DNA from: Candidatus Omnitrophota bacterium
GTDB taxonomy: Bacteria; Omnitrophota; Gorgyraeia; Gorgyraeales; Gorgyraeaceae
NCBI GenBank assembly: GCA_018819285.1
Contig: JAHJQM010000029.1
Coordinates: 280-64,279 of the forward strand
Direction of reading: 5' to 3'
Length of the DNA stretch: 64,000 bases
Part shown: positions 1 to 64,000 of the stretch, piece after piece
Numbering within the stretch: the stretch's first letter is position 1
Layout of the letters: the number at the start of each line of letters is the position of its first letter
The notes under the pieces: generated by a model
Seen by the model: only the letters and a program-made list of their open reading frames with translations
Told to the model about the DNA's origin: nothing
Database searches by the model: none
Position numbers and translations under genes: made by a program

Positions 1-3000
1 ATAAGTATCTTTACTTAGCGTGTAAGTCTTGCTTGTAGCGCTTGCCTTATTTATTCTTGTCCCTTGGACATATGCAGTGCCTAAGGATATATCGCTTGTG
101 AGATTGGCTGATGTTGCAGGCTGTAATCCAGTTTCCACATATTCTGCGAAGTTTTCATAAAATCTTGTGGATGGAGAGATTACCAGTTGAGAATCGAGTA
201 TGCCCGCAGTTGCTGAAATATCAGCTGTTGTAATAGTGCCATCCGTTATCTCGGCTGATTCTATTGTCTGGCCTAATTTAGTAACAGTTGCTGATAAGGC
301 TGTATCTGCGACTTTACCTGCTGTTGCGATCTGGGACAGCTTTGTATCCGCAATGGCTGCATTTGCGTTGATATCCGCATCTACGATAGTGCCGTCACTG
401 ATCTCTCCTGATTCTATGGTTGCGCCTAAGGGTGTATTCGCAGTAGGAATTACACCTGCGCCTACAGGGATATTAGCAAGGTTTGTCAAGCTAGCACCAG
501 AAACTTTACCTGCTGTAGCAATCTGGCTAAGCTCTGAATCCGGCAAGGTTGTGGCTAAATCTAAAGAATTAGCATAGACATCCCCTTCTGAATCAACTGA
601 GAAGTTTGTCGCGCCTGCGCCTGTGGCCTGCATGTCAAAGAGTTTTGTATTAGCAACTGGGCTGGAAGAAGGTTTTATTAGTACAGGCGAAGCAACAGTA
701 TCTGTAAAGGTATTGGTTGAATTCTTCAGGACAACATTGCTAGAAAGCGCTGAGTCAGAAACCTTGCCTGCTGTTGCGATAGTAGCTAATTTTGTGTCAA
801 CTATACCTGCGTCGGCTGCCACTTCAGTATTTGTAATTGCCAGGTTAAGTTTTGACTGGGCTATTGCTGCGGTGTTAGAAACATCTGCATCTACAATTGT
901 TCCATCCAGAATCTTCGCTGATGTTATTGACGAATCAGCAATCTGGCCTCCTCCAATAGAACCAGCTTTTACCGCTAATTTATTTGAGACAATCCCAATA
1001 GTAGCGTCATCATAATCCACTGACATGCCATTTGCGCCTTTAGTAATACCCTGATTAGCGCTAAGTTTTACATCTAAGGCATTATCAGTAATTGCAAGCC
1101 CTGGATTTGTTGCAGCAAGATTTACCTGAATACCTGAATTATTTGTAATCGCACCTGCTGCATTAAGCTGCACTGCTGTACCAGCGACTTTATTGGCTGT
1201 TGTAATCTGATTTAACGAACTGTCAGATATGCCCTGAATAGTATTATTTGCGCCGTTGATAGTTTTATTAGTGAGTATCTGGCTGCCTGCCAAAGTAGCA
1301 ACAACAGTATTATCTACGCTTATTATTGTACCGCTATTTGTAAGGCCTGTGCCCCATGTATAAGCTGTGGCGCCTGAAAATGCGACCCAGCTTGCGCCAT
1401 TATAAACATAGCCTGCATTATCTGCCCTGTTAAATACTGCATAGCTTTGCAGGGGCGCTGTGAAATCCCATGTTGAACCATTATAAACAGCAATTTTGTT
1501 ATCTTGTCCGTTCCATACGTCTATACCAGTTGACTTAACTATGTATCTCGCTCCATTTGCAGGGCTTGCCGGAGGAGTTGTTTGTATCGCTATTACAGGA
1601 TCTTTCCAGTGAAGACCTGCTATAGCGTTATCAACATATGTCTTGTTAGCTGCATCACCGCCTTGATTAGGGACGCCCAAATCTGTTACCTTATTGCCTC
1701 CCATCTGAATATCCGCAGCCATGATGCCAAGGGTTGTATCTGTTCCCTGGGTATGACTTTTTGTTATAGCGTCATTTATATTTGCGCTGTCTAATAATTT
1801 TGAGGTCTGAATCCCTGCTGTTCCAGAAACCATTGCATCTGTAAGGCCGCCAACCGGGATAATGCCTGCTGTACCAGCGCCTGCTGTAGGTAAATCAGTC
1901 GCTGAATGGCTATGCGAAAAATTGGCTGCGCCTATATCACCGGCTGATAAATTATTAGCGCCTATTTTATATTTTGCGCCGCCTGGGATATTGACGCCTG
2001 CAAAAGTATCTGTTGCGCCAGCCTGCCCTGCAATATTTAAATAATTGCCGGTGGTATCATAAGTGATGTTAACATTGCCGGAACCTCCGCCACCTATGAT
2101 ATAGCCTGATCCCTGCGCTGGTTCTGTTACGCCTCCTGTCAAGCCTGTATTAACTCCAAATGTAGCGTTTGAAGTGCCGCTCGTGGATGTAGGGCCAATC
2201 AGATTTGCTGCGGTCAATGTGCCTGCAATATTCACACTACTAGAGAAGTCAAATTGATTAAGGGTCTTGTTCCATTTGAGAAATTTATCATTAGGGGATA
2301 CCCCATTCCCAAAACTCAGCTTAATATCATTATCAGCAGGGCTTAAAATAGACGCTATTGCAAAATCTTGAGAAGTTGTGCCAGGCGCGCCCAATAACCC
2401 TCCGTCTTCATCATTTCCGTGATGATGGGGCGCGATATTTCCAACGATAGTTGGAGACGCAAAAAATCTCCAGCGTTCATATTGAAACACGTCTCCTGTG
2501 GCAGGAAATTTAATATCTATGCCTATATCCTGGCCGGTTGAAGATATCAGTGAAACTGTTGAACCCCTGCTCATATCCTGTCCCCAGTTGCCATACCAGT
2601 TATAAGTACCGGCAGTAGCAGAATTGGGATTCCACATAATGCTCCATCCGAATTTCGTAGGAGGAAGAATAGGATTGCCTTCATTATCAAACGTGACTTC
2701 TGTCCAGATTTCAACATTCTGCGCAGAAGAAAATAGCGCAGAGCTCAATTCTCCGCTCATCGTAATATTAAGAGTGCCCTGATTGTTTGGATCGCGCATA
2801 GGAGGCGAGATATAAGCCTTTGATCTTTGCCCTATAATTTCTGAAAGTTTGATTATACCTGTGTTTGAATCCACAAAAGTCAATTCACCTGTCACGGGAT
2901 CTTTGAATATACGAGCCTCGCTGGGTTTATATGACGCCTCCTTATTGAAACTGTTATAGGTGGACTGTTCAGGAGACATGCCATATGCCTTAAATTCCCA

Positions 3001-6000
3001 CTGGTCTCCGCCTTTAAACCCTGTAGTATCGCTAAATCTTATCTTTATGCCAAAATTCAGATCAGTATCATTTGCGGAGATTGTCAGTCCTGGGCTAGCA
3101 GGATACCATGTTTCAGTCCATGGCTGCCAGGAAGTAGAAGCCCATTCATTCATAGGGTCAATACATTCCACATAACGATATTTAATGTAAGGCGATGGGG
3201 TGTCATAAGCACCCATGACTCTTACCTGGAATTTTCTCATAACCCTTTCTACGTAGTTTCCGCTCACATCCATCTTTACAGAGCCTGGATTAAGCGGAGC
3301 TGCTTGGGTAGAATGAATATTGATAAAGTCGTATGGCACTCGGTCAACTGTGCCGCTTCCGCCTGCTGTTCCGCTCATGCCAGGATCTTCTGAAAAGAAA
3401 TCTATACCTCTTGTCCTTACAAACTGATCAACTGAAAGAATTCCGCCTCTGCCATCAGCAGAACGGCCGATTTTCATTGTTCCATATATTGACTGATCTC
3501 CTGTATCAATTATTGAAGTTGGAGAATATTTCGGCAAAACTTTTCCTTCTACTAATTGCACAGCGTCAAACCGCGCAAACTCAGTATCATTAGCACCGCT
3601 GGTCTGCTGGCAAAGTAAAAAGATATCGACATCTGAACCAATGCCATCTGTTTTAAAAGAACCTTTATTTTCAACAAAAGTAGAGCTCGAACTTACCAAT
3701 GGTTTAAACGTACCTCTTACAACTGCATTATTTGCATGGTTGGCAGCTGTAGTATTATTAATACCTCGCATAACGTTTGTAAATGAGATATCTGTTTTTC
3801 CTGTGTAATTAAATAATTCATCGTCTATTAATATTGTGCCACCTTGGGGAAAATTTGAAGTGCTTGTCACTAAGATAGTAGCTGTAGAGCTCCCGTCCAA
3901 AGTAGCGCTTGCGCTTACTCCTGATGTTATAGTTGTGCTTGGCACATAGTGGCCTGAGATATCAAGTATTGCCTTTGTAGTAACAGGATTAGTGCTCATT
4001 AAAGCAGCGCCTATAGAATACCATGTATTTGGTTCAAGGCCTGTCATTGTCTGTTTTATGCCTGCGTCATTACCGCTACCAGGCGCCCCTATTAAATAAT
4101 TTAAACCTCTTTTACCAACCCATTCATTTATTGCAACTGCGGATTTACCGTCAAAAAAGTCTGTGTTAAATGTTCCTGTATTGCCGGTTCCTGTCTTAAA
4201 AAGAGCTGGGGAGTGCTGGGCAATCTTTCCTTCTACCCATATCCATTCATCAGGCGCAAAGTTACTCCATCCGCCCCTATACCCTGTAGTAGTGTCATTA
4301 TAAACTCCTGTCTGAGCATAAGATGGGTCATATCCTGCAAATTTTTCAAACCCGGAAAACGCCTCAAATGAACCATTTTTTATTGCATTTCTAAAATCAT
4401 GCGCGAGCCTTCCGCCTGCTTCTATCTGAAATACTGCATCGCCTACTGTCGGGTCATATATATTAAAAGAACCATCTGAAGAGATATCAAAAAGCGCTTT
4501 TTCGTATTTAGCGAAGTCAACGCCTGGCTGAGGAATACTGACCACGCTGAATTTTTGTTTAGAGTAGCTGGCATCGTTCAATACATCAGGATCTAATTTA
4601 ATCGCATAATACTGGTTATATCTTCCTGTATTTACATCCCTATTCACTCCAAAGTTTAAATATGCAGGAGATGCGGTTGGTATGACTGCCTGGTCTGAAA
4701 AAATAAATGCGCCTAAACCATCTGTCCCTGCGTCTGTATCATACCAGAGGTACTGATAATTACCCTCGTTGATACCAAGCTTTAGGACGCCGTCTGAATC
4801 AGAATCTGCGCCGCCGCCTAGCTTAGCAGTATTTGTAGCTATTGCAAGCGATGCGCTTGCATTTGATTGTGTAATGGATGAAAGCGCGTCTCCGCCGCTT
4901 GTATCGATCTGCACATCGCCATCTGCTTCTACTGTCAGATGCGAAAGCGCTGTAGAATCTTGGATCTCGAGAAGGTTTGCGGTCTGTCCTCCCATGCCTT
5001 TTAAAATTAAAGGCGTTGCTGTGGTGTCAGCTGCTGTGATAGTCTGGGTTGATGCAGGAGCGAGCACGGGCACGCCTGTTAATACGAAATCTAATTTGCC
5101 TCCGGCATCATCATAAGTCACGTCAATATTAGTTTCAGTATTGCCAGTTACCATGCCTCCCGCGTAATCTTCAACCTGTTCCTGGTTAAGCACAGTATCT
5201 ACGTACGAAGAAGTTATTGTTATTGTATTTGCTCCATCATCTGGCGTAATAGTAACATTTGGACCTGCTACCAGGTCTATGTTCCCGCCGTCATTTGTAA
5301 CGCTATTTATGGAAGACACGACATTTACATTTAAATCAGCTGCTGTCAAAGAGTCGTTTACCACGGAAGCAGAGTTCACTGAAGCAGTACTTACAAGGCC
5401 TACGTTATCCACGCTAAATTTGGATGAGCCTCCTACCTGAAGGTCTAAAAGTTTATTGCCTGCTCCTGGCGCTGAGGTTTCTGTAACGTTTAATTTTATA
5501 CCTGTGTAATCGCCTGAAGTGGCTTTATTAATCGTAGCTGCTAAATCATACGCCGATTCATCCCCTGTTGCGGCCGAACGCGTTACTGTCGAAGTTACGC
5601 CATAGCCTGATGCTGGAGACAGGTCAAGGTTTATACCACTTGTAACAATACTTGTACCTGCAGTGCTTAAAGTTATATCCCCTGTCACTGTCCCGCCTGC
5701 CAATGGCAGATAATTTGATGCGGTAATATCATTTGCCACTTCATCATCAGCCCATGGATGAGCTGTATTATCCCAGTCTCCTGTAATAGTTTCCGTGGAA
5801 TTTAGTTTCGGAATATTTGATGAATCTGAAAGATCGCTTGAAGCTATTTGAGAACCGTTGATTTTATAGTTTGCGCCTGCAGGAATATTTATGCCGCCAG
5901 TGACCCCTGCTATATCCAGATTACTTGTACCAGAATTAACTTTGATAGTAACGTCGCTGCCTGTGCCGCCTTCAATAACAAGGCCTGCTCCGTTTGCAGC

Positions 6001-8076
6001 AGCTAAACCAGCATTGTCTGAGTCTATCGTAAATGTAAGATTTGTAGTAGAGACTTCATCGCCTGAAGCGCTTGAGGCAAAAGTTATAGTATTGGCAGTG
6101 TCATTTGGCGTAATTGTCATATTTGCGCCTTCCACAAAATCTATATCACCACCGTCATTGGTTACGCCGTCTATTGAAGAAACTACATTGCCTGAAAGCG
6201 TCCCCACTGCATGGGTATGAAGGCTATCAGCGTTGGAAACAGCGCCTGCTGTAAGCGTAGTAAGATTAGCAGCTGTAACTCCTGCGCCTGCGCTGGCTAG
6301 TTTATTCAGTTCGGCTGCTGTTGAAGTAACCTGCGTATCGCCTATATAAAAAGTTGTGGTATTTATAGCGCCAGAAACATTAAGTTTATACGTATCTGTT
6401 GTAGTTGTGCCTATCCCTACGTTATCTGTAATGGTCAAGAGATATATTCCTGTGCCGCCATCTGTCCAGCCACCTGCTGTTGCTGGCGTAACATTATCCG
6501 CGTATGCCTTTGTTACTGCATGACTAGCAGCAGTAGGGGTTGCTACTGATACTGTGCCTGCGAATGACGCGTTCCCTGAATTATCTACATAGAAGGCTTG
6601 TGTTGTACCGTCTAGGCCTGCATACGCGTCTATCAGGTAATTATCTCCTGTTGGAAGGCTTGTTTCTGTGGCTTGAATTTTTAGAGCAGTGTAAGAACCA
6701 GTTTTTGTAGCGCCTGTATAATTTACAGTTGGAGCAACATTTAAACCAATCGCAGTGGTTGTTGAATTTATTCCGCCATCTTGAAATGTTGGCTGAATAC
6801 TGGCTAAAGTTGGTGTTCCTGACGTGGAAGAATCTGTCTTTGAGACAGCAAAATTATCTGCAACAGTTAATACGCCTGTAGAATTAGAAACATTCCCTTT
6901 TAAGTCAGAAGCGCCTGTTACAGTAAGGCTGGCTAAAGTTGTATCGCCTAAAGACGTAGTGCCGCTTGAAGAGATATCCCCATAGATAGTACCGTCAACT
7001 TCTAAATCGCCCTGCACATACAGTTCCCCTGTAGAAAGCGCATATGCATTTGATGCCTCGCTCGCGCCTATTATTACTCTCTGACCTGCAAATTGCGCAG
7101 CAGGGCCTGTGGACGCCTGGTTTATATCCAGGGCGGCTGATGTGCCTGAATAATCCAAGTCAATATTTGAATTCATGTCGAGAGCGCTATTCAACATAGC
7201 TGCGCCGCTAACTGTTAAAGCGCCTGTTACATCCAAGCCATTGTTTGCGTCTACATTACCTCCGAATGTAACCTGGTTACTAGCGCCGATCTGAGTCAAC
7301 GCATCTGCTATAGTAACTGCTCCGCTTGAATTAGAAATATTTCCGCGTAAATCAGAAGTGTTTGTTACTACAATGCTTGAAAACGTGCTGTTGCCGCCGG
7401 TAGAAGCAATTGTGCCATAGATAGTCCCTGCAACTGTTAAATCATTTGACATGTTAACATTTCCAGTATCATTATCGACCAGCAAAAAGTTAGTTGTGCC
7501 GTCTGTGATTTTAAAATCGCCTGAAGTGGAATCAATAGTTATGACTACATCCCCTGTTCCTGTAGGATTTACTTCTATGTTTTGATTCGGCCCTCCTGTA
7601 AGAGACAATGCGCCTGTTGGAGCGCTGGCCAAAAAATCAGACGCGTCATAGCCATCCAGCTTATCTGCGTTTATAGCATACGCTACTGATGTAAGCCGCT
7701 GTCTGGGCGTCATTTCGCCATCTGACTCTACTTCCACAGAATACCAGTAAGGCGCATTAAAATCCAAGCTATCCAATACCTCGCTATTTCCAAGTAATAT
7801 ACTGAATATACCCCTGGTAACAGTAGCCGATTGAGTCTCTGTCCATAGCTTAATACCGCCTGATTCTGCGTCATATATCCTGATAGTGATACTAACATCA
7901 CCTGTGACAGGATCATCATTGGCATCTGTGAGCTTGCCTTGATAATTAATAAACCTGGGTATTTGAGCTTGCGCCCCAGGCGGCGCAATCGCTATAAACG
8001 ATAACATAAAGATCAGCACCAAAATATGCCAAAATCTCATTCCTCTTAAAATCCTTTTCATTGTCATGGTAATCAT
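1..8076 (-). CDS. giant secreted repeat protein, N-terminal >=2,690 codons (3' end runs off the window start)
   Basis: Own minus-strand translation. AGGAGG (rc of 8085-8090) lies 8 nt upstream of ATG at 8076. N-terminus MITMTMKRILRGMRFWHILVLIFMLSFIAIAPPGAQA is signal-peptide-like, followed by QIPRFINYQGKLTDANDDPVTGDVSITIRIYDAESGGIKLWTETQ. Spot checks keep the frame open: 4020-3961 gives YSIGAALMSTNPVTTKAILD, 1020-961 gives VDYDDATIGIVSNKLAVKAG, 60-1 gives TRINKASATSKTYTLSKDTY. It is absent from the ORF track presumably because no stop falls inside the window. Plus-strand ORFs 200..6220 are low-complexity antisense shadows. Confidence 0.75.
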   Translation of the reverse strand, partial: MITMTMKRILRGMRFWHILVLIFMLSFIAIAPPGAQAQIPRFINYQGKLTDANDDPVTGDVSITIRIYDAESGGIKLWTETQSATVTRGIFSILLGNSEVLDSLDFNAPYWYSVEVESDGEMTPRQRLTSVAYAINADKLDGYDASDFLASAPTGALSLTGGPNQNIEVNPTGTGDVVITIDSTSGDFKITDGTTNFLLVDNDTGNVNMSNDLTVAGTIYGTIASTGGNSTFSSIVVTNTSDLRGNISNSSGAVTIADALTQIGASNQVTFGGNVDANNGLDVTGALTVSGAAMLNSALDMNSNIDLDYSGTSAALDINQASTGPAAQFAGQRVIIGASEASNAYALSTGELYVQGDLEVDGTIYGDISSSGTTSLGDTTLASLTVTGASDLKGNVSNSTGVLTVADNFAVSKTDSSTSGTPTLASIQPTFQDGGINSTTTAIGLNVAPTVNYTGATKTGSYTALKIQATETSLPTGDNYLIDAYAGLDGTTQAFYVDNSGNASFAGTVSVATPTAASHAVTKAYADNVTPATAGGWTDGGTGIYLLTITDNVGIGTTTTDTYKLNVSGAINTTTFYIGDTQVTSTAAELNKLASAGAGVTAANLTTLTAGAVSNADSLHTHAVGTLSGNVVSSIDGVTNDGGDIDFVEGANMTITPNDTANTITFASSASGDEVSTTNLTFTIDSDNAGLAAANGAGLVIEGGTGSDVTIKVNSGTSNLDIAGVTGGINIPAGANYKINGSQIASSDLSDSSNIPKLNSTETITGDWDNTAHPWADDEVANDITASNYLPLAGGTVTGDITLSTAGTSIVTSGINLDLSPASGYGVTSTVTRSAATGDESAYDLAATINKATSGDYTGIKLNVTETSAPGAGNKLLDLQVGGSSKFSVDNVGLVSTASVNSASVVNDSLTAADLNVNVVSSINSVTNDGGNIDLVAGPNVTITPDDGANTITITSSYVDTVLNQEQVEDYAGGMVTGNTETNIDVTYDDAGGKLDFVLTGVPVLAPASTQTITAADTTATPLILKGMGGQTANLLEIQDSTALSHLTVEADGDVQIDTSGGDALSSITQSNASASLAIATNTAKLGGGADSDSDGVLKLGINEGNYQYLWYDTDAGTDGLGAFIFSDQAVIPTASPAYLNFGVNRDVNTGRYNQYYAIKLDPDVLNDASYSKQKFSVVSIPQPGVDFAKYEKALFDISSDGSFNIYDPTVGDAVFQIEAGGRLAHDFRNAIKNGSFEAFSGFEKFAGYDPSYAQTGVYNDTTTGYRGGWSNFAPDEWIWVEGKIAQHSPALFKTGTGNTGTFNTDFFDGKSAVAINEWVGKRGLNYLIGAPGSGNDAGIKQTMTGLEPNTWYSIGAALMSTNPVTTKAILDISGHYVPSTTITSGVSASATLDGSSTATILVTSTSNFPQGGTILIDDELFNYTGKTDISFTNVMRGINNTTAANHANNAVVRGTFKPLVSSSSTFVENKGSFKTDGIGSDVDIFLLCQQTSGANDTEFARFDAVQLVEGKVLPKYSPTSIIDTGDQSIYGTMKIGRSADGRGGILSVDQFVRTRGIDFFSEDPGMSGTAGGSGTVDRVPYDFINIHSTQAAPLNPGSVKMDVSGNYVERVMRKFQVRVMGAYDTPSPYIKYRYVECIDPMNEWASTSWQPWTETWYPASPGLTISANDTDLNFGIKIRFSDTTGFKGGDQWEFKAYGMSPEQSTYNSFNKEASYKPSEARIFKDPVTGELTFVDSNTGIIKLSEIIGQRSKAYISPPMRDPNNQGTLNITMSGELSSALFSSAQNVEIWTEVTFDNEGNPILPPTKFGWSIMWNPNSATAGTYNWYGNWGQDMSRGSTVSLISSTGQDIGIDIKFPATGDVFQYERWRFFASPTIVGNIAPHHHGNDEDGGLLGAPGTTSQDFAIASILSPADNDIKLSFGNGVSPNDKFLKWNKTLNQFDFSSSVNIAGTLTAANLIGPTSTSGTSNATFGVNTGLTGGVTEPAQGSGYIIGGGGSGNVNITYDTTGNYLNIAGQAGATDTFAGVNIPGGAKYKIGANNLSAGDIGAANFSHSHSATDLPTAGAGTAGIIPVGGLTDAMVSGTAGIQTSKLLDSANINDAITKSHTQGTDTTLGIMAADIQMGGNKVTDLGVPNQGGDAANKTYVDNAIAGLHWKDPVIAIQTTPPASPANGARYIVKSTGIDVWNGQDNKIAVYNGSTWDFTAPLQSYAVFNRADNAGYVYNGASWVAFSGATAYTWGTGLTNSGTIISVDNTVVATLAGSQILTNKTINGANNTIQGISDSSLNQITTANKVAGTAVQLNAAGAITNNSGIQVNLAATNPGLAITDNALDVKLSANQGITKGANGMSVDYDDATIGIVSNKLAVKAGSIGGGQIADSSITSAKILDGTIVDADVSNTAAIAQSKLNLAITNTEVAADAGIVDTKLATIATAGKVSDSALSSNVVLKNSTNTFTDTVASPVLIKPSSSPVANTKLFDMQATGAGATNFSVDSEGDVYANSLDLATTLPDSELSQIATAGKVSGASLTNLANIPVGAGVIPTANTPLGATIESGEISDGTIVDADINANAAIADTKLSQIATAGKVADTALSATVTKLGQTIESAEITDGTITTADISATAGILDSQLVISPSTRFYENFAEYVETGLQPATSANLTSDISLGTAYVQGTRINKASATSKTYTLSKDTY

Positions 8077-8084
8077 TTTAACCG

Positions 8085-8100
8085 CCTCCTTTTTAGGAGG
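8085..8100 (-). promoter_or_regulatory. SD/anti-SD hairpin (CCUCCU-AAAA-AGGAGG) at the RBS of the giant gene
   Basis: The plus strand reads cctcctttttaggagg. On the mRNA this is CCUCCUAAAAAGGAGG immediately followed by CGGUUAAA-AUG, so the SD could be sequestered in a 6-bp stem. Confidence 0.4.
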
Positions 8101-8148
8101 TAACTGCAGAGCTCGCTCCATATAGAGCAAGCGCTGTAGTTACACCCG

Positions 8149-8763
8149 TCAAAGCTCTTTGCTATTTTTCTCTTCACCTGTCTTTCCACTGGAAAGCACA
8201 GGAATATTTCCAGGAATAACCTTCCATTTCTTGCTCATCATTTCACCGTTACTTACAGGAGTAGCAGAGCGAACGCCAGTAAACTCCGCGCCAGAATTCG
8301 ATATCAATTTTGCAACCTGTTTTATATTTTTATTATTCGTATAAACCACAAATATAGCAGTTACCAAAACAAATACGGAAATAAAAGATAAAACCGCAAG
8401 GTCATATCTAAATCTCTTAGGTGCGCCAGAAGGAATACTGGCAACCTCGGCATCAATATTGTTCGAGCGGTCAGGAGAGTATGCTGCGGAAGCAGAGTCG
8501 AGAACCTTCTGTCCTAGTATTATCTTTTCCAATTCTTCCAGCCCTTCAAAATTTTTATTCAACTTGTAATATTTTAAATTGGCCTCTTCTTCAGTAATCA
8601 AAATTCCAATATTAGTTAATTTCATAAGCTGCCTTCTCAGTGGGCTTAATGATTCCTCTAATAATCTTTCTAGCTCTCTTAGATAATATCTATCATCTAT
8701 ATTAGAGAGAAATAATTTGAGAATTTTCAATCTGGTCTTTGAATTTACCAATTTCTCAATCAT
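8149..8763 (-). CDS. membrane-anchored winged-HTH transcriptional regulator (ArsR/PadR-like N-terminus, one TM helix, C-terminal extracytoplasmic tail)
   Basis: 204-aa ORF. The N-terminus KTRLKILKLFLSNIDDRYYLRELERLL...RRQLMKLTNIGIL resembles a wHTH. The hydrophobic segment LAVLSFISVFVLVTAIFVVY is a likely TM helix. SD AAGGAGGG precedes the ATG at 8763. It lies directly upstream of, and co-directional with, the giant gene. Confidence 0.55.
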   Translation of the reverse strand: MIEKLVNSKTRLKILKLFLSNIDDRYYLRELERLLEESLSPLRRQLMKLTNIGILITEEEANLKYYKLNKNFEGLEELEKIILGQKVLDSASAAYSPDRSNNIDAEVASIPSGAPKRFRYDLAVLSFISVFVLVTAIFVVYTNNKNIKQVAKLISNSGAEFTGVRSATPVSNGEMMSKKWKVIPGNIPVLSSGKTGEEKNSKEL

Positions 8764-8892
8764 TTCTCCCTCCTTTCCGCCTGAAACATCTGTGCCCTTT
8801 TAGGGCACATTTAAGACAACAAGAAAATCGCCTTCGGCGATGACCTTCTGCGATTTTCAGTGGTTGGGAAAGTGTTTTATACTTTCCCAACC

Positions 8893-8929
8893 ATAAAAAA
8901 AGCTCATTTTTCCATCGAAAAATGAGCTA
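8893..8929 (-). terminator. candidate intrinsic terminator (11-bp stem AGCTCATTTTT/AAAAATGAGCT followed by a U tract on the minus strand)
   Basis: Plus strand 8901-8929 reads agctcatttttccatcgaaaaatgagct and is preceded by aaaaaa at 8895-8900. On the minus strand this is a hairpin followed by UUUUUU. The stem is AT-rich, so strength is uncertain. Confidence 0.35.
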
Positions 8930-9225
8930 CTTTAAAACCTTTTATCTTATCCTTTTGGCAGCTGACAACCATGAGTCCCTCCGGACTATTAGGCTCTAAA
9001 GCTTTGCGCCCCATTCTTTCGAATGGTTTACCCTTATCAATGAGATTTTTTTTATTCCAACTTCTCTCTCTACTCAAAAGTATACCACATATTAGACCTC
9101 TAGTCAAGATGTGTCCCCTCTCGAGTGAAAAAATACCTTTTTAAACGACTTTAACTAGTTTCAAGTATACCACCTCAAAAAATACTTGTCAATATATTGT
9201 GGATATTTTTTCTTAACCCACTATA

Positions 9226-9255
9226 AGTATAATACATTTCAATATGTTGTGTCAA
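9226..9255 (-). promoter_or_regulatory. candidate sigma70-like promoter (TTGACA-18-TATACT) on the minus strand
   Basis: The minus strand reads TTGACAcaacatattgaaatgtatTATACT. It could drive a roughly 330-nt unit that ends at the 8893-8929 terminator and contains the 67-aa ORF 8904..9107. Confidence 0.35.
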
Positions 9256-9340
9256 TAAAAATTATGCACACAATTAGCATTCTACGGCCTATTAACTCTA
9301 TTCTACGCCTTTATGCTCTAAGTAACTCCCGGTAACTCGT

Positions 9341-9375
9341 AAGTTGACACTCTAACAATGTTAGAGTGTCAACTT
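9341..9375. repeat. REP-A palindrome copy 1 (aagttgacactctaacaatgttagagtgtcaactt, perfect 17-bp arms)
   Basis: 35-nt perfect inverted repeat 10 nt after the rluD stop (9385-9387). It is the consensus member of a dispersed family. Confidence 0.9.
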
Positions 9376-9384
9376 GTTTGAGTT

Positions 9385-10404
9385 TTAGGCAAAAAATTGT
9401 TTTATATCTGATGGGATTTCTGCGGAAAATTCGACTTGAATATTTTTGGAAGGATGGATAAAGCTTATTGATTTTGCATGAAGAGCTTGTCTTGATAATC
9501 CTTGGATACTAGGGCCCTTGTAAAGCGCATCTCCTAAAATCGGATGGCCTATATGCGAGAAATGTATGCGGATTTGATGAGTCCTGCCTGTCTTCGGAGC
9601 CACTTCAAGAATTGTAAAATTTTTTTCTTTATTCCTGGCAATTACTTTATAATGCGTTACTGCTTCTTTTCCAAAATATCTATCAACCACCATTCTCATT
9701 CTATTTTTTTTATCATGATTAACGGGCAGATCTATTATCCCTTCTTCTAGATCAATAATACCTTTTGCAATCGCAATGTAAGTTTTAGCAATGGTCCTAT
9801 TTTTTAACTGGCTTGAAAGTTTGCGTAACGCAACGCCTGTTTTCGCGACAAGCATCACGCCTGATGTATCCTTATCTAACCTGTGAACTATCCCGGGCCT
9901 CAAAACATGTTTTTCGTCTTTTGTTTCACGCGGCTTGTTAAATTCCGTAAGAAAACCTTTGTAGTTTAAGAGCGCGTTTACCAAAGTCCCTGAATAATTT
10001 CCGCATGCCGGATGCACCACCATTCCAGCTGGTTTATTAATTACTAAGATATCTTCGTCCTCATAAATAATATTCAGCGGTAATTTTTCAGCCTTTGGTA
10101 TTTTTTTATCACACACTATAAGGCTTTCTTTTTCCAGTTTTTCTAAATCTATTTCTATTTTATCGCCCGCATTTACTTTGTGGCCCACTTTCACTGCTTT
10201 ACCTTTCAATAAAATTTCACCTTTTTGTATCATCTCCTGGACAATAGTCCTGGATATCTCAAGCTCTGGCTTCATTCCCACCAGATGCTTTAAGCTGACA
10301 TTATCTATCCGTTTGCCGGTATCTTCTAATACTACTTCAAAAGTATACATTTCTATTATTTGCCCTTTCTTAATCAGCCTAACTTTACAAATGGTGCCTG
10401 GCAC
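9385..10404 (-). CDS. rluD: 23S rRNA pseudouridine synthase, RluA/RluD family, with N-terminal S4-like domain
   Basis: Carries IIYEDEDILVINKPAGMVVHP and the catalytic motif HRLDKDTSGVMLVAKT. The true start may be the internal MYTFE. Confidence 0.85.
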   Translation of the reverse strand: MPGTICKVRLIKKGQIIEMYTFEVVLEDTGKRIDNVSLKHLVGMKPELEISRTIVQEMIQKGEILLKGKAVKVGHKVNAGDKIEIDLEKLEKESLIVCDKKIPKAEKLPLNIIYEDEDILVINKPAGMVVHPACGNYSGTLVNALLNYKGFLTEFNKPRETKDEKHVLRPGIVHRLDKDTSGVMLVAKTGVALRKLSSQLKNRTIAKTYIAIAKGIIDLEEGIIDLPVNHDKKNRMRMVVDRYFGKEAVTHYKVIARNKEKNFTILEVAPKTGRTHQIRIHFSHIGHPILGDALYKGPSIQGLSRQALHAKSISFIHPSKNIQVEFSAEIPSDIKQFFA

Positions 10405-10426
10405 GAATTGTAAAGTTAGGGATATT

Positions 10427-13400
10427 TTATACTATGGCTCTTAAGAAAGCTATAAGAAATTTCAGAGAGACTCGTATAAATAATTTAACAAGGGGCTTAT
10501 CTTTTATTAATTCTGCTATTGGCGGGCTAAAACGGTAATAGAGATTAACGAATTCTTTACCCAGTTTTGATTTTAATAGGCACTGATCTCTGAATTCGCG
10601 CAAGGCTACCACTTCTTTAGCATCAGTAGAGCCAAATGCTGCGGTAGCGATGAAACAACTACCGCCGCCACCGCCACTACTATCTTGCTGTCCAGGATTC
10701 TCAGGCTGAGCAACATTTTCATTATTTTTTTCAGCGCCTGCGATTCCGAATATAGTAAAATGGCTTGTCTTTACTGTAACTATATTTTCTTTTGGAAATA
10801 CAAAACTGCCTGAAAGAATTTTCCATTCAACATTTTTTTCATCATACCAGTATACCTCCAAGGTTAACTCATCAATATTTTTATCATCTACAATACCATC
10901 TCCGTTTTCGTCAATATATGGTATAGATATAATCATTTCCTTATTAAAAGGGCCTTTGTGGTTTTCAAATTGATATTCCCGGTATTCTCCTATAGGCTTA
11001 TTTTGGTTAATATTGATTTCTCTCTGAATCTGGCTTGATTCCAATCTTTTTATATTAACAATGTCATCTTGCTCCAATATATCTGCCGGCATAACTAAAG
11101 ATGTTTTATCTGATAATTCTATTCTGCCTATTTTATACTTATATACATTATTTGGCGAGACGATTGGCTTTTTATCATTATTTTTTCCATTTGAAACATA
11201 GATAGTTTCTTGGCACGACATAATAACACGGCCTATTGTCCTGACATCAAGATTTGTCATGTAGGTTCCTGAATCATTATATGTAAATTCCGCCTGAGGA
11301 ACCAGAGTTACGAGGTCAATTATCCCATCATTGTCAAAATCCCATAAATATTCCACATCGCTTATTTCATCTTCAATTTCAAAGGAAAATCTTACTGCAA
11401 GGGGTGCATTGCCCTTTTGCGGATTGATAATAATTTTGCCTTTTTTAATATCCTCTGGATCAAAAATCCCGAATCTAATTTCTGATTTGGCCTGGTTGGA
11501 TAAATTGTTTGAGTCTGTAACGCGTACAGTAGGCGTGTAAACGCCTGGCTCGCAATAAGTGTGTTTAATTATGCCAGGGCTTAATGAAGTATAATCGAAT
11601 ACGCCATCGCCTTCAAAATCCCATTGATATTTTTGGATTAAATTGCTGCTATTTACAGCAGCTTCAAAATTTATTTCCAGAGGGACATTTCCTGTAACAG
11701 GCGATACTGAGGAACTAACGCTCAAAACTTTAGGGTCTTCTATCTCAATTAAAGCCTTCTCTGAGCCAGTTAATCCGTCAAAGCTGGTAACCCTGAACTC
11801 CGCATTATATTTTCCTGGAAGGGCATAGGTTTTAACAACCTCCCCTGATTCAGATGAATTAGCTTCAAAAACGCCGTCACCATCGAAATCCCATTCATAT
11901 TTCGATACGCCTTGAGGGCAAAATGCATCGCCTTTAAAAAATACCTTGCAAGGCGCAACGCCTTCTAAAGGAAACGCATTTAAATAGACGCCTGGCGCGT
12001 CAGGATTTTTAGCTACATTAATAGTAACTGTATAGGTATTCGTGATTCCGTTTTTATCTGTTACGCGTAACTTTGCAGGAAAGCTGCCTTCGCCTGTATA
12101 TATAAAAACAACCTCCCCTGATTCAGGCGAACTGAAATCATATATGCCTTTGCCATCAAAATCCCATTCGTATTTAACTATTCTTTTGAACTTACTGATA
12201 GCTTCTGACTTAAAATGCACTTCGAGCGGGGCCATGCCATTTAAAGGTTCAGCCAGCGACTTTGCTTCCAAGATTATAGGCAAAGAATCGGAAACTATTA
12301 TTTTAACTTTTTCTGAGGCCTTGACTTTGCCATCGCTGACAATAAATGTTACAAAATATTCTCCTGTTTGATTTTCTACCGGCTTCCAGAAAAATCTTTT
12401 TACCCATGGATCAAAACTGGCTCCGCGAGGAAGCGTTTCTGCAGAATAAATAAGCAAATCTCCGTCTATATCAACGGCTTCAACAAAAAATTCTAAACTA
12501 TCTCCTGCTATTATTTCTTTTTCGCCTATAGTAAATAAAACGGGCTCGTGATTTTTCTTTGGAATTTCTTTTTCGCCCACGTCAAAAAATATTGAACCCT
12601 GGCCGATCTCTCCAAATTTATACATAACCCTGTAAATCCCATGCCTGTCTAATTCAGGAGAGACTATTTTTTCGAATTTATTGACGCCTTTTTGCAGATT
12701 TACGTCTTCTTCAATGATATTCACGGCATCTGAATCCGGCTTTATTAAATACGCGCTTAACTTGATAGAACATGCTTCGCCTGATTCAATCTTCCAATTA
12801 AGAGCCACGTTTTCGCCGTCTTCGTAAATATCCTTATCGCATCCCGCTTTAATGATTTTAATGGAAGATGTTTCCGGCTTTTCCCCGTTTATTAAATAAG
12901 AATTTAAATAAAGGGATTTTCCGGATTCAAAATATATCCCATAATAAATTTTCTCATTGTCGTTCAGGCCGGGGATATTGAATTCGAGATCCTTTTCTTC
13001 ATTCAGGACAAAATCTATCTTCTTTTCATAATCACTGCATCTGGCCTCTGCAAAAAGCTTCAAGCCCTTCGCTGAGCTTAAATTTTTAACATTGAGCTTA
13101 AAGATACCGGCCTCTGCCTCAGCCTCAGCTTCAACCTTTACGCCTATTATTTTAAAATTTACCTTATGCGTCTCGTCTTTAAATTTATACTCTGCTTCAT
13201 AATTCCCTTCATCCGCATCTTCCGGGATTAAAAATTCGAACGCTATTTCTTTATCCTTGCCAGATCCTAATAATTCTGATCGCGTTTCATTGATTAGATC
13301 CTGGGATTTAAAATTTACTTCGCATTTTCCCTGCGCCTCGCCTTCATTTATAATCCTAAATCTAAATTTGGCTTTTTCTCCTGCGTTAAAACTAAGGCCT

Positions 13401-16400
13401 TCGTCTTCCAAATAGAAAACCTTAAAAATTGGCGCGCTAATTTTTTCGCCTATATAAAAGGCTTTTACGAACTTAACTGTTTCCTGAAAAATAGGGGATT
13501 TTAATGTTGCCTCTATGTAATATTTTCCTTTTCCCGCAATAGCCGGAATTTCAAAATTAATCACTGATTCATTTTCTATATTAGAAATTTCCTCGCGCTT
13601 TTGAAAGCATGCAAAATCGCTGCCAGAATATTCATCGCCAGAAGTATAAACTGCGAGAAGCTTATATCTTAAAAAAGAACTCTCGCTATTATATCTGTCG
13701 TAGACCTGGATATAATAATTAGACGGGTTAGCGGTTTCAAATTCCATTGTAACATCTTCGCCTGAGGCGCCGCCTTTTATGTCAATGTTCTGGCCAGACT
13801 CTTTATAAAGTTTCATATAAGGCCTTACATTGACCGGCATGTCTTTTAAATAAACAGTTATTTTGCCGGCGTCTGGTATAGATAATTTATAAAAATCGGA
13901 ATCTGCTTTGGTCGCAACTGTGGCAAAGTAATTTTTACCAAAATCAATAAGCCTTGCAGCCTCTTTTGTTTCATTGGGCTCGTATTCATCCAGGGTTTTT
14001 ATAAAATTAAAATTCAGGGAGTAGCTATTTAGCGAAGAGACATTTCCATACCAGTCTCTTACTAAAAGATAATAAAGGCCGGGTTTGTCAAATTCTGTCT
14101 CAAGGATTACATTTTCATTGGCTGAGCCGCCTTTCATTGAGATTACTTTGCCTGATGTATCATAAATTTTTATAGAAGGCCTCAGGCCTTGCGGCACTTC
14201 GTACATTTTTATATATAAAACGCCCTTTTCCTGGATATTGAATTTAAAAAAGTCTTCATCTCCGGTACTATAGATTTTACCGTGTATTCTTGAATCCACA
14301 TCTATCTCGTTTGCGTTTGTAAAAGCGCTGTTAGGCTCTATCTCCTCAGAATCCTGATATATAGCCGGGTCCAATGTATCATTAAAAATATTTTCGCCTT
14401 CGTTTATCTGTATATTTTTTGATATATTGCCAGGCGACGCAGTTAAAAGATAATTTCCAACAGGCACATAGATAAATTTAAACAGGCTATCGCCTGAAGT
14501 TACGGCAAATCTAGTTGAGGTATTCGAACTGGCAACGTTCACAGGTTCCAGCGTAATGGTCGAACCTATTGAATTTTCAATAACGCCTGACAGATTTCCA
14601 TATTTTGACGGCGTTAAATTTATATCCAGATTGTTGTCTCCTGGAAAAATTTCAATATCTTTTGAAACAGTGTCGAAAGCCGGGGCTTTTATACTGATAA
14701 CTCTATGACCTTTATCAAGGCCTTTTAACCTGTATTTGCCGTCTTTATTTGTATAAATGCCTTCTATTATGGCGCCTTTTATAACAGCGCCGTTATCATC
14801 TCTTACTGTCCCATATAAATCCCATGAATTCAATTCCGGAAAAACTCTAATATCAAGATAACCTTTTTCTATTATTTCTCCGATATTTTTAATTTTAACG
14901 CTCGCAGATATAAGCTGATTCTTCGGATAATTATTTTCCATATTTACAATTAAATCCACGTTCAGGCCAGGGATACTGTAAGATTCTGTAGCGATTTCTG
15001 TATCTTCGCCATCACTTAAAGGCTTTGGGCCTTCGAAACATATGCTTTTAAATCCAATAAGCCTGGAATTCGAAAATGTGCTAAGTTTAGCTTTGCATGT
15101 TCCTCTTGAAATATCCTCTGGTATAGCGAAACTCTGAGGCCAGGACCCGGAGCCAAGCTCTGCTAATTTGATCTCCGAGGAACAATAATAAATTTGTTTG
15201 TTGCTAGAGTCGGTTATATCCAGGATGGTCAGGATATTAAGCGAGACGCTGGTTTTATTTTTAAAATTTACGTTTATTGAGGCTATTTCGCCAGGCAAAT
15301 ACTGCTCTTTATCACTAGACATATCTATATCCAAGCTTGGCTCAAAGACATTAATGCCCCGCTCTGCCTTGCCTATAAAAACATTCTGCGAAGAATAAAA
15401 ATAAGAACTCAACAGGTCTGTTGAGCTAGCGATTATTTCCTTATCGAATGAAATTGTTTTGCCGGCAGGAACTACGACTATGTCATTATATTCTATTTTA
15501 TGATGCGGGAGTATTGCTTTATATTTTATCGACTCATCCCTGGCAGTATTATTTCTCATGTGAAATGTAAACGTGGCAACGTTGCCAGAGATATAATTTT
15601 CACTGTCGCTTGTTATGTCAAAGGTAAAATCCGGGTTTTGTGAAGCGTCTGGCGGTGGCTTGGCAAAAGAAAAATAAATTCCTTCTGCTTGAGGCTGGAT
15701 GGCTTTAGAATCAATGTCGTAAAGAATGTAGTCCACAGAATAGATTCCTGGTTTTTCCAGGGCCTGGCCTAACTTATACGCCGCTTCGTTTGAAATATTC
15801 CTCTCTAAAACCTCACCTTCAGGCGACTTTAATATCATTTCTATCTTGTTAAAATCAAGGTTTGTCTGTATTGGGATTTCAAAACTCTCGCCAGTTTTAT
15901 ATTCTGGCAAGTTTTTGCCGGACTTTGCCCATCGAAGGAGATCTCTTACGAGATTAATCTCTGAAGAACTTGCCTGGCCATTTAAATAGCCCCAGTCTGA
16001 ATACATAGAAGCTACTATGACGACGCCTTTTCCGAAATTATACAAAAGCATTGCAGGCATCTGGTTTTTTGACCTTCTAAGTAAAATTGCGGCGCCATCC
16101 GGATAATCCGTAAAATATCCGTCCAGTTTTATATCAGGGTATAATTCATTTTGCGAACTAAGTACCTGGTGGAAATTTTCAATATAGGCGGCTTTTGTAT
16201 GACAGGACGCATCTTCCTGCCAGCCGTATGCATTTAGTCTTTCTCCTGGAAGGGCGTTAAAATCATAGCCATATTGCTGGGAAAAACATATAATAGCGCC
16301 TCCATTTTTTACATACTCTGAAAGTTTATTTTTGAATATCGCTGAATGCGAAAGGCCTGAAAGCCCGCCCGTAGGAATTACCAGGACCTTTTGTTCGTCA

Positions 16401-17821
16401 AGTATATAAGGCTCGAACGTATGGTCTATAATCCTGACCGGCTCTCCGACTTTTTCTATTATTAACTTTCTCATCTCATTGTAATAACCATTTGCCAATA
16501 CAGCTATATCAGGAGATTCAAGGTATTCCCTGGACGCATATATATAATAATCATGGAGAAGTTTATTTTTCTGGCCCAGGGCTTCTTCCCATTCATTGAT
16601 AATATTATCTACGTTAGCGCCTGTTGAAATTTCCAATTGAGCGTCTTCAAATAGAGTTAATATTTCCCAGTATTTCATTAGATATGCCTTATTTTTCCTG
16701 ACCGCAATCCTGAGATATAAATCAAAAAGCTTCCTGGGGCTCATATCTATGCCTTTGGCAAAATCTACTGTATCGAATGTATCATCAGGATGGTCTATGC
16801 CAGGGCCTGATAAAAATGCCAACTGTTTATTCTTATAAGGCTTCAACCTCTTGAAAAAAATGCTTTCTCCGCCTTTTTCCAGTTTATCAAGCATGACTGC
16901 TAAAACTGTTTCACTATTGCAGAAATTAAAATGATTCACGCCCAAAAAATACTCATACCCTATGTCTTCTCTTTTTTCTATAACAGGGCTCCAGTCGCCT
17001 ACTATCAAGTCTTCGCTGCCGATTGCAATAAATGTCTTTATGCGCTTATCAGGCCCAAGATCCTGTATGCTTTTTAAGAACATGCTGTCCGGAGATAGTT
17101 CTTTTCTCAAGGCTTCGGATTCCATGCGGCTGCCAGGTATCCATATTTTATTATCAGCTACTTCCAATGCATATTGGCAGGCAGTCATGCTCTGGGCAAA
17201 AACCGATGGAATTACGCCCAGGATATTTTTGATATTTGCTACAAGGCTTGTAGAGCCGTTGTTGGGCGGGGCAAGTTCTATTATTGTCTCTATATTGTCT
17301 CTATAAGGGACTAAACCGAGCGAGCGCGAATACGCTGTTACCGCAAGACCTCCTGTAGAGTGGGTTATTACATCTGCCTTTTTATAATTTCTATCCGGGA
17401 GATTCTTATTTAGATAATCTATCCCTTCTTTTAACGCTACGCCTACATCATCGCCTAAATCCCTTACACCATAACCCCATGAATTGCCAATCATAGGCGC
17501 GTCTATCTTATGATCTCCATTTGTATCAACCGCATTTCCGCGCATATCAACGACAATTACATCGTAGCCGCGCTCAGTTAATTTTTTTACATAATTCTTA
17601 TTCTTATCACTCCAAACTTCTCCGCTAGAGTTAAAGCCGTGGACTAATAATATAGGCCTTTCTTTAATATCATTTGCAGCGTTTTCGTAACAATAAAAAT
17701 TTATTTTTGCGCCTTTGGTGCTCTCAACAGTAAAAGGCTTGGCAGGCTCATCCAATGCAAAAATATTATTTGCAAAAAAGATGAAAAATATGCCTGATAT
17801 TAAATGAATGATCAGCTTCAT
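10427..17821 (-). CDS. giant (2,464 aa) secreted multidomain protein with lipase/esterase, GATase1/ThuA-like, CARDB/Ig-like, four PPC, carboxypeptidase-regulatory-like and four PKD domains, and a C-terminal CFI-box-like putative sorting domain
   Basis: Signal peptide MKLIIHLISGIFFIFFANNIFA. Lipase-like nucleophile VITHSTGG around aa 155 (compare B. subtilis LipA AHSMGG). VLVIPTGG...GGAIICF matches a GATase1/ThuA-like domain. Repeated ...DxDFYKL / DEDFFKF PPC-like modules. An EAEAEAEA linker. Four PKD signatures: YEWDFDGKG, YEWDFDGDG, YQWDFEGDG, YLWDFDNDG. C-terminus is GGGGGSCFIATAAFGS...REFRD...YYRFSPPIAELI, read at 10621-10680. Confidence 0.85.
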   Translation of the reverse strand: MKLIIHLISGIFFIFFANNIFALDEPAKPFTVESTKGAKINFYCYENAANDIKERPILLVHGFNSSGEVWSDKNKNYVKKLTERGYDVIVVDMRGNAVDTNGDHKIDAPMIGNSWGYGVRDLGDDVGVALKEGIDYLNKNLPDRNYKKADVITHSTGGLAVTAYSRSLGLVPYRDNIETIIELAPPNNGSTSLVANIKNILGVIPSVFAQSMTACQYALEVADNKIWIPGSRMESEALRKELSPDSMFLKSIQDLGPDKRIKTFIAIGSEDLIVGDWSPVIEKREDIGYEYFLGVNHFNFCNSETVLAVMLDKLEKGGESIFFKRLKPYKNKQLAFLSGPGIDHPDDTFDTVDFAKGIDMSPRKLFDLYLRIAVRKNKAYLMKYWEILTLFEDAQLEISTGANVDNIINEWEEALGQKNKLLHDYYIYASREYLESPDIAVLANGYYNEMRKLIIEKVGEPVRIIDHTFEPYILDEQKVLVIPTGGLSGLSHSAIFKNKLSEYVKNGGAIICFSQQYGYDFNALPGERLNAYGWQEDASCHTKAAYIENFHQVLSSQNELYPDIKLDGYFTDYPDGAAILLRRSKNQMPAMLLYNFGKGVVIVASMYSDWGYLNGQASSSEINLVRDLLRWAKSGKNLPEYKTGESFEIPIQTNLDFNKIEMILKSPEGEVLERNISNEAAYKLGQALEKPGIYSVDYILYDIDSKAIQPQAEGIYFSFAKPPPDASQNPDFTFDITSDSENYISGNVATFTFHMRNNTARDESIKYKAILPHHKIEYNDIVVVPAGKTISFDKEIIASSTDLLSSYFYSSQNVFIGKAERGINVFEPSLDIDMSSDKEQYLPGEIASINVNFKNKTSVSLNILTILDITDSSNKQIYYCSSEIKLAELGSGSWPQSFAIPEDISRGTCKAKLSTFSNSRLIGFKSICFEGPKPLSDGEDTEIATESYSIPGLNVDLIVNMENNYPKNQLISASVKIKNIGEIIEKGYLDIRVFPELNSWDLYGTVRDDNGAVIKGAIIEGIYTNKDGKYRLKGLDKGHRVISIKAPAFDTVSKDIEIFPGDNNLDINLTPSKYGNLSGVIENSIGSTITLEPVNVASSNTSTRFAVTSGDSLFKFIYVPVGNYLLTASPGNISKNIQINEGENIFNDTLDPAIYQDSEEIEPNSAFTNANEIDVDSRIHGKIYSTGDEDFFKFNIQEKGVLYIKMYEVPQGLRPSIKIYDTSGKVISMKGGSANENVILETEFDKPGLYYLLVRDWYGNVSSLNSYSLNFNFIKTLDEYEPNETKEAARLIDFGKNYFATVATKADSDFYKLSIPDAGKITVYLKDMPVNVRPYMKLYKESGQNIDIKGGASGEDVTMEFETANPSNYYIQVYDRYNSESSFLRYKLLAVYTSGDEYSGSDFACFQKREEISNIENESVINFEIPAIAGKGKYYIEATLKSPIFQETVKFVKAFYIGEKISAPIFKVFYLEDEGLSFNAGEKAKFRFRIINEGEAQGKCEVNFKSQDLINETRSELLGSGKDKEIAFEFLIPEDADEGNYEAEYKFKDETHKVNFKIIGVKVEAEAEAEAGIFKLNVKNLSSAKGLKLFAEARCSDYEKKIDFVLNEEKDLEFNIPGLNDNEKIYYGIYFESGKSLYLNSYLINGEKPETSSIKIIKAGCDKDIYEDGENVALNWKIESGEACSIKLSAYLIKPDSDAVNIIEEDVNLQKGVNKFEKIVSPELDRHGIYRVMYKFGEIGQGSIFFDVGEKEIPKKNHEPVLFTIGEKEIIAGDSLEFFVEAVDIDGDLLIYSAETLPRGASFDPWVKRFFWKPVENQTGEYFVTFIVSDGKVKASEKVKIIVSDSLPIILEAKSLAEPLNGMAPLEVHFKSEAISKFKRIVKYEWDFDGKGIYDFSSPESGEVVFIYTGEGSFPAKLRVTDKNGITNTYTVTINVAKNPDAPGVYLNAFPLEGVAPCKVFFKGDAFCPQGVSKYEWDFDGDGVFEANSSESGEVVKTYALPGKYNAEFRVTSFDGLTGSEKALIEIEDPKVLSVSSSVSPVTGNVPLEINFEAAVNSSNLIQKYQWDFEGDGVFDYTSLSPGIIKHTYCEPGVYTPTVRVTDSNNLSNQAKSEIRFGIFDPEDIKKGKIIINPQKGNAPLAVRFSFEIEDEISDVEYLWDFDNDGIIDLVTLVPQAEFTYNDSGTYMTNLDVRTIGRVIMSCQETIYVSNGKNNDKKPIVSPNNVYKYKIGRIELSDKTSLVMPADILEQDDIVNIKRLESSQIQREININQNKPIGEYREYQFENHKGPFNKEMIISIPYIDENGDGIVDDKNIDELTLEVYWYDEKNVEWKILSGSFVFPKENIVTVKTSHFTIFGIAGAEKNNENVAQPENPGQQDSSGGGGGSCFIATAAFGSTDAKEVVALREFRDQCLLKSKLGKEFVNLYYRFSPPIAELIKDKPLVKLFIRVSLKFLIAFLRAIV

Positions 17822-17889
17822 AAAATAATCTTTATGTCATTGCGAGGAGTCCCGATTTATCGGAACGACGAAGCAATTAAGCATACCTT

Positions 17890-18486
17890 TTATTGAATTA
17901 ATCTTTCAAGGCTTGTTTCTTCGTCTTTTAGAGTCCAAAGGAAGTCGTTCTTTAGCAGGATCGTTATTTTGTACTTTTCTGACCGTTCTGAAAATTTAAA
18001 TTTATTTATAAGGGTAGGTTGGCGTTTTCTTATAATTTTATCTGAGTCCAGTTGCAGTTTTTTATCTGCGCCGTTATTGGGATTAATTGTCCAATATCTT
18101 CTGCTGACAGTACGTACGCTCCATGCGTCGGACTTTGATAGCTGCTGGCAAAATACTATCCTTCCTTCATTAGTCCATTCGGGATAACGCATATCTATTT
18201 CAAAAAAATTTCTCCAACGATATTTTTTAAAAAATTTAGCTGTGCGATTTATAAGTGAACGGTCCTGAAAGGTAAGTTTTTTGAGGTTTTTGCCGTCTAT
18301 ATCTACTACCCAGATATCAAGATTCCCGACTGGAGTTATTGCAGAGAATGCAATTTTTGATTCATCCGGCGAAAGTTCAAAATCTATAATCTTTACTATA
18401 TCGCTTTTACTATGATTTACTGCGCCGCCGCAACTTCCCATAGCTATTCCAAGAAAAATAATCCCCAGCACCATCCTAGGCATCAT
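17890..18486 (-). CDS. lipoprotein with TolB/PD40-like beta-propeller repeat
   Basis: Lipobox LGIAMGSC. SPDESKIAFSAITPVGNLDIWVVDIDGKNLKKLT is PD40-like. SD GAAGGGGG precedes the ATG. It lies immediately upstream of the 2,464-aa gene on the same strand. Confidence 0.55.
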   Translation of the reverse strand: MMPRMVLGIIFLGIAMGSCGGAVNHSKSDIVKIIDFELSPDESKIAFSAITPVGNLDIWVVDIDGKNLKKLTFQDRSLINRTAKFFKKYRWRNFFEIDMRYPEWTNEGRIVFCQQLSKSDAWSVRTVSRRYWTINPNNGADKKLQLDSDKIIRKRQPTLINKFKFSERSEKYKITILLKNDFLWTLKDEETSLERLIQ

Positions 18487-18496
18487 GCCCCCTTCA

Positions 18497-18533
18497 AAGT
18501 TGACACTTCTGTCATTGTCAGAAGCGTCAACTT
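18497..18533. repeat. REP-A copy 2 (aagttgacacttctgtcattgtcagaagcgtcaactt; 2 mismatches in arms)
   Basis: Lies between the XRE stop (18543-18545) and the SD of the lipoprotein gene. Confidence 0.85.
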
Positions 18534-18542
18534 TGACTTAAG

Positions 18543-18896
18543 CTATCTCCTATTTCTTGATTTTCTGCGCTCTTTATACAATGTATTGATTACTGGATAA
18601 TAAATGTTTACAGCGGCAGAGCTAGACTCTTTAACTATATTGATTATTTTCTTTTTCTTGTAGTCAGATGAGTTTAGTTTTTCATCATTTAATAAAAGTT
18701 CGTAGATATCTACTTCTAAGGCCTCTGCAATGCGGGAAATCATATAAAAGGTAGGGAGTTTTTTGCAGCTTTCAATTCTGCTTATATATGTAGGATGAAC
18801 ATTTACTTCTTCTGCTAATCTTAACTGCGTCCAACCTTTGGAGTTTCGAATTGTCCTGATTCTATTGGCTAGAATACTGCTATCATTTGCTATGCT
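18543..18896 (-). CDS. XRE-family helix-turn-helix transcriptional regulator
   Basis: MSIANDSSILANRIRTIRNSKGWTQLRLAEEVNVHPTYISRIESCKKLPTFYMISRIAEALEVDIYELL is a classic XRE HTH. The track ORF starts at 19031 and overlaps REP-A copy 3, so the likely true start is ATG 18896 (MSIAN) with an AAAGG SD. Confidence 0.7.
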   Translation of the reverse strand, partial: SIANDSSILANRIRTIRNSKGWTQLRLAEEVNVHPTYISRIESCKKLPTFYMISRIAEALEVDIYELLLNDEKLNSSDYKKKKIINIVKESSSAAVNIYYPVINTLYKERRKSRNRR

Positions 18897-19013
18897 CATA
18901 AAATTACCTTTCATTATAAATAGACAGAGTGATAGAGTGAATAAAAATAAGGTCATATAATAATGTCTATTGGACACACTGTTATGATATGTTAAAAAAT
19001 ATGGCCGGCTTCT

Positions 19014-19048
19014 AAGTTGACACTCTGACAATGTTAGAGTGTCAACTT
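19014..19048. repeat. REP-A copy 3 (aagttgacactctgacaatgttagagtgtcaactt); contains the RAYT stop codon
   Basis: The RAYT ORF ends ...CCA AGT TGA, with TGA being rc of tca at 19042-19044 inside the palindrome arm. Confidence 0.85.
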
Positions 19049-19938
19049 GGCGTATAGCTAGACTGAAGCTTATAAATGGCCTGACGGGTCAAATTTAACT
19101 TTTCTGCAATTTCAGAAACATGAAAACCTCTTGATTTTAACTGTTCTATCAAAAACATTCTTGCCTTAATCTCTTGAGGATTAGTAAGTCTTCCTTTTTT
19201 CCTTAATTGCTCTATCCGCTTTTCAATATCGTAATCGTCTGGAAGATTGCGCTCTATGCGCCATTCTTTATTTTTTTCTCTCAACATCCTTGCCATCGCA
19301 TCCAGGGCATCAGGTTTTTCAAATACATTACTTATCCTGCCGACATTAAATCCTTTTAACAGATTTCTATATTTCATCTTGGCGCGACATATATCATTAT
19401 CCAATATTTCAAGAATAAATTTATAATCCACAAACGTCTCCTTTTCTGCATCGTCTAAAAATAATGCGCACGAAGACCATCTGTAATCAACAGGATTATT
19501 AGCCAATTCTGCTTTTGCAGGATTTACATGTATATACAATGATGATGCTAAAAGATAACTATCATCAAAACACAATGCCGATCTATATGCTCCGCAAAAT
19601 ACGTGCCCTTTTCTCTGGTATTTTTTATTGAAATATACAGCATATCGTTGCAACAGCTTTTTCATTATATCCGACATATTTGATCCAAGAAACTTTAATA
19701 GTAAATGAAGATGATTTGACATAAGCACAAAACTTAATACATTACACTTAAACTTACAGAGAACTTCTTTTATCAAATGAAGCATATAAAGATAATCTGC
19801 GTCTTCTAAAAATAGGGGCTCTGTTCCTGATGCATGCTGAGTAATATGACTTATAGCGCCTTCAAAACAATATTTATTTCTAGCCCTGAAGTAACGCTTC
19901 ACCTCCCCCCGCTCTATCAATTCAATTATATCTGCCAC
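19042..19938 (-). CDS. IS200/IS605-like Y1 HuH transposase, REP-associated tyrosine transposase (RAYT)-like, with a C-terminal ~120-aa HTH-containing extension
   Basis: LFLEDADYLYMLHLIKEVLCKFKCNVLSFVLMSNHLHLLLKF is the HuH motif NHLHLLL. ...LQRYAVYFNKKYQRKGHVFCGAYRSALCFDDSYLLASSLYIHVNPAKAELANNPVDYRWSSCALF matches the Y1_Tnp fold, with a catalytic Tyr candidate in RYAVYFNKKY. The C-terminal GFHVSEIAEKLNLTRQAIYKL is HTH-like. Likely start is GTG at 19938 after AGGAGG (rc of 19945-19950). The track start at 19962 is a TTG inside REP-A copy 4. Flanked by REP-A copies 3, 4 and 5. Confidence 0.8.
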   Translation of the reverse strand: MADIIELIERGEVKRYFRARNKYCFEGAISHITQHASGTEPLFLEDADYLYMLHLIKEVLCKFKCNVLSFVLMSNHLHLLLKFLGSNMSDIMKKLLQRYAVYFNKKYQRKGHVFCGAYRSALCFDDSYLLASSLYIHVNPAKAELANNPVDYRWSSCALFLDDAEKETFVDYKFILEILDNDICRAKMKYRNLLKGFNVGRISNVFEKPDALDAMARMLREKNKEWRIERNLPDDYDIEKRIEQLRKKGRLTNPQEIKARMFLIEQLKSRGFHVSEIAEKLNLTRQAIYKLQSSYTPS

Positions 19939-19960
19939 AATACACCTCCTCTGGTTAAAC

Positions 19961-19995
19961 AAGTTGACAAACTAACATTGTAAGAGTGTCAACTT
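19961..19995. repeat. REP-A copy 4 (aagttgacaaactaacattgtaagagtgtcaactt)
   Basis: Upstream of the RAYT start. Confidence 0.85.
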
Positions 19996-20077
19996 ATCTG
20001 GGTTTCTATCATATATGACACATTTGGAAACCGTTTTCTTTCAATTTTTTTAAAGTTTTTAATTACATAGCTTGCAT

Positions 20078-20112
20078 AAGTTGACAAACTAACATTGTAA
20101 GAGTGTCAACTT
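20078..20112. repeat. REP-A copy 5, identical to copy 4
   Basis: Ends 8 nt after the thrC stop (20120-20122). Confidence 0.85.
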
Positions 20113-20119
20113 ACAGAGA

Positions 20120-21172
20120 TTAGAGAGAGATTTGAGATAAGACTGATTGGAGATTTGCGGGAACGACTTTGGGTTCTTTGATGGATTTTATGGCGCGGTC
20201 AGGGTCTTTGAGGCCATGGCCGGTAAGGATGCAGACGAGTTTTGGATTCTTGAAGTTTTTGAAATAACCTTTTTTGGCAAGCTTCATTACACCTGCTACT
20301 GAAGCGGCTGACGCGGGTTCTACAAATACGCCTTCTTTTGACGCGAGAAATTTATACGCTTCCAGTATTTCATCGTCGGAAACCATATCTATGAGACCTT
20401 TGGATTCATCTCTGGCAACTTCGGCCATTTTCCAGCTGGCAGGGTTTCCTATGCGGATAGCGGTAGCAATGGTCTCAGGTTTTTCTATAATCTTGCCTCT
20501 CACTATAGGGGCTGCGCCTTCTGCCTGAAAACCAAGCATTACAGGGAGATTCTTTATCTTCTTTTTTTCTTTATATTCTTTATAGCCTTTCCAGTAGGCA
20601 GTGATATTGCCTGCGTTTCCCACTGGGATAGCGTGAAAATCAGGCGCTGAACCAAGCTGGTCGCATATCTCAAATGAACCTGTTTTCTGGCCTTCTATTC
20701 TGTAAGGATTTATAGAATTTACAAGCTGGATATGTTGCTTGGCAGTGATTTCTTTTACAAGATTAAGCGCGTCATCAAAATTTCCATCAACTGCAATAAC
20801 CTGGGCTCCATGTATAAGCGCCTGGGCAAGCTTACCAAGCGCTATAGCGCCTTTTGGAATTAAAACAATACATTTAATCCCGGCTTTTGCCGAATATGCC
20901 GCCGCTGAGGCAGAGGTATTACCGGTAGAAGCGCACATAACCGCGACATGCTTTTCTTCCAATGCCTTTGAAATAGCAAGAGTCATGCCTCTATCTTTAA
21001 AAGAACCGGTTGGGTTAAGGCCTTCGTATTTTAAATACACTTCGCCAGTGATTAATTTTGAAAGATGGGAAGAATATATAAGAGGGGTATTACCTTCATT
21101 AAGAGTAATTATAGGCGTAGATTCATTAACTGGCAAAAAATCCTTGTATTTATCTACAATACCATTCCACAT
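20120..21172 (-). CDS. thrC: threonine synthase
   Basis: PLP-lysine motif GSFKDRGMT. 350 aa. Adjacent to homoserine dehydrogenase. Confidence 0.85.
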
Positions 21173-21176
21173 AAAA

Positions 21177-22484
21177 TTATTTTTCTAACCTTATAACTAC
21201 ACTTTTCTTTTTTATGGCAGGTAGTTTATTGATCCTGGATAATGCGGCCTGCATGTCCAGCTCTTTTGCCTCATGGGTAAGCATAACTATGGGGACAATA
21301 TGCGCCTCGCGGCGCTCTTTCTGCACAACGCTCGCGATGCTGATATTATGCCTGCCTAAAAGGTCCGCTATGTTCGCGAGGACGCCCGGCTTATCTATAG
21401 CAGAAAAATGCGCGTAGTATCTGGTAATAACCTCGTCCATTTTTCTAAGTTTTTTTATTTCACTATCTTTAGGGATTATCTGCTTCACTGAATTTTTTCC
21501 GCAGACAATATTATGACCAGCATCTACTATGTCGCTTATGACAGCGCTTACGGTAGGCAATTTGCCTGCGCCCTGACCATAGAATAACTGTTTGCCAACC
21601 AGATCAGCTTCTATAAATATCGCGTTATATGCGCCGGAAACAGATGAAAGCAGATGTTCTAAAGGTAAAAGAGTGGGATGTACTCTGGCTTCCAATTCAT
21701 CCCCATGGCATTTTGCTATTGCAAGAAGTTTTATTCCATAACCAAACTCTTTGGCATATTGGATATCTAAATTAGATATATCCTCAATACCTTCGACATA
21801 AATATCATCTAAATCCACTCTTTTTCCAAAAGCCAGAAGCGAAAGTATCGCAAGCTTATGGCTGGAATCCAGGCCTTTTATATCCAAAGAAGGGTCTTTT
21901 TCGGCATAGCCTTTTGACTGCGCTTCCTTAAGAGCAGTTTTAAAGCTTGAGTCCTCACTTGACATGCTGGATAATATGTAATTTGAAGTGCCGTTCAGAA
22001 TCCCGAATACGCTGGAAAATCTATTGCTTACCATGCCTTCGCGTATCGCTTTTATAATAGGGATTCCTCCTGCAACACTTGCCTCAAAATATATTTCTCT
22101 ATTTGAAATTTTGGCCTTCTGGAAAATTTCTTCGCCTTCAGCCGCAAGAAGCAATTTATTCGCAGTAACCACATGCTTGCCTTTTGACAATGCTTTTATC
22201 ACAATCTCTTTTGCAGGATGGATACCGCCTATTAATTCGATAATAATATGAATATCAGGGTCATTGATCACTTTACCAGCGTCTTTAGTAAGCATGCCCT
22301 TAGGGAGATTCACGTCTCTTTTTAAAGACAGGTCCTTGTCGCAGACTAATGAAAGATTAAAATCTATCCCGGTGCGTTTTAATAATAGGCCCTTCCTGGT
22401 CATTAGAAACTTTGCGACGCCAGATCCTATAGTTCCAAAACCTATCAAGCCGATATTTATCTTACTCTGCGATTTTTTATTCAT
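21177..22484 (-). CDS. hom: homoserine dehydrogenase with C-terminal ACT domain
   Basis: N-terminal [13 protein letters not shown] is a Rossmann motif. [11 protein letters not shown] is the HSD signature. Confidence 0.85.
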
Positions 22485-22845
22485 GATCCACCAATTTTCT
22501 TATAGCCTCTCTTACCTTTTCTTCCACCTCTATAAATCTTGCTCTCGTTTCATACATGATAACTTTTACCCGTTTTATTGAATCAATAACTTGCACTTGC
22601 ACTATAACATAATCCGAAAATTCAGGCAACCTAAGTTTCATCTTCAGCACAACATCCTTTTCAAATTTTCTGTCAGAGATAAACAACATCCCATCTTCAC
22701 ATATATTTTTAGTCTGAGATATGTCGAATTTTAACTCTTCGCTTTTTATAGGCGCATATGAAACAATATAGCTTCCGTTTATCCTCTTAAATCTTCTCCG
22801 CTCAAACTGGATATTGCCAGGCTGGGATTCCTGTTTATTGTCCAA
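22477..22845 (-). CDS. PilZ-domain protein
   Basis: ERRRFKRI together with DISQTKNICEDGMLFIS gives the RxxxR...D/NxSxxG c-di-GMP binding pattern. Confidence 0.5.
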   Translation of the reverse strand: MDNKQESQPGNIQFERRRFKRINGSYIVSYAPIKSEELKFDISQTKNICEDGMLFISDRKFEKDVVLKMKLRLPEFSDYVIVQVQVIDSIKRVKVIMYETRARFIEVEEKVREAIRKLVDHE

Positions 22846-22868
22846 GATAACACCGCCTTTTATATTAA

Positions 22869-22945
22869 TGGTCGGGACGGCTGGATTTGAACCAGCGGCC
22901 CCCTGAACCCCATTCAGGTGCGCTAGCCAGCTGCGCCACGCCCCG
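22869..22945 (-). tRNA. tRNA-Pro (anticodon GGG), CCA encoded
   Basis: Hand-folded minus-strand sequence. Acceptor CGGGGCG pairs with CGTCCCG (one G-U) and has C1-G72. U8. D-stem GCGC/GCGC with an AGCTGGCTA loop. Anticodon stem CCTGA/TCAGG, loop AUGGGGU, G37. T-stem GCTGG/CCAGC with a TTCAAAT loop. A73 then CCA. C1-G72 plus A73 is the bacterial tRNA-Pro identity. Confidence 0.8.
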
Positions 22946-22996
22946 AGCTAAATTCCATGTTTAAAAATTATACCATATATAAAGCGCAGGTTCAAA

Positions 22997-23986
22997 TCAT
23001 TCGGATTTCGGCTCTCTTGTCATTAATTCATTGACTGCTAAAAGAGGCGATTTATTTTCAAATAAAACAGCATGCACCTGCTGGGTAATAGGTAATTCTA
23101 TATTATAAATTTTTCCAAGTTTCACTGCTGCGGCCGAAGTCCATACGCCTTCTATTTCCATGACGCTTTTATTGAGAAGAAGCTCCGGTTTTTTTCCCTT
23201 TCCGATCTCTTCGCCAAATTTATGATTTCTGCCTTCTGAACTAACGCAAGTAGTAATCATATCTCCAAGGCCGCTTAAGCCCTGAAAAGTATCTCTGGAA
23301 CCGCCCATTGCCAAGCCAAGACGAGTCATTTCTATCAGGCCTCTTGTAAGTATGGCTGCTTTTGTATTTGCACCGAAACCCAGGCCATCTGAGATACCTG
23401 ACGCGATCGCTATTATATTTTTAAAAGCTCCTCCCAGCTCAACGCCCGTCACATCTTTATTGGTATAAACCCTGAAACGTTCCGCCCTGAATATATCGCT
23501 AACCTTCCTGGCAAAAATCTCATCCTCTGAAGCCACTACTACAGCTGTTGGAATTCCGCGGCTAACTTCAGGCGCTATACTTGGCCCGGATAAAACAGCT
23601 ATCTCTATATCCCCCAATACCTCTTTAGCGACCTCGCTCATTCTCTTCAGAGACTTCTCTTCTATGCCTTTTACTACGCTTACAAAACCTACCTGCGATT
23701 CTTTTAATATTGTCCTATTTTTCGTGATTACATCCCGTAAAAAACGCGATGGGATCGCAAGGGTTATAATATTAGTGCCTTCGCACGCAGCATACATTTC
23801 ACTTGTAAGCTGGATGCTTTTGGGAATCTTAAAACCAGGTAGAAATTTTTTATTCTCTCCGGCCTTCTTTATAGCTTCTATATCTTCTTTGAAAGCGCCC
23901 CAGAGCGATACATCAAACCCTTTATTTTTCAATAAAATGGCTAACGCAGTGCCCCAACCGCCATTGCCTAAAACTGTTATTTTCAA
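22997..23986 (-). CDS. gpsA: NAD(P)H-dependent glycerol-3-phosphate dehydrogenase
   Basis: ITVLGNGGWGTALAILL. TTG start at 23986 preceded by an AGGGGG SD. Confidence 0.85.
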   Translation of the reverse strand: MKITVLGNGGWGTALAILLKNKGFDVSLWGAFKEDIEAIKKAGENKKFLPGFKIPKSIQLTSEMYAACEGTNIITLAIPSRFLRDVITKNRTILKESQVGFVSVVKGIEEKSLKRMSEVAKEVLGDIEIAVLSGPSIAPEVSRGIPTAVVVASEDEIFARKVSDIFRAERFRVYTNKDVTGVELGGAFKNIIAIASGISDGLGFGANTKAAILTRGLIEMTRLGLAMGGSRDTFQGLSGLGDMITTCVSSEGRNHKFGEEIGKGKKPELLLNKSVMEIEGVWTSAAAVKLGKIYNIELPITQQVHAVLFENKSPLLAVNELMTREPKSE

Positions 23987-24008
23987 TCTAGCCCCCTAAA
24001 TTGATTAA

Positions 24009-24037
24009 AGTTTATCATATGCCGATAAGCTAGTCAA
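24009..24037 (-). promoter_or_regulatory. candidate sigma70-like promoter for gpsA (TTGACT-17-TAAACT)
   Basis: Minus strand reads TTGACTagcttatcggcatatgaTAAACT, ending about 22 nt upstream of the gpsA SD. Confidence 0.45.
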
Positions 24038-24054
24038 TATATGATTATCATTAA

Positions 24055-24089
24055 TACTTGAGATGCTCCTATTCGTCGCATCTCGAGTA
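24055..24089 (-). other. 12-bp hairpin (tacttgagatgc...gcatctcgagta, one G-U, 11-nt loop)
   Basis: Inverted repeat read directly. It is the third of three consecutive stem-loops between gene 24229..24588 and gpsA. Confidence 0.5.
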
Positions 24090-24102
24090 TTAATTCGCAC
24101 TT

Positions 24103-24137
24103 ATCGTTTACGAATTTCAAAAAAATTCGTAAACGAT
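24103..24137. promoter_or_regulatory. perfect 14-15-bp inverted repeat ATCGTTTACGAATT-N7-AATTCGTAAACGAT (operator-like or hairpin)
   Basis: Read directly. About 70 bp upstream of the gpsA -35. Its symmetry fits a dimeric regulator site or an RNA hairpin. Confidence 0.45.
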
Positions 24138-24144
24138 GTGCTCA

Positions 24145-24186
24145 TTAAAAAACCCCGGCCTTTTAACTATCAAAAAGGTCGGGGTT
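24145..24186 (-). terminator. rho-independent terminator for gene 24229..24588 (GC-rich stem AACCCCGACC...GGCCGGGGTT followed by UUUUUU)
   Basis: Minus strand reads GGTAACCCCGACCTTTTTGATAGTTAAAAGGCCGGGGTTTTTTAATG. An SD/anti-SD pair AAGGAGG...CTCCTT lies between the stop codon and this stem. Confidence 0.7.
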
Positions 24187-24228
24187 ACCAAGGAGTAAAG
24201 ATTGAAACTATAGAACCACCTCCTTATA

Positions 24229-24588
24229 TTAAGGTTGTGTGTATAGAAAATCCATTTCGAAAGAATGCTTAAATGCTACTGAATAAATATCACATCCAGA
24301 TACTGCATAAAACCTGCCAACAACATCACATATAAATATATCTTTATTAAGCTTTGTATCGCGTTTTTTAACGATAAAGATATGCCTTTTATTGGCATTC
24401 AGGCCAATAGTCTTTTTCCATTCTGCCAGCTCTTTCAGGGTTTTAAATTCATTACAAGCTCCTAGTATATAAGTAGAATGCCTCTGAGTTTTAGTAGTAA
24501 CCCCGTTTTTATCAATTGTTTCAGAGACATAGAGGTCTTTTCTTTTTTTATCCCCTGAAATTATGTTTTTGAATAATAACTCTCTCAT
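24229..24588 (-). CDS. hypothetical protein (119 aa)
   Basis: ORF with its own terminator. No recognisable motif. Confidence 0.4.
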   Translation of the reverse strand: MRELLFKNIISGDKKRKDLYVSETIDKNGVTTKTQRHSTYILGACNEFKTLKELAEWKKTIGLNANKRHIFIVKKRDTKLNKDIFICDVVGRFYAVSGCDIYSVAFKHSFEMDFLYTQP

Positions 24589-24671
24589 TTTGGCCTCTTA
24601 ATTTAAAACTTTTTAAATCTATTTACCATAATAGCAAAAAAAATAATCTTCTTTTTCTTACTTAAAGTATA

Positions 24672-25184
24672 TCATACGTTTAAATTTTTGTCAAATTTGG
24701 CAAAAGAAATAATAAATAACGCAGTTCCTATTGTAATTGAGGAATCTGCGATATTGAAAACTGGCCATATTCTAAAATCAATAAAATCAATAACATACCG
24801 CAAGTTAACCCTATCTATCAGATTACCGAGTGCTCCTGATATTATAAGGACCAGGCTAAAATTGCAAAGAAAATTATCCAGGAAGCTGCCTTTTCTGATA
24901 GCCTTTACAAGAATAGCTCCTATCATTATCACTGCAATTACTGATACCACAATAAAAAAATAGGTGCTGTTTTTAAAAATCCCGAAAGCTGCGCCTGTAT
25001 TTTTTACAAACGTGATATGCAAAATATCTTTTATTATAGGTATGGATTGGCCGACGTATAACTTTGAAGAAATAGCTGCCTTGGAAACCTGGTCTATTAA
25101 TAGGAGTAAAAAAATGGAAAGAATGCTTATGGCGCTACTTATTCTTTTCTTCTTTCGACTTGCATTGTATGCAATATTTGGCAT
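24672..25184 (-). CDS. lspA: lipoprotein signal peptidase II
   Basis: NTGAAFG and FNIADSSITIG are conserved LspA motifs. The start is uncertain and the ORF overlaps the 3' end of the upstream gene. Confidence 0.8.
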   Translation of the reverse strand: MPNIAYNASRKKKRISSAISILSIFLLLLIDQVSKAAISSKLYVGQSIPIIKDILHITFVKNTGAAFGIFKNSTYFFIVVSVIAVIMIGAILVKAIRKGSFLDNFLCNFSLVLIISGALGNLIDRVNLRYVIDFIDFRIWPVFNIADSSITIGTALFIISFAKFDKNLNV

Positions 25185-25506
25185 ATGGGACGGCACTAAG
25201 GCGTTTCTGAGGTATTTTTTTTTCGCAGGAAATACATTTTCCGAATTTACCCTCTTCTATACGCTTCAACGCCTCATCAATTTCGTATACAATCTCCTGC
25301 TCTCCGCCGGCAATATTCAGGCTCAACTCTCTGTCATAGCTGTCGCTTGCCATATCTGCCATATGGAAACTATATCCGGAAAGATCGCCTGACGATTCCT
25401 TCTGAGACTTATGGCTCTCTTTGGTTATATGGTTTATATCGCCTGCGATGTCTTCTCTCACTTTTATCAAAAGTTTCTTGTATTTTGCCAGCTCTTGTTT
25501 CATCAT
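25135..25506 (-). CDS. DksA/TraR-family C4 zinc-finger protein (YlyA-like)
   Basis: CISCEKKIP...YCIQC gives the CxxC-x17-CxxC finger. Its position between ileS and lspA mirrors the B. subtilis ileS-ylyA-lspA-rluD arrangement. Confidence 0.7.
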   Translation of the reverse strand: MMKQELAKYKKLLIKVREDIAGDINHITKESHKSQKESSGDLSGYSFHMADMASDSYDRELSLNIAGGEQEIVYEIDEALKRIEEGKFGKCISCEKKIPQKRLSAVPYAKYCIQCKSKEEKNK

Positions 25507-28241
25507 TATATTTTATCCCCTGTTACAACACCAGCGCATCTCTCACAAAGTGTTGGATTATTCTCATTTTTTCCGACTAACGCGCTCCAGTTCCAACAAC
25601 GGCTGCATTTTTTACCGTCTGCCTTAGTGACCTGGATATCTAATTTATCTCCTTTTATAAGCTCTACCTGTGAAACTATAAATATGTAACGTAAGGTCTC
25701 CAGGTATTTATTTAAAAATTCGTATTCTTCCTTGCCACTCGCAACAAGCGCCACCTTTGCTTCAAGGGGGCTACCTATTAATTTAGCGATCCTTTTTTCC
25801 TCAAGGGCTTTTAAAACTTCCTCTCTTAAATTTATTAACCGCTGCCATCTGGCCTCAAGTTCAAAGTCAATTAAATCGTCTTCGACTTTCGGCCAGTCTG
25901 CCAGATGTACTGAGCCCTCTTTATTAAAATATCCCCATATCTCTTCTGCTGTAAACGGAGTTATGGGAGCCATAAGCCTGGTAAGAACGCTCAATATTTT
26001 ATAAAGAACTGTCTGGCCGGATCTCCTAGCCTTTGACCTAGCTCCAAAAGTATACAGCCTATCCTTTAAAATATCAAGATAAAAATTCGACATGTCAAGA
26101 ATGCAAAATTTATAGGTGGCGCTAGCAACTTCATGAAACATGAAGCGTTCAAAGGAATCTGTTACTTCTTTAAGCACAGAATTCAGCCTGGAAAGAGCCC
26201 ATCTATCAATCTCCAAGAGATCTTTATCGGATATTGAGTCTTTTTCCGGGTCAAAATCATAGAGATTTCCAAGAAGATATTTTGCAGTATTCCTGAATTT
26301 ACGATACGCCTCTACGGTACGGTCCAAAATTTCTTCTGAGACTCTCACGTCGTCAAAATAAGACGATGAACTCGCCCAGAGCCTCAGGACATCTGCGCCT
26401 TTTTTCGAAATCACTTCCTGCGGGCTCACTACATTGCCGGCTGATTTGGACATCTTTTTGCCAGCACCATCCACCACAAAACCGTGAGTAAGCACATTTT
26501 TAAATGGGGACTTCTTTTCAACTCCCATGCCAATTAGAATAGAACTCTGGAACCAGCCCCTATGCTGGTCGCTGCCTTCAAGGTATAAATCCGCAGGAAA
26601 GCCAAGGTCTTTATTTATTCTCAGGACCCCTTGATGGCTTGCGCCTGATTCAAACCATACATCAAGGATATCTGTTTCTTTGTTAAATTCTTCATTGCCG
26701 CATTTTTTACATTTAAAACCATCTGGCGCAAAACTCTTTGCAGGCTTTGAAAACCATGAATCAGAACCGCTTGAACCAAAAGTCTCTTCTATCTTTTTCA
26801 TCACTTCGCTATCTATTATTTCCGAATTACAAGAGGCGCAATATAATATAGGTATAGGCACGCCCCAGTAACGCTGCCTGGAAAGGCACCAATCAGGCCG
26901 CAGTTCTATCATGCTGGAAATGCGCTTCTCGCCTATATCAGGCACCCATTTTATCTCTTTTATCTCGTTAAGGGTTTTTTGCCTGAGGCCATTCCTATCC
27001 ACCCCCAGGAACCATTGTTTTGTGGCGCGAAATAAAAGCGGCGAATGGCAGCGCCAGCAATACGGATATGAATGAGTTGTCTTTAAGGATATTAAAAGCG
27101 CCTTTTTATCTGAAAGGATTTTAAGGATAATGTCATTGGCTTCCAATATCGGCTTACAGACTATTTCATCAGGAACTTCAAAAGAATCTATTTTTTTAAA
27201 CCTGCCCTTTTCATCAACAGGCATAATGACTGGCAGATTATACTTAAGGCCTACTTCATAGTCTTCTTGGCCATGGCCAGGCGCGATATGGACACAGCCT
27301 GTGCCGTCTTCATTTGAAACATAATCCGCCAGGACAACTTTTGAAGGCCGGTTTAAAAACGGGTGGCTGGCAATCATCCCTTCCAAATCTTTACCCTTTA
27401 CAGTTTTTGTGATATCTCCGGCTACGCCGAGTTTTTTTAACACAGTTTCCATAAGGTCTTCGGCTAATATCAGAGTGCCAAAGCTATCGGTCTTAATAAA
27501 CACATATTTCAGATCCGGGTGGACCGCTATTGCTACGTTTGAAACTAATGTCCACGGCGTAGTAGTCCACACGAGAAACGCCAGCGGCTCATTTTTTATT
27601 TCAAACCTGACATAAATAGACGGTGAAATATGTTCTTCATATTCAACCTCGGCTTCCGCGAGAGCGGTTTCGCATTTTGAGCACCAGTTTATCGGCTTAA
27701 GGCCTCTGTAGATAAAACCGTCTTTTGCGAGCTTATTGAAACTTGCCACTACTTGTTTTTCGTATTCCGGTTTCAAAGTCAAGTATGGGTTGTCCCAATC
27801 GCCAAAAATACCCAGTCTTTCGAATTCAACCTTCTGGATCTCTACAAATTTCATCGCGAATTCATGGGCCATTTTTCTGAATTCTACCTGGTTCACGTCA
27901 TGTTTTGTCTTTTTTATATCCTTAAAAAGCTGATGTTCTATCGGCATGCCATGGCAATCCCAGCCAGGGACATAAGGCGCGTCAAAACCCTGCATTGTTT
28001 TAAATTTAATAACAATGTCTTTCAAGGTTTTATTCAACGCATGGCCTATGTGGATATTCCCATTTGCGTATGGCGGGCCGTCGTGGAGTATGTATCTAGG
28101 CTTGCCTTTCTGTTTCTGGCGTATCTTTTGATAGATATCCATCTTCTCCCATTTTTCTAGAATGACAGGCTCTTTATCAGACAGATTGGCCTTCATTGGA
28201 AAATCAGTCTTGGGTAGGTTTAAGGTATTTTTATATTCCAT
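25506..28241 (-). CDS. ileS: isoleucine--tRNA ligase
   Basis: HIGH motif PPYANGNIHIGH and KMSKS motif KKMSKSAGN. C-terminal Zn ribbon CSRCWNWS...CERC. Confidence 0.95.
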   Translation of the reverse strand: MEYKNTLNLPKTDFPMKANLSDKEPVILEKWEKMDIYQKIRQKQKGKPRYILHDGPPYANGNIHIGHALNKTLKDIVIKFKTMQGFDAPYVPGWDCHGMPIEHQLFKDIKKTKHDVNQVEFRKMAHEFAMKFVEIQKVEFERLGIFGDWDNPYLTLKPEYEKQVVASFNKLAKDGFIYRGLKPINWCSKCETALAEAEVEYEEHISPSIYVRFEIKNEPLAFLVWTTTPWTLVSNVAIAVHPDLKYVFIKTDSFGTLILAEDLMETVLKKLGVAGDITKTVKGKDLEGMIASHPFLNRPSKVVLADYVSNEDGTGCVHIAPGHGQEDYEVGLKYNLPVIMPVDEKGRFKKIDSFEVPDEIVCKPILEANDIILKILSDKKALLISLKTTHSYPYCWRCHSPLLFRATKQWFLGVDRNGLRQKTLNEIKEIKWVPDIGEKRISSMIELRPDWCLSRQRYWGVPIPILYCASCNSEIIDSEVMKKIEETFGSSGSDSWFSKPAKSFAPDGFKCKKCGNEEFNKETDILDVWFESGASHQGVLRINKDLGFPADLYLEGSDQHRGWFQSSILIGMGVEKKSPFKNVLTHGFVVDGAGKKMSKSAGNVVSPQEVISKKGADVLRLWASSSSYFDDVRVSEEILDRTVEAYRKFRNTAKYLLGNLYDFDPEKDSISDKDLLEIDRWALSRLNSVLKEVTDSFERFMFHEVASATYKFCILDMSNFYLDILKDRLYTFGARSKARRSGQTVLYKILSVLTRLMAPITPFTAEEIWGYFNKEGSVHLADWPKVEDDLIDFELEARWQRLINLREEVLKALEEKRIAKLIGSPLEAKVALVASGKEEYEFLNKYLETLRYIFIVSQVELIKGDKLDIQVTKADGKKCSRCWNWSALVGKNENNPTLCERCAGVVTGDKI

Positions 28242-28242
28242 A

Positions 28243-29094
28243 TCACATATATTTCCCTATTATTATGTCCAGCTTTTCTTTTATGCGTTCGGGTATAAGT
28301 TTTTTGTCAGTCACTATAGCGTATTTAAGGGCGTCCCTGCAAGCGCATTTTCTTTCATCTTTAAGCTGGGGCAATACTTCTTTTATTAATTTTTTTGCTG
28401 TATCTACATTTTTCAGTAAATTTCCTATTACCATTTCAATGTTCACTTCTTCCTCATACCAGCAGTCATAATCAGTTACAAGAGCGATTGTCGCAAAACA
28501 CATTTCCGCCTCTCTTGCAAGCCTTGCCTCAGGCATATTAGTCATCCCTATAATATCCATACCCCAGCTTTTGTATAGATGAGACTCTGCCCTTGTAGAA
28601 AAAGCCGGGCCTTCCATATTAAGGTATATGCCTTTGTCGTGCATTGTAATCCCTGATTTTTTGCCTGTATCGTAAATTATTTTCCTTAGATGGCTGCACA
28701 CGGGATCTGCGAAACTTACGTGGGCGACTATGCCCTGTCCGAAAAATGTAGTTTTGCGGCCCTGATTGGTCCTGTCTACAAACTGATCAGGAAGCACTAT
28801 ATCCAGAGGCTTCAATTCTTTTTTAAAACTTCCTACCGCTGATATAGATAGCAGCTGTTCTACGCCAAGTTTTTTCATAGCGTATATATTTGCCCTGTAA
28901 TTGAGCTCTGTAGGTAAAATCGTATGGCCCCTTTTGTGCCGGGCTAGAAATACTACCTCCACGCCTTCGAGATTTCCGATAATAAAATTATCAGACGGCT
29001 CGCCAAAAGGCGTTTCCACTGTAATTTCCTTTATGTCTTTTAATACATCTATCTGATATAACCCGCTACCGCCAATAATCCCTACCTTCGGCAT
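28243..29094 (-). CDS. mtnP: S-methyl-5'-thioadenosine phosphorylase / purine nucleoside phosphorylase
   Basis: MPKVGIIGGSGLY. The track start is a TTG at 29118 that abuts REP-A copy 6. ATG 29094 with an AGGAGG SD (rc of 29099-29104) is more likely. Confidence 0.8.
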   Translation of the reverse strand: MPKVGIIGGSGLYQIDVLKDIKEITVETPFGEPSDNFIIGNLEGVEVVFLARHKRGHTILPTELNYRANIYAMKKLGVEQLLSISAVGSFKKELKPLDIVLPDQFVDRTNQGRKTTFFGQGIVAHVSFADPVCSHLRKIIYDTGKKSGITMHDKGIYLNMEGPAFSTRAESHLYKSWGMDIIGMTNMPEARLAREAEMCFATIALVTDYDCWYEEEVNIEMVIGNLLKNVDTAKKLIKEVLPQLKDERKCACRDALKYAIVTDKKLIPERIKEKLDIIIGKYM

Positions 29095-29119
29095 ACTTCC
29101 TCCTATCCTATAACCCAAT

Positions 29120-29154
29120 AAGTTGACACTCTAACATTGTCATGTTGTCAACTT
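29120..29154. repeat. REP-A copy 6 (aagttgacactctaacattgtcatgttgtcaactt; inner part diverged)
   Basis: The proC stop TGA (29140-29142) lies in the centre of the element. Confidence 0.8.
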
Positions 29155-29907
29155 GCTGGAGCGGTGGGCTGCGTGCTTAACCGCCTTTTTTAAGATTGCT
29201 TCTAATTTTTCCTGCTTAAACACCTTCAGGGCGGCTTCGGTGGTGCCGCCTTTGGAGGCAACCTTTTTTACCAGATCTTCTATGGGTAAATTTTTGGATT
29301 TAATAACCTCTGCTGCTCCGATAAATGTAGCCTTGGCTAATTTTAAGGCAAGGTCTTTTTTAAAACCTTGCGCCTCAGCTGCTTTGGCCAATAAATACGT
29401 GAATAAGAAATAATACGCAGGGCCTGAGCCGCTTACAGCAGTAACAGCGTCCATCATCTTCTCTTTAACCTCTACAATCTCGCCAAGATTTGAAAAAATC
29501 CTGTCCGCTATTTTAAAATCTTCTGCTTTAGCGAATCTACCGCGGCTTATGGCAGAAATGCCTTTTCCGACCATGGCAGGCATATTGGGCATAACCCTGA
29601 TTACCTTTATTCTGCCCAAAACCTTTTCTATAAAGAGCGTGGTTACGCCCGCAGCTATGGAAATAATAAGCTTTTCTTTTGCGTAAGGCTTTATGTCTTC
29701 TAAAACGCCTCTTATATCCTGCGGCTTTACAGCCAGGATGATAATATTTGACTGCCTGGCTAAATCAATATTATTACGAGCTATAGAAATATTTTTATAT
29801 TTAATGTTGCGTAATTTAGATATATCCGAGTCGCTAACGAGCACCTTCTCTTTAATGCCTAACGCTATTATCATTCCCATATTGCCTGCGCCGATAATGC
29901 TGATCAT
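29140..29907 (-). CDS. proC: pyrroline-5-carboxylate reductase
   Basis: MISIIGAGNMG Rossmann motif and P5CR C-terminal domain. Confidence 0.85.
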   Translation of the reverse strand: MISIIGAGNMGMIIALGIKEKVLVSDSDISKLRNIKYKNISIARNNIDLARQSNIIILAVKPQDIRGVLEDIKPYAKEKLIISIAAGVTTLFIEKVLGRIKVIRVMPNMPAMVGKGISAISRGRFAKAEDFKIADRIFSNLGEIVEVKEKMMDAVTAVSGSGPAYYFLFTYLLAKAAEAQGFKKDLALKLAKATFIGAAEVIKSKNLPIEDLVKKVASKGGTTEAALKVFKQEKLEAILKKAVKHAAHRSSKLTT

Positions 29908-29917
29908 ATTTTACCTC

Positions 29918-31063
29918 TTAGAAATACTCTGAAATAACAGATTTTATCTTTGTTATAAATCTACCCGCGAAGCCTATTGGCCCTGGCATGGATGCGTTGG
30001 GCCTTGTCGCAGCAATTAGTTTTTTTACCCCATGCTTCATAAGGCCGAGCGAGCACGCAAATGTTATATCATTGATCTTACCTTCAGATTTAAGGCTCCC
30101 TATGTTTACCGGCATCTTGAATACCTTTTCTATAGCTTCAATAAAGCCGTCCATCTTCGCAACGCCTCCTACCACGCTTACGTGCGGCAGGCTTTTTTTA
30201 TTCTTAAGGAACGGCTCCAGTTTTTTATGAATATCCTCTAATACTGCCTCTACCATTGGCGATAATAGATTTGTGATTTCGCTTTTTGTAACAAGTCCGT
30301 ATTTTATTTTCATGTCTTCTGCTTCGTCAAACATGATTTTAAGATTATCCTGCAGGGCCTGGGTAAGGTCGTCTCCGCCGAACGGAAAAGTAAAAGAGTC
30401 CAATATCTTTCCATCTATGAAAAGCGACGCCTCTGTGATCTCTTTACCCACATCTATAAGCACAGCTCCGTTCATGAGCTCCTCTTCTTTAAAAATAGCC
30501 AACCCTGTGCCTGCGCCTGAAACTATCAGCTCATCCGCTTCATATCCTGCCAGGTTTATTGCCTTTGTGATATTCTGTAAAACAGTAACAAGAGATGTAA
30601 TTATATTAAGGTCCACATCAAGCTTTGAACCGAACAAGCCTAGCGGGTCATTGATCTCCATTTTGTCGTCTATGAAAAACCTCACCGGCACCAGATGCAC
30701 TGCTTCCCTATCCAGAGACATAGCGATAACCTTGGCAGATTCTATGCACCTTTTTATGTCATCCTTCGTGATCTCGCTGGGCCTGTCAGAGATATGCACA
30801 GAGCCGCGGCTCTGAAATGTCCTTATGTGCACGCCTGAAACATTGGTTATAACCTTCCGCACCTTGACTTTGGCCATTTCTTCCGCTTTCATGACGCTAG
30901 TCTCTATTGCATCTGACAATAACCCGAGATTTGAAACCACGCTTTTAGAAAATCCCTTAGTAGGAGCCTGGCCAAATCCAAGCACATTCTGGTCAGAGTT
31001 TGCAATCAATACCCTGACATTAGAAGCGCCGATGTCTAAACCGCAGATTATATCTCTATTCAT
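29918..31063 (-). CDS. ftsA: cell division protein FtsA
   Basis: Actin-like ATPase with CGLDIGASNVR and the FtsA family. It is the last dcw gene here and no ftsZ follows. Confidence 0.85.
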   Translation of the reverse strand: MNRDIICGLDIGASNVRVLIANSDQNVLGFGQAPTKGFSKSVVSNLGLLSDAIETSVMKAEEMAKVKVRKVITNVSGVHIRTFQSRGSVHISDRPSEITKDDIKRCIESAKVIAMSLDREAVHLVPVRFFIDDKMEINDPLGLFGSKLDVDLNIITSLVTVLQNITKAINLAGYEADELIVSGAGTGLAIFKEEELMNGAVLIDVGKEITEASLFIDGKILDSFTFPFGGDDLTQALQDNLKIMFDEAEDMKIKYGLVTKSEITNLLSPMVEAVLEDIHKKLEPFLKNKKSLPHVSVVGGVAKMDGFIEAIEKVFKMPVNIGSLKSEGKINDITFACSLGLMKHGVKKLIAATRPNASMPGPIGFAGRFITKIKSVISEYF

Positions 31064-31074
31064 ATAAATAATTG

Positions 31075-31902
31075 TTATCTAGGCCCCACTATCGGGTCCT
31101 CAAAACGTAAATCTATATATTTCACTCTTTCTATATCATGACCCAGTTGTTCCAGCACTGTAGCGAGCACATCCAGCCTTTTATTAAACTCGCCTTCTCC
31201 TATCTTTATCTCAACCTTTTCAGCATTCTTAGCTGAAAGAAAAAAAGATATATTGCGGCTGTCAGCTATATCTATTGTTTTTATCTGGTATTTTGAAAGT
31301 TTTTTATTCATTGACAGCGCGCCTATAAGGAATAAGGCCTTGTTAATCTTCTCTTTCTGGGCCACGCTGCTCCTGAAAGGGCCGGCTACCCTGATACCTG
31401 AAATAATAGGGATATCTTCTCCCACAGAACTACTTGCATAGGGAAGAAAAACTCCGTCTTTATCTATAAAATACGGCTTGTCGTCATAAACTTGAGCTAC
31501 GGCCAGTCTTTGCCTTGCCTGAATAATTAATCTATTCGGCAATTCCCTTCTAATAACTATATCTCTTAATTCAGGGTGACTAGCCTCTATTTTTTCTTTA
31601 AAATTCTTCAGGTCCACCAGAAATATATTGGCGCCCAAAACATCCAAGGCATCAATGTCGCTGAAGTTTGTCCTCTGTAATACACCTTTCTGGTCATAAA
31701 ACCTTACATCCAGGCCTTTTACATTGAACAAATCAGAATCCACAAACATATATTGAAACGTCACGATGCCTACGCCAACGCCTGCCACAAGGATCGTCCA
31801 GAAAATAAATTTAAAGACTCCTTTAAAATTACGCCTAGGCCTAGATTGAGCTTCCTTCTTCTTTTTGTGTGAACGGACTTTTTGTCTTTTTATTTTTACC
31901 AT
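31075..31902 (-). CDS. ftsQ: cell division protein FtsQ/DivIB (POTRA)
   Basis: Basic N-terminus, single TM helix FIFWTILVAGVGVGIV, POTRA-like domain. Confidence 0.7.
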   Translation of the reverse strand: MVKIKRQKVRSHKKKKEAQSRPRRNFKGVFKFIFWTILVAGVGVGIVTFQYMFVDSDLFNVKGLDVRFYDQKGVLQRTNFSDIDALDVLGANIFLVDLKNFKEKIEASHPELRDIVIRRELPNRLIIQARQRLAVAQVYDDKPYFIDKDGVFLPYASSSVGEDIPIISGIRVAGPFRSSVAQKEKINKALFLIGALSMNKKLSKYQIKTIDIADSRNISFFLSAKNAEKVEIKIGEGEFNKRLDVLATVLEQLGHDIERVKYIDLRFEDPIVGPR

Positions 31903-32843
31903 GACGCTGACTCTAAAATTTTAAGGCAGAGGTCTTCAAATTCCATGCCGATGGCTCTAGCAGCCTTTGGAAGAAGACTTGTTTCTGTAAGGCCAGGTAT
32001 GGTATTTACCTCCAATACCACAGGCCCTTTCTTTTTATTCAATATAATATCTACGCGCGAAAACGACCGCGCCGAAAGAGCTTTATGAGCCCTAAGGCCT
32101 ATATCCTGGCACTTTTTATAAATGGCAATTTCTATCTTAGCAGGCACAATATATTCGGTAAGGCTGTTTTGGTATTTTGCAGTAAAATCAAAAAATTTTC
32201 TTTTTGGCAAAATCTCTACGATAGGCAAGGCCATGTCTTCTATTATGCCAACTGTAATTTCCCTGCCAGGGATGTATTCTTCAATTATCAATCTATTATC
32301 GTATTTAAATGCGTCTTCGATCGCAGCCTTCAGGCCTTTTCTGCTGCTGACTATATTCAGGCCTATGCTGGAGCCGCCGTTGGAAGGTTTAACAACAAGA
32401 CTGGACCCTAAATTTTTAAAATACACGCCTATATCGCAGCCTTTGTTGAAATTGTCCTTGGCTAGAATTTCATGCCTGGCAATCGGTATATCTTTTGATT
32501 TAAACATCTCTTTTGCAGCGATTTTATTCATTGCCACTCTGGATGCAGAAGATGAGCTGCCAGTATAAGGTATCTTCATTTTTTCAAGAAGCCCTTGCAC
32601 TGTGCCGTCTTCTCCAAATTCTCCGTGAAGCGCAACAAATGCCACGTCTATTCTCAGCAAAGCAAGCTTTTTAGCTACAGATTCTTTATAACCGTTTATA
32701 TTAGGTCCTGGCATAAGCTCTACAGGAACATAATCTATCCGCTTTGCTTCAAGCGCCTTGCAGACTGCCTTGCCTGATTTTATAGAAATCTCCCTCTCGG
32801 AAGATGGCCCGCCCATTAATACGCCGACTCTTTTATTTTTCAT
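31896..32843 (-). CDS. ddl: D-alanine--D-alanine ligase
   Basis: VGVLMGGPSSEREISIKSG with ATP-grasp. Confidence 0.9.
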   Translation of the reverse strand: MKNKRVGVLMGGPSSEREISIKSGKAVCKALEAKRIDYVPVELMPGPNINGYKESVAKKLALLRIDVAFVALHGEFGEDGTVQGLLEKMKIPYTGSSSSASRVAMNKIAAKEMFKSKDIPIARHEILAKDNFNKGCDIGVYFKNLGSSLVVKPSNGGSSIGLNIVSSRKGLKAAIEDAFKYDNRLIIEEYIPGREITVGIIEDMALPIVEILPKRKFFDFTAKYQNSLTEYIVPAKIEIAIYKKCQDIGLRAHKALSARSFSRVDIILNKKKGPVVLEVNTIPGLTETSLLPKAARAIGMEFEDLCLKILESASW

Positions 32844-33754
32844 ATTATCTTTAATTCAAGTTCCAGGTTTATGTCGAATTTCTGCTTAACGCCTGCCCTG
32901 GCTAAATCTATCAGGCCCAAGACATCATTTGCTGTTGCTTTGCCAAGGTTCACTATAATATTTGCGTGAACTTTAGAGATCTCCGCGTCGCCTATCCTTT
33001 TGCCTTTCAAGCCGCAGGATTCTATCAACATTCCCGCTGACTTATAAGGGCTGGGATTTTTAAATATACTGCCTGCATTTGGAAAACCTATTTTAGCAAG
33101 CCAATCTCGTTTTTTATTAAACGCCTTGATCCTATCCTGGATATTAATTTTATTGTCTTTTTCGAGCTTTAGCCTTGCGCCTAAAATAATCTTTCTTTCC
33201 AGGCCTGAAGAGCGGTATTTAAAATCTATATCTCTTTTGTCCAGGGTTTTTATTTTCCTATCCTTAAGATCTAAAATTTCCACGTCTAATATTATATCTT
33301 TTATCTCAATAAATTCAGCCGGGCATTCCAGGCTTCGAACGCCTGCGTTCATAAAAATCGCGCCGCAGAGATTTCCTGGCAGCCCTGCTAGAAATTCGCA
33401 ACCTGCCAGGCTATTATCAAAAGCATATTTTGTTAATCTTGCCAGACTGAGCCCGGCGCCTGCTTTTATTATGACTTCTTTTTCTGTTTCTATTTTTTCA
33501 AAACCTTTGGCCAGGTGTATTATTGCCCCGTTAAAACCTTCGTCTTTAACTAACAGGTTTGTGCCCTTGCCTAGTATGATAAATTTTTTATTTTTAGCCT
33601 CTATAAAATTAATCGCTTCTAAAATGCCGTCTGAATTTTCAGGCTCTATCCAGCAATACGCAGGGCCCCCGATCTTAAAACTTGTATGCCGGGATAGCGG
33701 CTCATTGTATATTATCATGTACATTAGCATTAATTTCTTCCAGGGTCTTGGCAA
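32840..33754 (-). CDS. murB: UDP-N-acetylenolpyruvoylglucosamine reductase
   Basis: FAD-binding PCMH domain HTSFKIGGPA. Confidence 0.85.
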   Translation of the reverse strand: MPRPWKKLMLMYMIIYNEPLSRHTSFKIGGPAYCWIEPENSDGILEAINFIEAKNKKFIILGKGTNLLVKDEGFNGAIIHLAKGFEKIETEKEVIIKAGAGLSLARLTKYAFDNSLAGCEFLAGLPGNLCGAIFMNAGVRSLECPAEFIEIKDIILDVEILDLKDRKIKTLDKRDIDFKYRSSGLERKIILGARLKLEKDNKINIQDRIKAFNKKRDWLAKIGFPNAGSIFKNPSPYKSAGMLIESCGLKGKRIGDAEISKVHANIIVNLGKATANDVLGLIDLARAGVKQKFDINLELELKII

Positions 33755-35096
33755 TCTTGAAAGGCAATTCCCCTATATCGCCCGCCCCTAATAAAAATAC
33801 CGCGTCGCCCGGTTTTACCACATCTATCAAATGTTTTATTATATCACTTCTTGAAACAAAATGCGCATCTTTATGGCCGCATTTTATGGCGCTATCGCAT
33901 ACATCTCTCCCGCTTACGCCTTCAATAGGCTTCTCATTCGCGGAATATATATCAGTCACCACCAAGTGGTCCACCATGTCAAAGCATTCACCAAACTGAT
34001 CTTTCAGATCCTTGGTCCTGGAAAACCTGTGCGGCTGAAAAACAGCTACCAAGCGCCTGCCTGAGTCCTCCATTGATTTGAGGGTAGCCTTTATCTCCGT
34101 AGGATGATGGGCGTAATCGTCTATAACAAGGATATCGGAACCCAGCTGGGTTATCCTGAACCGCCTGTCAGCGCCTTTAAATTCCCCGATTATATCTTTT
34201 ATAATATTAAAATTCAAGCCCAGCTCCATTGCCACTCCTATGGCAGCCAAGCTGTTTACTACGTTATGCACCCCTGGTATTGAAAGCTTTATCCTGCCCA
34301 GTTTCGCGCCTTTATATCTTAAATCAAATTCAGAACCGCTTAAGTTCATTAATTTTATATTTTCCGCTTTTATGTCCGCGTAATCAGAGATCCCGTATTT
34401 TAAAATCCTTTTTTCGGACTGGCGCGCTATATTTTTTAAATACTCGTCTTCAGCGCATATAAAAGCGCAGCCTTCGTCCTTTGTATTGCTGATAAACTGT
34501 TTATAGGCGCTCAGGACATTCTCCATCGTGCCGTAATAATCCATATGTTCCCTGTCTATATTGGTGCTGACAGAATATAACGGGTTAAGCAATACAAAAG
34601 AGCCGTCTGACTCGTCAGCTTCTGTAACCATGATATCGCTTTGGCCATACCTTGCGTTGCCTTTCAAAAAATGCACGTCAGCCCCTATAAATATAGTAGG
34701 GTCAAGCCCGGCATTTAGCAATAGAATGGAGACAAGCGACGTAGTGGTAGTCTTGCCGTGCGCGCCTGAAATAGCTATTGCCTTTTTATCCTGCATCAGC
34801 ATTGCCAGCGCTTCCATGCGTTTCAGTATGGGCAGGCCCTTGAGCTTAGCGGCCATGTACTCCGGATTAGTGTCTTTTATGCACGAAGAATATATGATAA
34901 AATCAGCGCCGTCTATATTTTCCGACCGATGGCCTATTTTAATATTTACGCCCATCTTTTCAAGCCTGTCAGTGGACCTTGAATTCCTCAAATCAGATCC
35001 CTGTACCGAATAACCGTAACAATGAAACACCTCTGCGAGACCGCTCATGCCTATGCCGCCTATTCCTATAAAATGCACAGTCTTCCCTTTTATCAT
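33702..35096 (-). CDS. murC: UDP-N-acetylmuramate--L-alanine ligase
   Basis: HFIGIGGIGMSGLA and Mur ligase P-loop GAHGKTTTTS. Confidence 0.9.
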   Translation of the reverse strand: MIKGKTVHFIGIGGIGMSGLAEVFHCYGYSVQGSDLRNSRSTDRLEKMGVNIKIGHRSENIDGADFIIYSSCIKDTNPEYMAAKLKGLPILKRMEALAMLMQDKKAIAISGAHGKTTTTSLVSILLLNAGLDPTIFIGADVHFLKGNARYGQSDIMVTEADESDGSFVLLNPLYSVSTNIDREHMDYYGTMENVLSAYKQFISNTKDEGCAFICAEDEYLKNIARQSEKRILKYGISDYADIKAENIKLMNLSGSEFDLRYKGAKLGRIKLSIPGVHNVVNSLAAIGVAMELGLNFNIIKDIIGEFKGADRRFRITQLGSDILVIDDYAHHPTEIKATLKSMEDSGRRLVAVFQPHRFSRTKDLKDQFGECFDMVDHLVVTDIYSANEKPIEGVSGRDVCDSAIKCGHKDAHFVSRSDIIKHLIDVVKPGDAVFLLGAGDIGELPFKIAKTLEEINANVHDNIQ

Positions 35097-36154
35097 CTAT
35101 AAAGCTCCTTTATTAAAATTTTACACGCGTCTGGTTTGTCAATGCGTTTCGCCCTGTCCGACATGTCTCTCAAAATATCCCTATCCATTAATTTCAATAT
35201 AGCGTCCCGCATGGCGCAAGGAGTCAAATTTTTCTCTTCCAGCAATACGCCGGAGCCTATTTTTTCAAGGACCATTGCGTTAAGTTTCTGATGGCCGCCT
35301 GCATACGGGTAAGGCACCAGTATCGCCGGTATCTCAAGCGTCAATAATTCAGATACTGTCATAGCACCTGCCCTAGAAATTACAAAATCGCATTCATTAT
35401 AAAGCCTCTCCATATGTCCTGTAAAGGAAAATACCCTGTTTTTTATTCCTACTTTTTCGTAAGATTTTTCCACCTCTTCCAAATCGTTTTTCCCTGCAAT
35501 ATGAATAAAATTCAGCATATTTCTATTGTCTTTCTCTATAAGGCCTGCTGCCTCAGGCACCATAGCGTTCAATTTATGAGCGCCCTGACTGCCTCCTATT
35601 ATAAGCACGTTAAAAGAATCCGCAGCCTTTAGCCTGTTATCCTTTTTAAGCCCCTCTCTTAGCGGATTTCCCGAGAAAATAATCTTTGATTCAAAGCTTT
35701 TCAAATAGCTTTTTGCATCTAGAAAACCTATGGCGATTTTATTTACAAATCTAGCCAGAATCCTGTTTGCTTTGCCAGGGCATACATTCTGCTCATGTAT
35801 AATTGTCCTTACGCCTGAAAGACTTGCCAGTAAAACTATGGGGCCTGAAACATATCCTCCGAAACCCACCACGGTATCAGGCTTAAATTTCAAAAGTAAG
35901 TACAGAGATTCTATTGTTCCTATAAAAAGTCTTGCTAAAAAATTTAATACGCTAAAGATATTTTTAGATTGAAGTGATCTTATAGGTAAAGTTGTGAAAT
36001 CTACGCCTTTCCCAGAGATAATTTCTCTGTCCTGTTTTCTGGAAGATATTACAAATAAAACCTGCCCGATATTTCTTATTTTTATATCCCTGGCTAACAC
36101 TAGAGCCGGCAATATATGCCCGCCTGTCCCCCCTGCGACTATCAATACCTTCAT
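35093..36154 (-). CDS. murG: UDP-GlcNAc:undecaprenyl-PP-MurNAc-pentapeptide GlcNAc transferase
   Basis: GT28: IVAGGTGGHILPAL. Confidence 0.9.
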   Translation of the reverse strand: MKVLIVAGGTGGHILPALVLARDIKIRNIGQVLFVISSRKQDREIISGKGVDFTTLPIRSLQSKNIFSVLNFLARLFIGTIESLYLLLKFKPDTVVGFGGYVSGPIVLLASLSGVRTIIHEQNVCPGKANRILARFVNKIAIGFLDAKSYLKSFESKIIFSGNPLREGLKKDNRLKAADSFNVLIIGGSQGAHKLNAMVPEAAGLIEKDNRNMLNFIHIAGKNDLEEVEKSYEKVGIKNRVFSFTGHMERLYNECDFVISRAGAMTVSELLTLEIPAILVPYPYAGGHQKLNAMVLEKIGSGVLLEEKNLTPCAMRDAILKLMDRDILRDMSDRAKRIDKPDACKILIKELYR

Positions 36155-36165
36155 AAAACCCTCCT

Positions 36166-36200
36166 AAGTTGACACTCTAACAATGTTAGAATGTCAACTT
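36166..36200. repeat. REP-A copy 7 (aagttgacactctaacaatgttagaatgtcaactt; 1 mismatch)
   Basis: Sits in the 48-bp ftsW-murG intergenic space, 3 nt after the ftsW stop and just before the murG SD. Confidence 0.85.
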
Positions 36201-36202
36201 AG

Positions 36203-37297
36203 CTAAGAATTAGAGATGTTGATTAGCATGGCAACGGCGATGATGTTAAAAATCAACGCTGTGCCGCCATAGCTAATAAAAGGCAAAGGCAGCCCCTTTG
36301 TGGGTATTGCTCCTGTTGAAACAGCTATATTTATGACTGCCTTCAAGCCAATGCTAGTGGTTATGCCAAGACCGAGAAGCCTGCCGAATAAATCCTTCGC
36401 CTTTATTGAAATTTGTATGCCGATCCACACAAACGCCACGAATAACGCTACGACCGACAAGGTTCCTATAAGCCCTGCTTCTTCTCCTATTATTGAAAAT
36501 ATAAAATCTGTGTGCGCCTGAGGCAGGTAAAAAAGTTTTTGTTTTGAACAACCCAGGCCAAGCCCAAAAATACCGCCTGAACCAAGCGCAAGAAATGACT
36601 GTATTATCTGAAAACCAGCTCCTTGAGTATCACTCCAAGGGTCAAGATAACTTGCGATACGCCGCAGCCTGTATGCGACTTTAAATATCAGAAAATAAAA
36701 AATTGGGATTATCAGGATTAAAAAAGGCAAAAAATACACCATATTGACTCCTGAAACAAACATCATGATAAGGCCTACCGCAAGGATGCAAACAGAACTC
36801 CCTAAGTCAGGCTGCAAAAGTATCAATAAAACTGAAAAACCAAGTACCATTAAAGGCGGCATGAAACCCTGCATGAAATTTCTTATTACAGGCTGTTTTC
36901 TGTCTAGAATATCTGCTATGTAAACTATAAGGAAAAACCCAGCAAATTCTGAAGGCTGGAACCCTATAAAACCAAGCTTTACCCACCTTTTTGCGCCGCC
37001 TGCTTCACGGCCTATGCCAGGAAGAAGTGTCAATATAAGACCTATTATTGAAATTGCAAGAAATAGTTTAGTGTATTTCTTTAAATTTTTATAATCATTC
37101 TTTAAGAAAAACATTGCGAGTAAAAGGCCTAAGGTAAAATGCATTAGATGCCTTTTTAAATAATATGCGCTGTCATTATACTGCTCGTACGCATAACAAC
37201 TAGAGGCAGAGTATATCATTACTATGCCTATGCACAAAAGTATTGTGGCTATTATTAAAAGATTCTGGCTGTCTTTATTTAGATTTTCTAATTTCAT
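36203..37297 (-). CDS. ftsW: peptidoglycan glycosyltransferase FtsW (SEDS family)
   Basis: Polytopic FtsW/RodA/SpoVE family. Confidence 0.85.
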   Translation of the reverse strand: MKLENLNKDSQNLLIIATILLCIGIVMIYSASSCYAYEQYNDSAYYLKRHLMHFTLGLLLAMFFLKNDYKNLKKYTKLFLAISIIGLILTLLPGIGREAGGAKRWVKLGFIGFQPSEFAGFFLIVYIADILDRKQPVIRNFMQGFMPPLMVLGFSVLLILLQPDLGSSVCILAVGLIMMFVSGVNMVYFLPFLILIIPIFYFLIFKVAYRLRRIASYLDPWSDTQGAGFQIIQSFLALGSGGIFGLGLGCSKQKLFYLPQAHTDFIFSIIGEEAGLIGTLSVVALFVAFVWIGIQISIKAKDLFGRLLGLGITTSIGLKAVINIAVSTGAIPTKGLPLPFISYGGTALIFNIIAVAMLINISNS

Positions 37298-38558
37298 TTA
37301 TAAGTTCCTTGAAAATTTTGCCGCGCTCTTCGTAACTTTTGAACATATCAAAGCTGGAGCACCCGGGAGAAAGTAAAACCCTGCCTCCTTTTTTAGCCCT
37401 TTTGAACCCTTTAGATACAGCCTGACTGAAGGAGTCTGCTTCAAATATAGGTTTTACTCCGCCTAAGCCTTTTTTAATCTGAAGTCTGGCCTCGCCTATT
37501 GAAATTATATAATCCACCTTTTTTTCGACTAGAGGCTTTAATAAACCGAAGTCGCCTCCTTTATATCTTCCGCCTATGATAAGGATAATATTTTTTTCCA
37601 GAGACTCTAGCGCCCATCCCACGCTTGAAACAGTCGTGGCCTTTGAATCATTTATAAACTCAACGCCATTTATATTGGCAACATGTTCCAATCTGTGTTC
37701 TATGCCTTTAAAATTCCTAATCACTTCCAGCATTTTATTTTCATCTACGCCCATAATGGAAGCTGCTGACATAGCTGCAAGAAAATCTTCATTCAATATG
37801 CTGTGTCTTTGGCCAAAATCTTTATATTCATTAAAAAATTCAACCTGCGGCCCTTTTACCGCGGCCGCAATTTCCCTTAAATATTCGTCATTTTTATTTA
37901 AAAAAAGTACGTCTTTTGTATCCTGATTTAGAAAAATCCTGCATTTGGCAGAGATATACTCATGCATATCCTTATGCCTGTCCAGATGATTGTCAGAAAT
38001 ATTCAACATTATACTTACCTTTGGTTTGAATTTATCGATAAGTTCCAGCTGGAAAGAACTCACTTCCAGAACCACTATAGAATCTTTTTTTATCCGATTT
38101 ATCTCTCCGGAGAAAGGGTTGCCGATATTGCCGCATACGATTGCGTCAAGCCCTGAGCTTTTAAGCATCTGGCCTATAAGGGTTGCAGTGGTGGTTTTGC
38201 CGCTAGTGCCTGTTACGGCAATTATAGACGTAGACGCGGGGCACATTGTATAGGCTAATTCCAATTCGGTTATTACAGGAATTTTCTTCGCTTCAGCTAA
38301 TTTAATGGGCAGGCTATCGCGTCGAACCCCAGGGCTTACTACCATGTAGTCTGATTTTTTTATAAATTTATCCGAATGAGCGCCCAGTTCTATATTTTCC
38401 GGCTTAATTACGCCTTCCTTAATCAATAAATCTCTGGATTTTTTTGCAGCTTTGTCATTTTTAAGCTCTGTGATAAAGACAGTATTTTTGCGGTTTGCAA
38501 GAAGCCGAGCTGCCTCAATCCCGCTCTTTGCCAGACCAACTATCACCACTTTTGCCAT
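37275..38558 (-). CDS. murD: UDP-N-acetylmuramoylalanine--D-glutamate ligase
   Basis: Mur ligase P-loop GTSGKTTTA. Confidence 0.9.
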   Translation of the reverse strand: MAKVVIVGLAKSGIEAARLLANRKNTVFITELKNDKAAKKSRDLLIKEGVIKPENIELGAHSDKFIKKSDYMVVSPGVRRDSLPIKLAEAKKIPVITELELAYTMCPASTSIIAVTGTSGKTTTATLIGQMLKSSGLDAIVCGNIGNPFSGEINRIKKDSIVVLEVSSFQLELIDKFKPKVSIMLNISDNHLDRHKDMHEYISAKCRIFLNQDTKDVLFLNKNDEYLREIAAAVKGPQVEFFNEYKDFGQRHSILNEDFLAAMSAASIMGVDENKMLEVIRNFKGIEHRLEHVANINGVEFINDSKATTVSSVGWALESLEKNIILIIGGRYKGGDFGLLKPLVEKKVDYIISIGEARLQIKKGLGGVKPIFEADSFSQAVSKGFKRAKKGGRVLLSPGCSSFDMFKSYEERGKIFKELINEIRKSK

Positions 38559-38577
38559 ACTTCATCTTCTCCTTAAG

Positions 38578-38616
38578 CAACTTTACACAAGCGGCATTGT
38601 CGGTTGTGTAAAGTTG
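38578..38616. repeat. REP-A variant (caactttacacaaGCGGCATTGTCGGttgtgtaaagttg; 13-bp perfect arms)
   Basis: Arms AACTTTACAC versus AAGTTGACAC of the main family share the ACAATGT/ACATTGT core. Ends 8 nt after the mraY stop. Confidence 0.75.
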
Positions 38617-38623
38617 TTACATA

Positions 38624-39724
38624 TTAACGCAACTTTAATGTAGAAAAACTGAGCAAAACTAATATTATTGCGATTATCCAGAATCTTACTGTGACCTTTG
38701 ACTCAGGCCAGCCGCACATTTCAAAATGATGATGTATGGGCGCTATTTTAAATATCCTTTTTCCGGTTGTCCTGAAAGAAATCATCTGTAATAGCACTGA
38801 CAATGCCTCTACCACAAATATCCCGCCTACTAAGAATAACAACATCTCCTTTTTTATAAAAACAGCTACTGTGCCTATTGCGCCTCCGAGCGCCAGGGCG
38901 CCTGTATCGCCCATAAATATCGTAGCAGGGTATGAGTTATACCATAAAAATCCAAGGCCAGCGCCTATTATTGACGCGCAGAAAACAGTCAGTTCCGCTG
39001 CTTCAGGAAGATAATAGATGCCAAGATACTCAGCAAACTTCACATGGCCTGTTACATAACTCATGCCTGTATAAGTGACTGCTGTCATTATTATTGTTCC
39101 TATTGCAAGGCCGTCCAGGCCGTCTGTGATATTCACAGCATTTGAACATGCGGTAATCACAAGTATTACAAAAGGTATATAAAAAATCCCCAGATCTATT
39201 ACAATATTTTTGAAAAATGGAAATTCAAGCGCCCTGGTATTGTCAGGATTCCAATATAAAAACAACGCTACCATAAGCCCTATGAGAACCTGAAAAAAAA
39301 GTTTTGTCCTTTTATTAAGGCCACGTTTACCTGACTTTGTTTTTTTGTATACTAACTTTCTATAGTCATCTATAAAGCCTAAAATGCCCATATAAAGCGT
39401 AACAAAAAGCGCAAGAAGCAAATAAGAATTGTCCAATTTAGCCCATAGCAAAGTAGACGCAAATATGCCTATTAAAACCAATATGCCGCCCATTGTAGGC
39501 GTACCTTGCTTATTCTTATGCTTTTCGTAGAGGTTAGGGCATTCCTCATGCCTTACGTTTTCGCCTATCTTTAGAGCCGCCAGTTTCCTTATTATAGGCG
39601 GCGCAAAAATAACTGTTATTAAAAATGCGGTGATGCTGGCAAACGCTGCCCTGAAAGTGATATACTTAAAAACATTAAAGATCGTAAAATATTCTCTGAG
39701 CGGATAAAGCAAGTAATATAGCAT
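38624..39724 (-). CDS. mraY: phospho-N-acetylmuramoyl-pentapeptide transferase
   Basis: MraY family with the conserved PTMGG/DDxxD region. Confidence 0.9.
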   Translation of the reverse strand: MLYYLLYPLREYFTIFNVFKYITFRAAFASITAFLITVIFAPPIIRKLAALKIGENVRHEECPNLYEKHKNKQGTPTMGGILVLIGIFASTLLWAKLDNSYLLLALFVTLYMGILGFIDDYRKLVYKKTKSGKRGLNKRTKLFFQVLIGLMVALFLYWNPDNTRALEFPFFKNIVIDLGIFYIPFVILVITACSNAVNITDGLDGLAIGTIIMTAVTYTGMSYVTGHVKFAEYLGIYYLPEAAELTVFCASIIGAGLGFLWYNSYPATIFMGDTGALALGGAIGTVAVFIKKEMLLFLVGGIFVVEALSVLLQMISFRTTGKRIFKIAPIHHHFEMCGWPESKVTVRFWIIAIILVLLSFSTLKLR

Positions 39725-39749
39725 TTATTTTCCCTTTCCGTACCTACGT

Positions 39750-39784
39750 AAGTTGACACTCTAACAATGTCACAGTGTCAACTT
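39750..39784. repeat. REP-A copy 8 (aagttgacactctaacaatgtcacagtgtcaactt); contains the murF stop
   Basis: murF ends ...ATA AGT TGA with TGA at 39778-39780 inside the arm. Confidence 0.85.
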
Positions 39785-41157
39785 ATCTTAAATTGAGATT
39801 CTAGATCGCCTACGATTTCTTCCATTCTCATCGCACGGGAGCCTTTTACGAGAATTGTATCGCCTTTTTTAATCAGGGTGGCGACTTTTTCCCGGGCATC
39901 TTTCATAACTGCGCAGAGTTTTATTTTCCTATTGCTCATGCCTGCTTCCTGCGCGCCTTTTCCGACATGCTCCGCAAGTTTTCCAACAGCTACTATAAGG
40001 TCTATCCCTGATTCTGCCGCTTGTTTACCAACCAGATGATGAAACCTGCTTGAAAATGTGCCGAGTTCAAGCATGTCGCCTGCTATGAGTATTTTTCTGC
40101 CCTCTGTGGTCATATCCCTCAATGCCTCTATTGCCTGTTTCATTGACTGAGGATTGGCGTTATAGGTGTCGTTTATTATTTTTATATCTCCGAATCTCTT
40201 GACCTCCATCCTCATATTAGGCACTCTGAATTCTTTTAAAGCATCTTTTATCTCATCTATAGATATGCCAAAATCCCAGGCGCAGGCTATAGCGCTAAGG
40301 GCGTTATAAACATTATGCCTGCCAAGCACACCGAGCGATATGTCCCATTTTCCATTTAGCCTGAAATTTATACCATCAGGCTCCAGGTTTATCTTATCAG
40401 CATAAAAATCAGCCTCTTTATCAAAACCGAACCAGACGGTCTTGAGATTTGTTTTTATTTTTTTGAGGTATTCATCATCGGCATTTAAAATAAGTTTTGC
40501 ATCCTTATCCATATGTTCCAGTATTTCCACTTTTGCCTTAAGGACAGTATCTACGTCTTCCAAGTATTCCAGGTGCGAATGCCCTATATTTGTAATAATA
40601 GCTACTGTGGGCCTGGCTATTTCTGAAAGCCATCTTATCTCGCCCAAATGATTCATGCCCATCTCTAGAACCGCTATATTGTGCTCGCTATTTAAGCGCA
40701 TCAAAGTAAGCGGTACGCCTATATTATTATTCTCTGTGCCGAAATTTTTTAAAGCATTAAATTTTTTGCTCAGTATGACTGCTGTCATTTCTTTGGTGGT
40801 GGTTTTGCCATTTGAGCCAGTAATGCCTATTATAGGTATGGTAAATCTAGACCTGTGGAAATTTCCAATATTTCCAAGCGCCTTTACGCTGTCATTGACC
40901 GAGATAAAGGAAACATCCGGCAATTTAAAATTTGCATTTGTAATGCCACCTTCCTGGACCAAGACGCCTCCAGCGCCTTTAGAAACAGCGTCCAAGATAA
41001 AACTATGGCCGTCAAACCTATCGCCTTTTATAGCCAGGAAAAGTTCGCCTTTTTTTATCTTGCGCGTATCAGTGGATACGCCTGTCAGTATCTCTTCCAT
41101 ATTCCCTGACAAAAGCTTTCCTTTTACTGCAGTTAAGACATCTCTGACTGTAAACAT
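39778..41157 (-). CDS. murF: UDP-MurNAc-tripeptide--D-Ala-D-Ala ligase
   Basis: P-loop GITGSNGKTTTKE. Confidence 0.85.
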   Translation of the reverse strand: MFTVRDVLTAVKGKLLSGNMEEILTGVSTDTRKIKKGELFLAIKGDRFDGHSFILDAVSKGAGGVLVQEGGITNANFKLPDVSFISVNDSVKALGNIGNFHRSRFTIPIIGITGSNGKTTTKEMTAVILSKKFNALKNFGTENNNIGVPLTLMRLNSEHNIAVLEMGMNHLGEIRWLSEIARPTVAIITNIGHSHLEYLEDVDTVLKAKVEILEHMDKDAKLILNADDEYLKKIKTNLKTVWFGFDKEADFYADKINLEPDGINFRLNGKWDISLGVLGRHNVYNALSAIACAWDFGISIDEIKDALKEFRVPNMRMEVKRFGDIKIINDTYNANPQSMKQAIEALRDMTTEGRKILIAGDMLELGTFSSRFHHLVGKQAAESGIDLIVAVGKLAEHVGKGAQEAGMSNRKIKLCAVMKDAREKVATLIKKGDTILVKGSRAMRMEEIVGDLESQFKIS

Positions 41158-42635
41158 AGCCCCGCCTCCTTTAAAATCCTTTTTACAACCTCCCTATCGT
41201 CAAAGGGAATAGTAGTGTCCTTGAATATCTGGTATGTCTCATGGCCTTTGCCGGCAATTAACACTATATCGCCTTCATGGGCCTCAACCAAGGCCTTTTT
41301 AATAGCGTTAAATCTGTCCGGCTCGATTGCATAATTATCTTTTTGAGGGCTTATGCCCTTAATAATCTCGTTTATTATATCTATCGGCTCTTCGGTCCTG
41401 GGATTATCGCTTGTAATAAAAACAATGTCTGAAAGTTCTGTTGAAATCTTTCCCATGGCCGGCCTTTTAGTTCTGTCGCGATTTCCCCCGCAGCCGAATA
41501 CTGAAATAAGCCTGCGCGGTTTTAATTCCCTCAGGGATTCAAGCACATTGGTAAACCCGTCTTCTGTATGAGCATAATCAACGTAAACTGAAAAATTTTG
41601 GCCGCAGCCAACGCTTTCGAGCCTTCCAGGAAGGCTTTTTAGCGCTTCAACGCCAATCTTTATATCTTTTAAATCCATTCCAATAGCAAGGCTGGCGCCA
41701 ATACTGGCTAGGATATTATAGATATTATGGCGGCCGATTAAATTTGATTTAATTTCAATTGTGCCTTTAGGGCTATAAAGCTTGAATTCTAAACCGTTAC
41801 AGGAAAGTCGCAAGTCTCTGGCTGTAATATCTGCTTCGCGGTCGATGCTGTATGTAATTATAGCTGCCTTGCTTTCAGATTTAACCTTCTCTATAATTTT
41901 TTCTGAAGCAGGGTCGTCTATGTTTACTATTGCAAAGCCGCCTTTTTTTATTTTCTCGAATAATTTAAGCTTTGCGTTCAAATAATCATCCATATTTTTG
42001 TGAAAATCCAGATGTTCTCTGGTAAGATTTGTAAATATAGCCACGTCAAATTGCAATGTCTCCACCCTTCTCTGTTCCAAAGAATGCGAGGAGATTTCCA
42101 TTATACAATAATTTAACTTTTCTTTTTGCATGTTTGATAAAAGAGAGTAAAGCTCTAATGCCCCTGGCGTAGTATTTATGCTGGGGATGGAGCGCTGGCC
42201 AAATCTATAATTCACAGTGCCTATTACTCCCACGCCCTCATTCCTGGACTTAAGTATGCTTTCCATGAGATATGTAATCGTGGTTTTGCCATTAGTGCCG
42301 GTAACGCCTATAAGGCTCATTTTACTAGAGATATCGCCAAAATAAGCCTGAGAAGCCTGAGCAAGGCCGTACTTGGCGTCTTCCACATATATAAAGGTAT
42401 TGCCTCTTTTAAATATACCTGCGCTATCATCATCTAATAAAATCGCATTAGCGCCTCTATCTATTGCCTCATCAATAAAATCCGCGCCATTTACTCTTGA
42501 TCCTTTTAAGGCAATAAACATATAGCCAGGTTTAACTGCCTTTGAATCGCAGGCAATACCTGTTATTTCCAGGTTTGTTTTGCCATCAACCTTCACTGTT
42601 CCGCTTAAATTATCTATTATTTTTTTTAATTTCAT
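41133..42635 (-). CDS. murE: UDP-MurNAc-L-Ala-D-Glu--2,6-diaminopimelate (or L-Lys) ligase
   Basis: P-loop GVTGTNGKTT and MurE family. Confidence 0.9.
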   Translation of the reverse strand: MKLKKIIDNLSGTVKVDGKTNLEITGIACDSKAVKPGYMFIALKGSRVNGADFIDEAIDRGANAILLDDDSAGIFKRGNTFIYVEDAKYGLAQASQAYFGDISSKMSLIGVTGTNGKTTITYLMESILKSRNEGVGVIGTVNYRFGQRSIPSINTTPGALELYSLLSNMQKEKLNYCIMEISSHSLEQRRVETLQFDVAIFTNLTREHLDFHKNMDDYLNAKLKLFEKIKKGGFAIVNIDDPASEKIIEKVKSESKAAIITYSIDREADITARDLRLSCNGLEFKLYSPKGTIEIKSNLIGRHNIYNILASIGASLAIGMDLKDIKIGVEALKSLPGRLESVGCGQNFSVYVDYAHTEDGFTNVLESLRELKPRRLISVFGCGGNRDRTKRPAMGKISTELSDIVFITSDNPRTEEPIDIINEIIKGISPQKDNYAIEPDRFNAIKKALVEAHEGDIVLIAGKGHETYQIFKDTTIPFDDREVVKRILKEAGLCLQSEMS

Positions 42636-42651
42636 ATATACCTATCTTAAC

Positions 42652-42688
42652 AACTTGACACTTTTGACATTGTCAGAAGTGTCAACTT
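42652..42688. repeat. REP-A copy 9 (aacttgacacttttgacattgtcagaagtgtcaactt); contains the ftsI stop
   Basis: ftsI ends ...GCA AGT TGA with TGA at 42682-42684. The inner sequence is close to copy 2. Confidence 0.85.
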
Positions 42689-44400
42689 GCTGGCTTTTTA
42701 TTATTTTTCTCTGCCACTTTTTTGTCTTTTGGCCAGATCTTGTAGTAGCTCATGAGCTCTGCGGCTACTTTTTTAAATACAGGCGCACAGACTACTCCTC
42801 CATAGTAAATCGGCCGCGGCTCGTCCATTATTACAACTATAACAAACTTTGGATTATCGGACGGCACAAAGCCTATAAATGAGGCTGTAAATTTGCTATG
42901 CGAATAAGTGCCGTTAGACTCTACTTTTTGGGCTGTGCCTGTTTTACCTGCAGGAAAATATCCTTCAACCTCTGCAAGTTTTGCTGTGCCGCTATCGACA
43001 ACGCTTCTTAATATAGTTCTCATTTCTCTGGCAGTTTCTTCTGAAATCACCCTCTGGGGTTTCTTTGGCTCAAATTTCTGTATAACATTACCTGTGCAGT
43101 CCTGTATCATATCAACTATTCTTGGCTTTACGAGATTGCCTCCGTTTGCAAGGGTTGACATTGCGCAGGCAAGCTGAAGAGCTGTTACGGTCACTTCCTG
43201 GCCCATTGAAATACTGCAGAGAGAAAGTTTTGACCAGGTATTGGGATGAGTAGTGATGCCATTTACTTCTCCTGGAAGTTCGATGCCTGTCTTTTCTCCA
43301 AATCCAAACTTCTTTATATATTTATACAGCCTGTCTTTTCCGAGCCGCTGGGCTGCTTTCATTGTGCCGATATTAGAAGAATATTTGATCACATCTCTAA
43401 ATTCCAGCCAGCCATGAGGTTTATGATCATGATATTTATGGCCGCACCATTTATATTCGCCGTTCTCGCAGAAAAACTTGTCGCTGGGCTGAACTGCCTT
43501 TTCTTCAAGGAGGCTGGAGGCTGTTATTATTTTAAAACTTGAGCCAGGTTCAAAAAAATCGCATATGGCTCTATTTCTTCTAGAGTCAGGGGGTTCAGCC
43601 TTGGCATTATTCGGGTCAAAATTAGGCCTATTGCTAAGCGCAAGTATATCTCCTGTGAAAGGGTCCATTACAATGATACACGCGCCCTTGGCGTGATATT
43701 TTTTAAAACCATTTTCCAGTTCGCGTTCTGCAAACGACTGGATTAAACTGTCTATGGTGAGTACAAGATTATCTCCGTCAATCGGCTGTATTTCCTTATA
43801 TTCATACCCAGGGACTTCGCGTTGCTTGGCGTCTCTTATCGCATATCTATAGCCTATAACGCCTTTTAAATATTTATCGAATTTCAGTTCCAGGCCTTCA
43901 AGGCCGTTATTATCTATGTCTGTAAAACCAAGGATATGGCTTGCGATTACACCATTAGGATAGGCCCTATGGGGCTCTTTGATAAAATCTATACCTTTAA
44001 TATTAAGGGCGCGGATAACCCTAGCAGTATCCTGGGAAACCTTACGGCCCAACCAAACAAAACCTCTTTTCTGGTTGAGTTTCTTATATATCTCATCCTG
44101 GCTTAGACCAAGGATAGACGCAAGTTTCTGGCTGTCTATGCCTTTATCTTTTACCTTGAAAGGTTCGGCAAATATTGAAACCAGATTTATGTTTATAGCG
44201 AGTTCTTTTAGGTTACGGTCGTAAATTACGCCGCGTTTAGGGAGAAGCGGCACCAAAAGCCTATATTGATTTGAAGCAATATTTGACAGGGATCTTGCTG
44301 CGCCTAGCTGTACAAAAACTAGCCTGACACATAGAAGCACGAACGCTATGATTAAAGTATATAGGACTTTCCTTATACGGGAAGGGGTTCCTTTGTACAC
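42682..44400 (-). CDS. ftsI: penicillin-binding protein (FtsI-type transpeptidase)
   Basis: N-terminal TM helix, SSFK (SxxK), SSN and KTGTA motifs. Confidence 0.85.
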   Translation of the reverse strand: MYKGTPSRIRKVLYTLIIAFVLLCVRLVFVQLGAARSLSNIASNQYRLLVPLLPKRGVIYDRNLKELAININLVSIFAEPFKVKDKGIDSQKLASILGLSQDEIYKKLNQKRGFVWLGRKVSQDTARVIRALNIKGIDFIKEPHRAYPNGVIASHILGFTDIDNNGLEGLELKFDKYLKGVIGYRYAIRDAKQREVPGYEYKEIQPIDGDNLVLTIDSLIQSFAERELENGFKKYHAKGACIIVMDPFTGDILALSNRPNFDPNNAKAEPPDSRRNRAICDFFEPGSSFKIITASSLLEEKAVQPSDKFFCENGEYKWCGHKYHDHKPHGWLEFRDVIKYSSNIGTMKAAQRLGKDRLYKYIKKFGFGEKTGIELPGEVNGITTHPNTWSKLSLCSISMGQEVTVTALQLACAMSTLANGGNLVKPRIVDMIQDCTGNVIQKFEPKKPQRVISEETAREMRTILRSVVDSGTAKLAEVEGYFPAGKTGTAQKVESNGTYSHSKFTASFIGFVPSDNPKFVIVVIMDEPRPIYYGGVVCAPVFKKVAAELMSYYKIWPKDKKVAEKNNKKPAS

Positions 44401-44416
44401 AATTCTTACCTATTTT

Positions 44417-44779
44417 TTAACGGCCGCTCACAAACAGATTGGCTAAAGGGCTTTTCTTTGCTAAATTTTTATAATTTAAAACAAGCTTTTTGGGGGAATG
44501 ATCAATCTTCACCACCTGCCATTTGGAAGGCATGGATAACTCTACTTCCTTGGCTAAGAGTCTTCTCTCAAGAGCGACAGGTGACCTCAAATTTAAAACA
44601 TTATATACCAGAATTTTGTTGTGGTCAACCAACTTTGCATATACATCATTATTTTGTTTCACTTTCAGGCCCATTTGATATATCAAGGCCTGCTGATTCA
44701 CATACATAACTGCTACAAAAGTCACCATCAAGATAGTTGCGAGAATTTTAGGGCAGTAATTGTTGGGGTTTTTATTCAT
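44417..44779 (-). CDS. ftsL: FtsL-like small bitopic division protein
   Basis: 120 aa with one TM helix ILATILMVTFVAVMYV. Located between rsmH and ftsI. Confidence 0.5.
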   Translation of the reverse strand: MNKNPNNYCPKILATILMVTFVAVMYVNQQALIYQMGLKVKQNNDVYAKLVDHNKILVYNVLNLRSPVALERRLLAKEVELSMPSKWQVVKIDHSPKKLVLNYKNLAKKSPLANLFVSGR

Positions 44780-44782
44780 TTT

Positions 44783-45679
44783 TTACAGCCTTTCTCCGAC
44801 TCGAAGCTTGGCGCTTCTGGAACGCGGATTCGCAATCACTTCGTTTTCATCCGCCACAATAGGTTTTTTGGTAAGGATATTAAAAATGCCTTCGGCCTTA
44901 AACTTTTTGAAAGTATGCTTTGCGATTCTGTCTTCCAAAGAATGAAATGATATAACGCAAGCCCTGGCGCCTTTTTCAAGGGCCTCTGGTAATTCCATCA
45001 AGGCCTCGCTTATTGAATCTAATTCATCGTTAGTCTTTATGCGAAGGGCTTGGAACGTCCTGGTAGCAGGGTGAATCTTGTATTTATTGTTAACGTAAGG
45101 AAGGCTGCGTAAAATTACTTCAGTCAACTCAGCTGTTGTAGAGATTTCTTTTTTCCTTCTTTCTTCAACAATACGCCTGGCTATCCTTCCATGAAACCTC
45201 TCTTCCCCTAAATCTTTTATAATAATAGAGAGTTCCCTTTCGCTCAGGCCATTCACCAGGTCCTTTGCAGTAAGGCGCTGGTTGCGGTCCATGCGCATAT
45301 CTAAAGGGCCGTCCATTTTTATGCTGAATCCTCTTTGCCATGCCTCCATTTGGATACTAGATATGCCCATATCAAATATAATCCCATTGGCTTTACTGAC
45401 TCCTATGTCTTTAAGTATTTCTTTTAGATACTTAAAATTTTTGTTTATCAATTTAAATGACCCCTCGAAAGGCCTCAGTCTTTCAGATGCCAGTCTCAAT
45501 GTTTCTTCATCCCTATCGATCCCTATCAGCATGCCGCCAGGTGTGATTTTATGAAGGATTTGCTCGCTATGCCCTGCGCCACCTATCGTAGCATCTACTA
45601 TTATCTCGCCCGGCGCAGGATTTAAAAAACTAATTACCTCTCTCGCCAATACTGGATTATGCAAATAGCTTTTTTCCAT
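44783..45679 (-). CDS. rsmH: 16S rRNA (cytosine1402-N4)-methyltransferase
   Basis: VDATIGGAGHS and DIGVSS are MraW motifs. Confidence 0.9.
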   Translation of the reverse strand: MEKSYLHNPVLAREVISFLNPAPGEIIVDATIGGAGHSEQILHKITPGGMLIGIDRDEETLRLASERLRPFEGSFKLINKNFKYLKEILKDIGVSKANGIIFDMGISSIQMEAWQRGFSIKMDGPLDMRMDRNQRLTAKDLVNGLSERELSIIIKDLGEERFHGRIARRIVEERRKKEISTTAELTEVILRSLPYVNNKYKIHPATRTFQALRIKTNDELDSISEALMELPEALEKGARACVISFHSLEDRIAKHTFKKFKAEGIFNILTKKPIVADENEVIANPRSRSAKLRVGERL

Positions 45680-45866
45680 TATTGCTTTTCAGTATCTTAT
45701 AAATCTCCTCACTAGCCGCAAGACACTTTGGGTCAATATTCAAAGACCGGGTTCTGCGTATACATTCAACAGGAATATCAAAAAAATTTGTTTCACAAAC
45801 TTTACATTTTACAACTACTCTGGAATTATGATTGCGTAACATAAGACCTCCTTTGCTATTCCTCAA
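45657..45866 (-). CDS. possible small Cys-rich (CxxC...C...C) protein between mraZ and rsmH
   Basis: 69-aa ORF with KCKVCETNFFDIPVECIRR...C. It fills the 176-nt mraZ-rsmH gap and overlaps both neighbours slightly. May be spurious. Confidence 0.25.
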   Translation of the reverse strand: MRNSKGGLMLRNHNSRVVVKCKVCETNFFDIPVECIRRTRSLNIDPKCLAASEEIYKILKSNNGKKLFA

Positions 45867-46293
45867 TAAGTTTTTCAGCTACATCTTCGAACGTATCTTT
45901 GGACTTGGAATAATATTCTTCCCAAAGTTCATGGCTCCATATTTCGATACGGTTTGATACGCCGATAATATACACCTCCTTCTTTATTTCTGCGTAATCT
46001 TTCAAGTACGACGGAATAAGTATCCTGCCCTGTTTATCAGGAACCATTTCCGAGGCGCCTGAAAAATAAAGCCTGTTGAATTTTCTGGATTCTCGTTTCG
46101 TAAATGACATTGATTTAAATTTCTGCTCCTGGACCTTCCATTCATCCTCAGCAAACATAAAAAGGCATTTATCCAAGCCGCGGGTAATAAAAAAGCGCTC
46201 GACATAATGCTCCTTGAGCGCGTCCCTGAATTTAGCGGGAATGATAATGCGTTGTTTTCTGTCCAGCGTATGCTTGAATTCTCCGTAAAACAT
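45856..46293 (-). CDS. mraZ: transcriptional regulator MraZ
   Basis: Tandem MraZ/SpoVT-AbrB-like halves and first position in the dcw cluster. Confidence 0.85.
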   Translation of the reverse strand: MFYGEFKHTLDRKQRIIIPAKFRDALKEHYVERFFITRGLDKCLFMFAEDEWKVQEQKFKSMSFTKRESRKFNRLYFSGASEMVPDKQGRILIPSYLKDYAEIKKEVYIIGVSNRIEIWSHELWEEYYSKSKDTFEDVAEKLIEE

Positions 46294-46301
46294 ATGTTAC
46301 T

Positions 46302-46328
46302 CCACTTTACTCCACTTTGTACCACTTT
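46302..46328 (-). promoter_or_regulatory. MraZ operator: three direct AAAGTGG repeats at 10-bp periodicity
   Basis: Plus strand reads ccacttt at 46302-08, 46312-18 and 46322-28. On the minus strand this is AAAGTGGtacAAAGTGGagtAAAGTGGagtaacatATG. It matches the reported MraZ-box consensus AAAGTG[G/T] x3, and the last box overlaps the GGAG SD. Confidence 0.7.
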
Positions 46329-46336
46329 GTAATCAA

Positions 46337-46365
46337 AGTTTACCCTAACAGAGTTTTTATGTCAA
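46337..46365 (-). promoter_or_regulatory. candidate dcw promoter Pmra (TTGACA-17-TAAACT)
   Basis: Minus strand reads TTGACAtaaaaactctgttagggTAAACT, immediately upstream of the MraZ boxes. Confidence 0.5.
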
Positions 46366-46438
46366 GTAAAAATTCTAACTTTTTTGGGATAATACTATAT
46401 ACGGGATATATTGTTATTTATAGACACTAAATATAGTG

Positions 46439-46477
46439 CAACTTTACACAACCGACAATGTCACTTGTGTAAAGTTG
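46439..46477. repeat. REP-A variant (caactttacacaaCCGACAATGTCACttgtgtaaagttg), inverted orientation relative to copy 38578-38616
   Basis: Same arms as the 38578 copy, with the inner 13-mer being its reverse complement plus 2 mismatches. Ends 2 nt after the ribF stop. Confidence 0.75.
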
Positions 46478-46478
46478 T

Positions 46479-47345
46479 TTAGAGGGCGCGTAGAATGTCT
46501 TGTTGGATTTGACGCTTGAGGGCTTCGAGGGATTTGAATTTCTTTTCGTCTCTTATCTTTTTCTTAAATATAACTTCTATATCTCTTCCGTAGATATCTT
46601 TATTAAAATTAAATATATGGGCTTCTATTATTTTGTGGGCGCTTATATTTAATATACCGCCGTAGAGCTTCCCATCCCTATCCAACGCTACGTCAACGCT
46701 ATAAACGCCACTCGAAGGAATGGATTCATGGTGCGGGTCAATATTCGCCGTAGGAAAACCTATTTTTCTGCCGAGCCTTTTACCTTTTACAACAGTGCCT
46801 AAAATTGTTACCGGACGGCCTAATAATTTTGAAGCAAGCAACAGGTCCCCTCTTTCAATCGCTTTTCTGATTCTTGTGCTGGAGACATAGTCTCCTTCTA
46901 TTTTTATAGGCGTGATGCTGCATAATTTAAAATTGTAAAGCTTGCTTAATCTTTTTAACAGCCTTACATCGCCTTTTTCTTTGAAGCCGAATAAAAAGTT
47001 CTCGCCTGTTACAAGCGCTTTGAGATTTAATTTATCTATCAGGATATTCTTTATGAAACCTTCCGGGCTGAGCTTTGAAAAACTTTTCGTAAATCTCTCG
47101 ACAAAAAAATAATCTACGCCCATTTTTTTTATTAATCTGCCTCTATGTTCCAGAGACATTAAAAGCGGGATTTCGGCGCTAGGATTAAGGACGTTTACAG
47201 GATGCGGATTAAACGTAATGACTACGCTTTTGAGGCGCGATCTTTTTGCCTCTTCCAAGACCTTTTTCAAGATCACCTGATGGCCTTTATGGACGCCGTC
47301 AAATATGCCTATCGTAACTGCTGTAGGATATGATATCTTTTTCAT
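46479..47345 (-). CDS. ribF: bifunctional riboflavin kinase / FMN adenylyltransferase
   Basis: IGIFDGVHKGH in the FAD synthetase domain and a riboflavin kinase C-terminal half. Confidence 0.85.
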   Translation of the reverse strand: MKKISYPTAVTIGIFDGVHKGHQVILKKVLEEAKRSRLKSVVITFNPHPVNVLNPSAEIPLLMSLEHRGRLIKKMGVDYFFVERFTKSFSKLSPEGFIKNILIDKLNLKALVTGENFLFGFKEKGDVRLLKRLSKLYNFKLCSITPIKIEGDYVSSTRIRKAIERGDLLLASKLLGRPVTILGTVVKGKRLGRKIGFPTANIDPHHESIPSSGVYSVDVALDRDGKLYGGILNISAHKIIEAHIFNFNKDIYGRDIEVIFKKKIRDEKKFKSLEALKRQIQQDILRAL

Positions 47346-48024
47346 TTACCTCATCCAGGGTCTTTGAATCTTCTAATAAAAAATCTCCTGACGCGCTTCT
47401 TACCAGGCTTGACATGTGGCTCGGAACTCCCAGCGATTTACCAATATCTTCGCATAAGGTTCTCACGTAAGTGCCTTTGGAACACCTAACTCTAAAGGTC
47501 ATTTCCGGAAAATTAAAATCAAGTATTTCAATATCGCTGATTTTTATTTTGCGTGAGCTTCTTTCTACTGTCTTGCCAGACCTTGCAAGCTGATAAAGTT
47601 TTTTGCCTTTATATTTTATTGCGGATACCATTGGAGGGATCTGCTCTATTTCTCCTTTAAAATTATCAAGCGCTTTTTTTATAGCCTCTATATCCAGGCT
47701 CTCGATCTTTGTCTCTTCAATAACTTTGCCTTGACTATCCTGCGTATCGGTCTTTTTCCCAAAAAAGACTTTTGCGACATAAACTTTGTCATCGCTCGTG
47801 AATGTATTTGATAATTTTGTGGCTTTTCCCAGGAGCATCACAAGGACTCCTGTCGCCATCGGATCCAGGGTGCCTGCATGGCCAACGCGTTTTATATCGA
47901 ATTTCCGCCTGATAAAATCTACCACATCGTGGGAGGTAATGCCTGAGGGCTTATTGACTATCAAAATTCCATCCAGTTGCATTGCTCGCCTCTGAATTTT
48001 GCAGATTGCAAAAATAATCTGCAA
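47299..48024 (-). CDS. truB: tRNA pseudouridine(55) synthase
   Basis: GHAGTLDPMATGVL catalytic Asp motif. Confidence 0.85.
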   Translation of the reverse strand: MQIIFAICKIQRRAMQLDGILIVNKPSGITSHDVVDFIRRKFDIKRVGHAGTLDPMATGVLVMLLGKATKLSNTFTSDDKVYVAKVFFGKKTDTQDSQGKVIEETKIESLDIEAIKKALDNFKGEIEQIPPMVSAIKYKGKKLYQLARSGKTVERSSRKIKISDIEILDFNFPEMTFRVRCSKGTYVRTLCEDIGKSLGVPSHMSSLVRSASGDFLLEDSKTLDEVNEKDIISYSSYDRHI

Positions 48025-48030
48025 AATTGG

Positions 48031-49011
48031 TTAATGAATACACGATTTATCGTTAACCGCTTCTTTTGCTTTTTCCAGGACTTTTTTTTCTACATCTTCT
48101 ATTTTACCGAATACAGTGCAGCCGCTTGCGGTAGGATGGCCTCCGCCGCCAAATAACCCTGCGAGTTTATTTACATCCACTTTGCCTTTAGAGCGAAAAC
48201 TCGCCTTTACCCTGTCTTCAGTGCCGGTTTCTCTAAATAGAATCGCTATCTCTACTCCGTCTATCGACCGTGCAAAGTTTATGATGCCTTCCGTGCCTTC
48301 CAGAGACGCCTTTGTCTTTTTTAACATCTCTTTTGTAACCCATAGCCATGCGATTTTTCCATCCTCTGTAAGCTTCATTGTCTGAAGGGCTTCTCCCAGA
48401 AGATTTGTATCCTGCACGCTGCTTGTTTCGTAAATCTTAGTATGCATCTCGTACGGCTGGACGCCTATATCTATCAATTCTGCGACTACCCTGTGGGTCT
48501 TTGAAGATGTGTTAGAATACCTGAAAGATCCCGTATCAGTCATAATCGCGGCGTATAAAGCGATTGCATCGTCCAAATCTATCTTCACCTTAAACGCCTT
48601 GAATAAATCGTAAACCATTTCTCCCGCGCTTGAAAATTCCGGCTCTACCCAGTTGAATTTTCCGAAATTTATATTTGAGATGTGGTGGTCGATATTTATT
48701 ATTACCGCATCTTTTTTGATATATTCACTGACTCGCCCTATCCTGGCCAAGTCCGGAGAATCCAGGATAATAATCGCCTGATAATCAAAATCATGCGGCA
48801 TTTCTTTTGATATTTTCTCAGTGCCTTTTATAAATTGCAGCAGGCTAGGCACAGGACTGTCATCCAACATCACAGCAACCTTCCCTAATTTCCTAAGTAA
48901 AAATACCATTGCCACCTGGCTGCCTATTGCGTCAGCCTCTGGATTTATATGGCTTGTTATAAGAAATTTATTAAACTTCTTTATCGCCGCTTTGACTCTC
49001 CTTATGCTCAT
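48031..49011 (-). CDS. nrnA: DHH/DHHA1 phosphoesterase (NrnA-like bifunctional oligoribonuclease/pAp phosphatase)
   Basis: DHH motif NIDHHISN with a GGGH DHHA1-like C-terminal domain. Confidence 0.75.
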   Translation of the reverse strand: MSIRRVKAAIKKFNKFLITSHINPEADAIGSQVAMVFLLRKLGKVAVMLDDSPVPSLLQFIKGTEKISKEMPHDFDYQAIIILDSPDLARIGRVSEYIKKDAVIINIDHHISNINFGKFNWVEPEFSSAGEMVYDLFKAFKVKIDLDDAIALYAAIMTDTGSFRYSNTSSKTHRVVAELIDIGVQPYEMHTKIYETSSVQDTNLLGEALQTMKLTEDGKIAWLWVTKEMLKKTKASLEGTEGIINFARSIDGVEIAILFRETGTEDRVKASFRSKGKVDVNKLAGLFGGGGHPTASGCTVFGKIEDVEKKVLEKAKEAVNDKSCIH

Positions 49012-49345
49012 TTTTTATCCTTTCGAAGGTCTTTTCCAGGTTTATGCTATATTCTATTGAATTGTCCAATGTAAAATGAAGTTCTGGCACATACCTAAGA
49101 TTTATTCTTTCTGCGATGAGTTTTCTTATAAAGCCTTTGGCGCTTGTTATGCCTTTCAAGCCCTCTTTTTTAACCAAATCATCGCCCATGATGCTGAAAT
49201 AAATCCTAGCATACCTCAGGTCGCCAGTAAGCTCAATTCTAGTGATAGTTACAAAACCTATGCGCGGATCCTTCAGATCTTCCTGTAATATTTTTGAGAT
49301 TTCTTTTTTTAACTGGCCTTCCACTCTTTTTGATCGTATTCCCAT
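48971..49345 (-). CDS. rbfA: 30S ribosome-binding factor A
   Basis: RbfA KH-like fold: RIGFVTITRIELTGDLRYARIYFSIMG. Confidence 0.8.
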   Translation of the reverse strand: MGIRSKRVEGQLKKEISKILQEDLKDPRIGFVTITRIELTGDLRYARIYFSIMGDDLVKKEGLKGITSAKGFIRKLIAERINLRYVPELHFTLDNSIEYSINLEKTFERIKNEHKESQSGDKEV

Positions 49346-49361
49346 TTCCGCTCCTTATTTC

Positions 49362-50081
49362 TTATTCAAGACCAGGCCTTGGTCGCAAATTACTGTGCTC
49401 AAGACCTGGTCTTGAGCATACTAGTTTGCTGAATGTTTCCAAACATTTCTTAGGGTTTTTCTCTTTTAGGAATAGCTCTATCTCTTTTCTAATCCTGCCT
49501 ACATTCACTTCGCCTAGAAATCCACCTAGCACCGCTTCTTTCATGAGTTTTTTTGTGTGCGGCTCTATTTTAAAACCAAACCTCACTGAAAACCTCACAG
49601 CCCTGAAAATCCTGGTCGGGTCATCCATAAAACTTTTATCATGCAATACTCTTATCACGCCCTTTGTTAAATCTTTTTGGCCGCCGTAGAAATCCACTAA
49701 TCTGCCAAAGCCTTTTTTACCTATGGCCAAAGCCATTGCATTTATTGTAAAATCCCTTCTGAAGAGATCATCCTTTATCTTGCCAGGCTTTACAGTAGGA
49801 TACGCTGCCGGATATTTGTAAGTCTCTTTGCGCGCCGTAACAATATCTATTCTTTTCCCTTTAAGCTCTATGGTTGCTGTGCCAAACGCCTTGTATGTTA
49901 TTAATCTGCCCTTTAATTTTTTATTCAAAACTTCTGCAAACTTAATCCCATCCCCTTCTACTACAAAATCCAGGTCATAATTAGACATACCTAGCAGCTT
50001 ATCCCTCACAGGCCCGCCTACAATATACGCCTTTATCTTTAATCTATCCGCAATTTTTCCGACAATTTGCGTGACATCCAT
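49362..50081 (-). CDS. cca: CCA-adding / poly(A) polymerase head-domain protein, apparently truncated (239 aa); last 19 codons encoded by a REP-C palindrome
   Basis: YIVGGPVRDKLLG...DLDFVVEGD head motif and RRDFTINAMA neck motif are present, but the body and tail domains are absent. The C-terminus ...LVCSRPGLEHSNLRPRPGLE* is the translation of the palindrome at 49395-49418. Confidence 0.7.
   Translation of the reverse strand: MDVTQIVGKIADRLKIKAYIVGGPVRDKLLGMSNYDLDFVVEGDGIKFAEVLNKKLKGRLITYKAFGTATIELKGKRIDIVTARKETYKYPAAYPTVKPGKIKDDLFRRDFTINAMALAIGKKGFGRLVDFYGGQKDLTKGVIRVLHDKSFMDDPTRIFRAVRFSVRFGFKIEPHTKKLMKEAVLGGFLGEVNVGRIRKEIELFLKEKNPKKCLETFSKLVCSRPGLEHSNLRPRPGLE
49395..49418. repeat. REP-C palindrome copy 1 (gtgctcaagacctggtcttgagca), preceded by a half-copy tcaagaccagg at 49366-49376
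   Basis: 12-bp arms. Translated as part of the cca ORF. Confidence 0.75.
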
Positions 50082-50118
50082 AATTCACAATCTCTCAATT
50101 TTTTCAAACCTATCATAT

Positions 50119-50153
50119 AAGTTGACAAACTAACAATGTCAGTTTGTCAACTT
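50119..50153. repeat. REP-A copy 10 (aagttgacaaactaacaatgtcagtttgtcaactt); contains the stop of glycosyltransferase gene 50147..51283
   Basis: The gene ends ...GCA AGT TGA with TGA at 50147-50149. Confidence 0.85.
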
Positions 50154-51283
50154 GCTTGCGCCCGTGCTGTTACAAATTCTGCGATATTTTTAGCGGCATC
50201 GGGGTACCGGAGAAGCTTTATCCTGGTCCTGGTGCCTATTATTTTTTCAGGAGAAGTAGCAAATTCTTCTATCAACTCGCAAACCTCCCTGGTATTTTTT
50301 GCCTTTACAGCAGTCCCATATCCTGTTAAAATTTTGCAATTTCTTGTTTCCTGGCCAAGTATCGGCTGGACTATTATCATTGGCAAGATCTTTGAAAGCG
50401 CCTCCGAGATAGTCAGGCCGCCCGGCTTTGTAATTATTATATCGCTTACTTCCATAAATTCATCCACATTATTCATATAACCAAAGGCCTTTAACTTTAC
50501 TTTGAGGCCCTGAGTCATTTTTCTTAACTCATGAAACAAAAGTTCGTTTTTGCCGCAGATCGCGATTAATTGCATATTGTCCCTTGTTTCAGGATCCAGA
50601 TCGTTTATCTCTGTAACTATTTCCTTCATAGGCCCTGTGCCGAATCCCCCGCTCATTATAAGCACATTGAAAAATCCAGGCTCTATGCCCAACTGCTTTA
50701 TTAAATTTTCCCTGCCCTTTGAAATGCTGAACACAGGGTCGCATGGAATGCCCATAATCCTGATCTTTTCTTCAGGCACACCGCGCTTTAAAAGATCTTT
50801 CTTGGTCCTCTGAATAGCCCCTATGAAATAATCGCTGGACCTGGCCATCCAGAAAGAATGCGCTATAAAATCCGTCACCACATTTACCAGTTTTCCTCTG
50901 AACTCTCCGCTTTCTTTAAGCCCGGAAATAATCTCACTCGGCATAAAATGCGTTGAAACTATCACGTCAGGGTTTTCAGCTTTTACAAACTCTATAAATT
51001 TTTTGCAATTCAGCCTATGTATAAACTTTCTCAATGGCGCCATGAAGAAATCCACAACCCTGGCGTCCAATAAATAATAAAACAGCCCCCACAGAGTAGG
51101 CGTCTTATTTATAAGAAATAAGTAGACGCCGGGATAAGAGGCCTTAAAAAAATCATTAGTATAATCCAGGACGTCTATATTCTTAACCTTGACATTCGGA
51201 ACGCTAGCCAAAGCTTTTTCTATCGCCAGGGCTGCTTTTTTATGCCCCACTCCCGCATATGCGTATGTAATAAGTATTTTCAT
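50147..51283 (-). CDS. GT28-family glycolipid synthase (MGDG synthase / UgtP-like)
   Basis: MKILITYAYAGVGHKKAALAIEKAL at the N-terminus and a GT-B C-terminal half. Confidence 0.7.
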   Translation of the reverse strand: MKILITYAYAGVGHKKAALAIEKALASVPNVKVKNIDVLDYTNDFFKASYPGVYLFLINKTPTLWGLFYYLLDARVVDFFMAPLRKFIHRLNCKKFIEFVKAENPDVIVSTHFMPSEIISGLKESGEFRGKLVNVVTDFIAHSFWMARSSDYFIGAIQRTKKDLLKRGVPEEKIRIMGIPCDPVFSISKGRENLIKQLGIEPGFFNVLIMSGGFGTGPMKEIVTEINDLDPETRDNMQLIAICGKNELLFHELRKMTQGLKVKLKAFGYMNNVDEFMEVSDIIITKPGGLTISEALSKILPMIIVQPILGQETRNCKILTGYGTAVKAKNTREVCELIEEFATSPEKIIGTRTRIKLLRYPDAAKNIAEFVTARAQAS

Positions 51284-51293
51284 ATATTATTTT

Positions 51294-51962
51294 CTATTCC
51301 AATAGCTTTTGGGATAAACTATGCAATTCTGTATTAGCCAAAGCTAATATCTTCTTTTTCACAGCTCTGGAAAAATATTCTTTTTCAGTTTTGGTTAACT
51401 TTTCCTTTTTTAATTTTTTAAAAAATAATTCTTTCTGCTTGGGGGAAAATACCTGGGATAAAGCATATTCAAGCCCTAACTCATTTTTAACTGCTACTAA
51501 TTCTTTCAATCTTGCTTGCGATTGACTAAAATAATTAGTAAACACCGCCTTTAGCCTATGCGTAGACATTCTATAGTTACCAACCTGCAGTTCATCAGAA
51601 TTTTTTAAACTATCTAAAAACCTTTCTGATTCTTTTTTGCTAGCACCTGCGAGAGATTTATACAATCCATCAGTCCATGTAAATTTTAAATTAAAGAATT
51701 TATATAGCGCAAGCGACAGCACTAATAACTTTGCCAGACATGATTTATCGACAGGTTCTTTTAAATACAGGCTGGCCTTTTTATAATCAAATAATCCTTT
51801 TTCTGCACTATTGGCTAACACAACCGGAAATCCTTCCCACAGTCGAAGGTCTTTTGTTTTAACCATGTCTGCCAAGGTTAAATTTACCTTTTTATCCTCT
51901 TCCGCTTCAAAAAGCGGAAAGCCTAAATCACCGACTCTCTTTAAAAGATTATCGTTTTTCAT
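51294..51962 (-). CDS. hypothetical protein, downstream partner of the nucleotidyltransferase-fold gene
   Basis: 222-aa ORF. Only 2 nt from the upstream gene, suggesting co-translation. Confidence 0.4.
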   Translation of the reverse strand: MKNDNLLKRVGDLGFPLFEAEEDKKVNLTLADMVKTKDLRLWEGFPVVLANSAEKGLFDYKKASLYLKEPVDKSCLAKLLVLSLALYKFFNLKFTWTDGLYKSLAGASKKESERFLDSLKNSDELQVGNYRMSTHRLKAVFTNYFSQSQARLKELVAVKNELGLEYALSQVFSPKQKELFFKKLKKEKLTKTEKEYFSRAVKKKILALANTELHSLSQKLLE

Positions 51963-51964
51963 TA

Positions 51965-52540
51965 TTATCTCTCTTCTTTAACAGTCTTTAAAAAATGCTC
52001 CAAATTTTTATTTACCCTATCTTCTGAAACGTCAAAAGAAGCTGTTTCTTTAAAGCGTTTTTCTAAATGCTTTATATCTATCTCGTTCTTTTTGCTTCTC
52101 AATAACATAAGACAGTCTTCTATATCTACGCTAGTAGCCCTGAAAAGTTTGGTTATTATAATGTCATAATAATTTAAAACACCTAAATAGATTCTATCGA
52201 ACTCCTTTACTAAAATATGTTTATCTTTACTCAAAGGGCTTTCCAATAATTCTGTAGTATGCACAAACTTCCCCCTAAACAAATCAAAAATAAAGCCATC
52301 TTCTCTTGACCAACCAGAACCACTAGCAGATTTATAACCAAGCTGTTTTAAAATATCTATAAGATAATCATGTTCGTTTAAATCAGGAACTATTAAATCT
52401 ATATCCTTGGTGGATGCCTTTACCCCTAAAAGCGTCAAGGCAGTTCCTCCACAAGCAATTAAACGAACATCTCTCTTAAGAAACCCACTCCATGTGCTGA
52501 GACTATCCATTAAACCTTGCTTATCTATTCTATATTCCAT
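51965..52540 (-). CDS. nucleotidyltransferase-fold protein (AbiEii/DUF1814-like GGTAL...DIDL motif)
   Basis: IACGGTALTLLGVKASTKDIDLIV is a Pol-beta-type NTase signature. May form a toxin-antitoxin or Abi-like pair with 51294..51962. Confidence 0.45.
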   Translation of the reverse strand: MEYRIDKQGLMDSLSTWSGFLKRDVRLIACGGTALTLLGVKASTKDIDLIVPDLNEHDYLIDILKQLGYKSASGSGWSREDGFIFDLFRGKFVHTTELLESPLSKDKHILVKEFDRIYLGVLNYYDIIITKLFRATSVDIEDCLMLLRSKKNEIDIKHLEKRFKETASFDVSEDRVNKNLEHFLKTVKEER

Positions 52541-52751
52541 ACAATTATTTGTATATATTTATACAATTCTCTGTATTAAAGTATACAATATATATCCTTA
52601 TTTGTCAATAGCTATTAAAATAATGCGTAAATAAACGGCGCGACTGCTGATGACTGAGTAAAGAATATTAACAGGCCTAATAACAAAAGCACTATTACTA
52701 TCGGCATCATCCACCAGAGTTTCCTCTGCCAAAGAAACCTAAAAAGCTCTC

Positions 52752-53306
52752 CTAAGATTTTTGTTCGTCCTTTAATACCCATTTTACAGCCTCCGTCAGG
52801 TTATTCATTATAAAATCAGGTTTGTGTTGCCATATCTTCGCGTCTTCCTGGGTTTCTTTGCCTGTAAGAAGTAAAATCGTTTTACAGCCCATATTTTTGC
52901 CTGCGCCCACATCAAGCCTTGAGTCGCCTATAAAATACGCCTTTTTAAAATCTATATCCAGGCCTTTTGTAACATTTTTTATCTGGCCTGTATTGGGTTT
53001 CCTGCAGTCGCATCCTGCATTGCTAGCGTGAGTGCAATATGAAATTGACCGGATTTTTCCGCCTTTTGCATTAATCTCCTTAAGCATATTCGCGGTAATC
53101 TCATCCAGCGACTCTTTTGAAAAAAGCCCTCTTGCCACGCCTGCCTGGTTGGATATTACAAATATCTCGTAGCCATGTTCATTGAGGAGTTTTATGGCAT
53201 CTATCGCGCCTGGCAGAAATTCAAATTCCGCCCAAGATTTTATATAATCCCCAAACCCGGGATCTCTATTTATTACGCCGTCTCTATCTAAAAAAATAGC
53301 TTTCAT
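52752..53306 (-). CDS. gmhB: D,D-heptose 1,7-bisphosphate phosphatase (HAD-IIIA)
   Basis: FLDRDGVIN, the Zn site CTHASNAGCDCRKP and GDSRLD. Confidence 0.75.
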   Translation of the reverse strand: MKAIFLDRDGVINRDPGFGDYIKSWAEFEFLPGAIDAIKLLNEHGYEIFVISNQAGVARGLFSKESLDEITANMLKEINAKGGKIRSISYCTHASNAGCDCRKPNTGQIKNVTKGLDIDFKKAYFIGDSRLDVGAGKNMGCKTILLLTGKETQEDAKIWQHKPDFIMNNLTEAVKWVLKDEQKS

Positions 53307-54343
53307 ATAAAAAATTTATTGTTAGCGCCTACCCATTCTATTAATTTCTCGAGCCCCTTCTCTACAGTAACGCCTGGTTTCCAACTCAAAGTCTTCGAGA
53401 CCTTGGAGATATCTGAGATATACACTTTCTGGTCGCTCGGCCTCCAGGATTTATATTCTATTTTCCTGAATTTAATGCCGGTTTTCTGTTCCACAAGGCC
53501 AATAAACTCCAGAAGCGACGTGGTGTTCCTGGGGCCTCCGCCGATATTAAACACGTCATGTTTTATATCGCTATTTATAAATTTATCATACGCCTCCACC
53601 AAATCGTCTACATACAATAAATCCCTTACCTGTTTTCCGTCTCCATAAATAATAATATCCTGCCCTGTGAGATTTGCTATGACAAACCACGCCACCCAGC
53701 CCTGGTCTTCAAAGCCAAACTGCCTTGTGCCGTAGATACACGACATGCGGAATACAGCTGTCTTCATGCCATACATATGGCCGTATTCCTGGGTATAAAT
53801 ATCGCCTGTATATTTTGAAGCGCCATAAGGCGTATGGCCTGTCAGATCTACGCTCAATTCCTCAGAAACGCCTTTTTTGCTCTTATACACATATCTCGTC
53901 TCTTCTTCCTCTAATGAAATTTGATCTACATTTTCTCCGTAAATTTTATTTGTAGAACAATATATAAACGCCGCTTTAGGGCAAACCTTTCTCACACACT
54001 CCAGGACATTTAATGTACCATACGCATTTATGCTAAAATCTTCTTTCGGGATTTTCATGGAAAGGGGCACTCCTGGCTGGCCCGCGGTATGTATTACAGC
54101 ATCCACGCCATTTCCCAAGGCCTTCATTATATCCTGCTCTTCTCTAACATCTCCTTTTATACGTTTTATATTGTCAAACTGCGCCAGATAGTTCCAGTTA
54201 AACTCCACGCTGTCTTTATTGTATCCGAACAAGCTTGAGCGCATAAGATTATCCAGCACAATAACCTCATCGCCTTTTTTAGCGTAATATTCCGCTGCAT
54301 GCGAACCTACTAAACCCGCGCCGCCTGTCACTAAGATTTTCAT
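53303..54343 (-). CDS. NAD-dependent sugar epimerase/dehydratase (extended SDR)
   Basis: MKILVTGGAGLVGSH and YxxxK. Confidence 0.75.
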   Translation of the reverse strand: MKILVTGGAGLVGSHAAEYYAKKGDEVIVLDNLMRSSLFGYNKDSVEFNWNYLAQFDNIKRIKGDVREEQDIMKALGNGVDAVIHTAGQPGVPLSMKIPKEDFSINAYGTLNVLECVRKVCPKAAFIYCSTNKIYGENVDQISLEEEETRYVYKSKKGVSEELSVDLTGHTPYGASKYTGDIYTQEYGHMYGMKTAVFRMSCIYGTRQFGFEDQGWVAWFVIANLTGQDIIIYGDGKQVRDLLYVDDLVEAYDKFINSDIKHDVFNIGGGPRNTTSLLEFIGLVEQKTGIKFRKIEYKSWRPSDQKVYISDISKVSKTLSWKPGVTVEKGLEKLIEWVGANNKFFI

Positions 54344-54360
54344 TTTTCTCCCTTCAAGAT

Positions 54361-55692
54361 CTAATTGCGCCTGGCCATATAAATACAGCCTTCTGTTTTT
54401 ACAAATCGTATTGTTTTACTATTTGTTATTTCATCTACTGCCTTTTTCACATCAGGTTCATCTCTGTAATCATGAAAGCACACAAAGCCATTCTTTTTTA
54501 CTAGGGGTATCCAGTCCTGGATATCCCGGGTTACGCCTTTGTAAGAATGATCCCCGTCGATCCATAAGAAATCTATTTTTCTATGTTCCGGCCAACCCTT
54601 CCGCACATCATAAGAATAACCCCTTAAAGGCGTTATTTTATTCTTATAAGGCTCTATGTTTTTTAAAAAATCCGGAAATACATCCTGCCTTTCGCCTCCC
54701 ATGCAGTCATTAAACCAGGTATCTACTGTATAAAAACTGCAATTCTTGGCGCGGATCCCTTCAGCTATAAAACAGGTTGATTTCCCCTTAAAAGCTCCGA
54801 TTTCAAGTATGACTGAATTATCTTTAAGAGATTTGGCTATATTGAAGACCAGATAGCCTTCATTTAATCCAAAATGCCCGTCTATTTTATCTATTTCTTT
54901 CATCCTCTTGCGGCCACGTCCAGGTAATCTGTTCTTGAGCTCCCGGTATTTTACATAGCTGAAGATCTGATAAAGCGCGCTGTTCATAGCTACTACAAAA
55001 CCTACTAAGCCGTCTTTATAGCCTTTTTTTCCAATATAAGTCCTGAAAAATCTGTCGGTTGTTTTCCAGAGTATCAGGCCTGCGCACACTTTACGGCCTT
55101 CATTAAACCATTTTTGCGCCTCTAAAGTAGTCTGGCCATTAAGACCTCTGAATAGCTCTGCGAAATCCTCATAACCTTTATGGATAATATCGCTATTCAA
55201 CCTGCCGCATCTGCCTTTATAAAAAACTCTTGGATGCACGCCAACTTCTTCATATTTAAATTCATCTTTCTTGAAAAGCCTGTCTTTTCTTCCGGGATAC
55301 CAGCCACCGTGCCTTACCCAGTAATTTCCTATATAAGTCCTTAATGGTACATTGTAAACCACGTGATCATCTGATTGAATCGCGACGTTAATCTCTTCTT
55401 TTAACTCAGGAGTCACTTCTTCGTCCGCGTCCAGGCTCAATACCCATTCATTTTTCGCCCTTTGATATGCCCAGTTTCTGTGGACGCCTTCTATGTCCAT
55501 GTGGCGCTGAAATACAATAGCGCCATTAGCCTTGGCAATCTCCACAGTCTTATCGGTACTAAAATCATCCACCACTATATGCTCGTCTGCCCAGCCTTTC
55601 GCGCTATTGATACACGCGGCAATATTGGCTTCTTCGTTCTTCGCGATTGTGACCACTGAAAGTTTTTTTAACATATACGCTCCCGCTCTCAA
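54361..55692 (-). CDS. fusion protein: N-terminal GT2 glycosyltransferase + C-terminal TylF/macrocin-O-methyltransferase-like SAM methyltransferase
   Basis: LSVVTIAKNEEANI...VVDDFSTDKT is GT2. EIGAFKGKST...WIDGDHSYKGVTRD is TylF-like. Confidence 0.7.
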   Translation of the reverse strand: MRAGAYMLKKLSVVTIAKNEEANIAACINSAKGWADEHIVVDDFSTDKTVEIAKANGAIVFQRHMDIEGVHRNWAYQRAKNEWVLSLDADEEVTPELKEEINVAIQSDDHVVYNVPLRTYIGNYWVRHGGWYPGRKDRLFKKDEFKYEEVGVHPRVFYKGRCGRLNSDIIHKGYEDFAELFRGLNGQTTLEAQKWFNEGRKVCAGLILWKTTDRFFRTYIGKKGYKDGLVGFVVAMNSALYQIFSYVKYRELKNRLPGRGRKRMKEIDKIDGHFGLNEGYLVFNIAKSLKDNSVILEIGAFKGKSTCFIAEGIRAKNCSFYTVDTWFNDCMGGERQDVFPDFLKNIEPYKNKITPLRGYSYDVRKGWPEHRKIDFLWIDGDHSYKGVTRDIQDWIPLVKKNGFVCFHDYRDEPDVKKAVDEITNSKTIRFVKTEGCIYMARRN

Positions 55693-55722
55693 ACAACTAT
55701 AAAAACTACAATGCTGAAATGT

Positions 55723-57360
55723 CTACTTTTTTTCAAGAATGTTAACTGTTGAAAAAGACTTTTTTATTTCGTAATCTTCCTGCAAAAATTGATCCATTGC
55801 TTTAAGATACTTGCCAATGGTAGACGCGTATGGTTTCAGCCTTGCATATTCTTTGGCACAGATTATAAACCTGGGCCTTGCGCTTTTTAGCTCCGCAAGC
55901 ATTCCTTCAAACCATCCCACGTCCATGAAAGACAGTTCAGCGCAATAAAATCTTCCTACCGAAGGCCTGTCAGTAAGAAAATTATAAGCCCCTAAATCCG
56001 TAAAAGTAAAAACCGGCTCTCTGCTCCGAGCGTGAGAAACAATATACTCCACTACGCTGTCTATTTCCATGGCCTGGGATCCGGGCGCTATTATGCCTCT
56101 GGCGCGGACTGATTTAAGAGGCGCTGGATTCGGATCTGCGTAGGGTATTGGAGCGTGCTTATTATACAATATCATGCTTTTAAATTCTTTAAAAATAAAA
56201 AACCTCCTGGTGTACTTGCTTACAGAAAAACCCAAGGCATATGCCGGCAAAACAAATAAAAGAAGAATAATCAACGCTTTCTTTAAACCCTGCGCCCCTT
56301 GTTTCAGATCCCTGCAGCGCATATAAAATCGCTCCAGATAAAAAAACATCACTAATAATAAAGGCTGGAGCGCCATCCTGTAAGGAGGACCTTCTATGCT
56401 CCTGAACGCGCCTTTGTACAACAGGGACCCATAAATCGCTATCGCCAATATTGAGCTATCAAAAACATCGAATTTTCTTTTTACAAATCTTCGGAATAAA
56501 TAAACGCCTACCATAACATAGAAGAAAAATGGCAGCGTATATTTAAAATTATGGCTTAACGGAGAAAGCGCCATGAGAAACTCCTTTAAATTCATCGGCG
56601 TCTCAAAACTAAGCGCAGGATTAAACACCTTCACCATTTTCGTCAAAACCACGCGTACTCCATCCGCATAAAGGAAAAAAGCATTATTCAAAAATAAATA
56701 TAGGATAAACGGAAGCGACGCGGTAATGTTTCCAGCGATATAAATTAAAATATGCCTGAAAGCGGCCTTTGTATCTTTCGTTACCGCATATCCATGCAAA
56801 AGAAGCGCGATTATAATAGAAATAAAACTGAAAACCCCCATCTCTGAACTTGTCCAGAAGGCAAAGCTGGTTAATATCCCTGAAAGTAAAAGCTGTACAG
56901 GTTTTTTGTTTCTCAGAAAATTTACAGCCAATAATATCCCGAATATACCAAACCCGAACCTTATTCCGCCCCATACGTTAAAACAGGACCACGGAAAAGT
57001 TCTGGCTATTAAAACCAGCGTAAAAAGATAAACAAAACCTCTTGTCCTGTATAGCCTCAGCGCAAAAAGCGCATATATAAAAAGGGTTACTACTGTCCCA
57101 AAATAAAAATATGCGTTCAGCGCGCCTATATGCATCCCGAAAAACCTCATTAAGAAAGCTGGCATGAATATTTCAAGCGGCCCTCTTAAAATAAAGATAT
57201 CTCTGCACAGAATCTTCCCATGAAATAACTCGTTAATCTGAGGCAGGTATAGCCCTATCTCAAATAAATTTATCCCCCCATGCATAAAATACGGCTCGAG
57301 CGTGACAAACGACACTAAAACCGCCAGCAAAGAGATGTCTAATGCGCTATATTTTTTCAA
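55723..57360 (-). CDS. polytopic membrane protein, possibly GT-C-type glycosyltransferase or glycan polymerase
   Basis: More than 10 predicted TM segments with a soluble C-terminal domain. No specific motif recognised. Confidence 0.45.
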   Translation of the reverse strand: MKKYSALDISLLAVLVSFVTLEPYFMHGGINLFEIGLYLPQINELFHGKILCRDIFILRGPLEIFMPAFLMRFFGMHIGALNAYFYFGTVVTLFIYALFALRLYRTRGFVYLFTLVLIARTFPWSCFNVWGGIRFGFGIFGILLAVNFLRNKKPVQLLLSGILTSFAFWTSSEMGVFSFISIIIALLLHGYAVTKDTKAAFRHILIYIAGNITASLPFILYLFLNNAFFLYADGVRVVLTKMVKVFNPALSFETPMNLKEFLMALSPLSHNFKYTLPFFFYVMVGVYLFRRFVKRKFDVFDSSILAIAIYGSLLYKGAFRSIEGPPYRMALQPLLLVMFFYLERFYMRCRDLKQGAQGLKKALIILLLFVLPAYALGFSVSKYTRRFFIFKEFKSMILYNKHAPIPYADPNPAPLKSVRARGIIAPGSQAMEIDSVVEYIVSHARSREPVFTFTDLGAYNFLTDRPSVGRFYCAELSFMDVGWFEGMLAELKSARPRFIICAKEYARLKPYASTIGKYLKAMDQFLQEDYEIKKSFSTVNILEKK

Positions 57361-57370
57361 AACCTGACCC

Positions 57371-58111
57371 TCAATTTTTTACGCAGTCCGCCATAAAATC
57401 TATGCATGCGGCCAGATCTTTCTCTCTCCACGTAAAATCATTTATCGTTATTCTCTTATAATAATTATCCACTATGTTTAGCCTTGGAGGAAAAAATTTA
57501 AAGATGCCTATTTTCTTCAGCCTTTCGTAAAATTTTAACTTCGCTGTATAAAAAAGCCCATGTATCCGGCAGTCTTCAAAAACCAGCCTGAGTGTTGAAT
57601 CAAATTCTTTATACGTAAATTCTTTTACGTGAAAAGGGTTTTTGGGGTAAGGCCTGTTGGGTTTTTTGTTTTTGTCTAGGTTAAGCGTAGAGATAAAAGC
57701 CCTTCCGCCTTTCTTCAAAACCCTTTTCATGGATTCCAGATATCCGGCGATTTCGTCTTCAGGTATGTGCTCTATTACCTGAAAGCTCACGACAGCATCA
57801 AAAGAGTTATCTGGAAATTCAGAATATGCGTTGTCAGTTTTCTTAAACTCCAGATTTTTCTTTTTATACTTACCTGCGGCCAGCGCCACATTCTTTTCAA
57901 GGATATCCGCAGCTTTTACAGACCTGGCATGATCCGCCAAAAAATTAGCTCCATACCCGTCCCCAAAACCAATCTCCAGTATATCTTTGCCTTTAATATA
58001 AGGAAGTGCGAAATAATACGCGCTTAAATGCCTTGCAAAAAACTTTGGCGGAGTCTCTTCAGGCAATATGCCAGAGCCGCCCGGCCTTAGATTATCAATG
58101 TCATTAACCAT
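57371..58111 (-). CDS. class I SAM-dependent methyltransferase
   Basis: ILEIGFGDGYGANFLA. Confidence 0.7.
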   Translation of the reverse strand: MVNDIDNLRPGGSGILPEETPPKFFARHLSAYYFALPYIKGKDILEIGFGDGYGANFLADHARSVKAADILEKNVALAAGKYKKKNLEFKKTDNAYSEFPDNSFDAVVSFQVIEHIPEDEIAGYLESMKRVLKKGGRAFISTLNLDKNKKPNRPYPKNPFHVKEFTYKEFDSTLRLVFEDCRIHGLFYTAKLKFYERLKKIGIFKFFPPRLNIVDNYYKRITINDFTWREKDLAACIDFMADCVKN

Positions 58112-58964
58112 GCAGTTTAAACCTGTCTTTTATAATATCCACTATTTCCGTGGCCCTGTGCATATATGTGTGTTTTTCAATAACAAGTCTGTGGCCGTTT
58201 TCCGCTATAGCTTCCCTTTCTTCCCTGTGCTTTAAATAATATTCTATCAGCTCAAACATATCTTTTGGCCTGTCAAATATTACCAAGTGCTTCCTGTCCT
58301 CGAACCCAAGTTTTTCCGCGCTATCATCCCTCAGCCTTTTCATTAAAAGCATTGCCCCGCAAGACAAGATTTCATAATTTCTCATTGTAAAACATTCGCC
58401 GCGTATAGGGAGACTGAATCCGATCTTGCAGGAACTGTATGTCCTTGCCATTTCCCTGTAATCAGCCGGGCCGATCAAGCTTTTGGGATACCGCTCCAAA
58501 ATCTCCTGAAGAAAAAACTTCCTCGGCACTCCTCCATCTGTTCCTACGAAACCTATATCGTAAATCCTGTCCATATTAAGCCTTTTATGAGTTTCCGGGT
58601 CGCATCCGACATTCATCCATATAATCTCTACAGGAGAAACATTCTGGAGCATGGATATTTCTTTGCGCATGGGGCAGAATACAAGGTCATAAGCCTTTTT
58701 TATTATATGTTTTTTTATCTTCTTAAAAGGCCCTTTTAAATGGACATCCGAAACATAATAAATCCTCGGGAATAGCTCCTTGGGCATAACATAATCGTAA
58801 TAACCATCGTCTATACGAAAATAAAAATCAAATTCCGGCTTGATTTTATCTATATCCTTCGGCCAGAAATGCCCCACATCATGGCCCAGATGCCTCAACG
58901 CCCTTTCAAAATAAACACCCATTGTATCCGGGCGCTCTTTGCCGAATATTATAGCTATTTTCAT
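58104..58964 (-). CDS. CgeB-like / GT1-related glycosyltransferase
   Basis: Resembles the DUF3880 plus Glyco_trans_1_2 layout. Low certainty. Confidence 0.45.
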   Translation of the reverse strand: MKIAIIFGKERPDTMGVYFERALRHLGHDVGHFWPKDIDKIKPEFDFYFRIDDGYYDYVMPKELFPRIYYVSDVHLKGPFKKIKKHIIKKAYDLVFCPMRKEISMLQNVSPVEIIWMNVGCDPETHKRLNMDRIYDIGFVGTDGGVPRKFFLQEILERYPKSLIGPADYREMARTYSSCKIGFSLPIRGECFTMRNYEILSCGAMLLMKRLRDDSAEKLGFEDRKHLVIFDRPKDMFELIEYYLKHREEREAIAENGHRLVIEKHTYMHRATEIVDIIKDRFKLHG

Positions 58965-59299
58965 TTTTTAATATGTATCTTCTCTAATTGAAACTTAGCG
59001 GATATCTTTTTAAACCCTGCCAGCATCTTTTCTGTTTTCCCTTTATTGTAAAATACCTCTAATTCTTTTCCGAATAAGATGCCTGAAAAAACATATAAGA
59101 ACACAAAAACCGCAAAAAATTTATCCGGAATAAATATATTACTGATCAGCTTATGCCTTGAGATCATCTGTCTCGCTTCTTTTTCAGGCCTGCCTTTTAT
59201 AAGAACCGACACTGGTATATTTTTACGGTCCAATTCCAGGGACAGCTCTCTTGCGTTATGCCAGCCCGCCTCACATAAAATAACATGCTTTTTAGACAT
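58961..59299 (-). CDS. hypothetical small protein
   Basis: 112-aa ORF fitting between neighbours with 4- and 8-nt overlaps. Confidence 0.3.
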   Translation of the reverse strand: MSKKHVILCEAGWHNARELSLELDRKNIPVSVLIKGRPEKEARQMISRHKLISNIFIPDKFFAVFVFLYVFSGILFGKELEVFYNKGKTEKMLAGFKKISAKFQLEKIHIKK

Positions 59300-59951
59300 A
59301 AGAAATCTTATCTTTTGTTTTGATTACCCTGGCCGGGTTTCCAAGAAGATACTTATTGGACGGGACATCGCCTAACACCAGGCTTCCTGCGCCTATTGCA
59401 ACATGCTTTCCCAGAGTAGCTTTGACAATAGTAGCGCCTATGCCTAAAAAAGAATTATCGCCTATTTTCACATAACCTGCGGTTGCTACGCCAGGCGCTA
59501 TAAAGACATTCTTTCCTATCACATTGTCATGCTCTATTATAGAGCCTGACCATATCACGCTATTATCGCCTATCCTGGCGCCGGGATTTATAACAACTCT
59601 CGGTCCTATATAAATACCGCTGCCTATTTTAACAGATTTGGAAATTACAGCAGTTGGGTGAATCGCATTTATAAACTTTAGATTTTTTCTTTTAGCAATA
59701 TCTTTACAATAAAACAACCTTTCTTTTAAAAAATAATAACCAAACGCTATAATGGCGTTTTCTATTTTCAATTTTTTAAAAATAGCCGCATAACCGGAGC
59801 ATTTGCCCAGAATTGGATATCCTAGGAATTTGCCTTTTTTACCATCGTCCAGAAAGCCTGCCACCTCACAAGAACCCTCCAGCTCAATAGCCTCACATAT
59901 TACCTTAGCCAGCCCGCCTACGCCGAATATGATAACCTTCATCTTTACCAC
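59292..59951 (-). CDS. sugar O-acyltransferase, hexapeptide-repeat (NeuD/PglD-like)
   Basis: N-terminal Rossmann-like VIIFGVGGLAK and left-handed beta-helix repeats IGDNSVIWSGSIIEHDNVIGKNVFIAPG. Confidence 0.75.
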   Translation of the reverse strand: MVKMKVIIFGVGGLAKVICEAIELEGSCEVAGFLDDGKKGKFLGYPILGKCSGYAAIFKKLKIENAIIAFGYYFLKERLFYCKDIAKRKNLKFINAIHPTAVISKSVKIGSGIYIGPRVVINPGARIGDNSVIWSGSIIEHDNVIGKNVFIAPGVATAGYVKIGDNSFLGIGATIVKATLGKHVAIGAGSLVLGDVPSNKYLLGNPARVIKTKDKISYV

Positions 59952-60913
59952 CCCTTCTTTTTTCTATAATATTCTATTGTCTTTTTCAATCCTTTTTCGA
60001 AAGAAGTTTTGGGTTTCCAGTCAATGTATTGCCTGATTTTCTTGGTATCAGGGATACGCCTTGGTATATCCTCATATCCTTCGCCAAACACCTTTTTATG
60101 CTCTATAAATTTTATTTCCGACTTAAAGCCGCCTGCCTTTTTCATAAACTTAGCCAGCTCATGCATAGTATATTCTTTTGAAGTGCCTATATTAAAAACA
60201 TTATTTTCCGCTCTTTTACAGAATGCGAGTTTTATTATAGCGTCTATCGCGTCATCCACATAGATAAATGTCCTGGTCTGCTTGCCATCCCCATGCACCG
60301 TAATATCCTCTCCGTTTAAAAACTGTTTGAGGAAAATAGGCATTACCCTTCCATGGCCCAGGTCATCAAGCTTCGGCCCGTATACATTAAAAAACCTGTA
60401 GATAACAAACGGAAGTTTTTCCTGTTTTCCCAGCGCAAACAGGTAATGTTCACAGGCTGCTTTTGACGTAGAATAGCACCATCTGTGGATATTAGTTGCG
60501 CCCAACACCCTATCGTCATCCTCTTTCCACGGCACATTTTTATTTCTCCCAAAAACCTCAGAGGTTGAAGAAAAAATTACCTTGGTCTTGTTTTCCGCAG
60601 CTATCTTAAAGATATTTATGCCTGCCAAGAGGTCTACTTCCATGACATTCAAAGGATTAGTCACATATTTAAGCGGGTCTGCTATAGCGGCAAGATGGAA
60701 TATCATGGCGATATCCTTCATCTCATGCTTCATTAAAGACAGGTCGCAGACAGAGCCCTGCACAAACCTGAAGTTTTTATGCGATAAAAGATGGGCTATC
60801 TTTTCCCCATCTGACATATCAAGGGCTGTAACCCCATAACCCTTGTCCAGCAGTTTTTCGCATATGTAGGACCCCAGAAACCCGGCGCCTCCTGTAACTA
60901 AAATCTTCTTCAT
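59945..60913 (-). CDS. NAD-dependent nucleotide-sugar epimerase/dehydratase
   Basis: MKKILVTGGAGFLGSY and YxxxK (YSTSK). Confidence 0.8.
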   Translation of the reverse strand: MKKILVTGGAGFLGSYICEKLLDKGYGVTALDMSDGEKIAHLLSHKNFRFVQGSVCDLSLMKHEMKDIAMIFHLAAIADPLKYVTNPLNVMEVDLLAGINIFKIAAENKTKVIFSSTSEVFGRNKNVPWKEDDDRVLGATNIHRWCYSTSKAACEHYLFALGKQEKLPFVIYRFFNVYGPKLDDLGHGRVMPIFLKQFLNGEDITVHGDGKQTRTFIYVDDAIDAIIKLAFCKRAENNVFNIGTSKEYTMHELAKFMKKAGGFKSEIKFIEHKKVFGEGYEDIPRRIPDTKKIRQYIDWKPKTSFEKGLKKTIEYYRKKKGW

Positions 60914-60972
60914 CCCACCCTCTCTTTCCTCAAATATTAGTCCTATCTACTTATTCCTTATTCTCCCACAAC

Positions 60973-60997
60973 TGTGCTCAAGACCTGGTCTTGAGCA
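60973..60997. repeat. REP-C palindrome copy 2 (gtgctcaagacctggtcttgagcac; extended arms caact.../...ggttg)
   Basis: Perfect 12-bp arms around a central T. Located in the divergent promoter region between 59945..60913 (-) and 61092..61811 (+). Confidence 0.75.
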
Positions 60998-61091
60998 CGG
61001 TTGTATTCTTTGGATTTTAGCATAAAACCACATCTTAGGCAATTTTAATCTTGCGGTTTGGTTAACAATATGCTAACTTATTCTAAACATT

Positions 61092-61811
61092 ATGCTAATA
61101 ACGATAGTGATACCCGCATACAATGAGGAAAAAAGGATAATACCAACGCTAAAAAGCATAGTCTCTTACTTTTCCGATAAAAAAATACCCCATGAAATAA
61201 TCATATCAGATGACGGCTCAAGCGATAATACGGTAAAAATCGCAACAGACCTGAAAACCAGCTATCCTCAAATCTCTGTATTCAGCCTGAATAAAAATTC
61301 CGGCAAAGGAAAAGCTGTAAGAGAAGGCATGATCAGGGGAAAAGGCGACTATATCCTGTTTATGGACGCGGACAGCTCAACATCTATAGAAGAATTCGAA
61401 AAATTCATGCCTTTGATCTATCGAAGCAAGGATATTATAATGGGCACGAGAAAAAGCAAGGGCGCCCAGATAATAGAGCACCAGCCTTTCTTAAGAGAAT
61501 TTTTAGGAAAAGGATTCACCTGGTTTTCAAATATAATGACGGGGGCACATGTATCTGACTTTACATGCGGGTTTAAATGTTTTTCCAAAAAAGCCGTGAA
61601 CGATATATTTAAAAAAGCCCTTATAGACGACTGGTCGTTTGACGCGGAGATATTATTTCTGGCTAAAAGAATGGGCTATGAAATTATAGAAGTGCCTGTA
61701 GTATGGAAAAATGACAGGGCGACCAAGGTAAGGCTCGTCCGCGACACCCTGCATTCGCTAAGGGGGCTCGTCCGCATAAGGCGCCAAGCCTTAAAGGGCT
61801 CCTACCGGTAA
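61092..61811 (+). CDS. GT2 glycosyltransferase, Dpm1/polyprenyl-phosphate sugar synthase-like
   Basis: ITIVIPAYNEEKRI...ISDDGSSDNT...FMDADSS. It is the only confident plus-strand gene in the window. Confidence 0.8.
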   Translation: MLITIVIPAYNEEKRIIPTLKSIVSYFSDKKIPHEIIISDDGSSDNTVKIATDLKTSYPQISVFSLNKNSGKGKAVREGMIRGKGDYILFMDADSSTSIEEFEKFMPLIYRSKDIIMGTRKSKGAQIIEHQPFLREFLGKGFTWFSNIMTGAHVSDFTCGFKCFSKKAVNDIFKKALIDDWSFDAEILFLAKRMGYEIIEVPVVWKNDRATKVRLVRDTLHSLRGLVRIRRQALKGSYR

Positions 61812-63244
61812 AAAATCCTCTCAAAAAACAAGAAGAAGAACTGCTTTCTGAAGCGAAGCTTCGCTATGGGATGATACAGAAAAAAGATTATCTTCAGGTA
61901 TAACCTTGTGAATTTATAGCTGACGTTTTGATTCGCGAAATACGAAACAAAGCTCAGGGCTTCTAACTTTTTTATTTGCTTACCATTCAACCAGCTGGGA
62001 TATTTTTCAAGCCACCTGTCCAGCGTAAGATGCCTCCATCCCTCCAGGGAATCTGGTTTTTTGAACCCGTACTCAAGGGCCAGCGTAAAAAATTCCGTCC
62101 CGAATACAGGCGCAAAGACAAAGAACAGCGTGTATGCATTTTTATTTTCCACGCACAATTTAATGGCAAAATCCACGCTATCCTTAACCTCAACTTCAGT
62201 CTCTGTAGGAAAACCTACCATAAAAGTATATTTGGCCTTTATGGGATAAAGCGACAGCTTCCTGTTTGCCTCTCTAATAAGGTCCAGGCTCTCGTCTTTT
62301 TTTATGAACTTATTTACCCGCGGATTCCCAGACTCAACCCCGATATCCAGATTATGGCATCCGCTTTCAAAAACAACTCGGATATCTTCTTCGGTCAATT
62401 TACAAATAGCGTCTGCCCTGATTCCCAGGGTCCCCCATTGGATTTTTTTATCCATGGAAGCCAGCTGGGAAACAAGATCCTTGAACCTGGACAGGCTGCC
62501 TGCCAGGTTATCGTCTTGAAAATATATATTGGAAACACTATATCTCTCCTGGAGAAGCCTTACGTTATCCATTACCCTTTTTACTGAAAACGCCCTCCAG
62601 GTAGGGCTTGCGACAGGAGACGCGCAGAATTTACACCTGTAAGGACAACCCCTGCTGGTAAAAACAGTAGCAGACCTGCCTTTACCTATCTCAAAAGTGC
62701 TGTACTTATCCATCGAAAGCAGTTCGTAAGGCGGCATGGGCAAGATATCGAGATCTTTGATAGGCTCTCTCTTTCCCGTATAGACCACGCTGCCGGATTC
62801 TTTAAAATATACGCCCTTTACATTATTGAGGCTCTTTTTTTCGTATAAATTTTCCGCTATCTCATAAAGCGTAAAATCGCCCTCGCCCTGGCACACTATA
62901 TCGACAAGCGGGTGCATTACAGATTGTTCAGGTAAAAGCGTGGCGTGAATTCCGCCAAGGACCGTAGGCACAGAAGAAATCCCCTTGATAAATCCAAGGA
63001 TATCAAGCATATGGCCTATCTGCTCTCCTGTCATGGAAGTTACCCCCACAAGGACAGGCTCTCTGGCAAGAAGTTTAACCAGGGTGGCTTTCCATTGTCT
63101 ATCCAGGCGCTGATCCAGAAGATCAACCTCATACCCTTTTGCCCTGGGCACTGCTGCCACAGCCAAGAGGGATTCAGGAAAACGCATTGACATCGCGTCC
63201 CATGAACCTGTTCTGGGCTGAATCAATAGTATTCTTTTTTTCAT
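61802..63244 (-). CDS. B12-binding-domain radical SAM protein
   Basis: N-terminal cobalamin-binding-like domain and radical SAM CxxxCxxC (RGCPYRCKFC). Confidence 0.8.
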   Translation of the reverse strand: MKKRILLIQPRTGSWDAMSMRFPESLLAVAAVPRAKGYEVDLLDQRLDRQWKATLVKLLAREPVLVGVTSMTGEQIGHMLDILGFIKGISSVPTVLGGIHATLLPEQSVMHPLVDIVCQGEGDFTLYEIAENLYEKKSLNNVKGVYFKESGSVVYTGKREPIKDLDILPMPPYELLSMDKYSTFEIGKGRSATVFTSRGCPYRCKFCASPVASPTWRAFSVKRVMDNVRLLQERYSVSNIYFQDDNLAGSLSRFKDLVSQLASMDKKIQWGTLGIRADAICKLTEEDIRVVFESGCHNLDIGVESGNPRVNKFIKKDESLDLIREANRKLSLYPIKAKYTFMVGFPTETEVEVKDSVDFAIKLCVENKNAYTLFFVFAPVFGTEFFTLALEYGFKKPDSLEGWRHLTLDRWLEKYPSWLNGKQIKKLEALSFVSYFANQNVSYKFTRLYLKIIFFLYHPIAKLRFRKQFFFLFFERIFYR

Positions 63245-63999
63245 ATATCCGCCCGCTTCTCAGCCATAACCAGGAGAAAAGGCAAAAACCTTTTCAGGAC
63301 TGGGATCTTTTCCGCTAGCCTTTCGAATTTTAGCACAGAGCCGAAACGATTGATTATCTGCGGCGGGAAAAATCCAAAATTCTTAAAAGTAATATCCTTA
63401 TAGCAAGCTAGAGATAACGCTTCTTTAAGAAGTTTCCGCGATAATTTGAACGTGCCCATCTCCGAACGAAGATCCATATCCTTTTGGAAAACATATTGGA
63501 AAAAAAATAACGGATTCAGCCTGTTTGGCTCCAGGAAACATATCCTGCCGCCGGGCTTAAGTAGTTTCAGGAATTCTGAGAAATACGCCTTCAGGTTATC
63601 CGTATCCAGATGATGCAGTATGAAAAAACCTATTATAGCGTCGTAATGATCCTCTGCGCTGCACGACATGTCTTCTATGGGCATGCAATGCACTTTTAAT
63701 TTATCCGCAGGGATGCCCGCCTTCCTTGAATCCTCCTCGAGGCGCTTAAGCTGCACCTCTGAAAGGTCCACGCAAGTGACTTTAAACCCTTTCTTTAGCA
63801 AATGAATCGTAAACCTTCCGGCTCCAGAGCCTATTTCAAGTATATTGCTGCTCCGGCTGAGATTAGCGAAATCAAGCAGATAACTTGTTAGATTTTTAGC
63901 ATACAGGTCTTCGGCCCGGTACCTTAAATAAACATGTTCTTTCTCGGCAGAATAATATTCTTTCTGCAGTTCTTTTCTGGTAATCATATCCCCTTTCAC
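63241..63999 (-). CDS. class I SAM-dependent methyltransferase
   Basis: LEIGSGAGRFTIHLLKKGFKVTCVDLS. Confidence 0.7.
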   Translation of the reverse strand: MKGDMITRKELQKEYYSAEKEHVYLRYRAEDLYAKNLTSYLLDFANLSRSSNILEIGSGAGRFTIHLLKKGFKVTCVDLSEVQLKRLEEDSRKAGIPADKLKVHCMPIEDMSCSAEDHYDAIIGFFILHHLDTDNLKAYFSEFLKLLKPGGRICFLEPNRLNPLFFFQYVFQKDMDLRSEMGTFKLSRKLLKEALSLACYKDITFKNFGFFPPQIINRFGSVLKFERLAEKIPVLKRFLPFLLVMAEKRADI

Positions 64000-64000
64000 T

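Follow-up and report, generated by a model that had tools for sequence, protein, structure and literature searches.

A gene for a Y1 HuH transposase lies between copies of a short palindrome in DNA of a Candidatus Omnitrophota bacterium, which raises the question of whether gene and palindromes form one system and, if so, of what kind. The stretch that was analysed, referred to here as the window, is 64,000 nucleotides long. To our knowledge, work on REP/RAYT systems has been confined almost entirely to Proteobacteria and to REPs that carry a GTAG tag. Among the non-IS branches of the Y1 superfamily the largest is subclass 2.1 of TnpAY1, with its C-terminal helix-turn-helix (HTH), and we know of no DNA partner for it. 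The reading that we favour, and regard as quite probable, is that the locus represents a domesticated Y1 HuH single-stranded DNA endonuclease/transposase of the RAYT kind together with its cognate REP-like palindrome family, and that it belongs in or next to subclass 2.1.

The transposase gene and its product

The gene, its parts and the adjoining regulatory gene are located as follows.

19042–19938, minus strand: RAYT-like Y1 HuH transposase gene with a C-terminal HTH; GTG start, 298 aa, stop codon TGA at 19042–19044
19945–19950, minus strand: putative Shine-Dalgarno sequence AGGAGG, 6 nt before the GTG start, as read from the sequence
20013–20044, minus strand: leader or promoter-region motif TTGAAAGAAAA ... 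TGTGTCWWAT, about 84–90 nt before the start and between the two upstream palindromes
19444–19878, minus strand: Y1 HuH catalytic core (residues ~21–165), from invariant residues, the AF2 model and Foldseek
19705–19713, minus strand: HuH motif H76-L-H78
19534–19536, minus strand: catalytic-type Tyr135 in YIHVNP
residues 154–156 of the transposase: WSS tail
19060–19179, minus strand: C-terminal HTH (residues ~254–293) with recognition helix LTRQAIYKL, from profile and family matches
18543–18899, minus strand: XRE-family HTH gene directly downstream of the transposase gene, 118 aa from its ATG (Pfam HTH_3, 50 bits)

The mechanically called open reading frame runs from 19042 to 19962 on the minus strand (306 aa) and opens with a TTG inside the upstream palindrome. 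The GTG at 19938 is the likely start as judged from the sequence, giving 298 aa. The sequence-only reading had described an open reading frame of 299 aa with Y1 hallmarks; the frame is real, but its length is 298 aa, in keeping with the GTG preceded by AGGAGG and with an nr entry, 'transposase [Candidatus Omnitrophota bacterium]', of 298 aa and 100% identical to the window protein. Moreover, a GGAGG-type motif before the start is kept across syntenic loci, and the position of the leader motif is kept in the window and in five other loci (L001, L003, L004, L009 and L013). Scans for sigma-70 promoters around the gene, including the region of this motif, and for terminators around the gene did not rise above shuffled expectation.

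The Y1 assignment is borne out by a significant match to Pfam Y1_Tnp (PF01797; 38.6 bits against a gathering score of 23, residues 56–145 of the 306-aa frame), a family matched by all 33 aligned homologues. In these homologues, which share 45–80% identity, H76, H78, Y135, N139, W154, S155 and S156 are invariant. The motifs that had been claimed from the sequence, SNHLHLLL (H76/H78), SLYIHVNP (Y135), DYRWSS and LTRQAIYKL, were all found. The class-2 motif Y---NP, defined against the Y---Q of IS200 (PMC6006769), is present as Y135-I-H-V-N139-P140, with P140 nearly invariant among the 33 homologues. REP_Tyr_transpos (NF047646) is the best NCBIfam model (E 1e-15), with 57.8 bits against an equivalog cutoff of 80, and the IS200 transposase model (NF033573) gives 16.8 bits against a cutoff of 55. 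The AF2 model reaches a pLDDT of 85–96 in the core. In a Foldseek search the predicted fold agrees best with E. coli TnpAREP in complex with a REP hairpin (4er8_A; TMt 0.71, rmsd 2.2); 4er8, 2a6m, 2vjv and 2f4f all match with probability 1.00, and TnpAREP ranks above the IS608 and ISDra2 TnpA proteins.

The C-terminal HTH of the window protein gives sub-threshold matches only (HTH_11, HTH_28, HTH_8 and HTH_23; HTH_28 at 19.5 bits against 25), and across the family HTH_23 is matched by 27 of the 33 members (best E 1.1e-8) and HTH_28 by 23, with a well-conserved recognition helix. A PDB profile search with the C-terminus returned HTHs of the resolvase, IS21 and LuxR types and did not find DnaA. 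The separate C-terminal AF2 model (pLDDT 67.5) had no significant Foldseek match (best E 0.18), no DnaA among the top 50, and local matches only, to the HTHs of resolvase, IstA, RcsB and ParB. Bac_DnaA_C (PF08299) did not match the window protein at E ≤ 1, nor is it one of the 25 families that most of the 33 members match. A DnaA domain IV fold, considered as a candidate for the C-terminus, was therefore rejected. The suggestion of a DnaA-C-like domain nevertheless keeps an indirect basis in the next-closest relatives, which combine Y1_Tnp with Bac_DnaA_C and carry NHYH, FQ, YIHLNP and WSS: they align with the window family end to end (hhalign probability 100%, E 1e-58, 280 columns), with the transposase HTH opposite their Bac_DnaA_C region. 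The extension had also been called unusual, a description that does not hold, since a C-terminal HTH already defines TnpAY1 subclass 2.1 (Quentin, Siguier, Chandler & Fichant 2018, PMC6006769), which is equivalent to TIRYT/TIRtron (Di Nocera et al. 2013, PMC3733652) and to the Group 1 RAYTs (Bertels et al. 2017, PMC5581495).

Palindromes in the window and in related genomes

The family-A palindrome is 35 nt long (for example, TAAGTTGACACTCTAACAATGTTAGAGTGTCAACTTA) and has the form AAGTTGACA-N17-TGTCAACTT, bordered by T on the left and A on the right. This pattern occurs eight times in the window against 0.00 expected from 100 shuffles. Two variants, at 18494 and 42651, bring the total to ten copies or variants per 64 kb, about one per 6 kb. 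Apart from the three that flank the transposase gene there are seven, six of which lie more than 9 kb from it. They are listed by position, with no strand assigned.

9341–9375: dispersed copy, a perfect 17+1+17 palindrome 9 nt past a gene 3' end; folds at −15.8 kcal/mol
18494–18536: variant between the XRE stop and the start of the next gene
19014–19048: copy directly 3' of the transposase gene, holding its stop codon; single-stranded DNA hairpin of −13.6 kcal/mol, z −6.5
19961–19995: degenerate copy in the 5' leader, 23 nt before the start codon; weaker hairpin of −7.3 kcal/mol
20078–20112: copy 7 nt past the thrC stop, identical to the copy at 19961
29120–29154: dispersed copy in a short intergenic gap
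36166–36200: dispersed copy 2 nt past a stop codon
39750–39784: dispersed copy with a 7-nt overlap with the upstream gene's stop
42651–42689: dispersed variant (CAACTTGACAC...) overlapping a stop codon
50119–50153: dispersed copy with compensated inner arms (AAAC...GTTT) and a 7-nt stop-codon overlap; folds at −11.7 kcal/mol

The positions that the sequence-only reading had given for the flanking copies were confirmed, as were the stop codon inside 19014–19048 and the identity of the two upstream copies (35 of 35 positions). As single-stranded DNA, the window palindromes form hairpins of −12 to −17 kcal/mol (z −5 to −9), and the two copies upstream of the transposase gene form only a weak one. 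The hairpins are not followed by a T-tract, and Rfam has no family at the palindromes. A resemblance of the outer box to a DnaA box, judged by eye (TTTACAC and TTATNCACA), was too weak to claim. Two further palindrome families were distinguished, family B (CAACTTTACAC...) and family C (CTGTGCTCAAGACC...); family C occurs only twice, both times in this window, and its cognate gene was not found. The first 8 kb of the window, which had appeared free of open reading frames, consists of a giant minus-strand frame running off the edge and is not non-coding.

Relatives of the transposase number 299 among genomes taken one per species. Of 53 loci, 28 have a strong palindrome no more than 100 bp away on the upstream side and 21 have one on the downstream side, compared with 2.4% expected per side from background density, and under relaxed criteria nearly every locus has palindromes on both sides. 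Long palindromes of lineage-specific sequence, often recurring elsewhere in the locus, flank the homologues from Omnitrophota, Desulfobacterota, Nitrospirota and further phyla, and where a metagenome-assembled genome (MAG) carries two paralogues the palindromes are of two distinct types. Many loci contain further dispersed copies (L049, for instance, has 13 and L078 has 10), and in several others a span of about 20 kb contains no copies beyond the flanking pair. The correlation between palindrome and transposase thus holds across related genomes and phyla, at loci carrying the gene, and the REPtron arrangement, in which the flanking palindromes are also dispersed, was found in the window and in related loci.

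The units share a near-perfect two-fold symmetry, with a conserved outer box and a CA-W-TG centre. Their inner arms co-vary, keeping complementarity while the sequence changes: 5.96 of 8 positions pair, against 3.60 with shuffled partners, and none of 500 shuffles reaches the observed value. The edges are sharp: position −1 is T in 61% of flanks and G in 1%, and nothing farther out is conserved. A GT[AG]G tag is absent; among the lineage-specific variants GTAG was seen once only, in L001, apparently by coincidence. In position, the palindromes are associated with the 3' ends of co-directional genes, with 82 of 141 within −36 to +15 nt of the stop of an open reading frame. Because each unit is nearly perfectly symmetric, the orientation of the flanking copies is weakly defined: of 30 loci scored, 16 fit an inverted arrangement better, 13 a direct one and one was tied, with the window itself scoring 29 for inverted and 25 for direct. 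This scoring led us to reject the idea, suggested by L013, L021, L037 and L046, that flanking copies are always inverted. The locus had been called a textbook REP/RAYT signature, a label that does not fit palindromes without a GT[AG]G tag, flanks that are not consistently inverted and a REP_Tyr_transpos score of 57.8 against 80.

Linkage of palindrome type to the transposase allele, and competing readings

About 15 Omnitrophota species retain all or part of the gene order gpsA-pilZ-hom-thrC-RAYT-(XRE)-lipoprotein-giant gene, with RAYT identity down to 46%. Occupation of one syntenic site (thrC-RAYT-XRE) in so many species implies that the transposase gene is vertically inherited and is not an active IS; it is a single-copy gene (one in the 64-kb window), domesticated and held at one syntenic locus. 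Some palindrome positions are shared among the syntenic loci: the copy at 20078 has orthologues in L001, L003, L004 and L005, and the 5'-leader position of the copy at 19961 is also occupied by a palindrome in syntenic loci. The site of the 18494 variant is occupied in L004, L005 and L011 and empty in L001, L003 and L009. Coupling is seen in L005, whose housekeeping neighbours are 93–96% identical to those of the window while its RAYT is 64% identical. The L005 RAYT is flanked by palindromes of a AACAACTT(A/G)ACA type, and in the orthologous gap 9 kb away, where the window has its 29120 copy of the AAGTTGACA type, L005 has its own AACAACTT(A/G)ACA type. Palindrome type tracks the RAYT allele and not the housekeeping background.

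The XRE neighbour pointed out in the sequence-only reading is a real gene of the HTH_3 family, but it is conserved beside the transposase within one Omnitrophota clade only: it adjoins the gene at 10 syntenic Omnitrophota loci and nowhere else among the loci compared, and it has its own upstream region. On these grounds it was rejected as an integral partner and is probably a lineage-specific conserved neighbour outside the core of the system. An operator for the XRE protein shared by both promoters was also considered and dropped, the resemblance between TGTGTCWWAT and TGTCYAATAGACA being only loose.

Three other readings of the palindromes were weighed against the favoured one. They could be immobile operator sites of a regulon, bound as duplex by a dimeric HTH protein (derived from the transposase, or the XRE protein) that controls transcription or operon polarity, their uniformity being due to selection for binding. 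The two-fold symmetry with its conserved outer box and CA-W-TG centre, the conserved transposase HTH, the XRE regulator adjoining the gene in the Omnitrophota clade and the copy between the promoter-region motif and the ribosome-binding site, a typical autoregulatory position, are what such a regulon would show. However, co-variation of the inner arms for complementarity points to hairpin pairing and not to base-specific reading of a duplex, and the copies occupy very short gaps at the 3' ends of genes, often over stop codons, rather than promoter regions. Invariance of the HuH motif and the tyrosine across phyla is unexpected in a pure DNA-binding regulator, orthologous sites vary in the presence of a palindrome, and homologues are palindrome-flanked in phyla where no XRE gene adjoins them. 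Operators are thus an unlikely explanation. Still less probable is a role purely at the RNA level, as terminators, stabilisers or processing sites that arise and are homogenised by recombination or gene conversion of the host and stand on both sides of the transposase gene by coincidence. Their stable hairpins and their concentration at the 3' ends of co-directional genes would suit such a role, yet they lack a T-tract and an Rfam match, they follow the RAYT allele, and they flank both sides of one gene family in at least four phyla, with unrelated sequences, far above the 2.4% expected per side; we regard this reading as extremely improbable.

That the gene with its bracketing palindromes is an autonomous IS, a TIRtron moving as a whole, whose solo ends or MITE-like derivatives make up the scattered copies, is very unlikely and is largely refuted by the synteny from thrC to the XRE and lipoprotein genes. 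The repeats do bracket the gene at fixed short distances, as IS ends would, some MAGs have two paralogues, and Group 1 RAYTs are reported to share some traits with ISs, among them their occurrence on plasmids (PMC5581495). Nevertheless, 64 kb hold a single copy of the gene, paralogues in one MAG have diverged from each other and differ in their palindromes, the IS200 model falls far below its cutoff, and of at least 119 metagenome stretches bearing the outer boxes only one encodes a close orthologue of the transposase.

On the favoured reading of a domesticated transposase with cognate palindromes, the palindromes would be extruded as hairpins where DNA is single-stranded, the replication fork being one such place. 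The Y1 core may bind such a hairpin, cut beside it through a 5'-phosphotyrosine on Y135 and religate, and this cleavage and religation could copy, move or replace units of 35–37 nt. The C-terminal HTH may read the conserved outer box (TTGACA, TTTACA or TTACC) in the double-stranded stem or the duplex form, and by acting on the 5'-leader copy it may autoregulate the transposase gene. At gene 3' ends the palindromes probably act as RNA hairpins, and we propose that they are tolerated there within operons because they contain stop codons in every frame. A broader proposal, put forward tentatively and with some doubt, is that the HTH-bearing, subclass 2.1-like branch drives widespread, so far unrecognised REP-like elements, GTAG-less and nearly perfectly symmetric, in Omnitrophota, Desulfobacterota, Nitrospirota and other poorly studied phyla, with the gene long fixed at one locus, the HTH reading the outer box and palindromes being exchanged in place when the RAYT allele changes. 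If true, this exchange would be a site-specific replacement of hairpins at orthologous sites and not random transposition.

A clade with co-diverging dispersed palindromes offers a candidate substrate for subclass 2.1, and the 35-nt hairpin is a simple, symmetric biochemical target for a Y1 core joined to an HTH. The fixed locus provides a natural series of allele and palindrome pairs that could show how a repeat family is replaced as the specificity of its enzyme changes. As the palindromes lie over stop codons and inside operons of uncultivated phyla, they need to be taken into account when genes are called, and operons and terminators predicted, in such phyla.

Comparison with known systems

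The window family resembles subclass 2.1 in its YIH[LV]NP tyrosine motif, its WSS tail and the N-H-u-H form of its HuH motif, in a long protein with a C-terminal HTH matching HTH_23 and HTH_28, in low copy number, and in flanking repeats, some of which Di Nocera et al. saw to be self-complementary and moderately repeated at a few TIRYTs (PMC3733652). The key motifs of the subclass are NHVH or NH[YF]H, W[EQ] or FQ, YIELNP or Y[IV]HLNP, and an SS tail (Table 1, PMC6006769), and the relatives bearing DnaA_C (set A2) have all four. The window family differs in having NH[LIFM]H, with L or I as the middle residue, and F-[CS]-G in place of FQ at the W-motif position. The survey of the subclass reported no REP-like sequences and a common terminal inverted repeat motif, GGGGWSAS (PMC6006769), whereas the flanks of the window family are dispersed near-perfect palindromes of 33–50 nt with a TTNACA or TTACC outer box and without GGGGWSAS. 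Its hosts (Omnitrophota, Desulfobacterota, Nitrospirota and others) are mostly absent from published surveys.

E. coli TnpAREP (RayT/YafM; 4ER8; PMC3479197; Nunvar 2010, PMC2817692) shares the HuH and Y---NP motifs, is the best structural match to the core, and is likewise encoded by a single-copy gene bracketed by cognate extragenic palindromes that are dispersed at gene 3' ends. However, it has 165 aa and no HTH, compared with 298 aa and an HTH in the window protein, and identity is about 15%; its REPs, which come in inverted pairs, form imperfect hairpins tagged with GTAG on the 5' side, while the window palindrome is untagged and nearly perfect, with a single central base and mixed orientation. 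From classical REPtrons and TIRtrons the family is set apart by flanks that fit an inverted arrangement better in 16 loci and a direct one better in 13. The REPIN-RAYT systems of Pseudomonas (Bertels & Rainey 2011, PMC3116915; bioRxiv 10.1101/2021.07.10.451892) also have a vertically inherited single-copy RAYT at a fixed locus, a repeat family of its own for each RAYT paralogue, and co-divergence of repeat and RAYT, but their protein is of a different subclass without the extra HTH. A REPIN consists of two inverted REPs with a spacer of tens of bases, whereas the unit found here is one long hairpin with a centre of 1–5 nt, closer to the 'double foot' of subclass 2.4. The HuH/Y1 fold and probably the ssDNA-hairpin chemistry are shared with the TnpA of IS200/IS605 elements (IS608, ISDra2); unlike these, the window protein has Y---NP instead of Y---Q, and its gene is not multicopy, lacks tnpB, is syntenic across species and has thrC and XRE neighbours.

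What is new relative to published systems is the lack of a GT[AG]G tag, the near-perfect symmetry, the mixed flank orientation and a REP-like dispersal in a subclass reported without REPs. The arrangement itself is of the ordinary REP/RAYT type, in a subclass and in phyla without earlier reports of such palindromes, and the system extends a known theme and is not a new kind of system.

The RAYT-like gene and its C-terminal extension

Mechanical ORF calling places the RAYT gene, which encodes the RAYT-like Y1 HuH transposase, at 19042..19962 (-), 306 aa, with a TTG start that falls within the upstream palindrome. A GTG at 19938, six bases past AGGAGG (19945-19950), is a plausible start and yields a product of 298 aa, which has full-length identity to the nr entry 'transposase [Candidatus Omnitrophota bacterium]'. 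The ORF proposed in the sequence-only reading exists, but from this GTG it encodes 298 rather than 299 aa. All of the motifs quoted for it (SNHLHLLL, SLYIHVNP, DYRWSS and LTRQAIYKL) are present, and the expected Y1_Tnp domain (PF01797) scores 38.6 bits, significant against the Pfam gathering score of 23. Among NCBIfam models REP_Tyr_transpos ranks first (E 1e-15), with 57.8 bits where its equivalog cutoff is 80, and the IS200 transposase model reaches 16.8 against a cutoff of 55. No variation occurs at H76, H78, Y135, N139 and W154-S155-S156 among 33 aligned homologues (45-80% identity). The AlphaFold2 model (mean pLDDT 79; core 85-96) is most similar to E. coli TnpAREP bound to a REP hairpin (4er8_A, TMt 0.71, rmsd 2.2 A), followed by the TnpA proteins of IS608, ISDra2 and IS200. 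The Y1_Tnp score, the invariant residues and the TnpAREP-like model together identify residues 1-165 as an N-terminal RAYT-type HuH/Y1 domain with intact catalytic residues.

Matches of the RAYT protein itself to HTH_11, HTH_28, HTH_8 and HTH_23 are all sub-threshold. Across the family, HTH_23 is recognized in 27 of 33 members (best E 1.1e-8), and HTH_28 and HTH_7 in 23 each. A profile of the extension compared with PDB sequences retrieved the HTHs of serine resolvases, IS21 IstA, ComA/RcsB and UPF0122, with DnaA absent among the matches. Modelled on its own, the extension reached only moderate confidence (pLDDT 67.5 overall, 77-89 across the last 50 residues); a search of this model against PDB structures gave no significant match, and the local ones were resolvase, IstA and RcsB HTHs. 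From the family matches and both searches, the extension is a small three-helix HTH that follows a helical linker, with a well-conserved recognition helix, (L/I)(S/T)R(Q/K)x(I/V)Y.

The suggestion of a DnaA-C-like domain is supported only indirectly. Identity with DnaA domain IV was rejected for the RAYT extension, as neither profile nor fold favours it, but relatives that carry Bac_DnaA_C align with RAYT through the HTH. An exhaustive profile search showed the family to be large, with 1,887 cluster representatives at E <= 1e-30. Of its slightly more distant members, ten with 313-328 aa were inspected; each contains Y1_Tnp and Bac_DnaA_C at E <= 1e-3, the latter above the Pfam threshold in seven and below it in three, and their alignment displays NHYH, FQ, YIHLNP and WSS. 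Profile-profile comparison of the two families extended over 280 columns including the HTH (probability 100%, E 1.2e-58).

Palindrome families in the window

The palindromes around the RAYT gene were found where the sequence-only reading had placed them, and the window holds two further families.

Palindromes of the window
19014-19048: family A (the window's own 35-nt family), containing the TGA stop codon of the RAYT gene, as claimed
19961-19995: family A, upstream of the RAYT gene
20078-20112: family A, upstream of the RAYT gene and, as claimed, identical to 19961-19995
10378-10420, 38578-38616 and 46439-46477: family B, CAACTTTACAC...GTGTAAAGTTG, 39-43 nt, just past gene 3' ends
49385-49429 and 60968-61004: family C, unrelated to the others, ...CTGTGCTCAAGACC T GGTCTTGAGCA..., two copies in the window

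The family A pattern AAGTTGACA-N17-TGTCAACTT occurs eight times in the window, against 0.00 expected (100 shuffles); two variants are found in addition, at 18494 and 42651. Unit edges are sharp, with T at -1 in 61% of flanks and G in 1%, and nothing is conserved further out. Folded as single-stranded DNA, the palindromes reach energies of -12 to -17 kcal/mol (z -5 to -9), with the degenerate pair upstream of RAYT as a weaker exception (-7.3 kcal/mol). They occupy very short gaps between co-directional genes, lying at most 9 nt from the stop of the upstream gene or overlapping it by 7-8 nt. Between about 7.7 and 61 kb of the window (53 kb), nearly every predicted gene is encoded on the minus strand and little space separates neighbouring genes; the palindromes therefore lie inside apparent long co-directional transcription units. 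No T-tract was found after the units, and an Rfam search returned no matching family.

A metagenome scan with both outer boxes fixed and the 17 inner bases free matched at least 119 stretches; among the matches listed, one contains a close RAYT orthologue (79.5% identity). The inner arms of 90 distinct units pair at 5.96 of 8 positions, a level reached in 0 of 500 shuffles and to be compared with 3.60 when arms are taken from other units; fully compensated variants include CTCTGACA/TGTCAGAG, AAACTGACA/TGTCAGTTT and ACACCCCAT/ATGGGGTGT. Of 141 palindrome copies, 82 are located -36 to +15 nt from the stop codon that ends an ORF with 100 codons or more. Positions peak at -7 (28 cases), where the stop is the TGA inside TTGACA, and at -2 (12 cases), where a TAA is made with the preceding T; in a minor class at -15 the stop is the TAA in CTCTAACA. 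The unit thus provides a stop in each frame from either side, which would render insertions at the very end of genes harmless.

The outer box of family B resembles the type that flanks RAYT relatives at loci L003, L004 and L005. Family B may be recognized by the same enzyme as a sub-family, may be left over from a previous RAYT allele, or may belong to a paralogue located in another part of the genome. The family C hairpin is very stable (-17.3 kcal/mol), and a partial inverted copy lies at 49366-49381; none of the other loci examined contains the full palindrome, and no cognate gene was found.

Relatives in other genomes and the RAYT locus

A scan of one genome per species identified 299 RAYT relatives. 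The best 80 of these loci are distributed over Omnitrophota, Desulfobacterota, Thermodesulfovibrionia, Stahlbacteria, NPL-UPA2 and other groups, most of them with a match that covers nearly the full query length. The expected co-occurrence of palindrome and transposase was recovered: under strict criteria (arms >=14, <=2 mismatches, within 100 bp of the gene), 28 of 53 loci have a palindrome upstream and 21 of 53 have one downstream, where background density predicts 2.4% per side. Relaxed criteria place one on each side at almost every locus. Flanking types are lineage-specific, for example AAGTTGACAC..., AACAACTT(T/G)ACA..., AAGGTTACAC... and TAACGTTACAAA..., with TTTACCCAAAAC... and TTACCGATTTC... 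in Desulfobacterota; they share an outer box TTNACA or TTACC, and many in Omnitrophota have the centre CA-W-TG. Two paralogues in one MAG are accompanied by two distinct types (L033/L044, L037/L046, L032/L073). Extra copies away from the gene number 13 at L049, 10 at L078, 8 each at L055 and L073, and 7 at L022, while some loci hold just the two flanking copies. The orientation of these two is not fixed (inverted fits better at 16 loci, direct at 13, one tie).

GC-richer hairpins with CGTAGG...CCTACG, a GTAG-like foot, were observed at L005 8719-8753, L002 4854-4888 and L003 231-280, and may represent a distinct REP family of the canonical GTAG type within this phylum. The hairpins of L005 and L002 sit between hom and thrC. 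In the window these two genes are separated by only 4 nt, which explains the lack of a counterpart.

The gene order gpsA-pilZ-hom-thrC-RAYT-XRE-lipoprotein-giant gene is retained, whole or in part, in about 15 Omnitrophota species; the RAYT gene is therefore inherited vertically at a fixed site. RAYT evolves faster than its neighbours, ThrC being 78-93% identical across syntenic loci and RAYT down to 46%. Among the genomes, L005 stands nearest to the window in its housekeeping proteins (93-96% identity; Hom 95%, GpsA 96%), but its RAYT is 64% identical to that of the window and its palindrome type differs; L001, with more distant housekeeping genes, has a RAYT 71% identical and the palindrome type of the window. 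This incongruence suggests replacement of the RAYT allele together with its palindromes at a fixed locus. Palindrome sites are largely conserved (after thrC, before and after RAYT, after XRE), with sequences that follow the local type; individual sites lack a palindrome in some of the genomes. In an orthologous gap 9 kb away (flanking ORFs 88% and 94% identical) the window has AAGTTGACA... and L005 has AACAACTTAACA.... After the orthologue of gene 9385-10404, three genomes carry a long palindrome of three different sequence types:

9341-9375: window
20463-20503: L005
20357-20399: L003

Here the L005 and L003 types differ from those flanking their own RAYT, which hints at several palindrome families per genome and preferred insertion sites. 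On the basis of these few sites, palindromes seem to be replaced at preferred positions in connection with the resident enzyme.

Genes and motifs near the RAYT locus and elsewhere in the window
1-8139 (-): giant gene, >2,700 codons, running past the window start
8954-9042 (-): c-di-GMP-I riboswitch (Rfam RF01051; 71 bits, E 6e-12), upstream of the 204-aa gene 8149-8763
10427-17821 (-): giant gene, 2,464-aa protein with N-terminal signal peptide and repeated domains
18543-18899 (-): likely XRE gene, 118 aa, HTH_3 at 50 bits
18964-18976 (-): small palindrome TGTC(C/T)AATAGACA upstream of the XRE gene, adjoining a TATAAT-like box
20013-20044 (-): conserved motif TTGAAAGAAAA-N11-13-TGTGTCWWAT, 84-90 nt ahead of the RAYT start, with an upstream palindrome on either side
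22872-22945 (-): tRNA gene between the PilZ-like gene and gpsA

The first 8 kb seem free of ORFs because the giant ORF there, with a GC content of 44% vs 37%, extends past the window start. The XRE neighbour had been correctly recognized. An XRE gene with 46-89% identity comes after RAYT at 10 syntenic Omnitrophota loci and at none of the remaining loci. It is regarded as a clade-specific neighbour; a regulatory link with RAYT is possible. The XRE gene has its own conserved upstream region with a TGTCYAATAGACA palindrome. TGTC(C/T)AATAGACA, conserved before this gene in the window, L001, L004 and L005, looks like an autoregulatory operator and loosely resembles the TGTGTC motif upstream of RAYT. 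The latter motif occupies the same relative position in L001, L003, L004, L009 and L013; its spacing is unlike a simple sigma-70 promoter, and a promoter scan there gave nothing above chance.

Proposed mechanism, alternatives and known systems

RAYT has retained its catalytic residues and a TnpAREP-like fold, and it is bracketed at a fixed locus by a dispersed palindrome that co-diversifies with it and whose covariation preserves the hairpin. We place good confidence in a coupled RAYT-like/palindrome system, and considerably less in the individual steps of its mechanism. By analogy with the Y1 HuH chemistry of IS608 TnpA and TnpAREP, the hairpins would form on single-stranded DNA, the RAYT core would bind them, and Y135 would cleave beside the hairpin and then rejoin, thereby copying or exchanging 35-37-nt units. 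The HTH may read the double-stranded stem foot or the duplex form of the palindrome, which fits the conserved recognition helix and an outer box that changes slowly, in step with the coarse phylogeny. The palindrome copy in its own leader could also allow RAYT to regulate itself.

Operator sites of a regulon are an unlikely explanation of the palindromes, disfavoured by the inner-arm covariation, by their placement at gene 3' ends and by the retention of catalytic residues in RAYT. The synteny and single copy of RAYT contradict an autonomous IS composed of gene and palindromes, which we judge very improbable. Least credible are host RNA elements unrelated to the protein, since palindromes flank RAYT homologues across phyla and their types match the RAYT allele.

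The sequence-only reading of a RAYT with its palindromes was essentially right and the finding is real. The C-terminal HTH extension, taken there as unusual, is a known hallmark of TnpAY1 subclass 2.1 (PMC6006769). Quentin, Siguier, Chandler and Fichant (2018) divided the TnpAY1 superfamily into 12 subclasses, of which 2.1 is the second largest, with a median length of 238 aa, the motifs NHVH/NH[YF]H, W[EQ]/FQ, YIELNP/Y[IV]HLNP and an 'SS' tail, and a C-terminal HTH similar to Bac_DnaA_C, HTH_23 or HTH_28, for which they proposed a single ancestral HTH with long and short versions (PMC6006769). They reported no REP-like partner for it and equated it with the TIRYTs of Di Nocera et al. 2013 (PMC3733652), whose genes are flanked by terminal inverted repeats, often with GGGGWSAS; a few of these are self-complementary and form moderately abundant families (PMC3733652). 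The subclass also corresponds to Bertels' Group 1 RAYTs, with flanking 16-mers only mildly over-represented (PMC5581495). Our literature search found no later work on subclass 2.1 and no paper linking Omnitrophota to extragenic palindromes.

The window system belongs to this known world of RAYT/REP and TIRYT/TIRtron elements, with the HTH tail as a known subclass trait. However, its palindromes lack the GT[AG]G tag of canonical REPs and are unusually symmetric and overlap stop codons, RAYT falls below the REP_Tyr_transpos equivalog cutoff, the common TIR motif of subclass 2.1 is absent, and that subclass was reported without the REP-like partner seen here. The window system is therefore a variant, rather than a plain member, of the RAYT/REP-TIRYT/TIRtron world.

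Follow-up and report, generated by a model that had tools for sequence, protein, structure and literature searches.

The stop codons of four genes, murF and ftsI among them, lie inside short palindromes in the stretch of DNA analysed here (64,000 nt, referred to as the window). We consider it probable (roughly 0.75) that these are REP-type palindromes of an Omnitrophota REP/RAYT system, lacking the GTAG head, and that they supply the stop codons and the last one to four residues of closely packed genes. The palindrome-supplied stops are real and recurrent in this lineage. They are a new example of a REP behaviour already described in other bacteria, and no new kind of mechanism is revealed.

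Palindromes of the window

The window contains 18 occurrences of AAGTTGACA, where shuffling gives an expectation of 0.46 (shuffle maximum 3). The 18 matches make up 10 palindromes of 35–37 nt, designated family A (AAGTTGACAC...GTGTCAACTT). They are near-perfect palindromes with one unpaired base at the centre, mostly occur as singlets, and include copies placed inside the dcw operon. All 10 copies in the 64 kb are located at gene junctions, as follows.

9341–9375: copy 1, 10 nt past the stop of the pseudouridine synthase gene (9385–10404)
18497–18533: copy 2, a variant of 37 nt, lying after an HTH gene (stop at 18543) and before the gene that follows (start at 18486)
19014–19048: copy 3, holding the TGA of the RAYT-like gene (19042–19044, minus strand) and flanking the 3' end of that gene
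19961–19995: copy 4, on the 5' side of the RAYT-like gene, a 35-mer identical to copy 5
20078–20112: copy 5, 8 nt past the stop of a PALP-domain, threonine-synthase-like gene (20120–21172)
29120–29154: copy 6, within which proC (29140–29907, minus strand) ends
36166–36200: copy 7, starting 2 nt past the ftsW stop (TAG, 36203–36205), directly followed by the murG ribosome-binding site
39750–39784: copy 8, holding the murF stop (39778–39780, minus strand) as ATA AGT TGA
42652–42688: copy 9, 37-nt variant, holding the ftsI stop (42682–42684, minus strand) as GCA AGT TGA
50119–50153: copy 10, holding the stop of the MGDG-synthase/GT28 gene (50147–50149, minus strand)

Copies 2 and 9 are corrected here from 35 nt to 37-nt variants with 18-nt arms. 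The RNA hairpins predicted for the palindromes have energies of −19 to −22 kcal/mol (z = −3.3 to −6.1), with −19 kcal/mol (z = −4.0) for copy 3 and −21.8 kcal/mol for copy 8. The stem variants covary, as in the CTCT/AGAG and AAAC/GTTT subfamilies, and the 3' arm is often abutted by the ribosome-binding site of the next gene. In 165 distinct copy-strand contexts, the flanking base is T at −1 in 64% and A at +36 in 70%, and neither a GTAG nor a CGTC head was detected in the flanks. A reading of the flanks as 'TA...TA' does not hold, given that the outer T and A occur at these frequencies and no higher.

The arm with its usual flanking T is TAAGTTGACACTCTGA, which contains a stop in each of the three frames: TAA at −1, TGA at +4 (adding x-Ser), and TGA or TAA at +12 (adding Lys-Leu-Thr-Leu). 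Because the element is a palindrome, the three-frame stops are present on both strands.

Two other classes of element were considered and rejected. In the case of an intrinsic (Rho-independent) terminator, palindromes and terminator-like sites never coincide in 35000–52000, and the copies are not followed by a T tail. In the case of a MITE with target-site duplication, the element consists of one hairpin alone, with one base at its centre, and comparison of filled and empty junctions gave no duplication.

Palindromes of other families are also present.

49366–49429: family C, roughly 1.5 copies with the core CTCAAGACC-N-GGTCTTGAG, making up the final 18 translated codons of cca
60968–61004: second family-C palindrome, intergenic
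38578–38616: family B (CAACTTTACAC...GTGTAAAGTTG), in the interval from the mraY stop to the murD start
46439–46477: family B, starting 1 nt past the TAA stop of the ORF 46479–47345
10378–10420: family-B-like, located after a giant 2464-aa ORF (stop at 10427) and ahead of the start of the following gene

The RAYT-like gene

One gene of the window encodes a candidate partner of the palindromes.

19042–19962, minus strand: RAYT-like Y1 (HUH) transposase with a C-terminal HTH (Pfam Y1_Tnp), with family-A copies 3 and 4 on its two sides

The longest ORF has 306 aa, and the public record annotates 298 aa. The protein scores 38.6 bits with Pfam Y1_Tnp, above the 23-bit cutoff. The best NCBIfam model is REP_Tyr_transpos (E = 1e-15), at 57.8 bits under the curated 80-bit cutoff. 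The HUH motif NHLHLL and the motif YIHVNP are present, and the solved RAYT structures gave no match to the protein by sequence. An inverted orientation of the flanking copies can hardly be defined, each of them being a palindrome in its own right.

The syntenic orthologues in L135 and L188 (L-numbers denote related metagenome or MAG loci) are also flanked by palindromes and also end with AGT TGA in the palindrome. Synteny of thrC, RAYT and HTH genes is shared with two relatives at 80% identity, which fits a presumably vertical inheritance of the RAYT-like gene. Two classes are distinguished among the close homologues, one of 298 aa with the end ...xS and one of 296 aa with the end ...KYV, and the RAYT stop lies within its palindrome across many relatives. 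REPs often sit immediately 3' of the rayt stop codon (PMC2817692).

Stop codons inside the palindromes

According to the original prediction, four genes end at the arm TGA preceded by AGT, namely the RAYT-like gene, murF, ftsI and the GT28 gene. This was confirmed, with ORF ends at 19042, 39778, 42682 and 50147 and C-termini ...TPS, ...KIS, ...PAS and ...QAS, respectively. The Pfam identities are Mur_ligase_M/C for murF, PBP_dimer and Transpeptidase for ftsI, and MGDG_synth and Glyco_tran_28_C for the GT28 gene. All genes with stops in palindromes are on the minus strand. Of the 55 window genes, 18 use TGA as the stop, including 13 that lie away from the family-A copies.

proC ends in copy 6 as AAG TTG ACA ACA TGA (KLTT-stop). 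The stop had been placed in the centre of this copy; it is inside the copy, but 3 nt off centre, in the inner part of the 5' arm. The cca gene (49362–50081, minus strand) ends ...KLV-CSRPGLEHSNLRPRPGLE-stop. Its tail is a translated family-C palindrome as proposed, with 18 added codons plus the stop covering 49366–49429. The last Pfam domain ends at residue 441 of 459 in MurF, 545 of 572 in FtsI and 253 of 255 in ProC. The claim that essential gene termini are remodelled holds for short tails past the last Pfam domain and for nothing beyond such tails.

Gene ends with and without a palindrome

Element-free and element-bearing gene ends were compared, as proposed beforehand, using the loci of 13 syntenic Omnitrophota relatives. 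WIN denotes the window's own sequence. All the compared genomes are MAGs or metagenome contigs, in which palindromes can disturb the assembly; L001 has Ns inside one palindrome.

In the palindrome-free L005, L007 and L013, ftsI is about 9 codons longer and its stop is inside murE, whereas in WIN and L001 it stops at the AGT TGA of the palindrome. Copy 9 separates two genes that overlap in the palindrome-free relatives. The ftsI palindrome of L003 and L010 is in the same frame as that of WIN, but it reads AAGTTTACA, a G-to-T change that abolishes the TGA, and 12 palindrome codons are read through to the old stop in murE. FtsI tails with a translated palindrome are found in L002, L003, L004 and L010.

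The GT28 gene without a palindrome has an earlier stop (...FVKNI in L005, ...FVRKL in L006) and an ATGA overlap with cca. The WIN product ends ...FVTARAQAS and the L180 product ...FIIS; both genes stop in the palindrome, with different boundaries. A lone half-site, AACAACTTGACACTT, is located at the 3' end of the L007 gene. The cca orthologues stop after ...KLV or ...KLM, 18 codons before the WIN stop. The proC orthologues show the native end ...RSKQL(EKRR) and many palindrome-derived tails in several frames; L200 ProC carries a 39-nt in-frame palindrome, against an empty site in L202.

The case of murF is different. Five palindrome-free orthologues end ...QFKTT or ...QFKTA (ACA ACT/ACC/GCC TGA), and WIN ends ...QFKIS (ATA AGT TGA). 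The gene length and the TGA stop codon are the same with or without the palindrome, and the last two residues alone differ. Therefore the murF stop position is not new, and judged from these alignments the apparent donation amounts to overlap or replacement.

The view that the elements insert at or replace gene 3' ends and become C-terminal coding sequence is accordingly upheld in ftsI, the GT28 gene, cca and proC, but not in murF, among the 13 relatives. Insertion precisely at the 3' ends was not borne out, as neither a target-site duplication nor an exact insertion boundary is definable. Among relatives with 71–91% MurE identity, some genomes have no element at the junctions ftsI/murE, GT28/cca, ftsW/murG or mraY/murD, and others contain family A, family B or unrelated palindromes at each of them. 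The empty murF and proC sites contain 8–11 nt matching the end of the family-B palindrome. These matches hint at footprints or a target preference, which a simple model does not predict.

At the ftsW junction of L013, the TAG stop is inside GTAGGGACAGG..., and GTAG-tagged families exist in some relatives.

Census of metagenome loci

The census sample consisted of 159 copies, from 118 metagenome loci (149 pattern-selected copies) and the window. ORFs of at least 150 aa were used and orthologous duplicates were removed, resulting in 116 ORF-end/palindrome states.

Stop at +4 (AGT TGA): 30 of 116 (26%)
Stop at +12: 11 of 116
Stop at −1: 9 of 116
Stop at −2: 2 of 116
Read-through: 2 of 116
Stop 3–15 nt upstream of the palindrome: 37 of 116 (roughly 30%)
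Stop more than 15 nt upstream: 25 of 116

The stop is inside or overlaps the element in about 45% of the non-redundant palindrome/ORF-end pairs of this set, which was chosen by a search pattern. The arrangement recurs in independent assemblies from many samples. The +4 frame shows a 3:1:1 excess (chi-square p about 0.001). Selection of the shortest tail does not explain this excess, since a tail from the −1 (TAA) frame would be shorter still.

Discussion

The elements resemble the REP elements and REPtrons with RAYT described by Nunvar 2010 (PMC2817692) and Di Nocera 2013 (PMC3733652). Both are short multi-copy palindromes (35–37 bp here), mostly 3' of unidirectionally transcribed genes, with several families per genome and a Y1 transposase gene between two copies, one of them on or at its stop codon. 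REP termini that give stop codons to flanking ORFs, and occasional intragenic REPs that are translated, were reported by Di Nocera 2013 (PMC3733652), and both features are found here. There are also differences. The GTAG/CGTC-tagged superfamilies (Di Nocera 2013) have the tetranucleotide at one end of the stem-loop, which family A lacks, and family A supplies TGA (or TAA) and not the TAG of the GTAG head. Its copies are near-perfect palindromes with a single unpaired centre base, mostly singlets. The transposase of about 300 aa has a C-terminal HTH and falls under the NCBIfam RAYT cutoff, and the host belongs to the Omnitrophota, for which our literature search found no report of a link with REPs or RAYTs. 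The stop-overlap fraction of about 45% looks high, in a set chosen by the search pattern.

Rickettsia palindromic elements (RPEs) are about 100–150 bp long and are inserted internally. The elements here are 35–37 bp, are confined to C-terminal tails or junctions and usually end the ORF. The likeness to RPEs, a descriptive one, is that palindromes are tolerated in coding or housekeeping genes and translated as an extra peptide, as RPEs are summarized in PMC3733652; it applies to the cca tail, the FtsI tails of L002, L003, L004 and L010, and the ProC tails.

The genome is very compact, with genes a few nt apart or overlapping. New copies, presumably mobilized by the RAYT, survive only between an ORF end and the next ribosome-binding site or in a dispensable C-terminal tail, with purifying selection as the probable filter leaving the minimally disruptive insertions. 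The arm sequence closes an invaded ORF, or one whose overlap is split, within 0 to 4 codons, and therefore both the stop and the final residues come from the element. Variants without the stop, or other families with no stop in frame, are translated as 12–18 extra residues. As for recent transposition, no event was demonstrated in the window and its relatives, the sole sign being the two identical copies beside the RAYT-like gene. The hairpin of about −20 kcal/mol may in addition lower translation or protect the mRNA 3' end, an analogy drawn from E. coli REPs whose distance to a stop codon is under 16 nt.

A further proposal, tentative and on the unlikely side, is that family A is adapted as a bidirectional three-frame 'stop cassette', together with homing to, or footprints at, sequences like its own ends (AACAACTTGA). 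If so, overlapping or abutting junctions of streamlined genomes would be colonized without long aberrant tails, by stops in the first 15 nt on either strand. Some seemingly native C-termini and stops would be relics of earlier palindromes, as may be the case for MurF ...KTT in palindrome-free relatives versus ...QFK in outgroups, and REP turnover would continually feed the evolution of C-termini and stop codons among Omnitrophota core genes.

It is rather improbable that the palindromes are primarily cis-regulatory RNA or DNA elements of the host, with the stop in the stem selected for function and mobility secondary. The ribosome stopping at the 5'-arm TGA would have to melt the hairpin, which could tune the output of the upstream gene through ribosome stalling, couple or uncouple translation of the next gene, or protect the mRNA 3' end. 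This agrees with the stable hairpins and covarying stems, the ribosome-binding site often abutting the 3' arm, the stop overlap of about 45% of ORF-end copies with another 30% or so within 15 nt, the 3:1:1 over-representation of the +4 frame, and the RAYT stop inside its palindrome across many relatives. There is also a precedent, in that E. coli REPs within 15 nt of the stop codon down-regulate translation, as PMC12306157 cites from its ref. 17. In both cases a stable hairpin sits right where translation of the upstream gene terminates, with a possible consequence for murF, ftsI and others, but the E. coli REP is 3' of the stop and here the stop is inside the stem. Against a regulatory role, the junction in close relatives is empty, has another family, or has the element at another offset or frame, which leaves no conserved function tied to the site. 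The element is missing from essential dcw junctions in L005, L007 and L013, and read-through variants are tolerated (L003 and L010).

Homing of the elements to sequences like their own ends (...AACTTGA/...AAGTTGA), by an IS200/IS605-like guide–target interaction or microhomology, would take as targets native TGA stops that follow such sequences, and would make the stop native and not donated. The palindrome-free murF end AAAACAACTTGA and the L202 proC end CCAAACAACTAGA match 8–11 nt of the family-B left end AAACAACTTGACAC, although the matches could equally be deletion footprints. The unchanged murF stop, the lone half-site at the L007 GT28 gene and the +4 excess are also in line with homing. 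However, the empty ftsW/murG, GT28/cca and mraY/murD junctions have no similarity to the palindrome ends, and the stop is clearly shifted relative to empty sites in ftsI, the GT28 gene and cca. The AAGTTGA heptamer is present in every copy, even in copies far from any ORF end, which makes it a part of the element and not of the target. We regard homing as very doubtful.

That ORF-calling, palindrome assembly errors, TGA recoding or chance produced the four AGT-TGA stops is extremely improbable: the assemblies are MAGs and metagenomes, one relative has Ns inside a palindrome, and four in one frame of the five overlapping window cases is marginally unusual (p about 0.045, hand calculation with equal frames), but the arrangement is repeated in independent assemblies from many samples, the ORF ends equal the orthologue ends or differ by a few residues, TGA ends 13 window genes away from family A, and a ribosome reading past the TGA would enter the next gene out of frame.

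The REP-type reading extends REP/RAYT-type elements, with their stop supply and short translated tails, to the Omnitrophota, an uncultivated phylum with compact genomes. For annotation, it means that the C-termini of FtsI, ProC, Cca and the GT28 protein in these MAGs vary through palindromes and not through sequencing errors. The ancestral overlaps ftsI/murE and GT28/cca are split by the element. The junctions form a natural series, from empty to stop-donating to read-through to a different family, which bears on how a stop buried in a stem relates to termination and translational coupling.

Palindromes and stop codons in the window

The window contains 18 matches to the 9-mer AAGTTGACA, where 0.46 would be expected. 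They pair into ten palindromes 35–37 nt long, each with one unpaired base at its centre. This family (family A) has the consensus (T)AAGTTGACACTCTGACA-N-TGTCAGAGTGTCAACTT(A), and the RNA hairpins of the palindromes are stable (-19 to -22 kcal/mol). Nearly all genes of the window are on the minus strand. Four of them, assigned by Pfam, end with AGT TGA within the sense-strand 5' arm of a palindrome:

19042–19962, minus strand, Y1 transposase (RAYT-like)
39778–41157, minus strand, MurF
42682–44400, minus strand, class-B PBP (FtsI, within the dcw cluster)
50147–51283, minus strand, MGDG-synthase/GT28 enzyme

The proC gene ends AAG TTG ACA ACA TGA within family-A copy 6, and the final 18 codons of cca cover a palindrome of a different family, with the core CTCAAGACC-N-GGTCTTGAG. 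The original prediction described the four AGT-TGA stops and the palindromic ends of proC and cca accurately, except for small coordinate details. Family-A copies hold 5 of the 18 TGA stops of the window.

Comparison with relatives

A MurE scan of species-representative genomes gave 13 syntenic loci; all are from Candidatus Omnitrophota MAGs, and their MurE identities range over 54–91%. In five of these loci (L003, L004, L005, L010 and L013), murF has no palindrome and ends in QFKTT or QFKTA (ACA ACT/ACC/GCC TGA). The window murF ends in QFKIS (ATA AGT TGA), with the same length and the same stop codon. Therefore, the murF stop is not a new one: the ends differ in two residues only, and the claim that a palindrome had set the murF stop position is not supported. 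In more distant relatives, the end is QFK, QFKT, QFKV or QFKI. In the closest relative, L001, the murF site carries a palindrome like those of a second family (family B), whose left arm is ACAACTTGA itself. L001 gave no exact insertion boundaries: Ns are present in its mraY/murD junction, and every other junction is occupied in L001 as well as in the window.

The ftsI gene gives a different result. In the palindrome-free loci L005, L007 and L013, a Lys-rich tail runs into the first murE codons and stops there, giving an overlap of ftsI with murE. A palindrome is located shortly before the murE start in the window and L001, and FtsI is terminated at its AGT TGA. At the same junction, L003 (L003:1419–1455) and L010 (L010:6755–6791) have the palindrome in the frame of the window, but with AAGTTTACA. 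This single uncompensated G-to-T change removes the TGA, and consequently FtsI is translated through 12 palindrome residues (ASLHSDNVSLSTS...) to the ancestral murE-internal stop. Other palindromes, translated or holding the stop, are present at this junction in L002, L004, L006 and L008.

The GT28 gene ends in FVKNI (L005) or FVRKL (L006) with an ATGA overlap with cca, and within other repeats in L004 and L007. The ends are FVTARAQAS in the window and FIIS in L180; both use the AGT TGA stop, and the boundaries differ. The cca gene ends in KLV or KLM in L005, L006 and L007, and the window cca is 18 residues longer. The native proC product ends in RSKQL or in RSKQLEKRR; in the latter case, the gene overlaps the ribosome-binding site that follows. 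In relatives, proC ends in NLTL, KLTT, NLTIRARHHL, KQLYTLTMSECKVV or SLHSDNVKV; these tails are interpreted as translations of palindromes, the frame varying between them (the DNA was checked for L199, L200, L201 and L202). A 39-nt in-frame palindrome in L200 corresponds to an empty site in L202. All of the C-terminal changes are located past the last Pfam domain. The proposed donation of stops or C-terminal tails is supported for ftsI, GT28, cca and proC.

Unrelated palindrome families were observed at the same dcw junctions in L004, L007, L008 and L013 (e.g. L013:6526–6556, L004:14520–14552 and L008:4885–4930). In L013, the GTAG of a GTAG...CTAC-tagged palindrome gives ftsW its TAG stop. In L004, a GC-rich palindrome (GGGAGCCCGACTCCC) is translated within the FtsI and GT28 tails.

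Census of ORF ends

When metagenomes were scanned for the palindrome pattern, 118 loci matched, and the copies including those of the window number 159. Orthologous sites were collapsed and ORFs of at least 150 aa were used, resulting in 116 ORF-end/palindrome states.

Position of the stop codon relative to the palindrome (number of the 116 states)
+4 (AGT TGA): 30
+12 (KLT[LN] and stop): 11
-1 (T|AA): 9
-2: 2
Read-through: 2
3–15 nt upstream of the palindrome: 37
More than 15 nt upstream of the palindrome: 25

The frame bias among the census states is 3:1:1 with +4 in excess (chi-square p ~0.001). The element is preceded by T in 64% of the copies and followed by A in 70%. Owing to these two flanking bases, most copies read TAAGTTGACACTCTGA, in which every frame of either strand meets a stop codon. 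Among random 18-mers of similar base composition, stops in every one of the three frames occur in only 0.8%; this comparison is post hoc and concerns one family.

The transposase and its neighbours

The RAYT-like protein, which carries an HUH motif and a C-terminal HTH, matches Pfam Y1_Tnp above the cutoff. Among NCBIfam models, it fits 'REP-associated tyrosine transposase' best, with a score under the curated cutoff. A palindrome is located on each side of the gene. Orthologues with 80% identity are present at the same thrC-RAYT-HTH locus, and their stops are likewise within their palindrome. The homologues number about 700; those with a name are labelled transposase and belong mostly to Omnitrophota, a few being from Elusimicrobia. 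A search of solved structures by sequence gave no significant match. The palindromes and the transposase probably form a REP/RAYT-type system.

Adjoining the RAYT 5' end, identical 35-mers are located at 19961–19995 and 20078–20112, 117 nt apart. Both are chimeric, combining an AAAC-subtype left arm with a CTCT-subtype right arm, and the pair suggests a recent local duplication. The HTH gene at 18543–19031 (minus strand) may be a RAYT partner or regulator, as judged from its synteny with RAYT in L135 and L188.

Alternative interpretations

The REP/RAYT reading leaves three features unexplained. The first is the +4 excess. The second is found at the empty murF and proC sites, where 8–11 nt are identical to the family-B end, AAACAACTTGA. 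Palindrome-free junctions (the murF 3' ends of L003, L004, L005, L010 and L013, the proC 3' end at L202:1320–1345, and L007:2430–2452) carry AAAACAACTTGA, CCAAACAACTAGA or the lone half-site AACAACTTGACACTT, all of which match family-B palindromes at their left end. The third came from comparing the family-B palindromes at 38578–38616 and 46439–46477 of the window with the family-A copies. The inner stem is common to family A (AAGTTG-ACAC...GTGT-CAACTT) and family B (CAACTT-TACAC...GTGTA-AAGTTG), and the six outer bases on the left arm of one family are those on the right arm of the other. These features leave room for deletion footprints or for a self-similar target preference, and the matches at the palindrome-free junctions could be either. 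If they are footprints, the empty sites with AACAACTTGA-like sequence would descend from filled ones; if they reflect homing, the reverse would apply.

A promoter function was considered, as each arm contains TTGACA; however, the -10 position is TGTCAA, and no palindrome was listed as promoter-like in the scan. Intrinsic termination was rejected: no T tail follows the palindromes, copies are located within operons, and none was called terminator-like. An IS630/mariner-type MITE with TA target-site duplication was rejected from the copy flanks, and no target-site duplication was detected when these flanks and the filled and empty junctions were compared. No GTAG or CGTC head is present at the family-A copies. 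At the gathering threshold, the Rfam matches in the window were limited to a c-di-GMP-I riboswitch and one tRNA, and no family was matched at the palindromes. TGA recoding was rejected.

Other features of the window

A near-consensus sigma-70-like site (TTGACA-17-TAAACT) is located at 46337–46365 (minus strand), upstream of the 145-aa ORF 45856–46293, which heads the dcw genes and is taken to be mraZ from its position. The site may be the dcw cluster promoter. Unlike this site, the TTGACA of the palindrome arms has no usable -10. The riboswitch is at 8954–9042 (minus strand; RF01051, 71 bits), upstream of the ORF 8149–8763. Next after that ORF comes a giant open frame (1–8139, minus strand, at least 2713 codons), which the ORF listing missed. 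The first 8 kb, apparently ORF-free, had been considered recoded or non-coding; it is this giant ORF, which runs off the left window end. The GC content of the region is 41–45%, against about 36–38% in the next 4 kb. Another giant gene (10427–17821, minus strand) encodes a 2464-aa protein with a CFI-box-CTERM domain.

Implications

Where intergenic distances are minimal or negative, as in this genome, insertions are tolerated only in the final codons of an ORF or in the few nucleotides that precede the following ribosome-binding site. Invaded ORFs are closed within a few codons, because the arm contains stops. This reading accounts for both stop donation and, where the stop is absent, translated tails. 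Both are already on record for REPs of Proteobacteria and other groups (Di Nocera et al. 2013, PMC3733652). REPs are found immediately downstream of rayt stop codons (PMC2817692), and in E. coli, according to work cited in PMC12306157, translation can be reduced by REPs situated less than 16 nt from a stop. No link between Omnitrophota and REPs or RAYTs was found in the literature searched. The location of stops within palindromes is confirmed as an observation. Its interpretation as donation finds support at ftsI, GT28, cca and proC, the murF stop position being excepted. The system is a new example of phenomena known for REPs.
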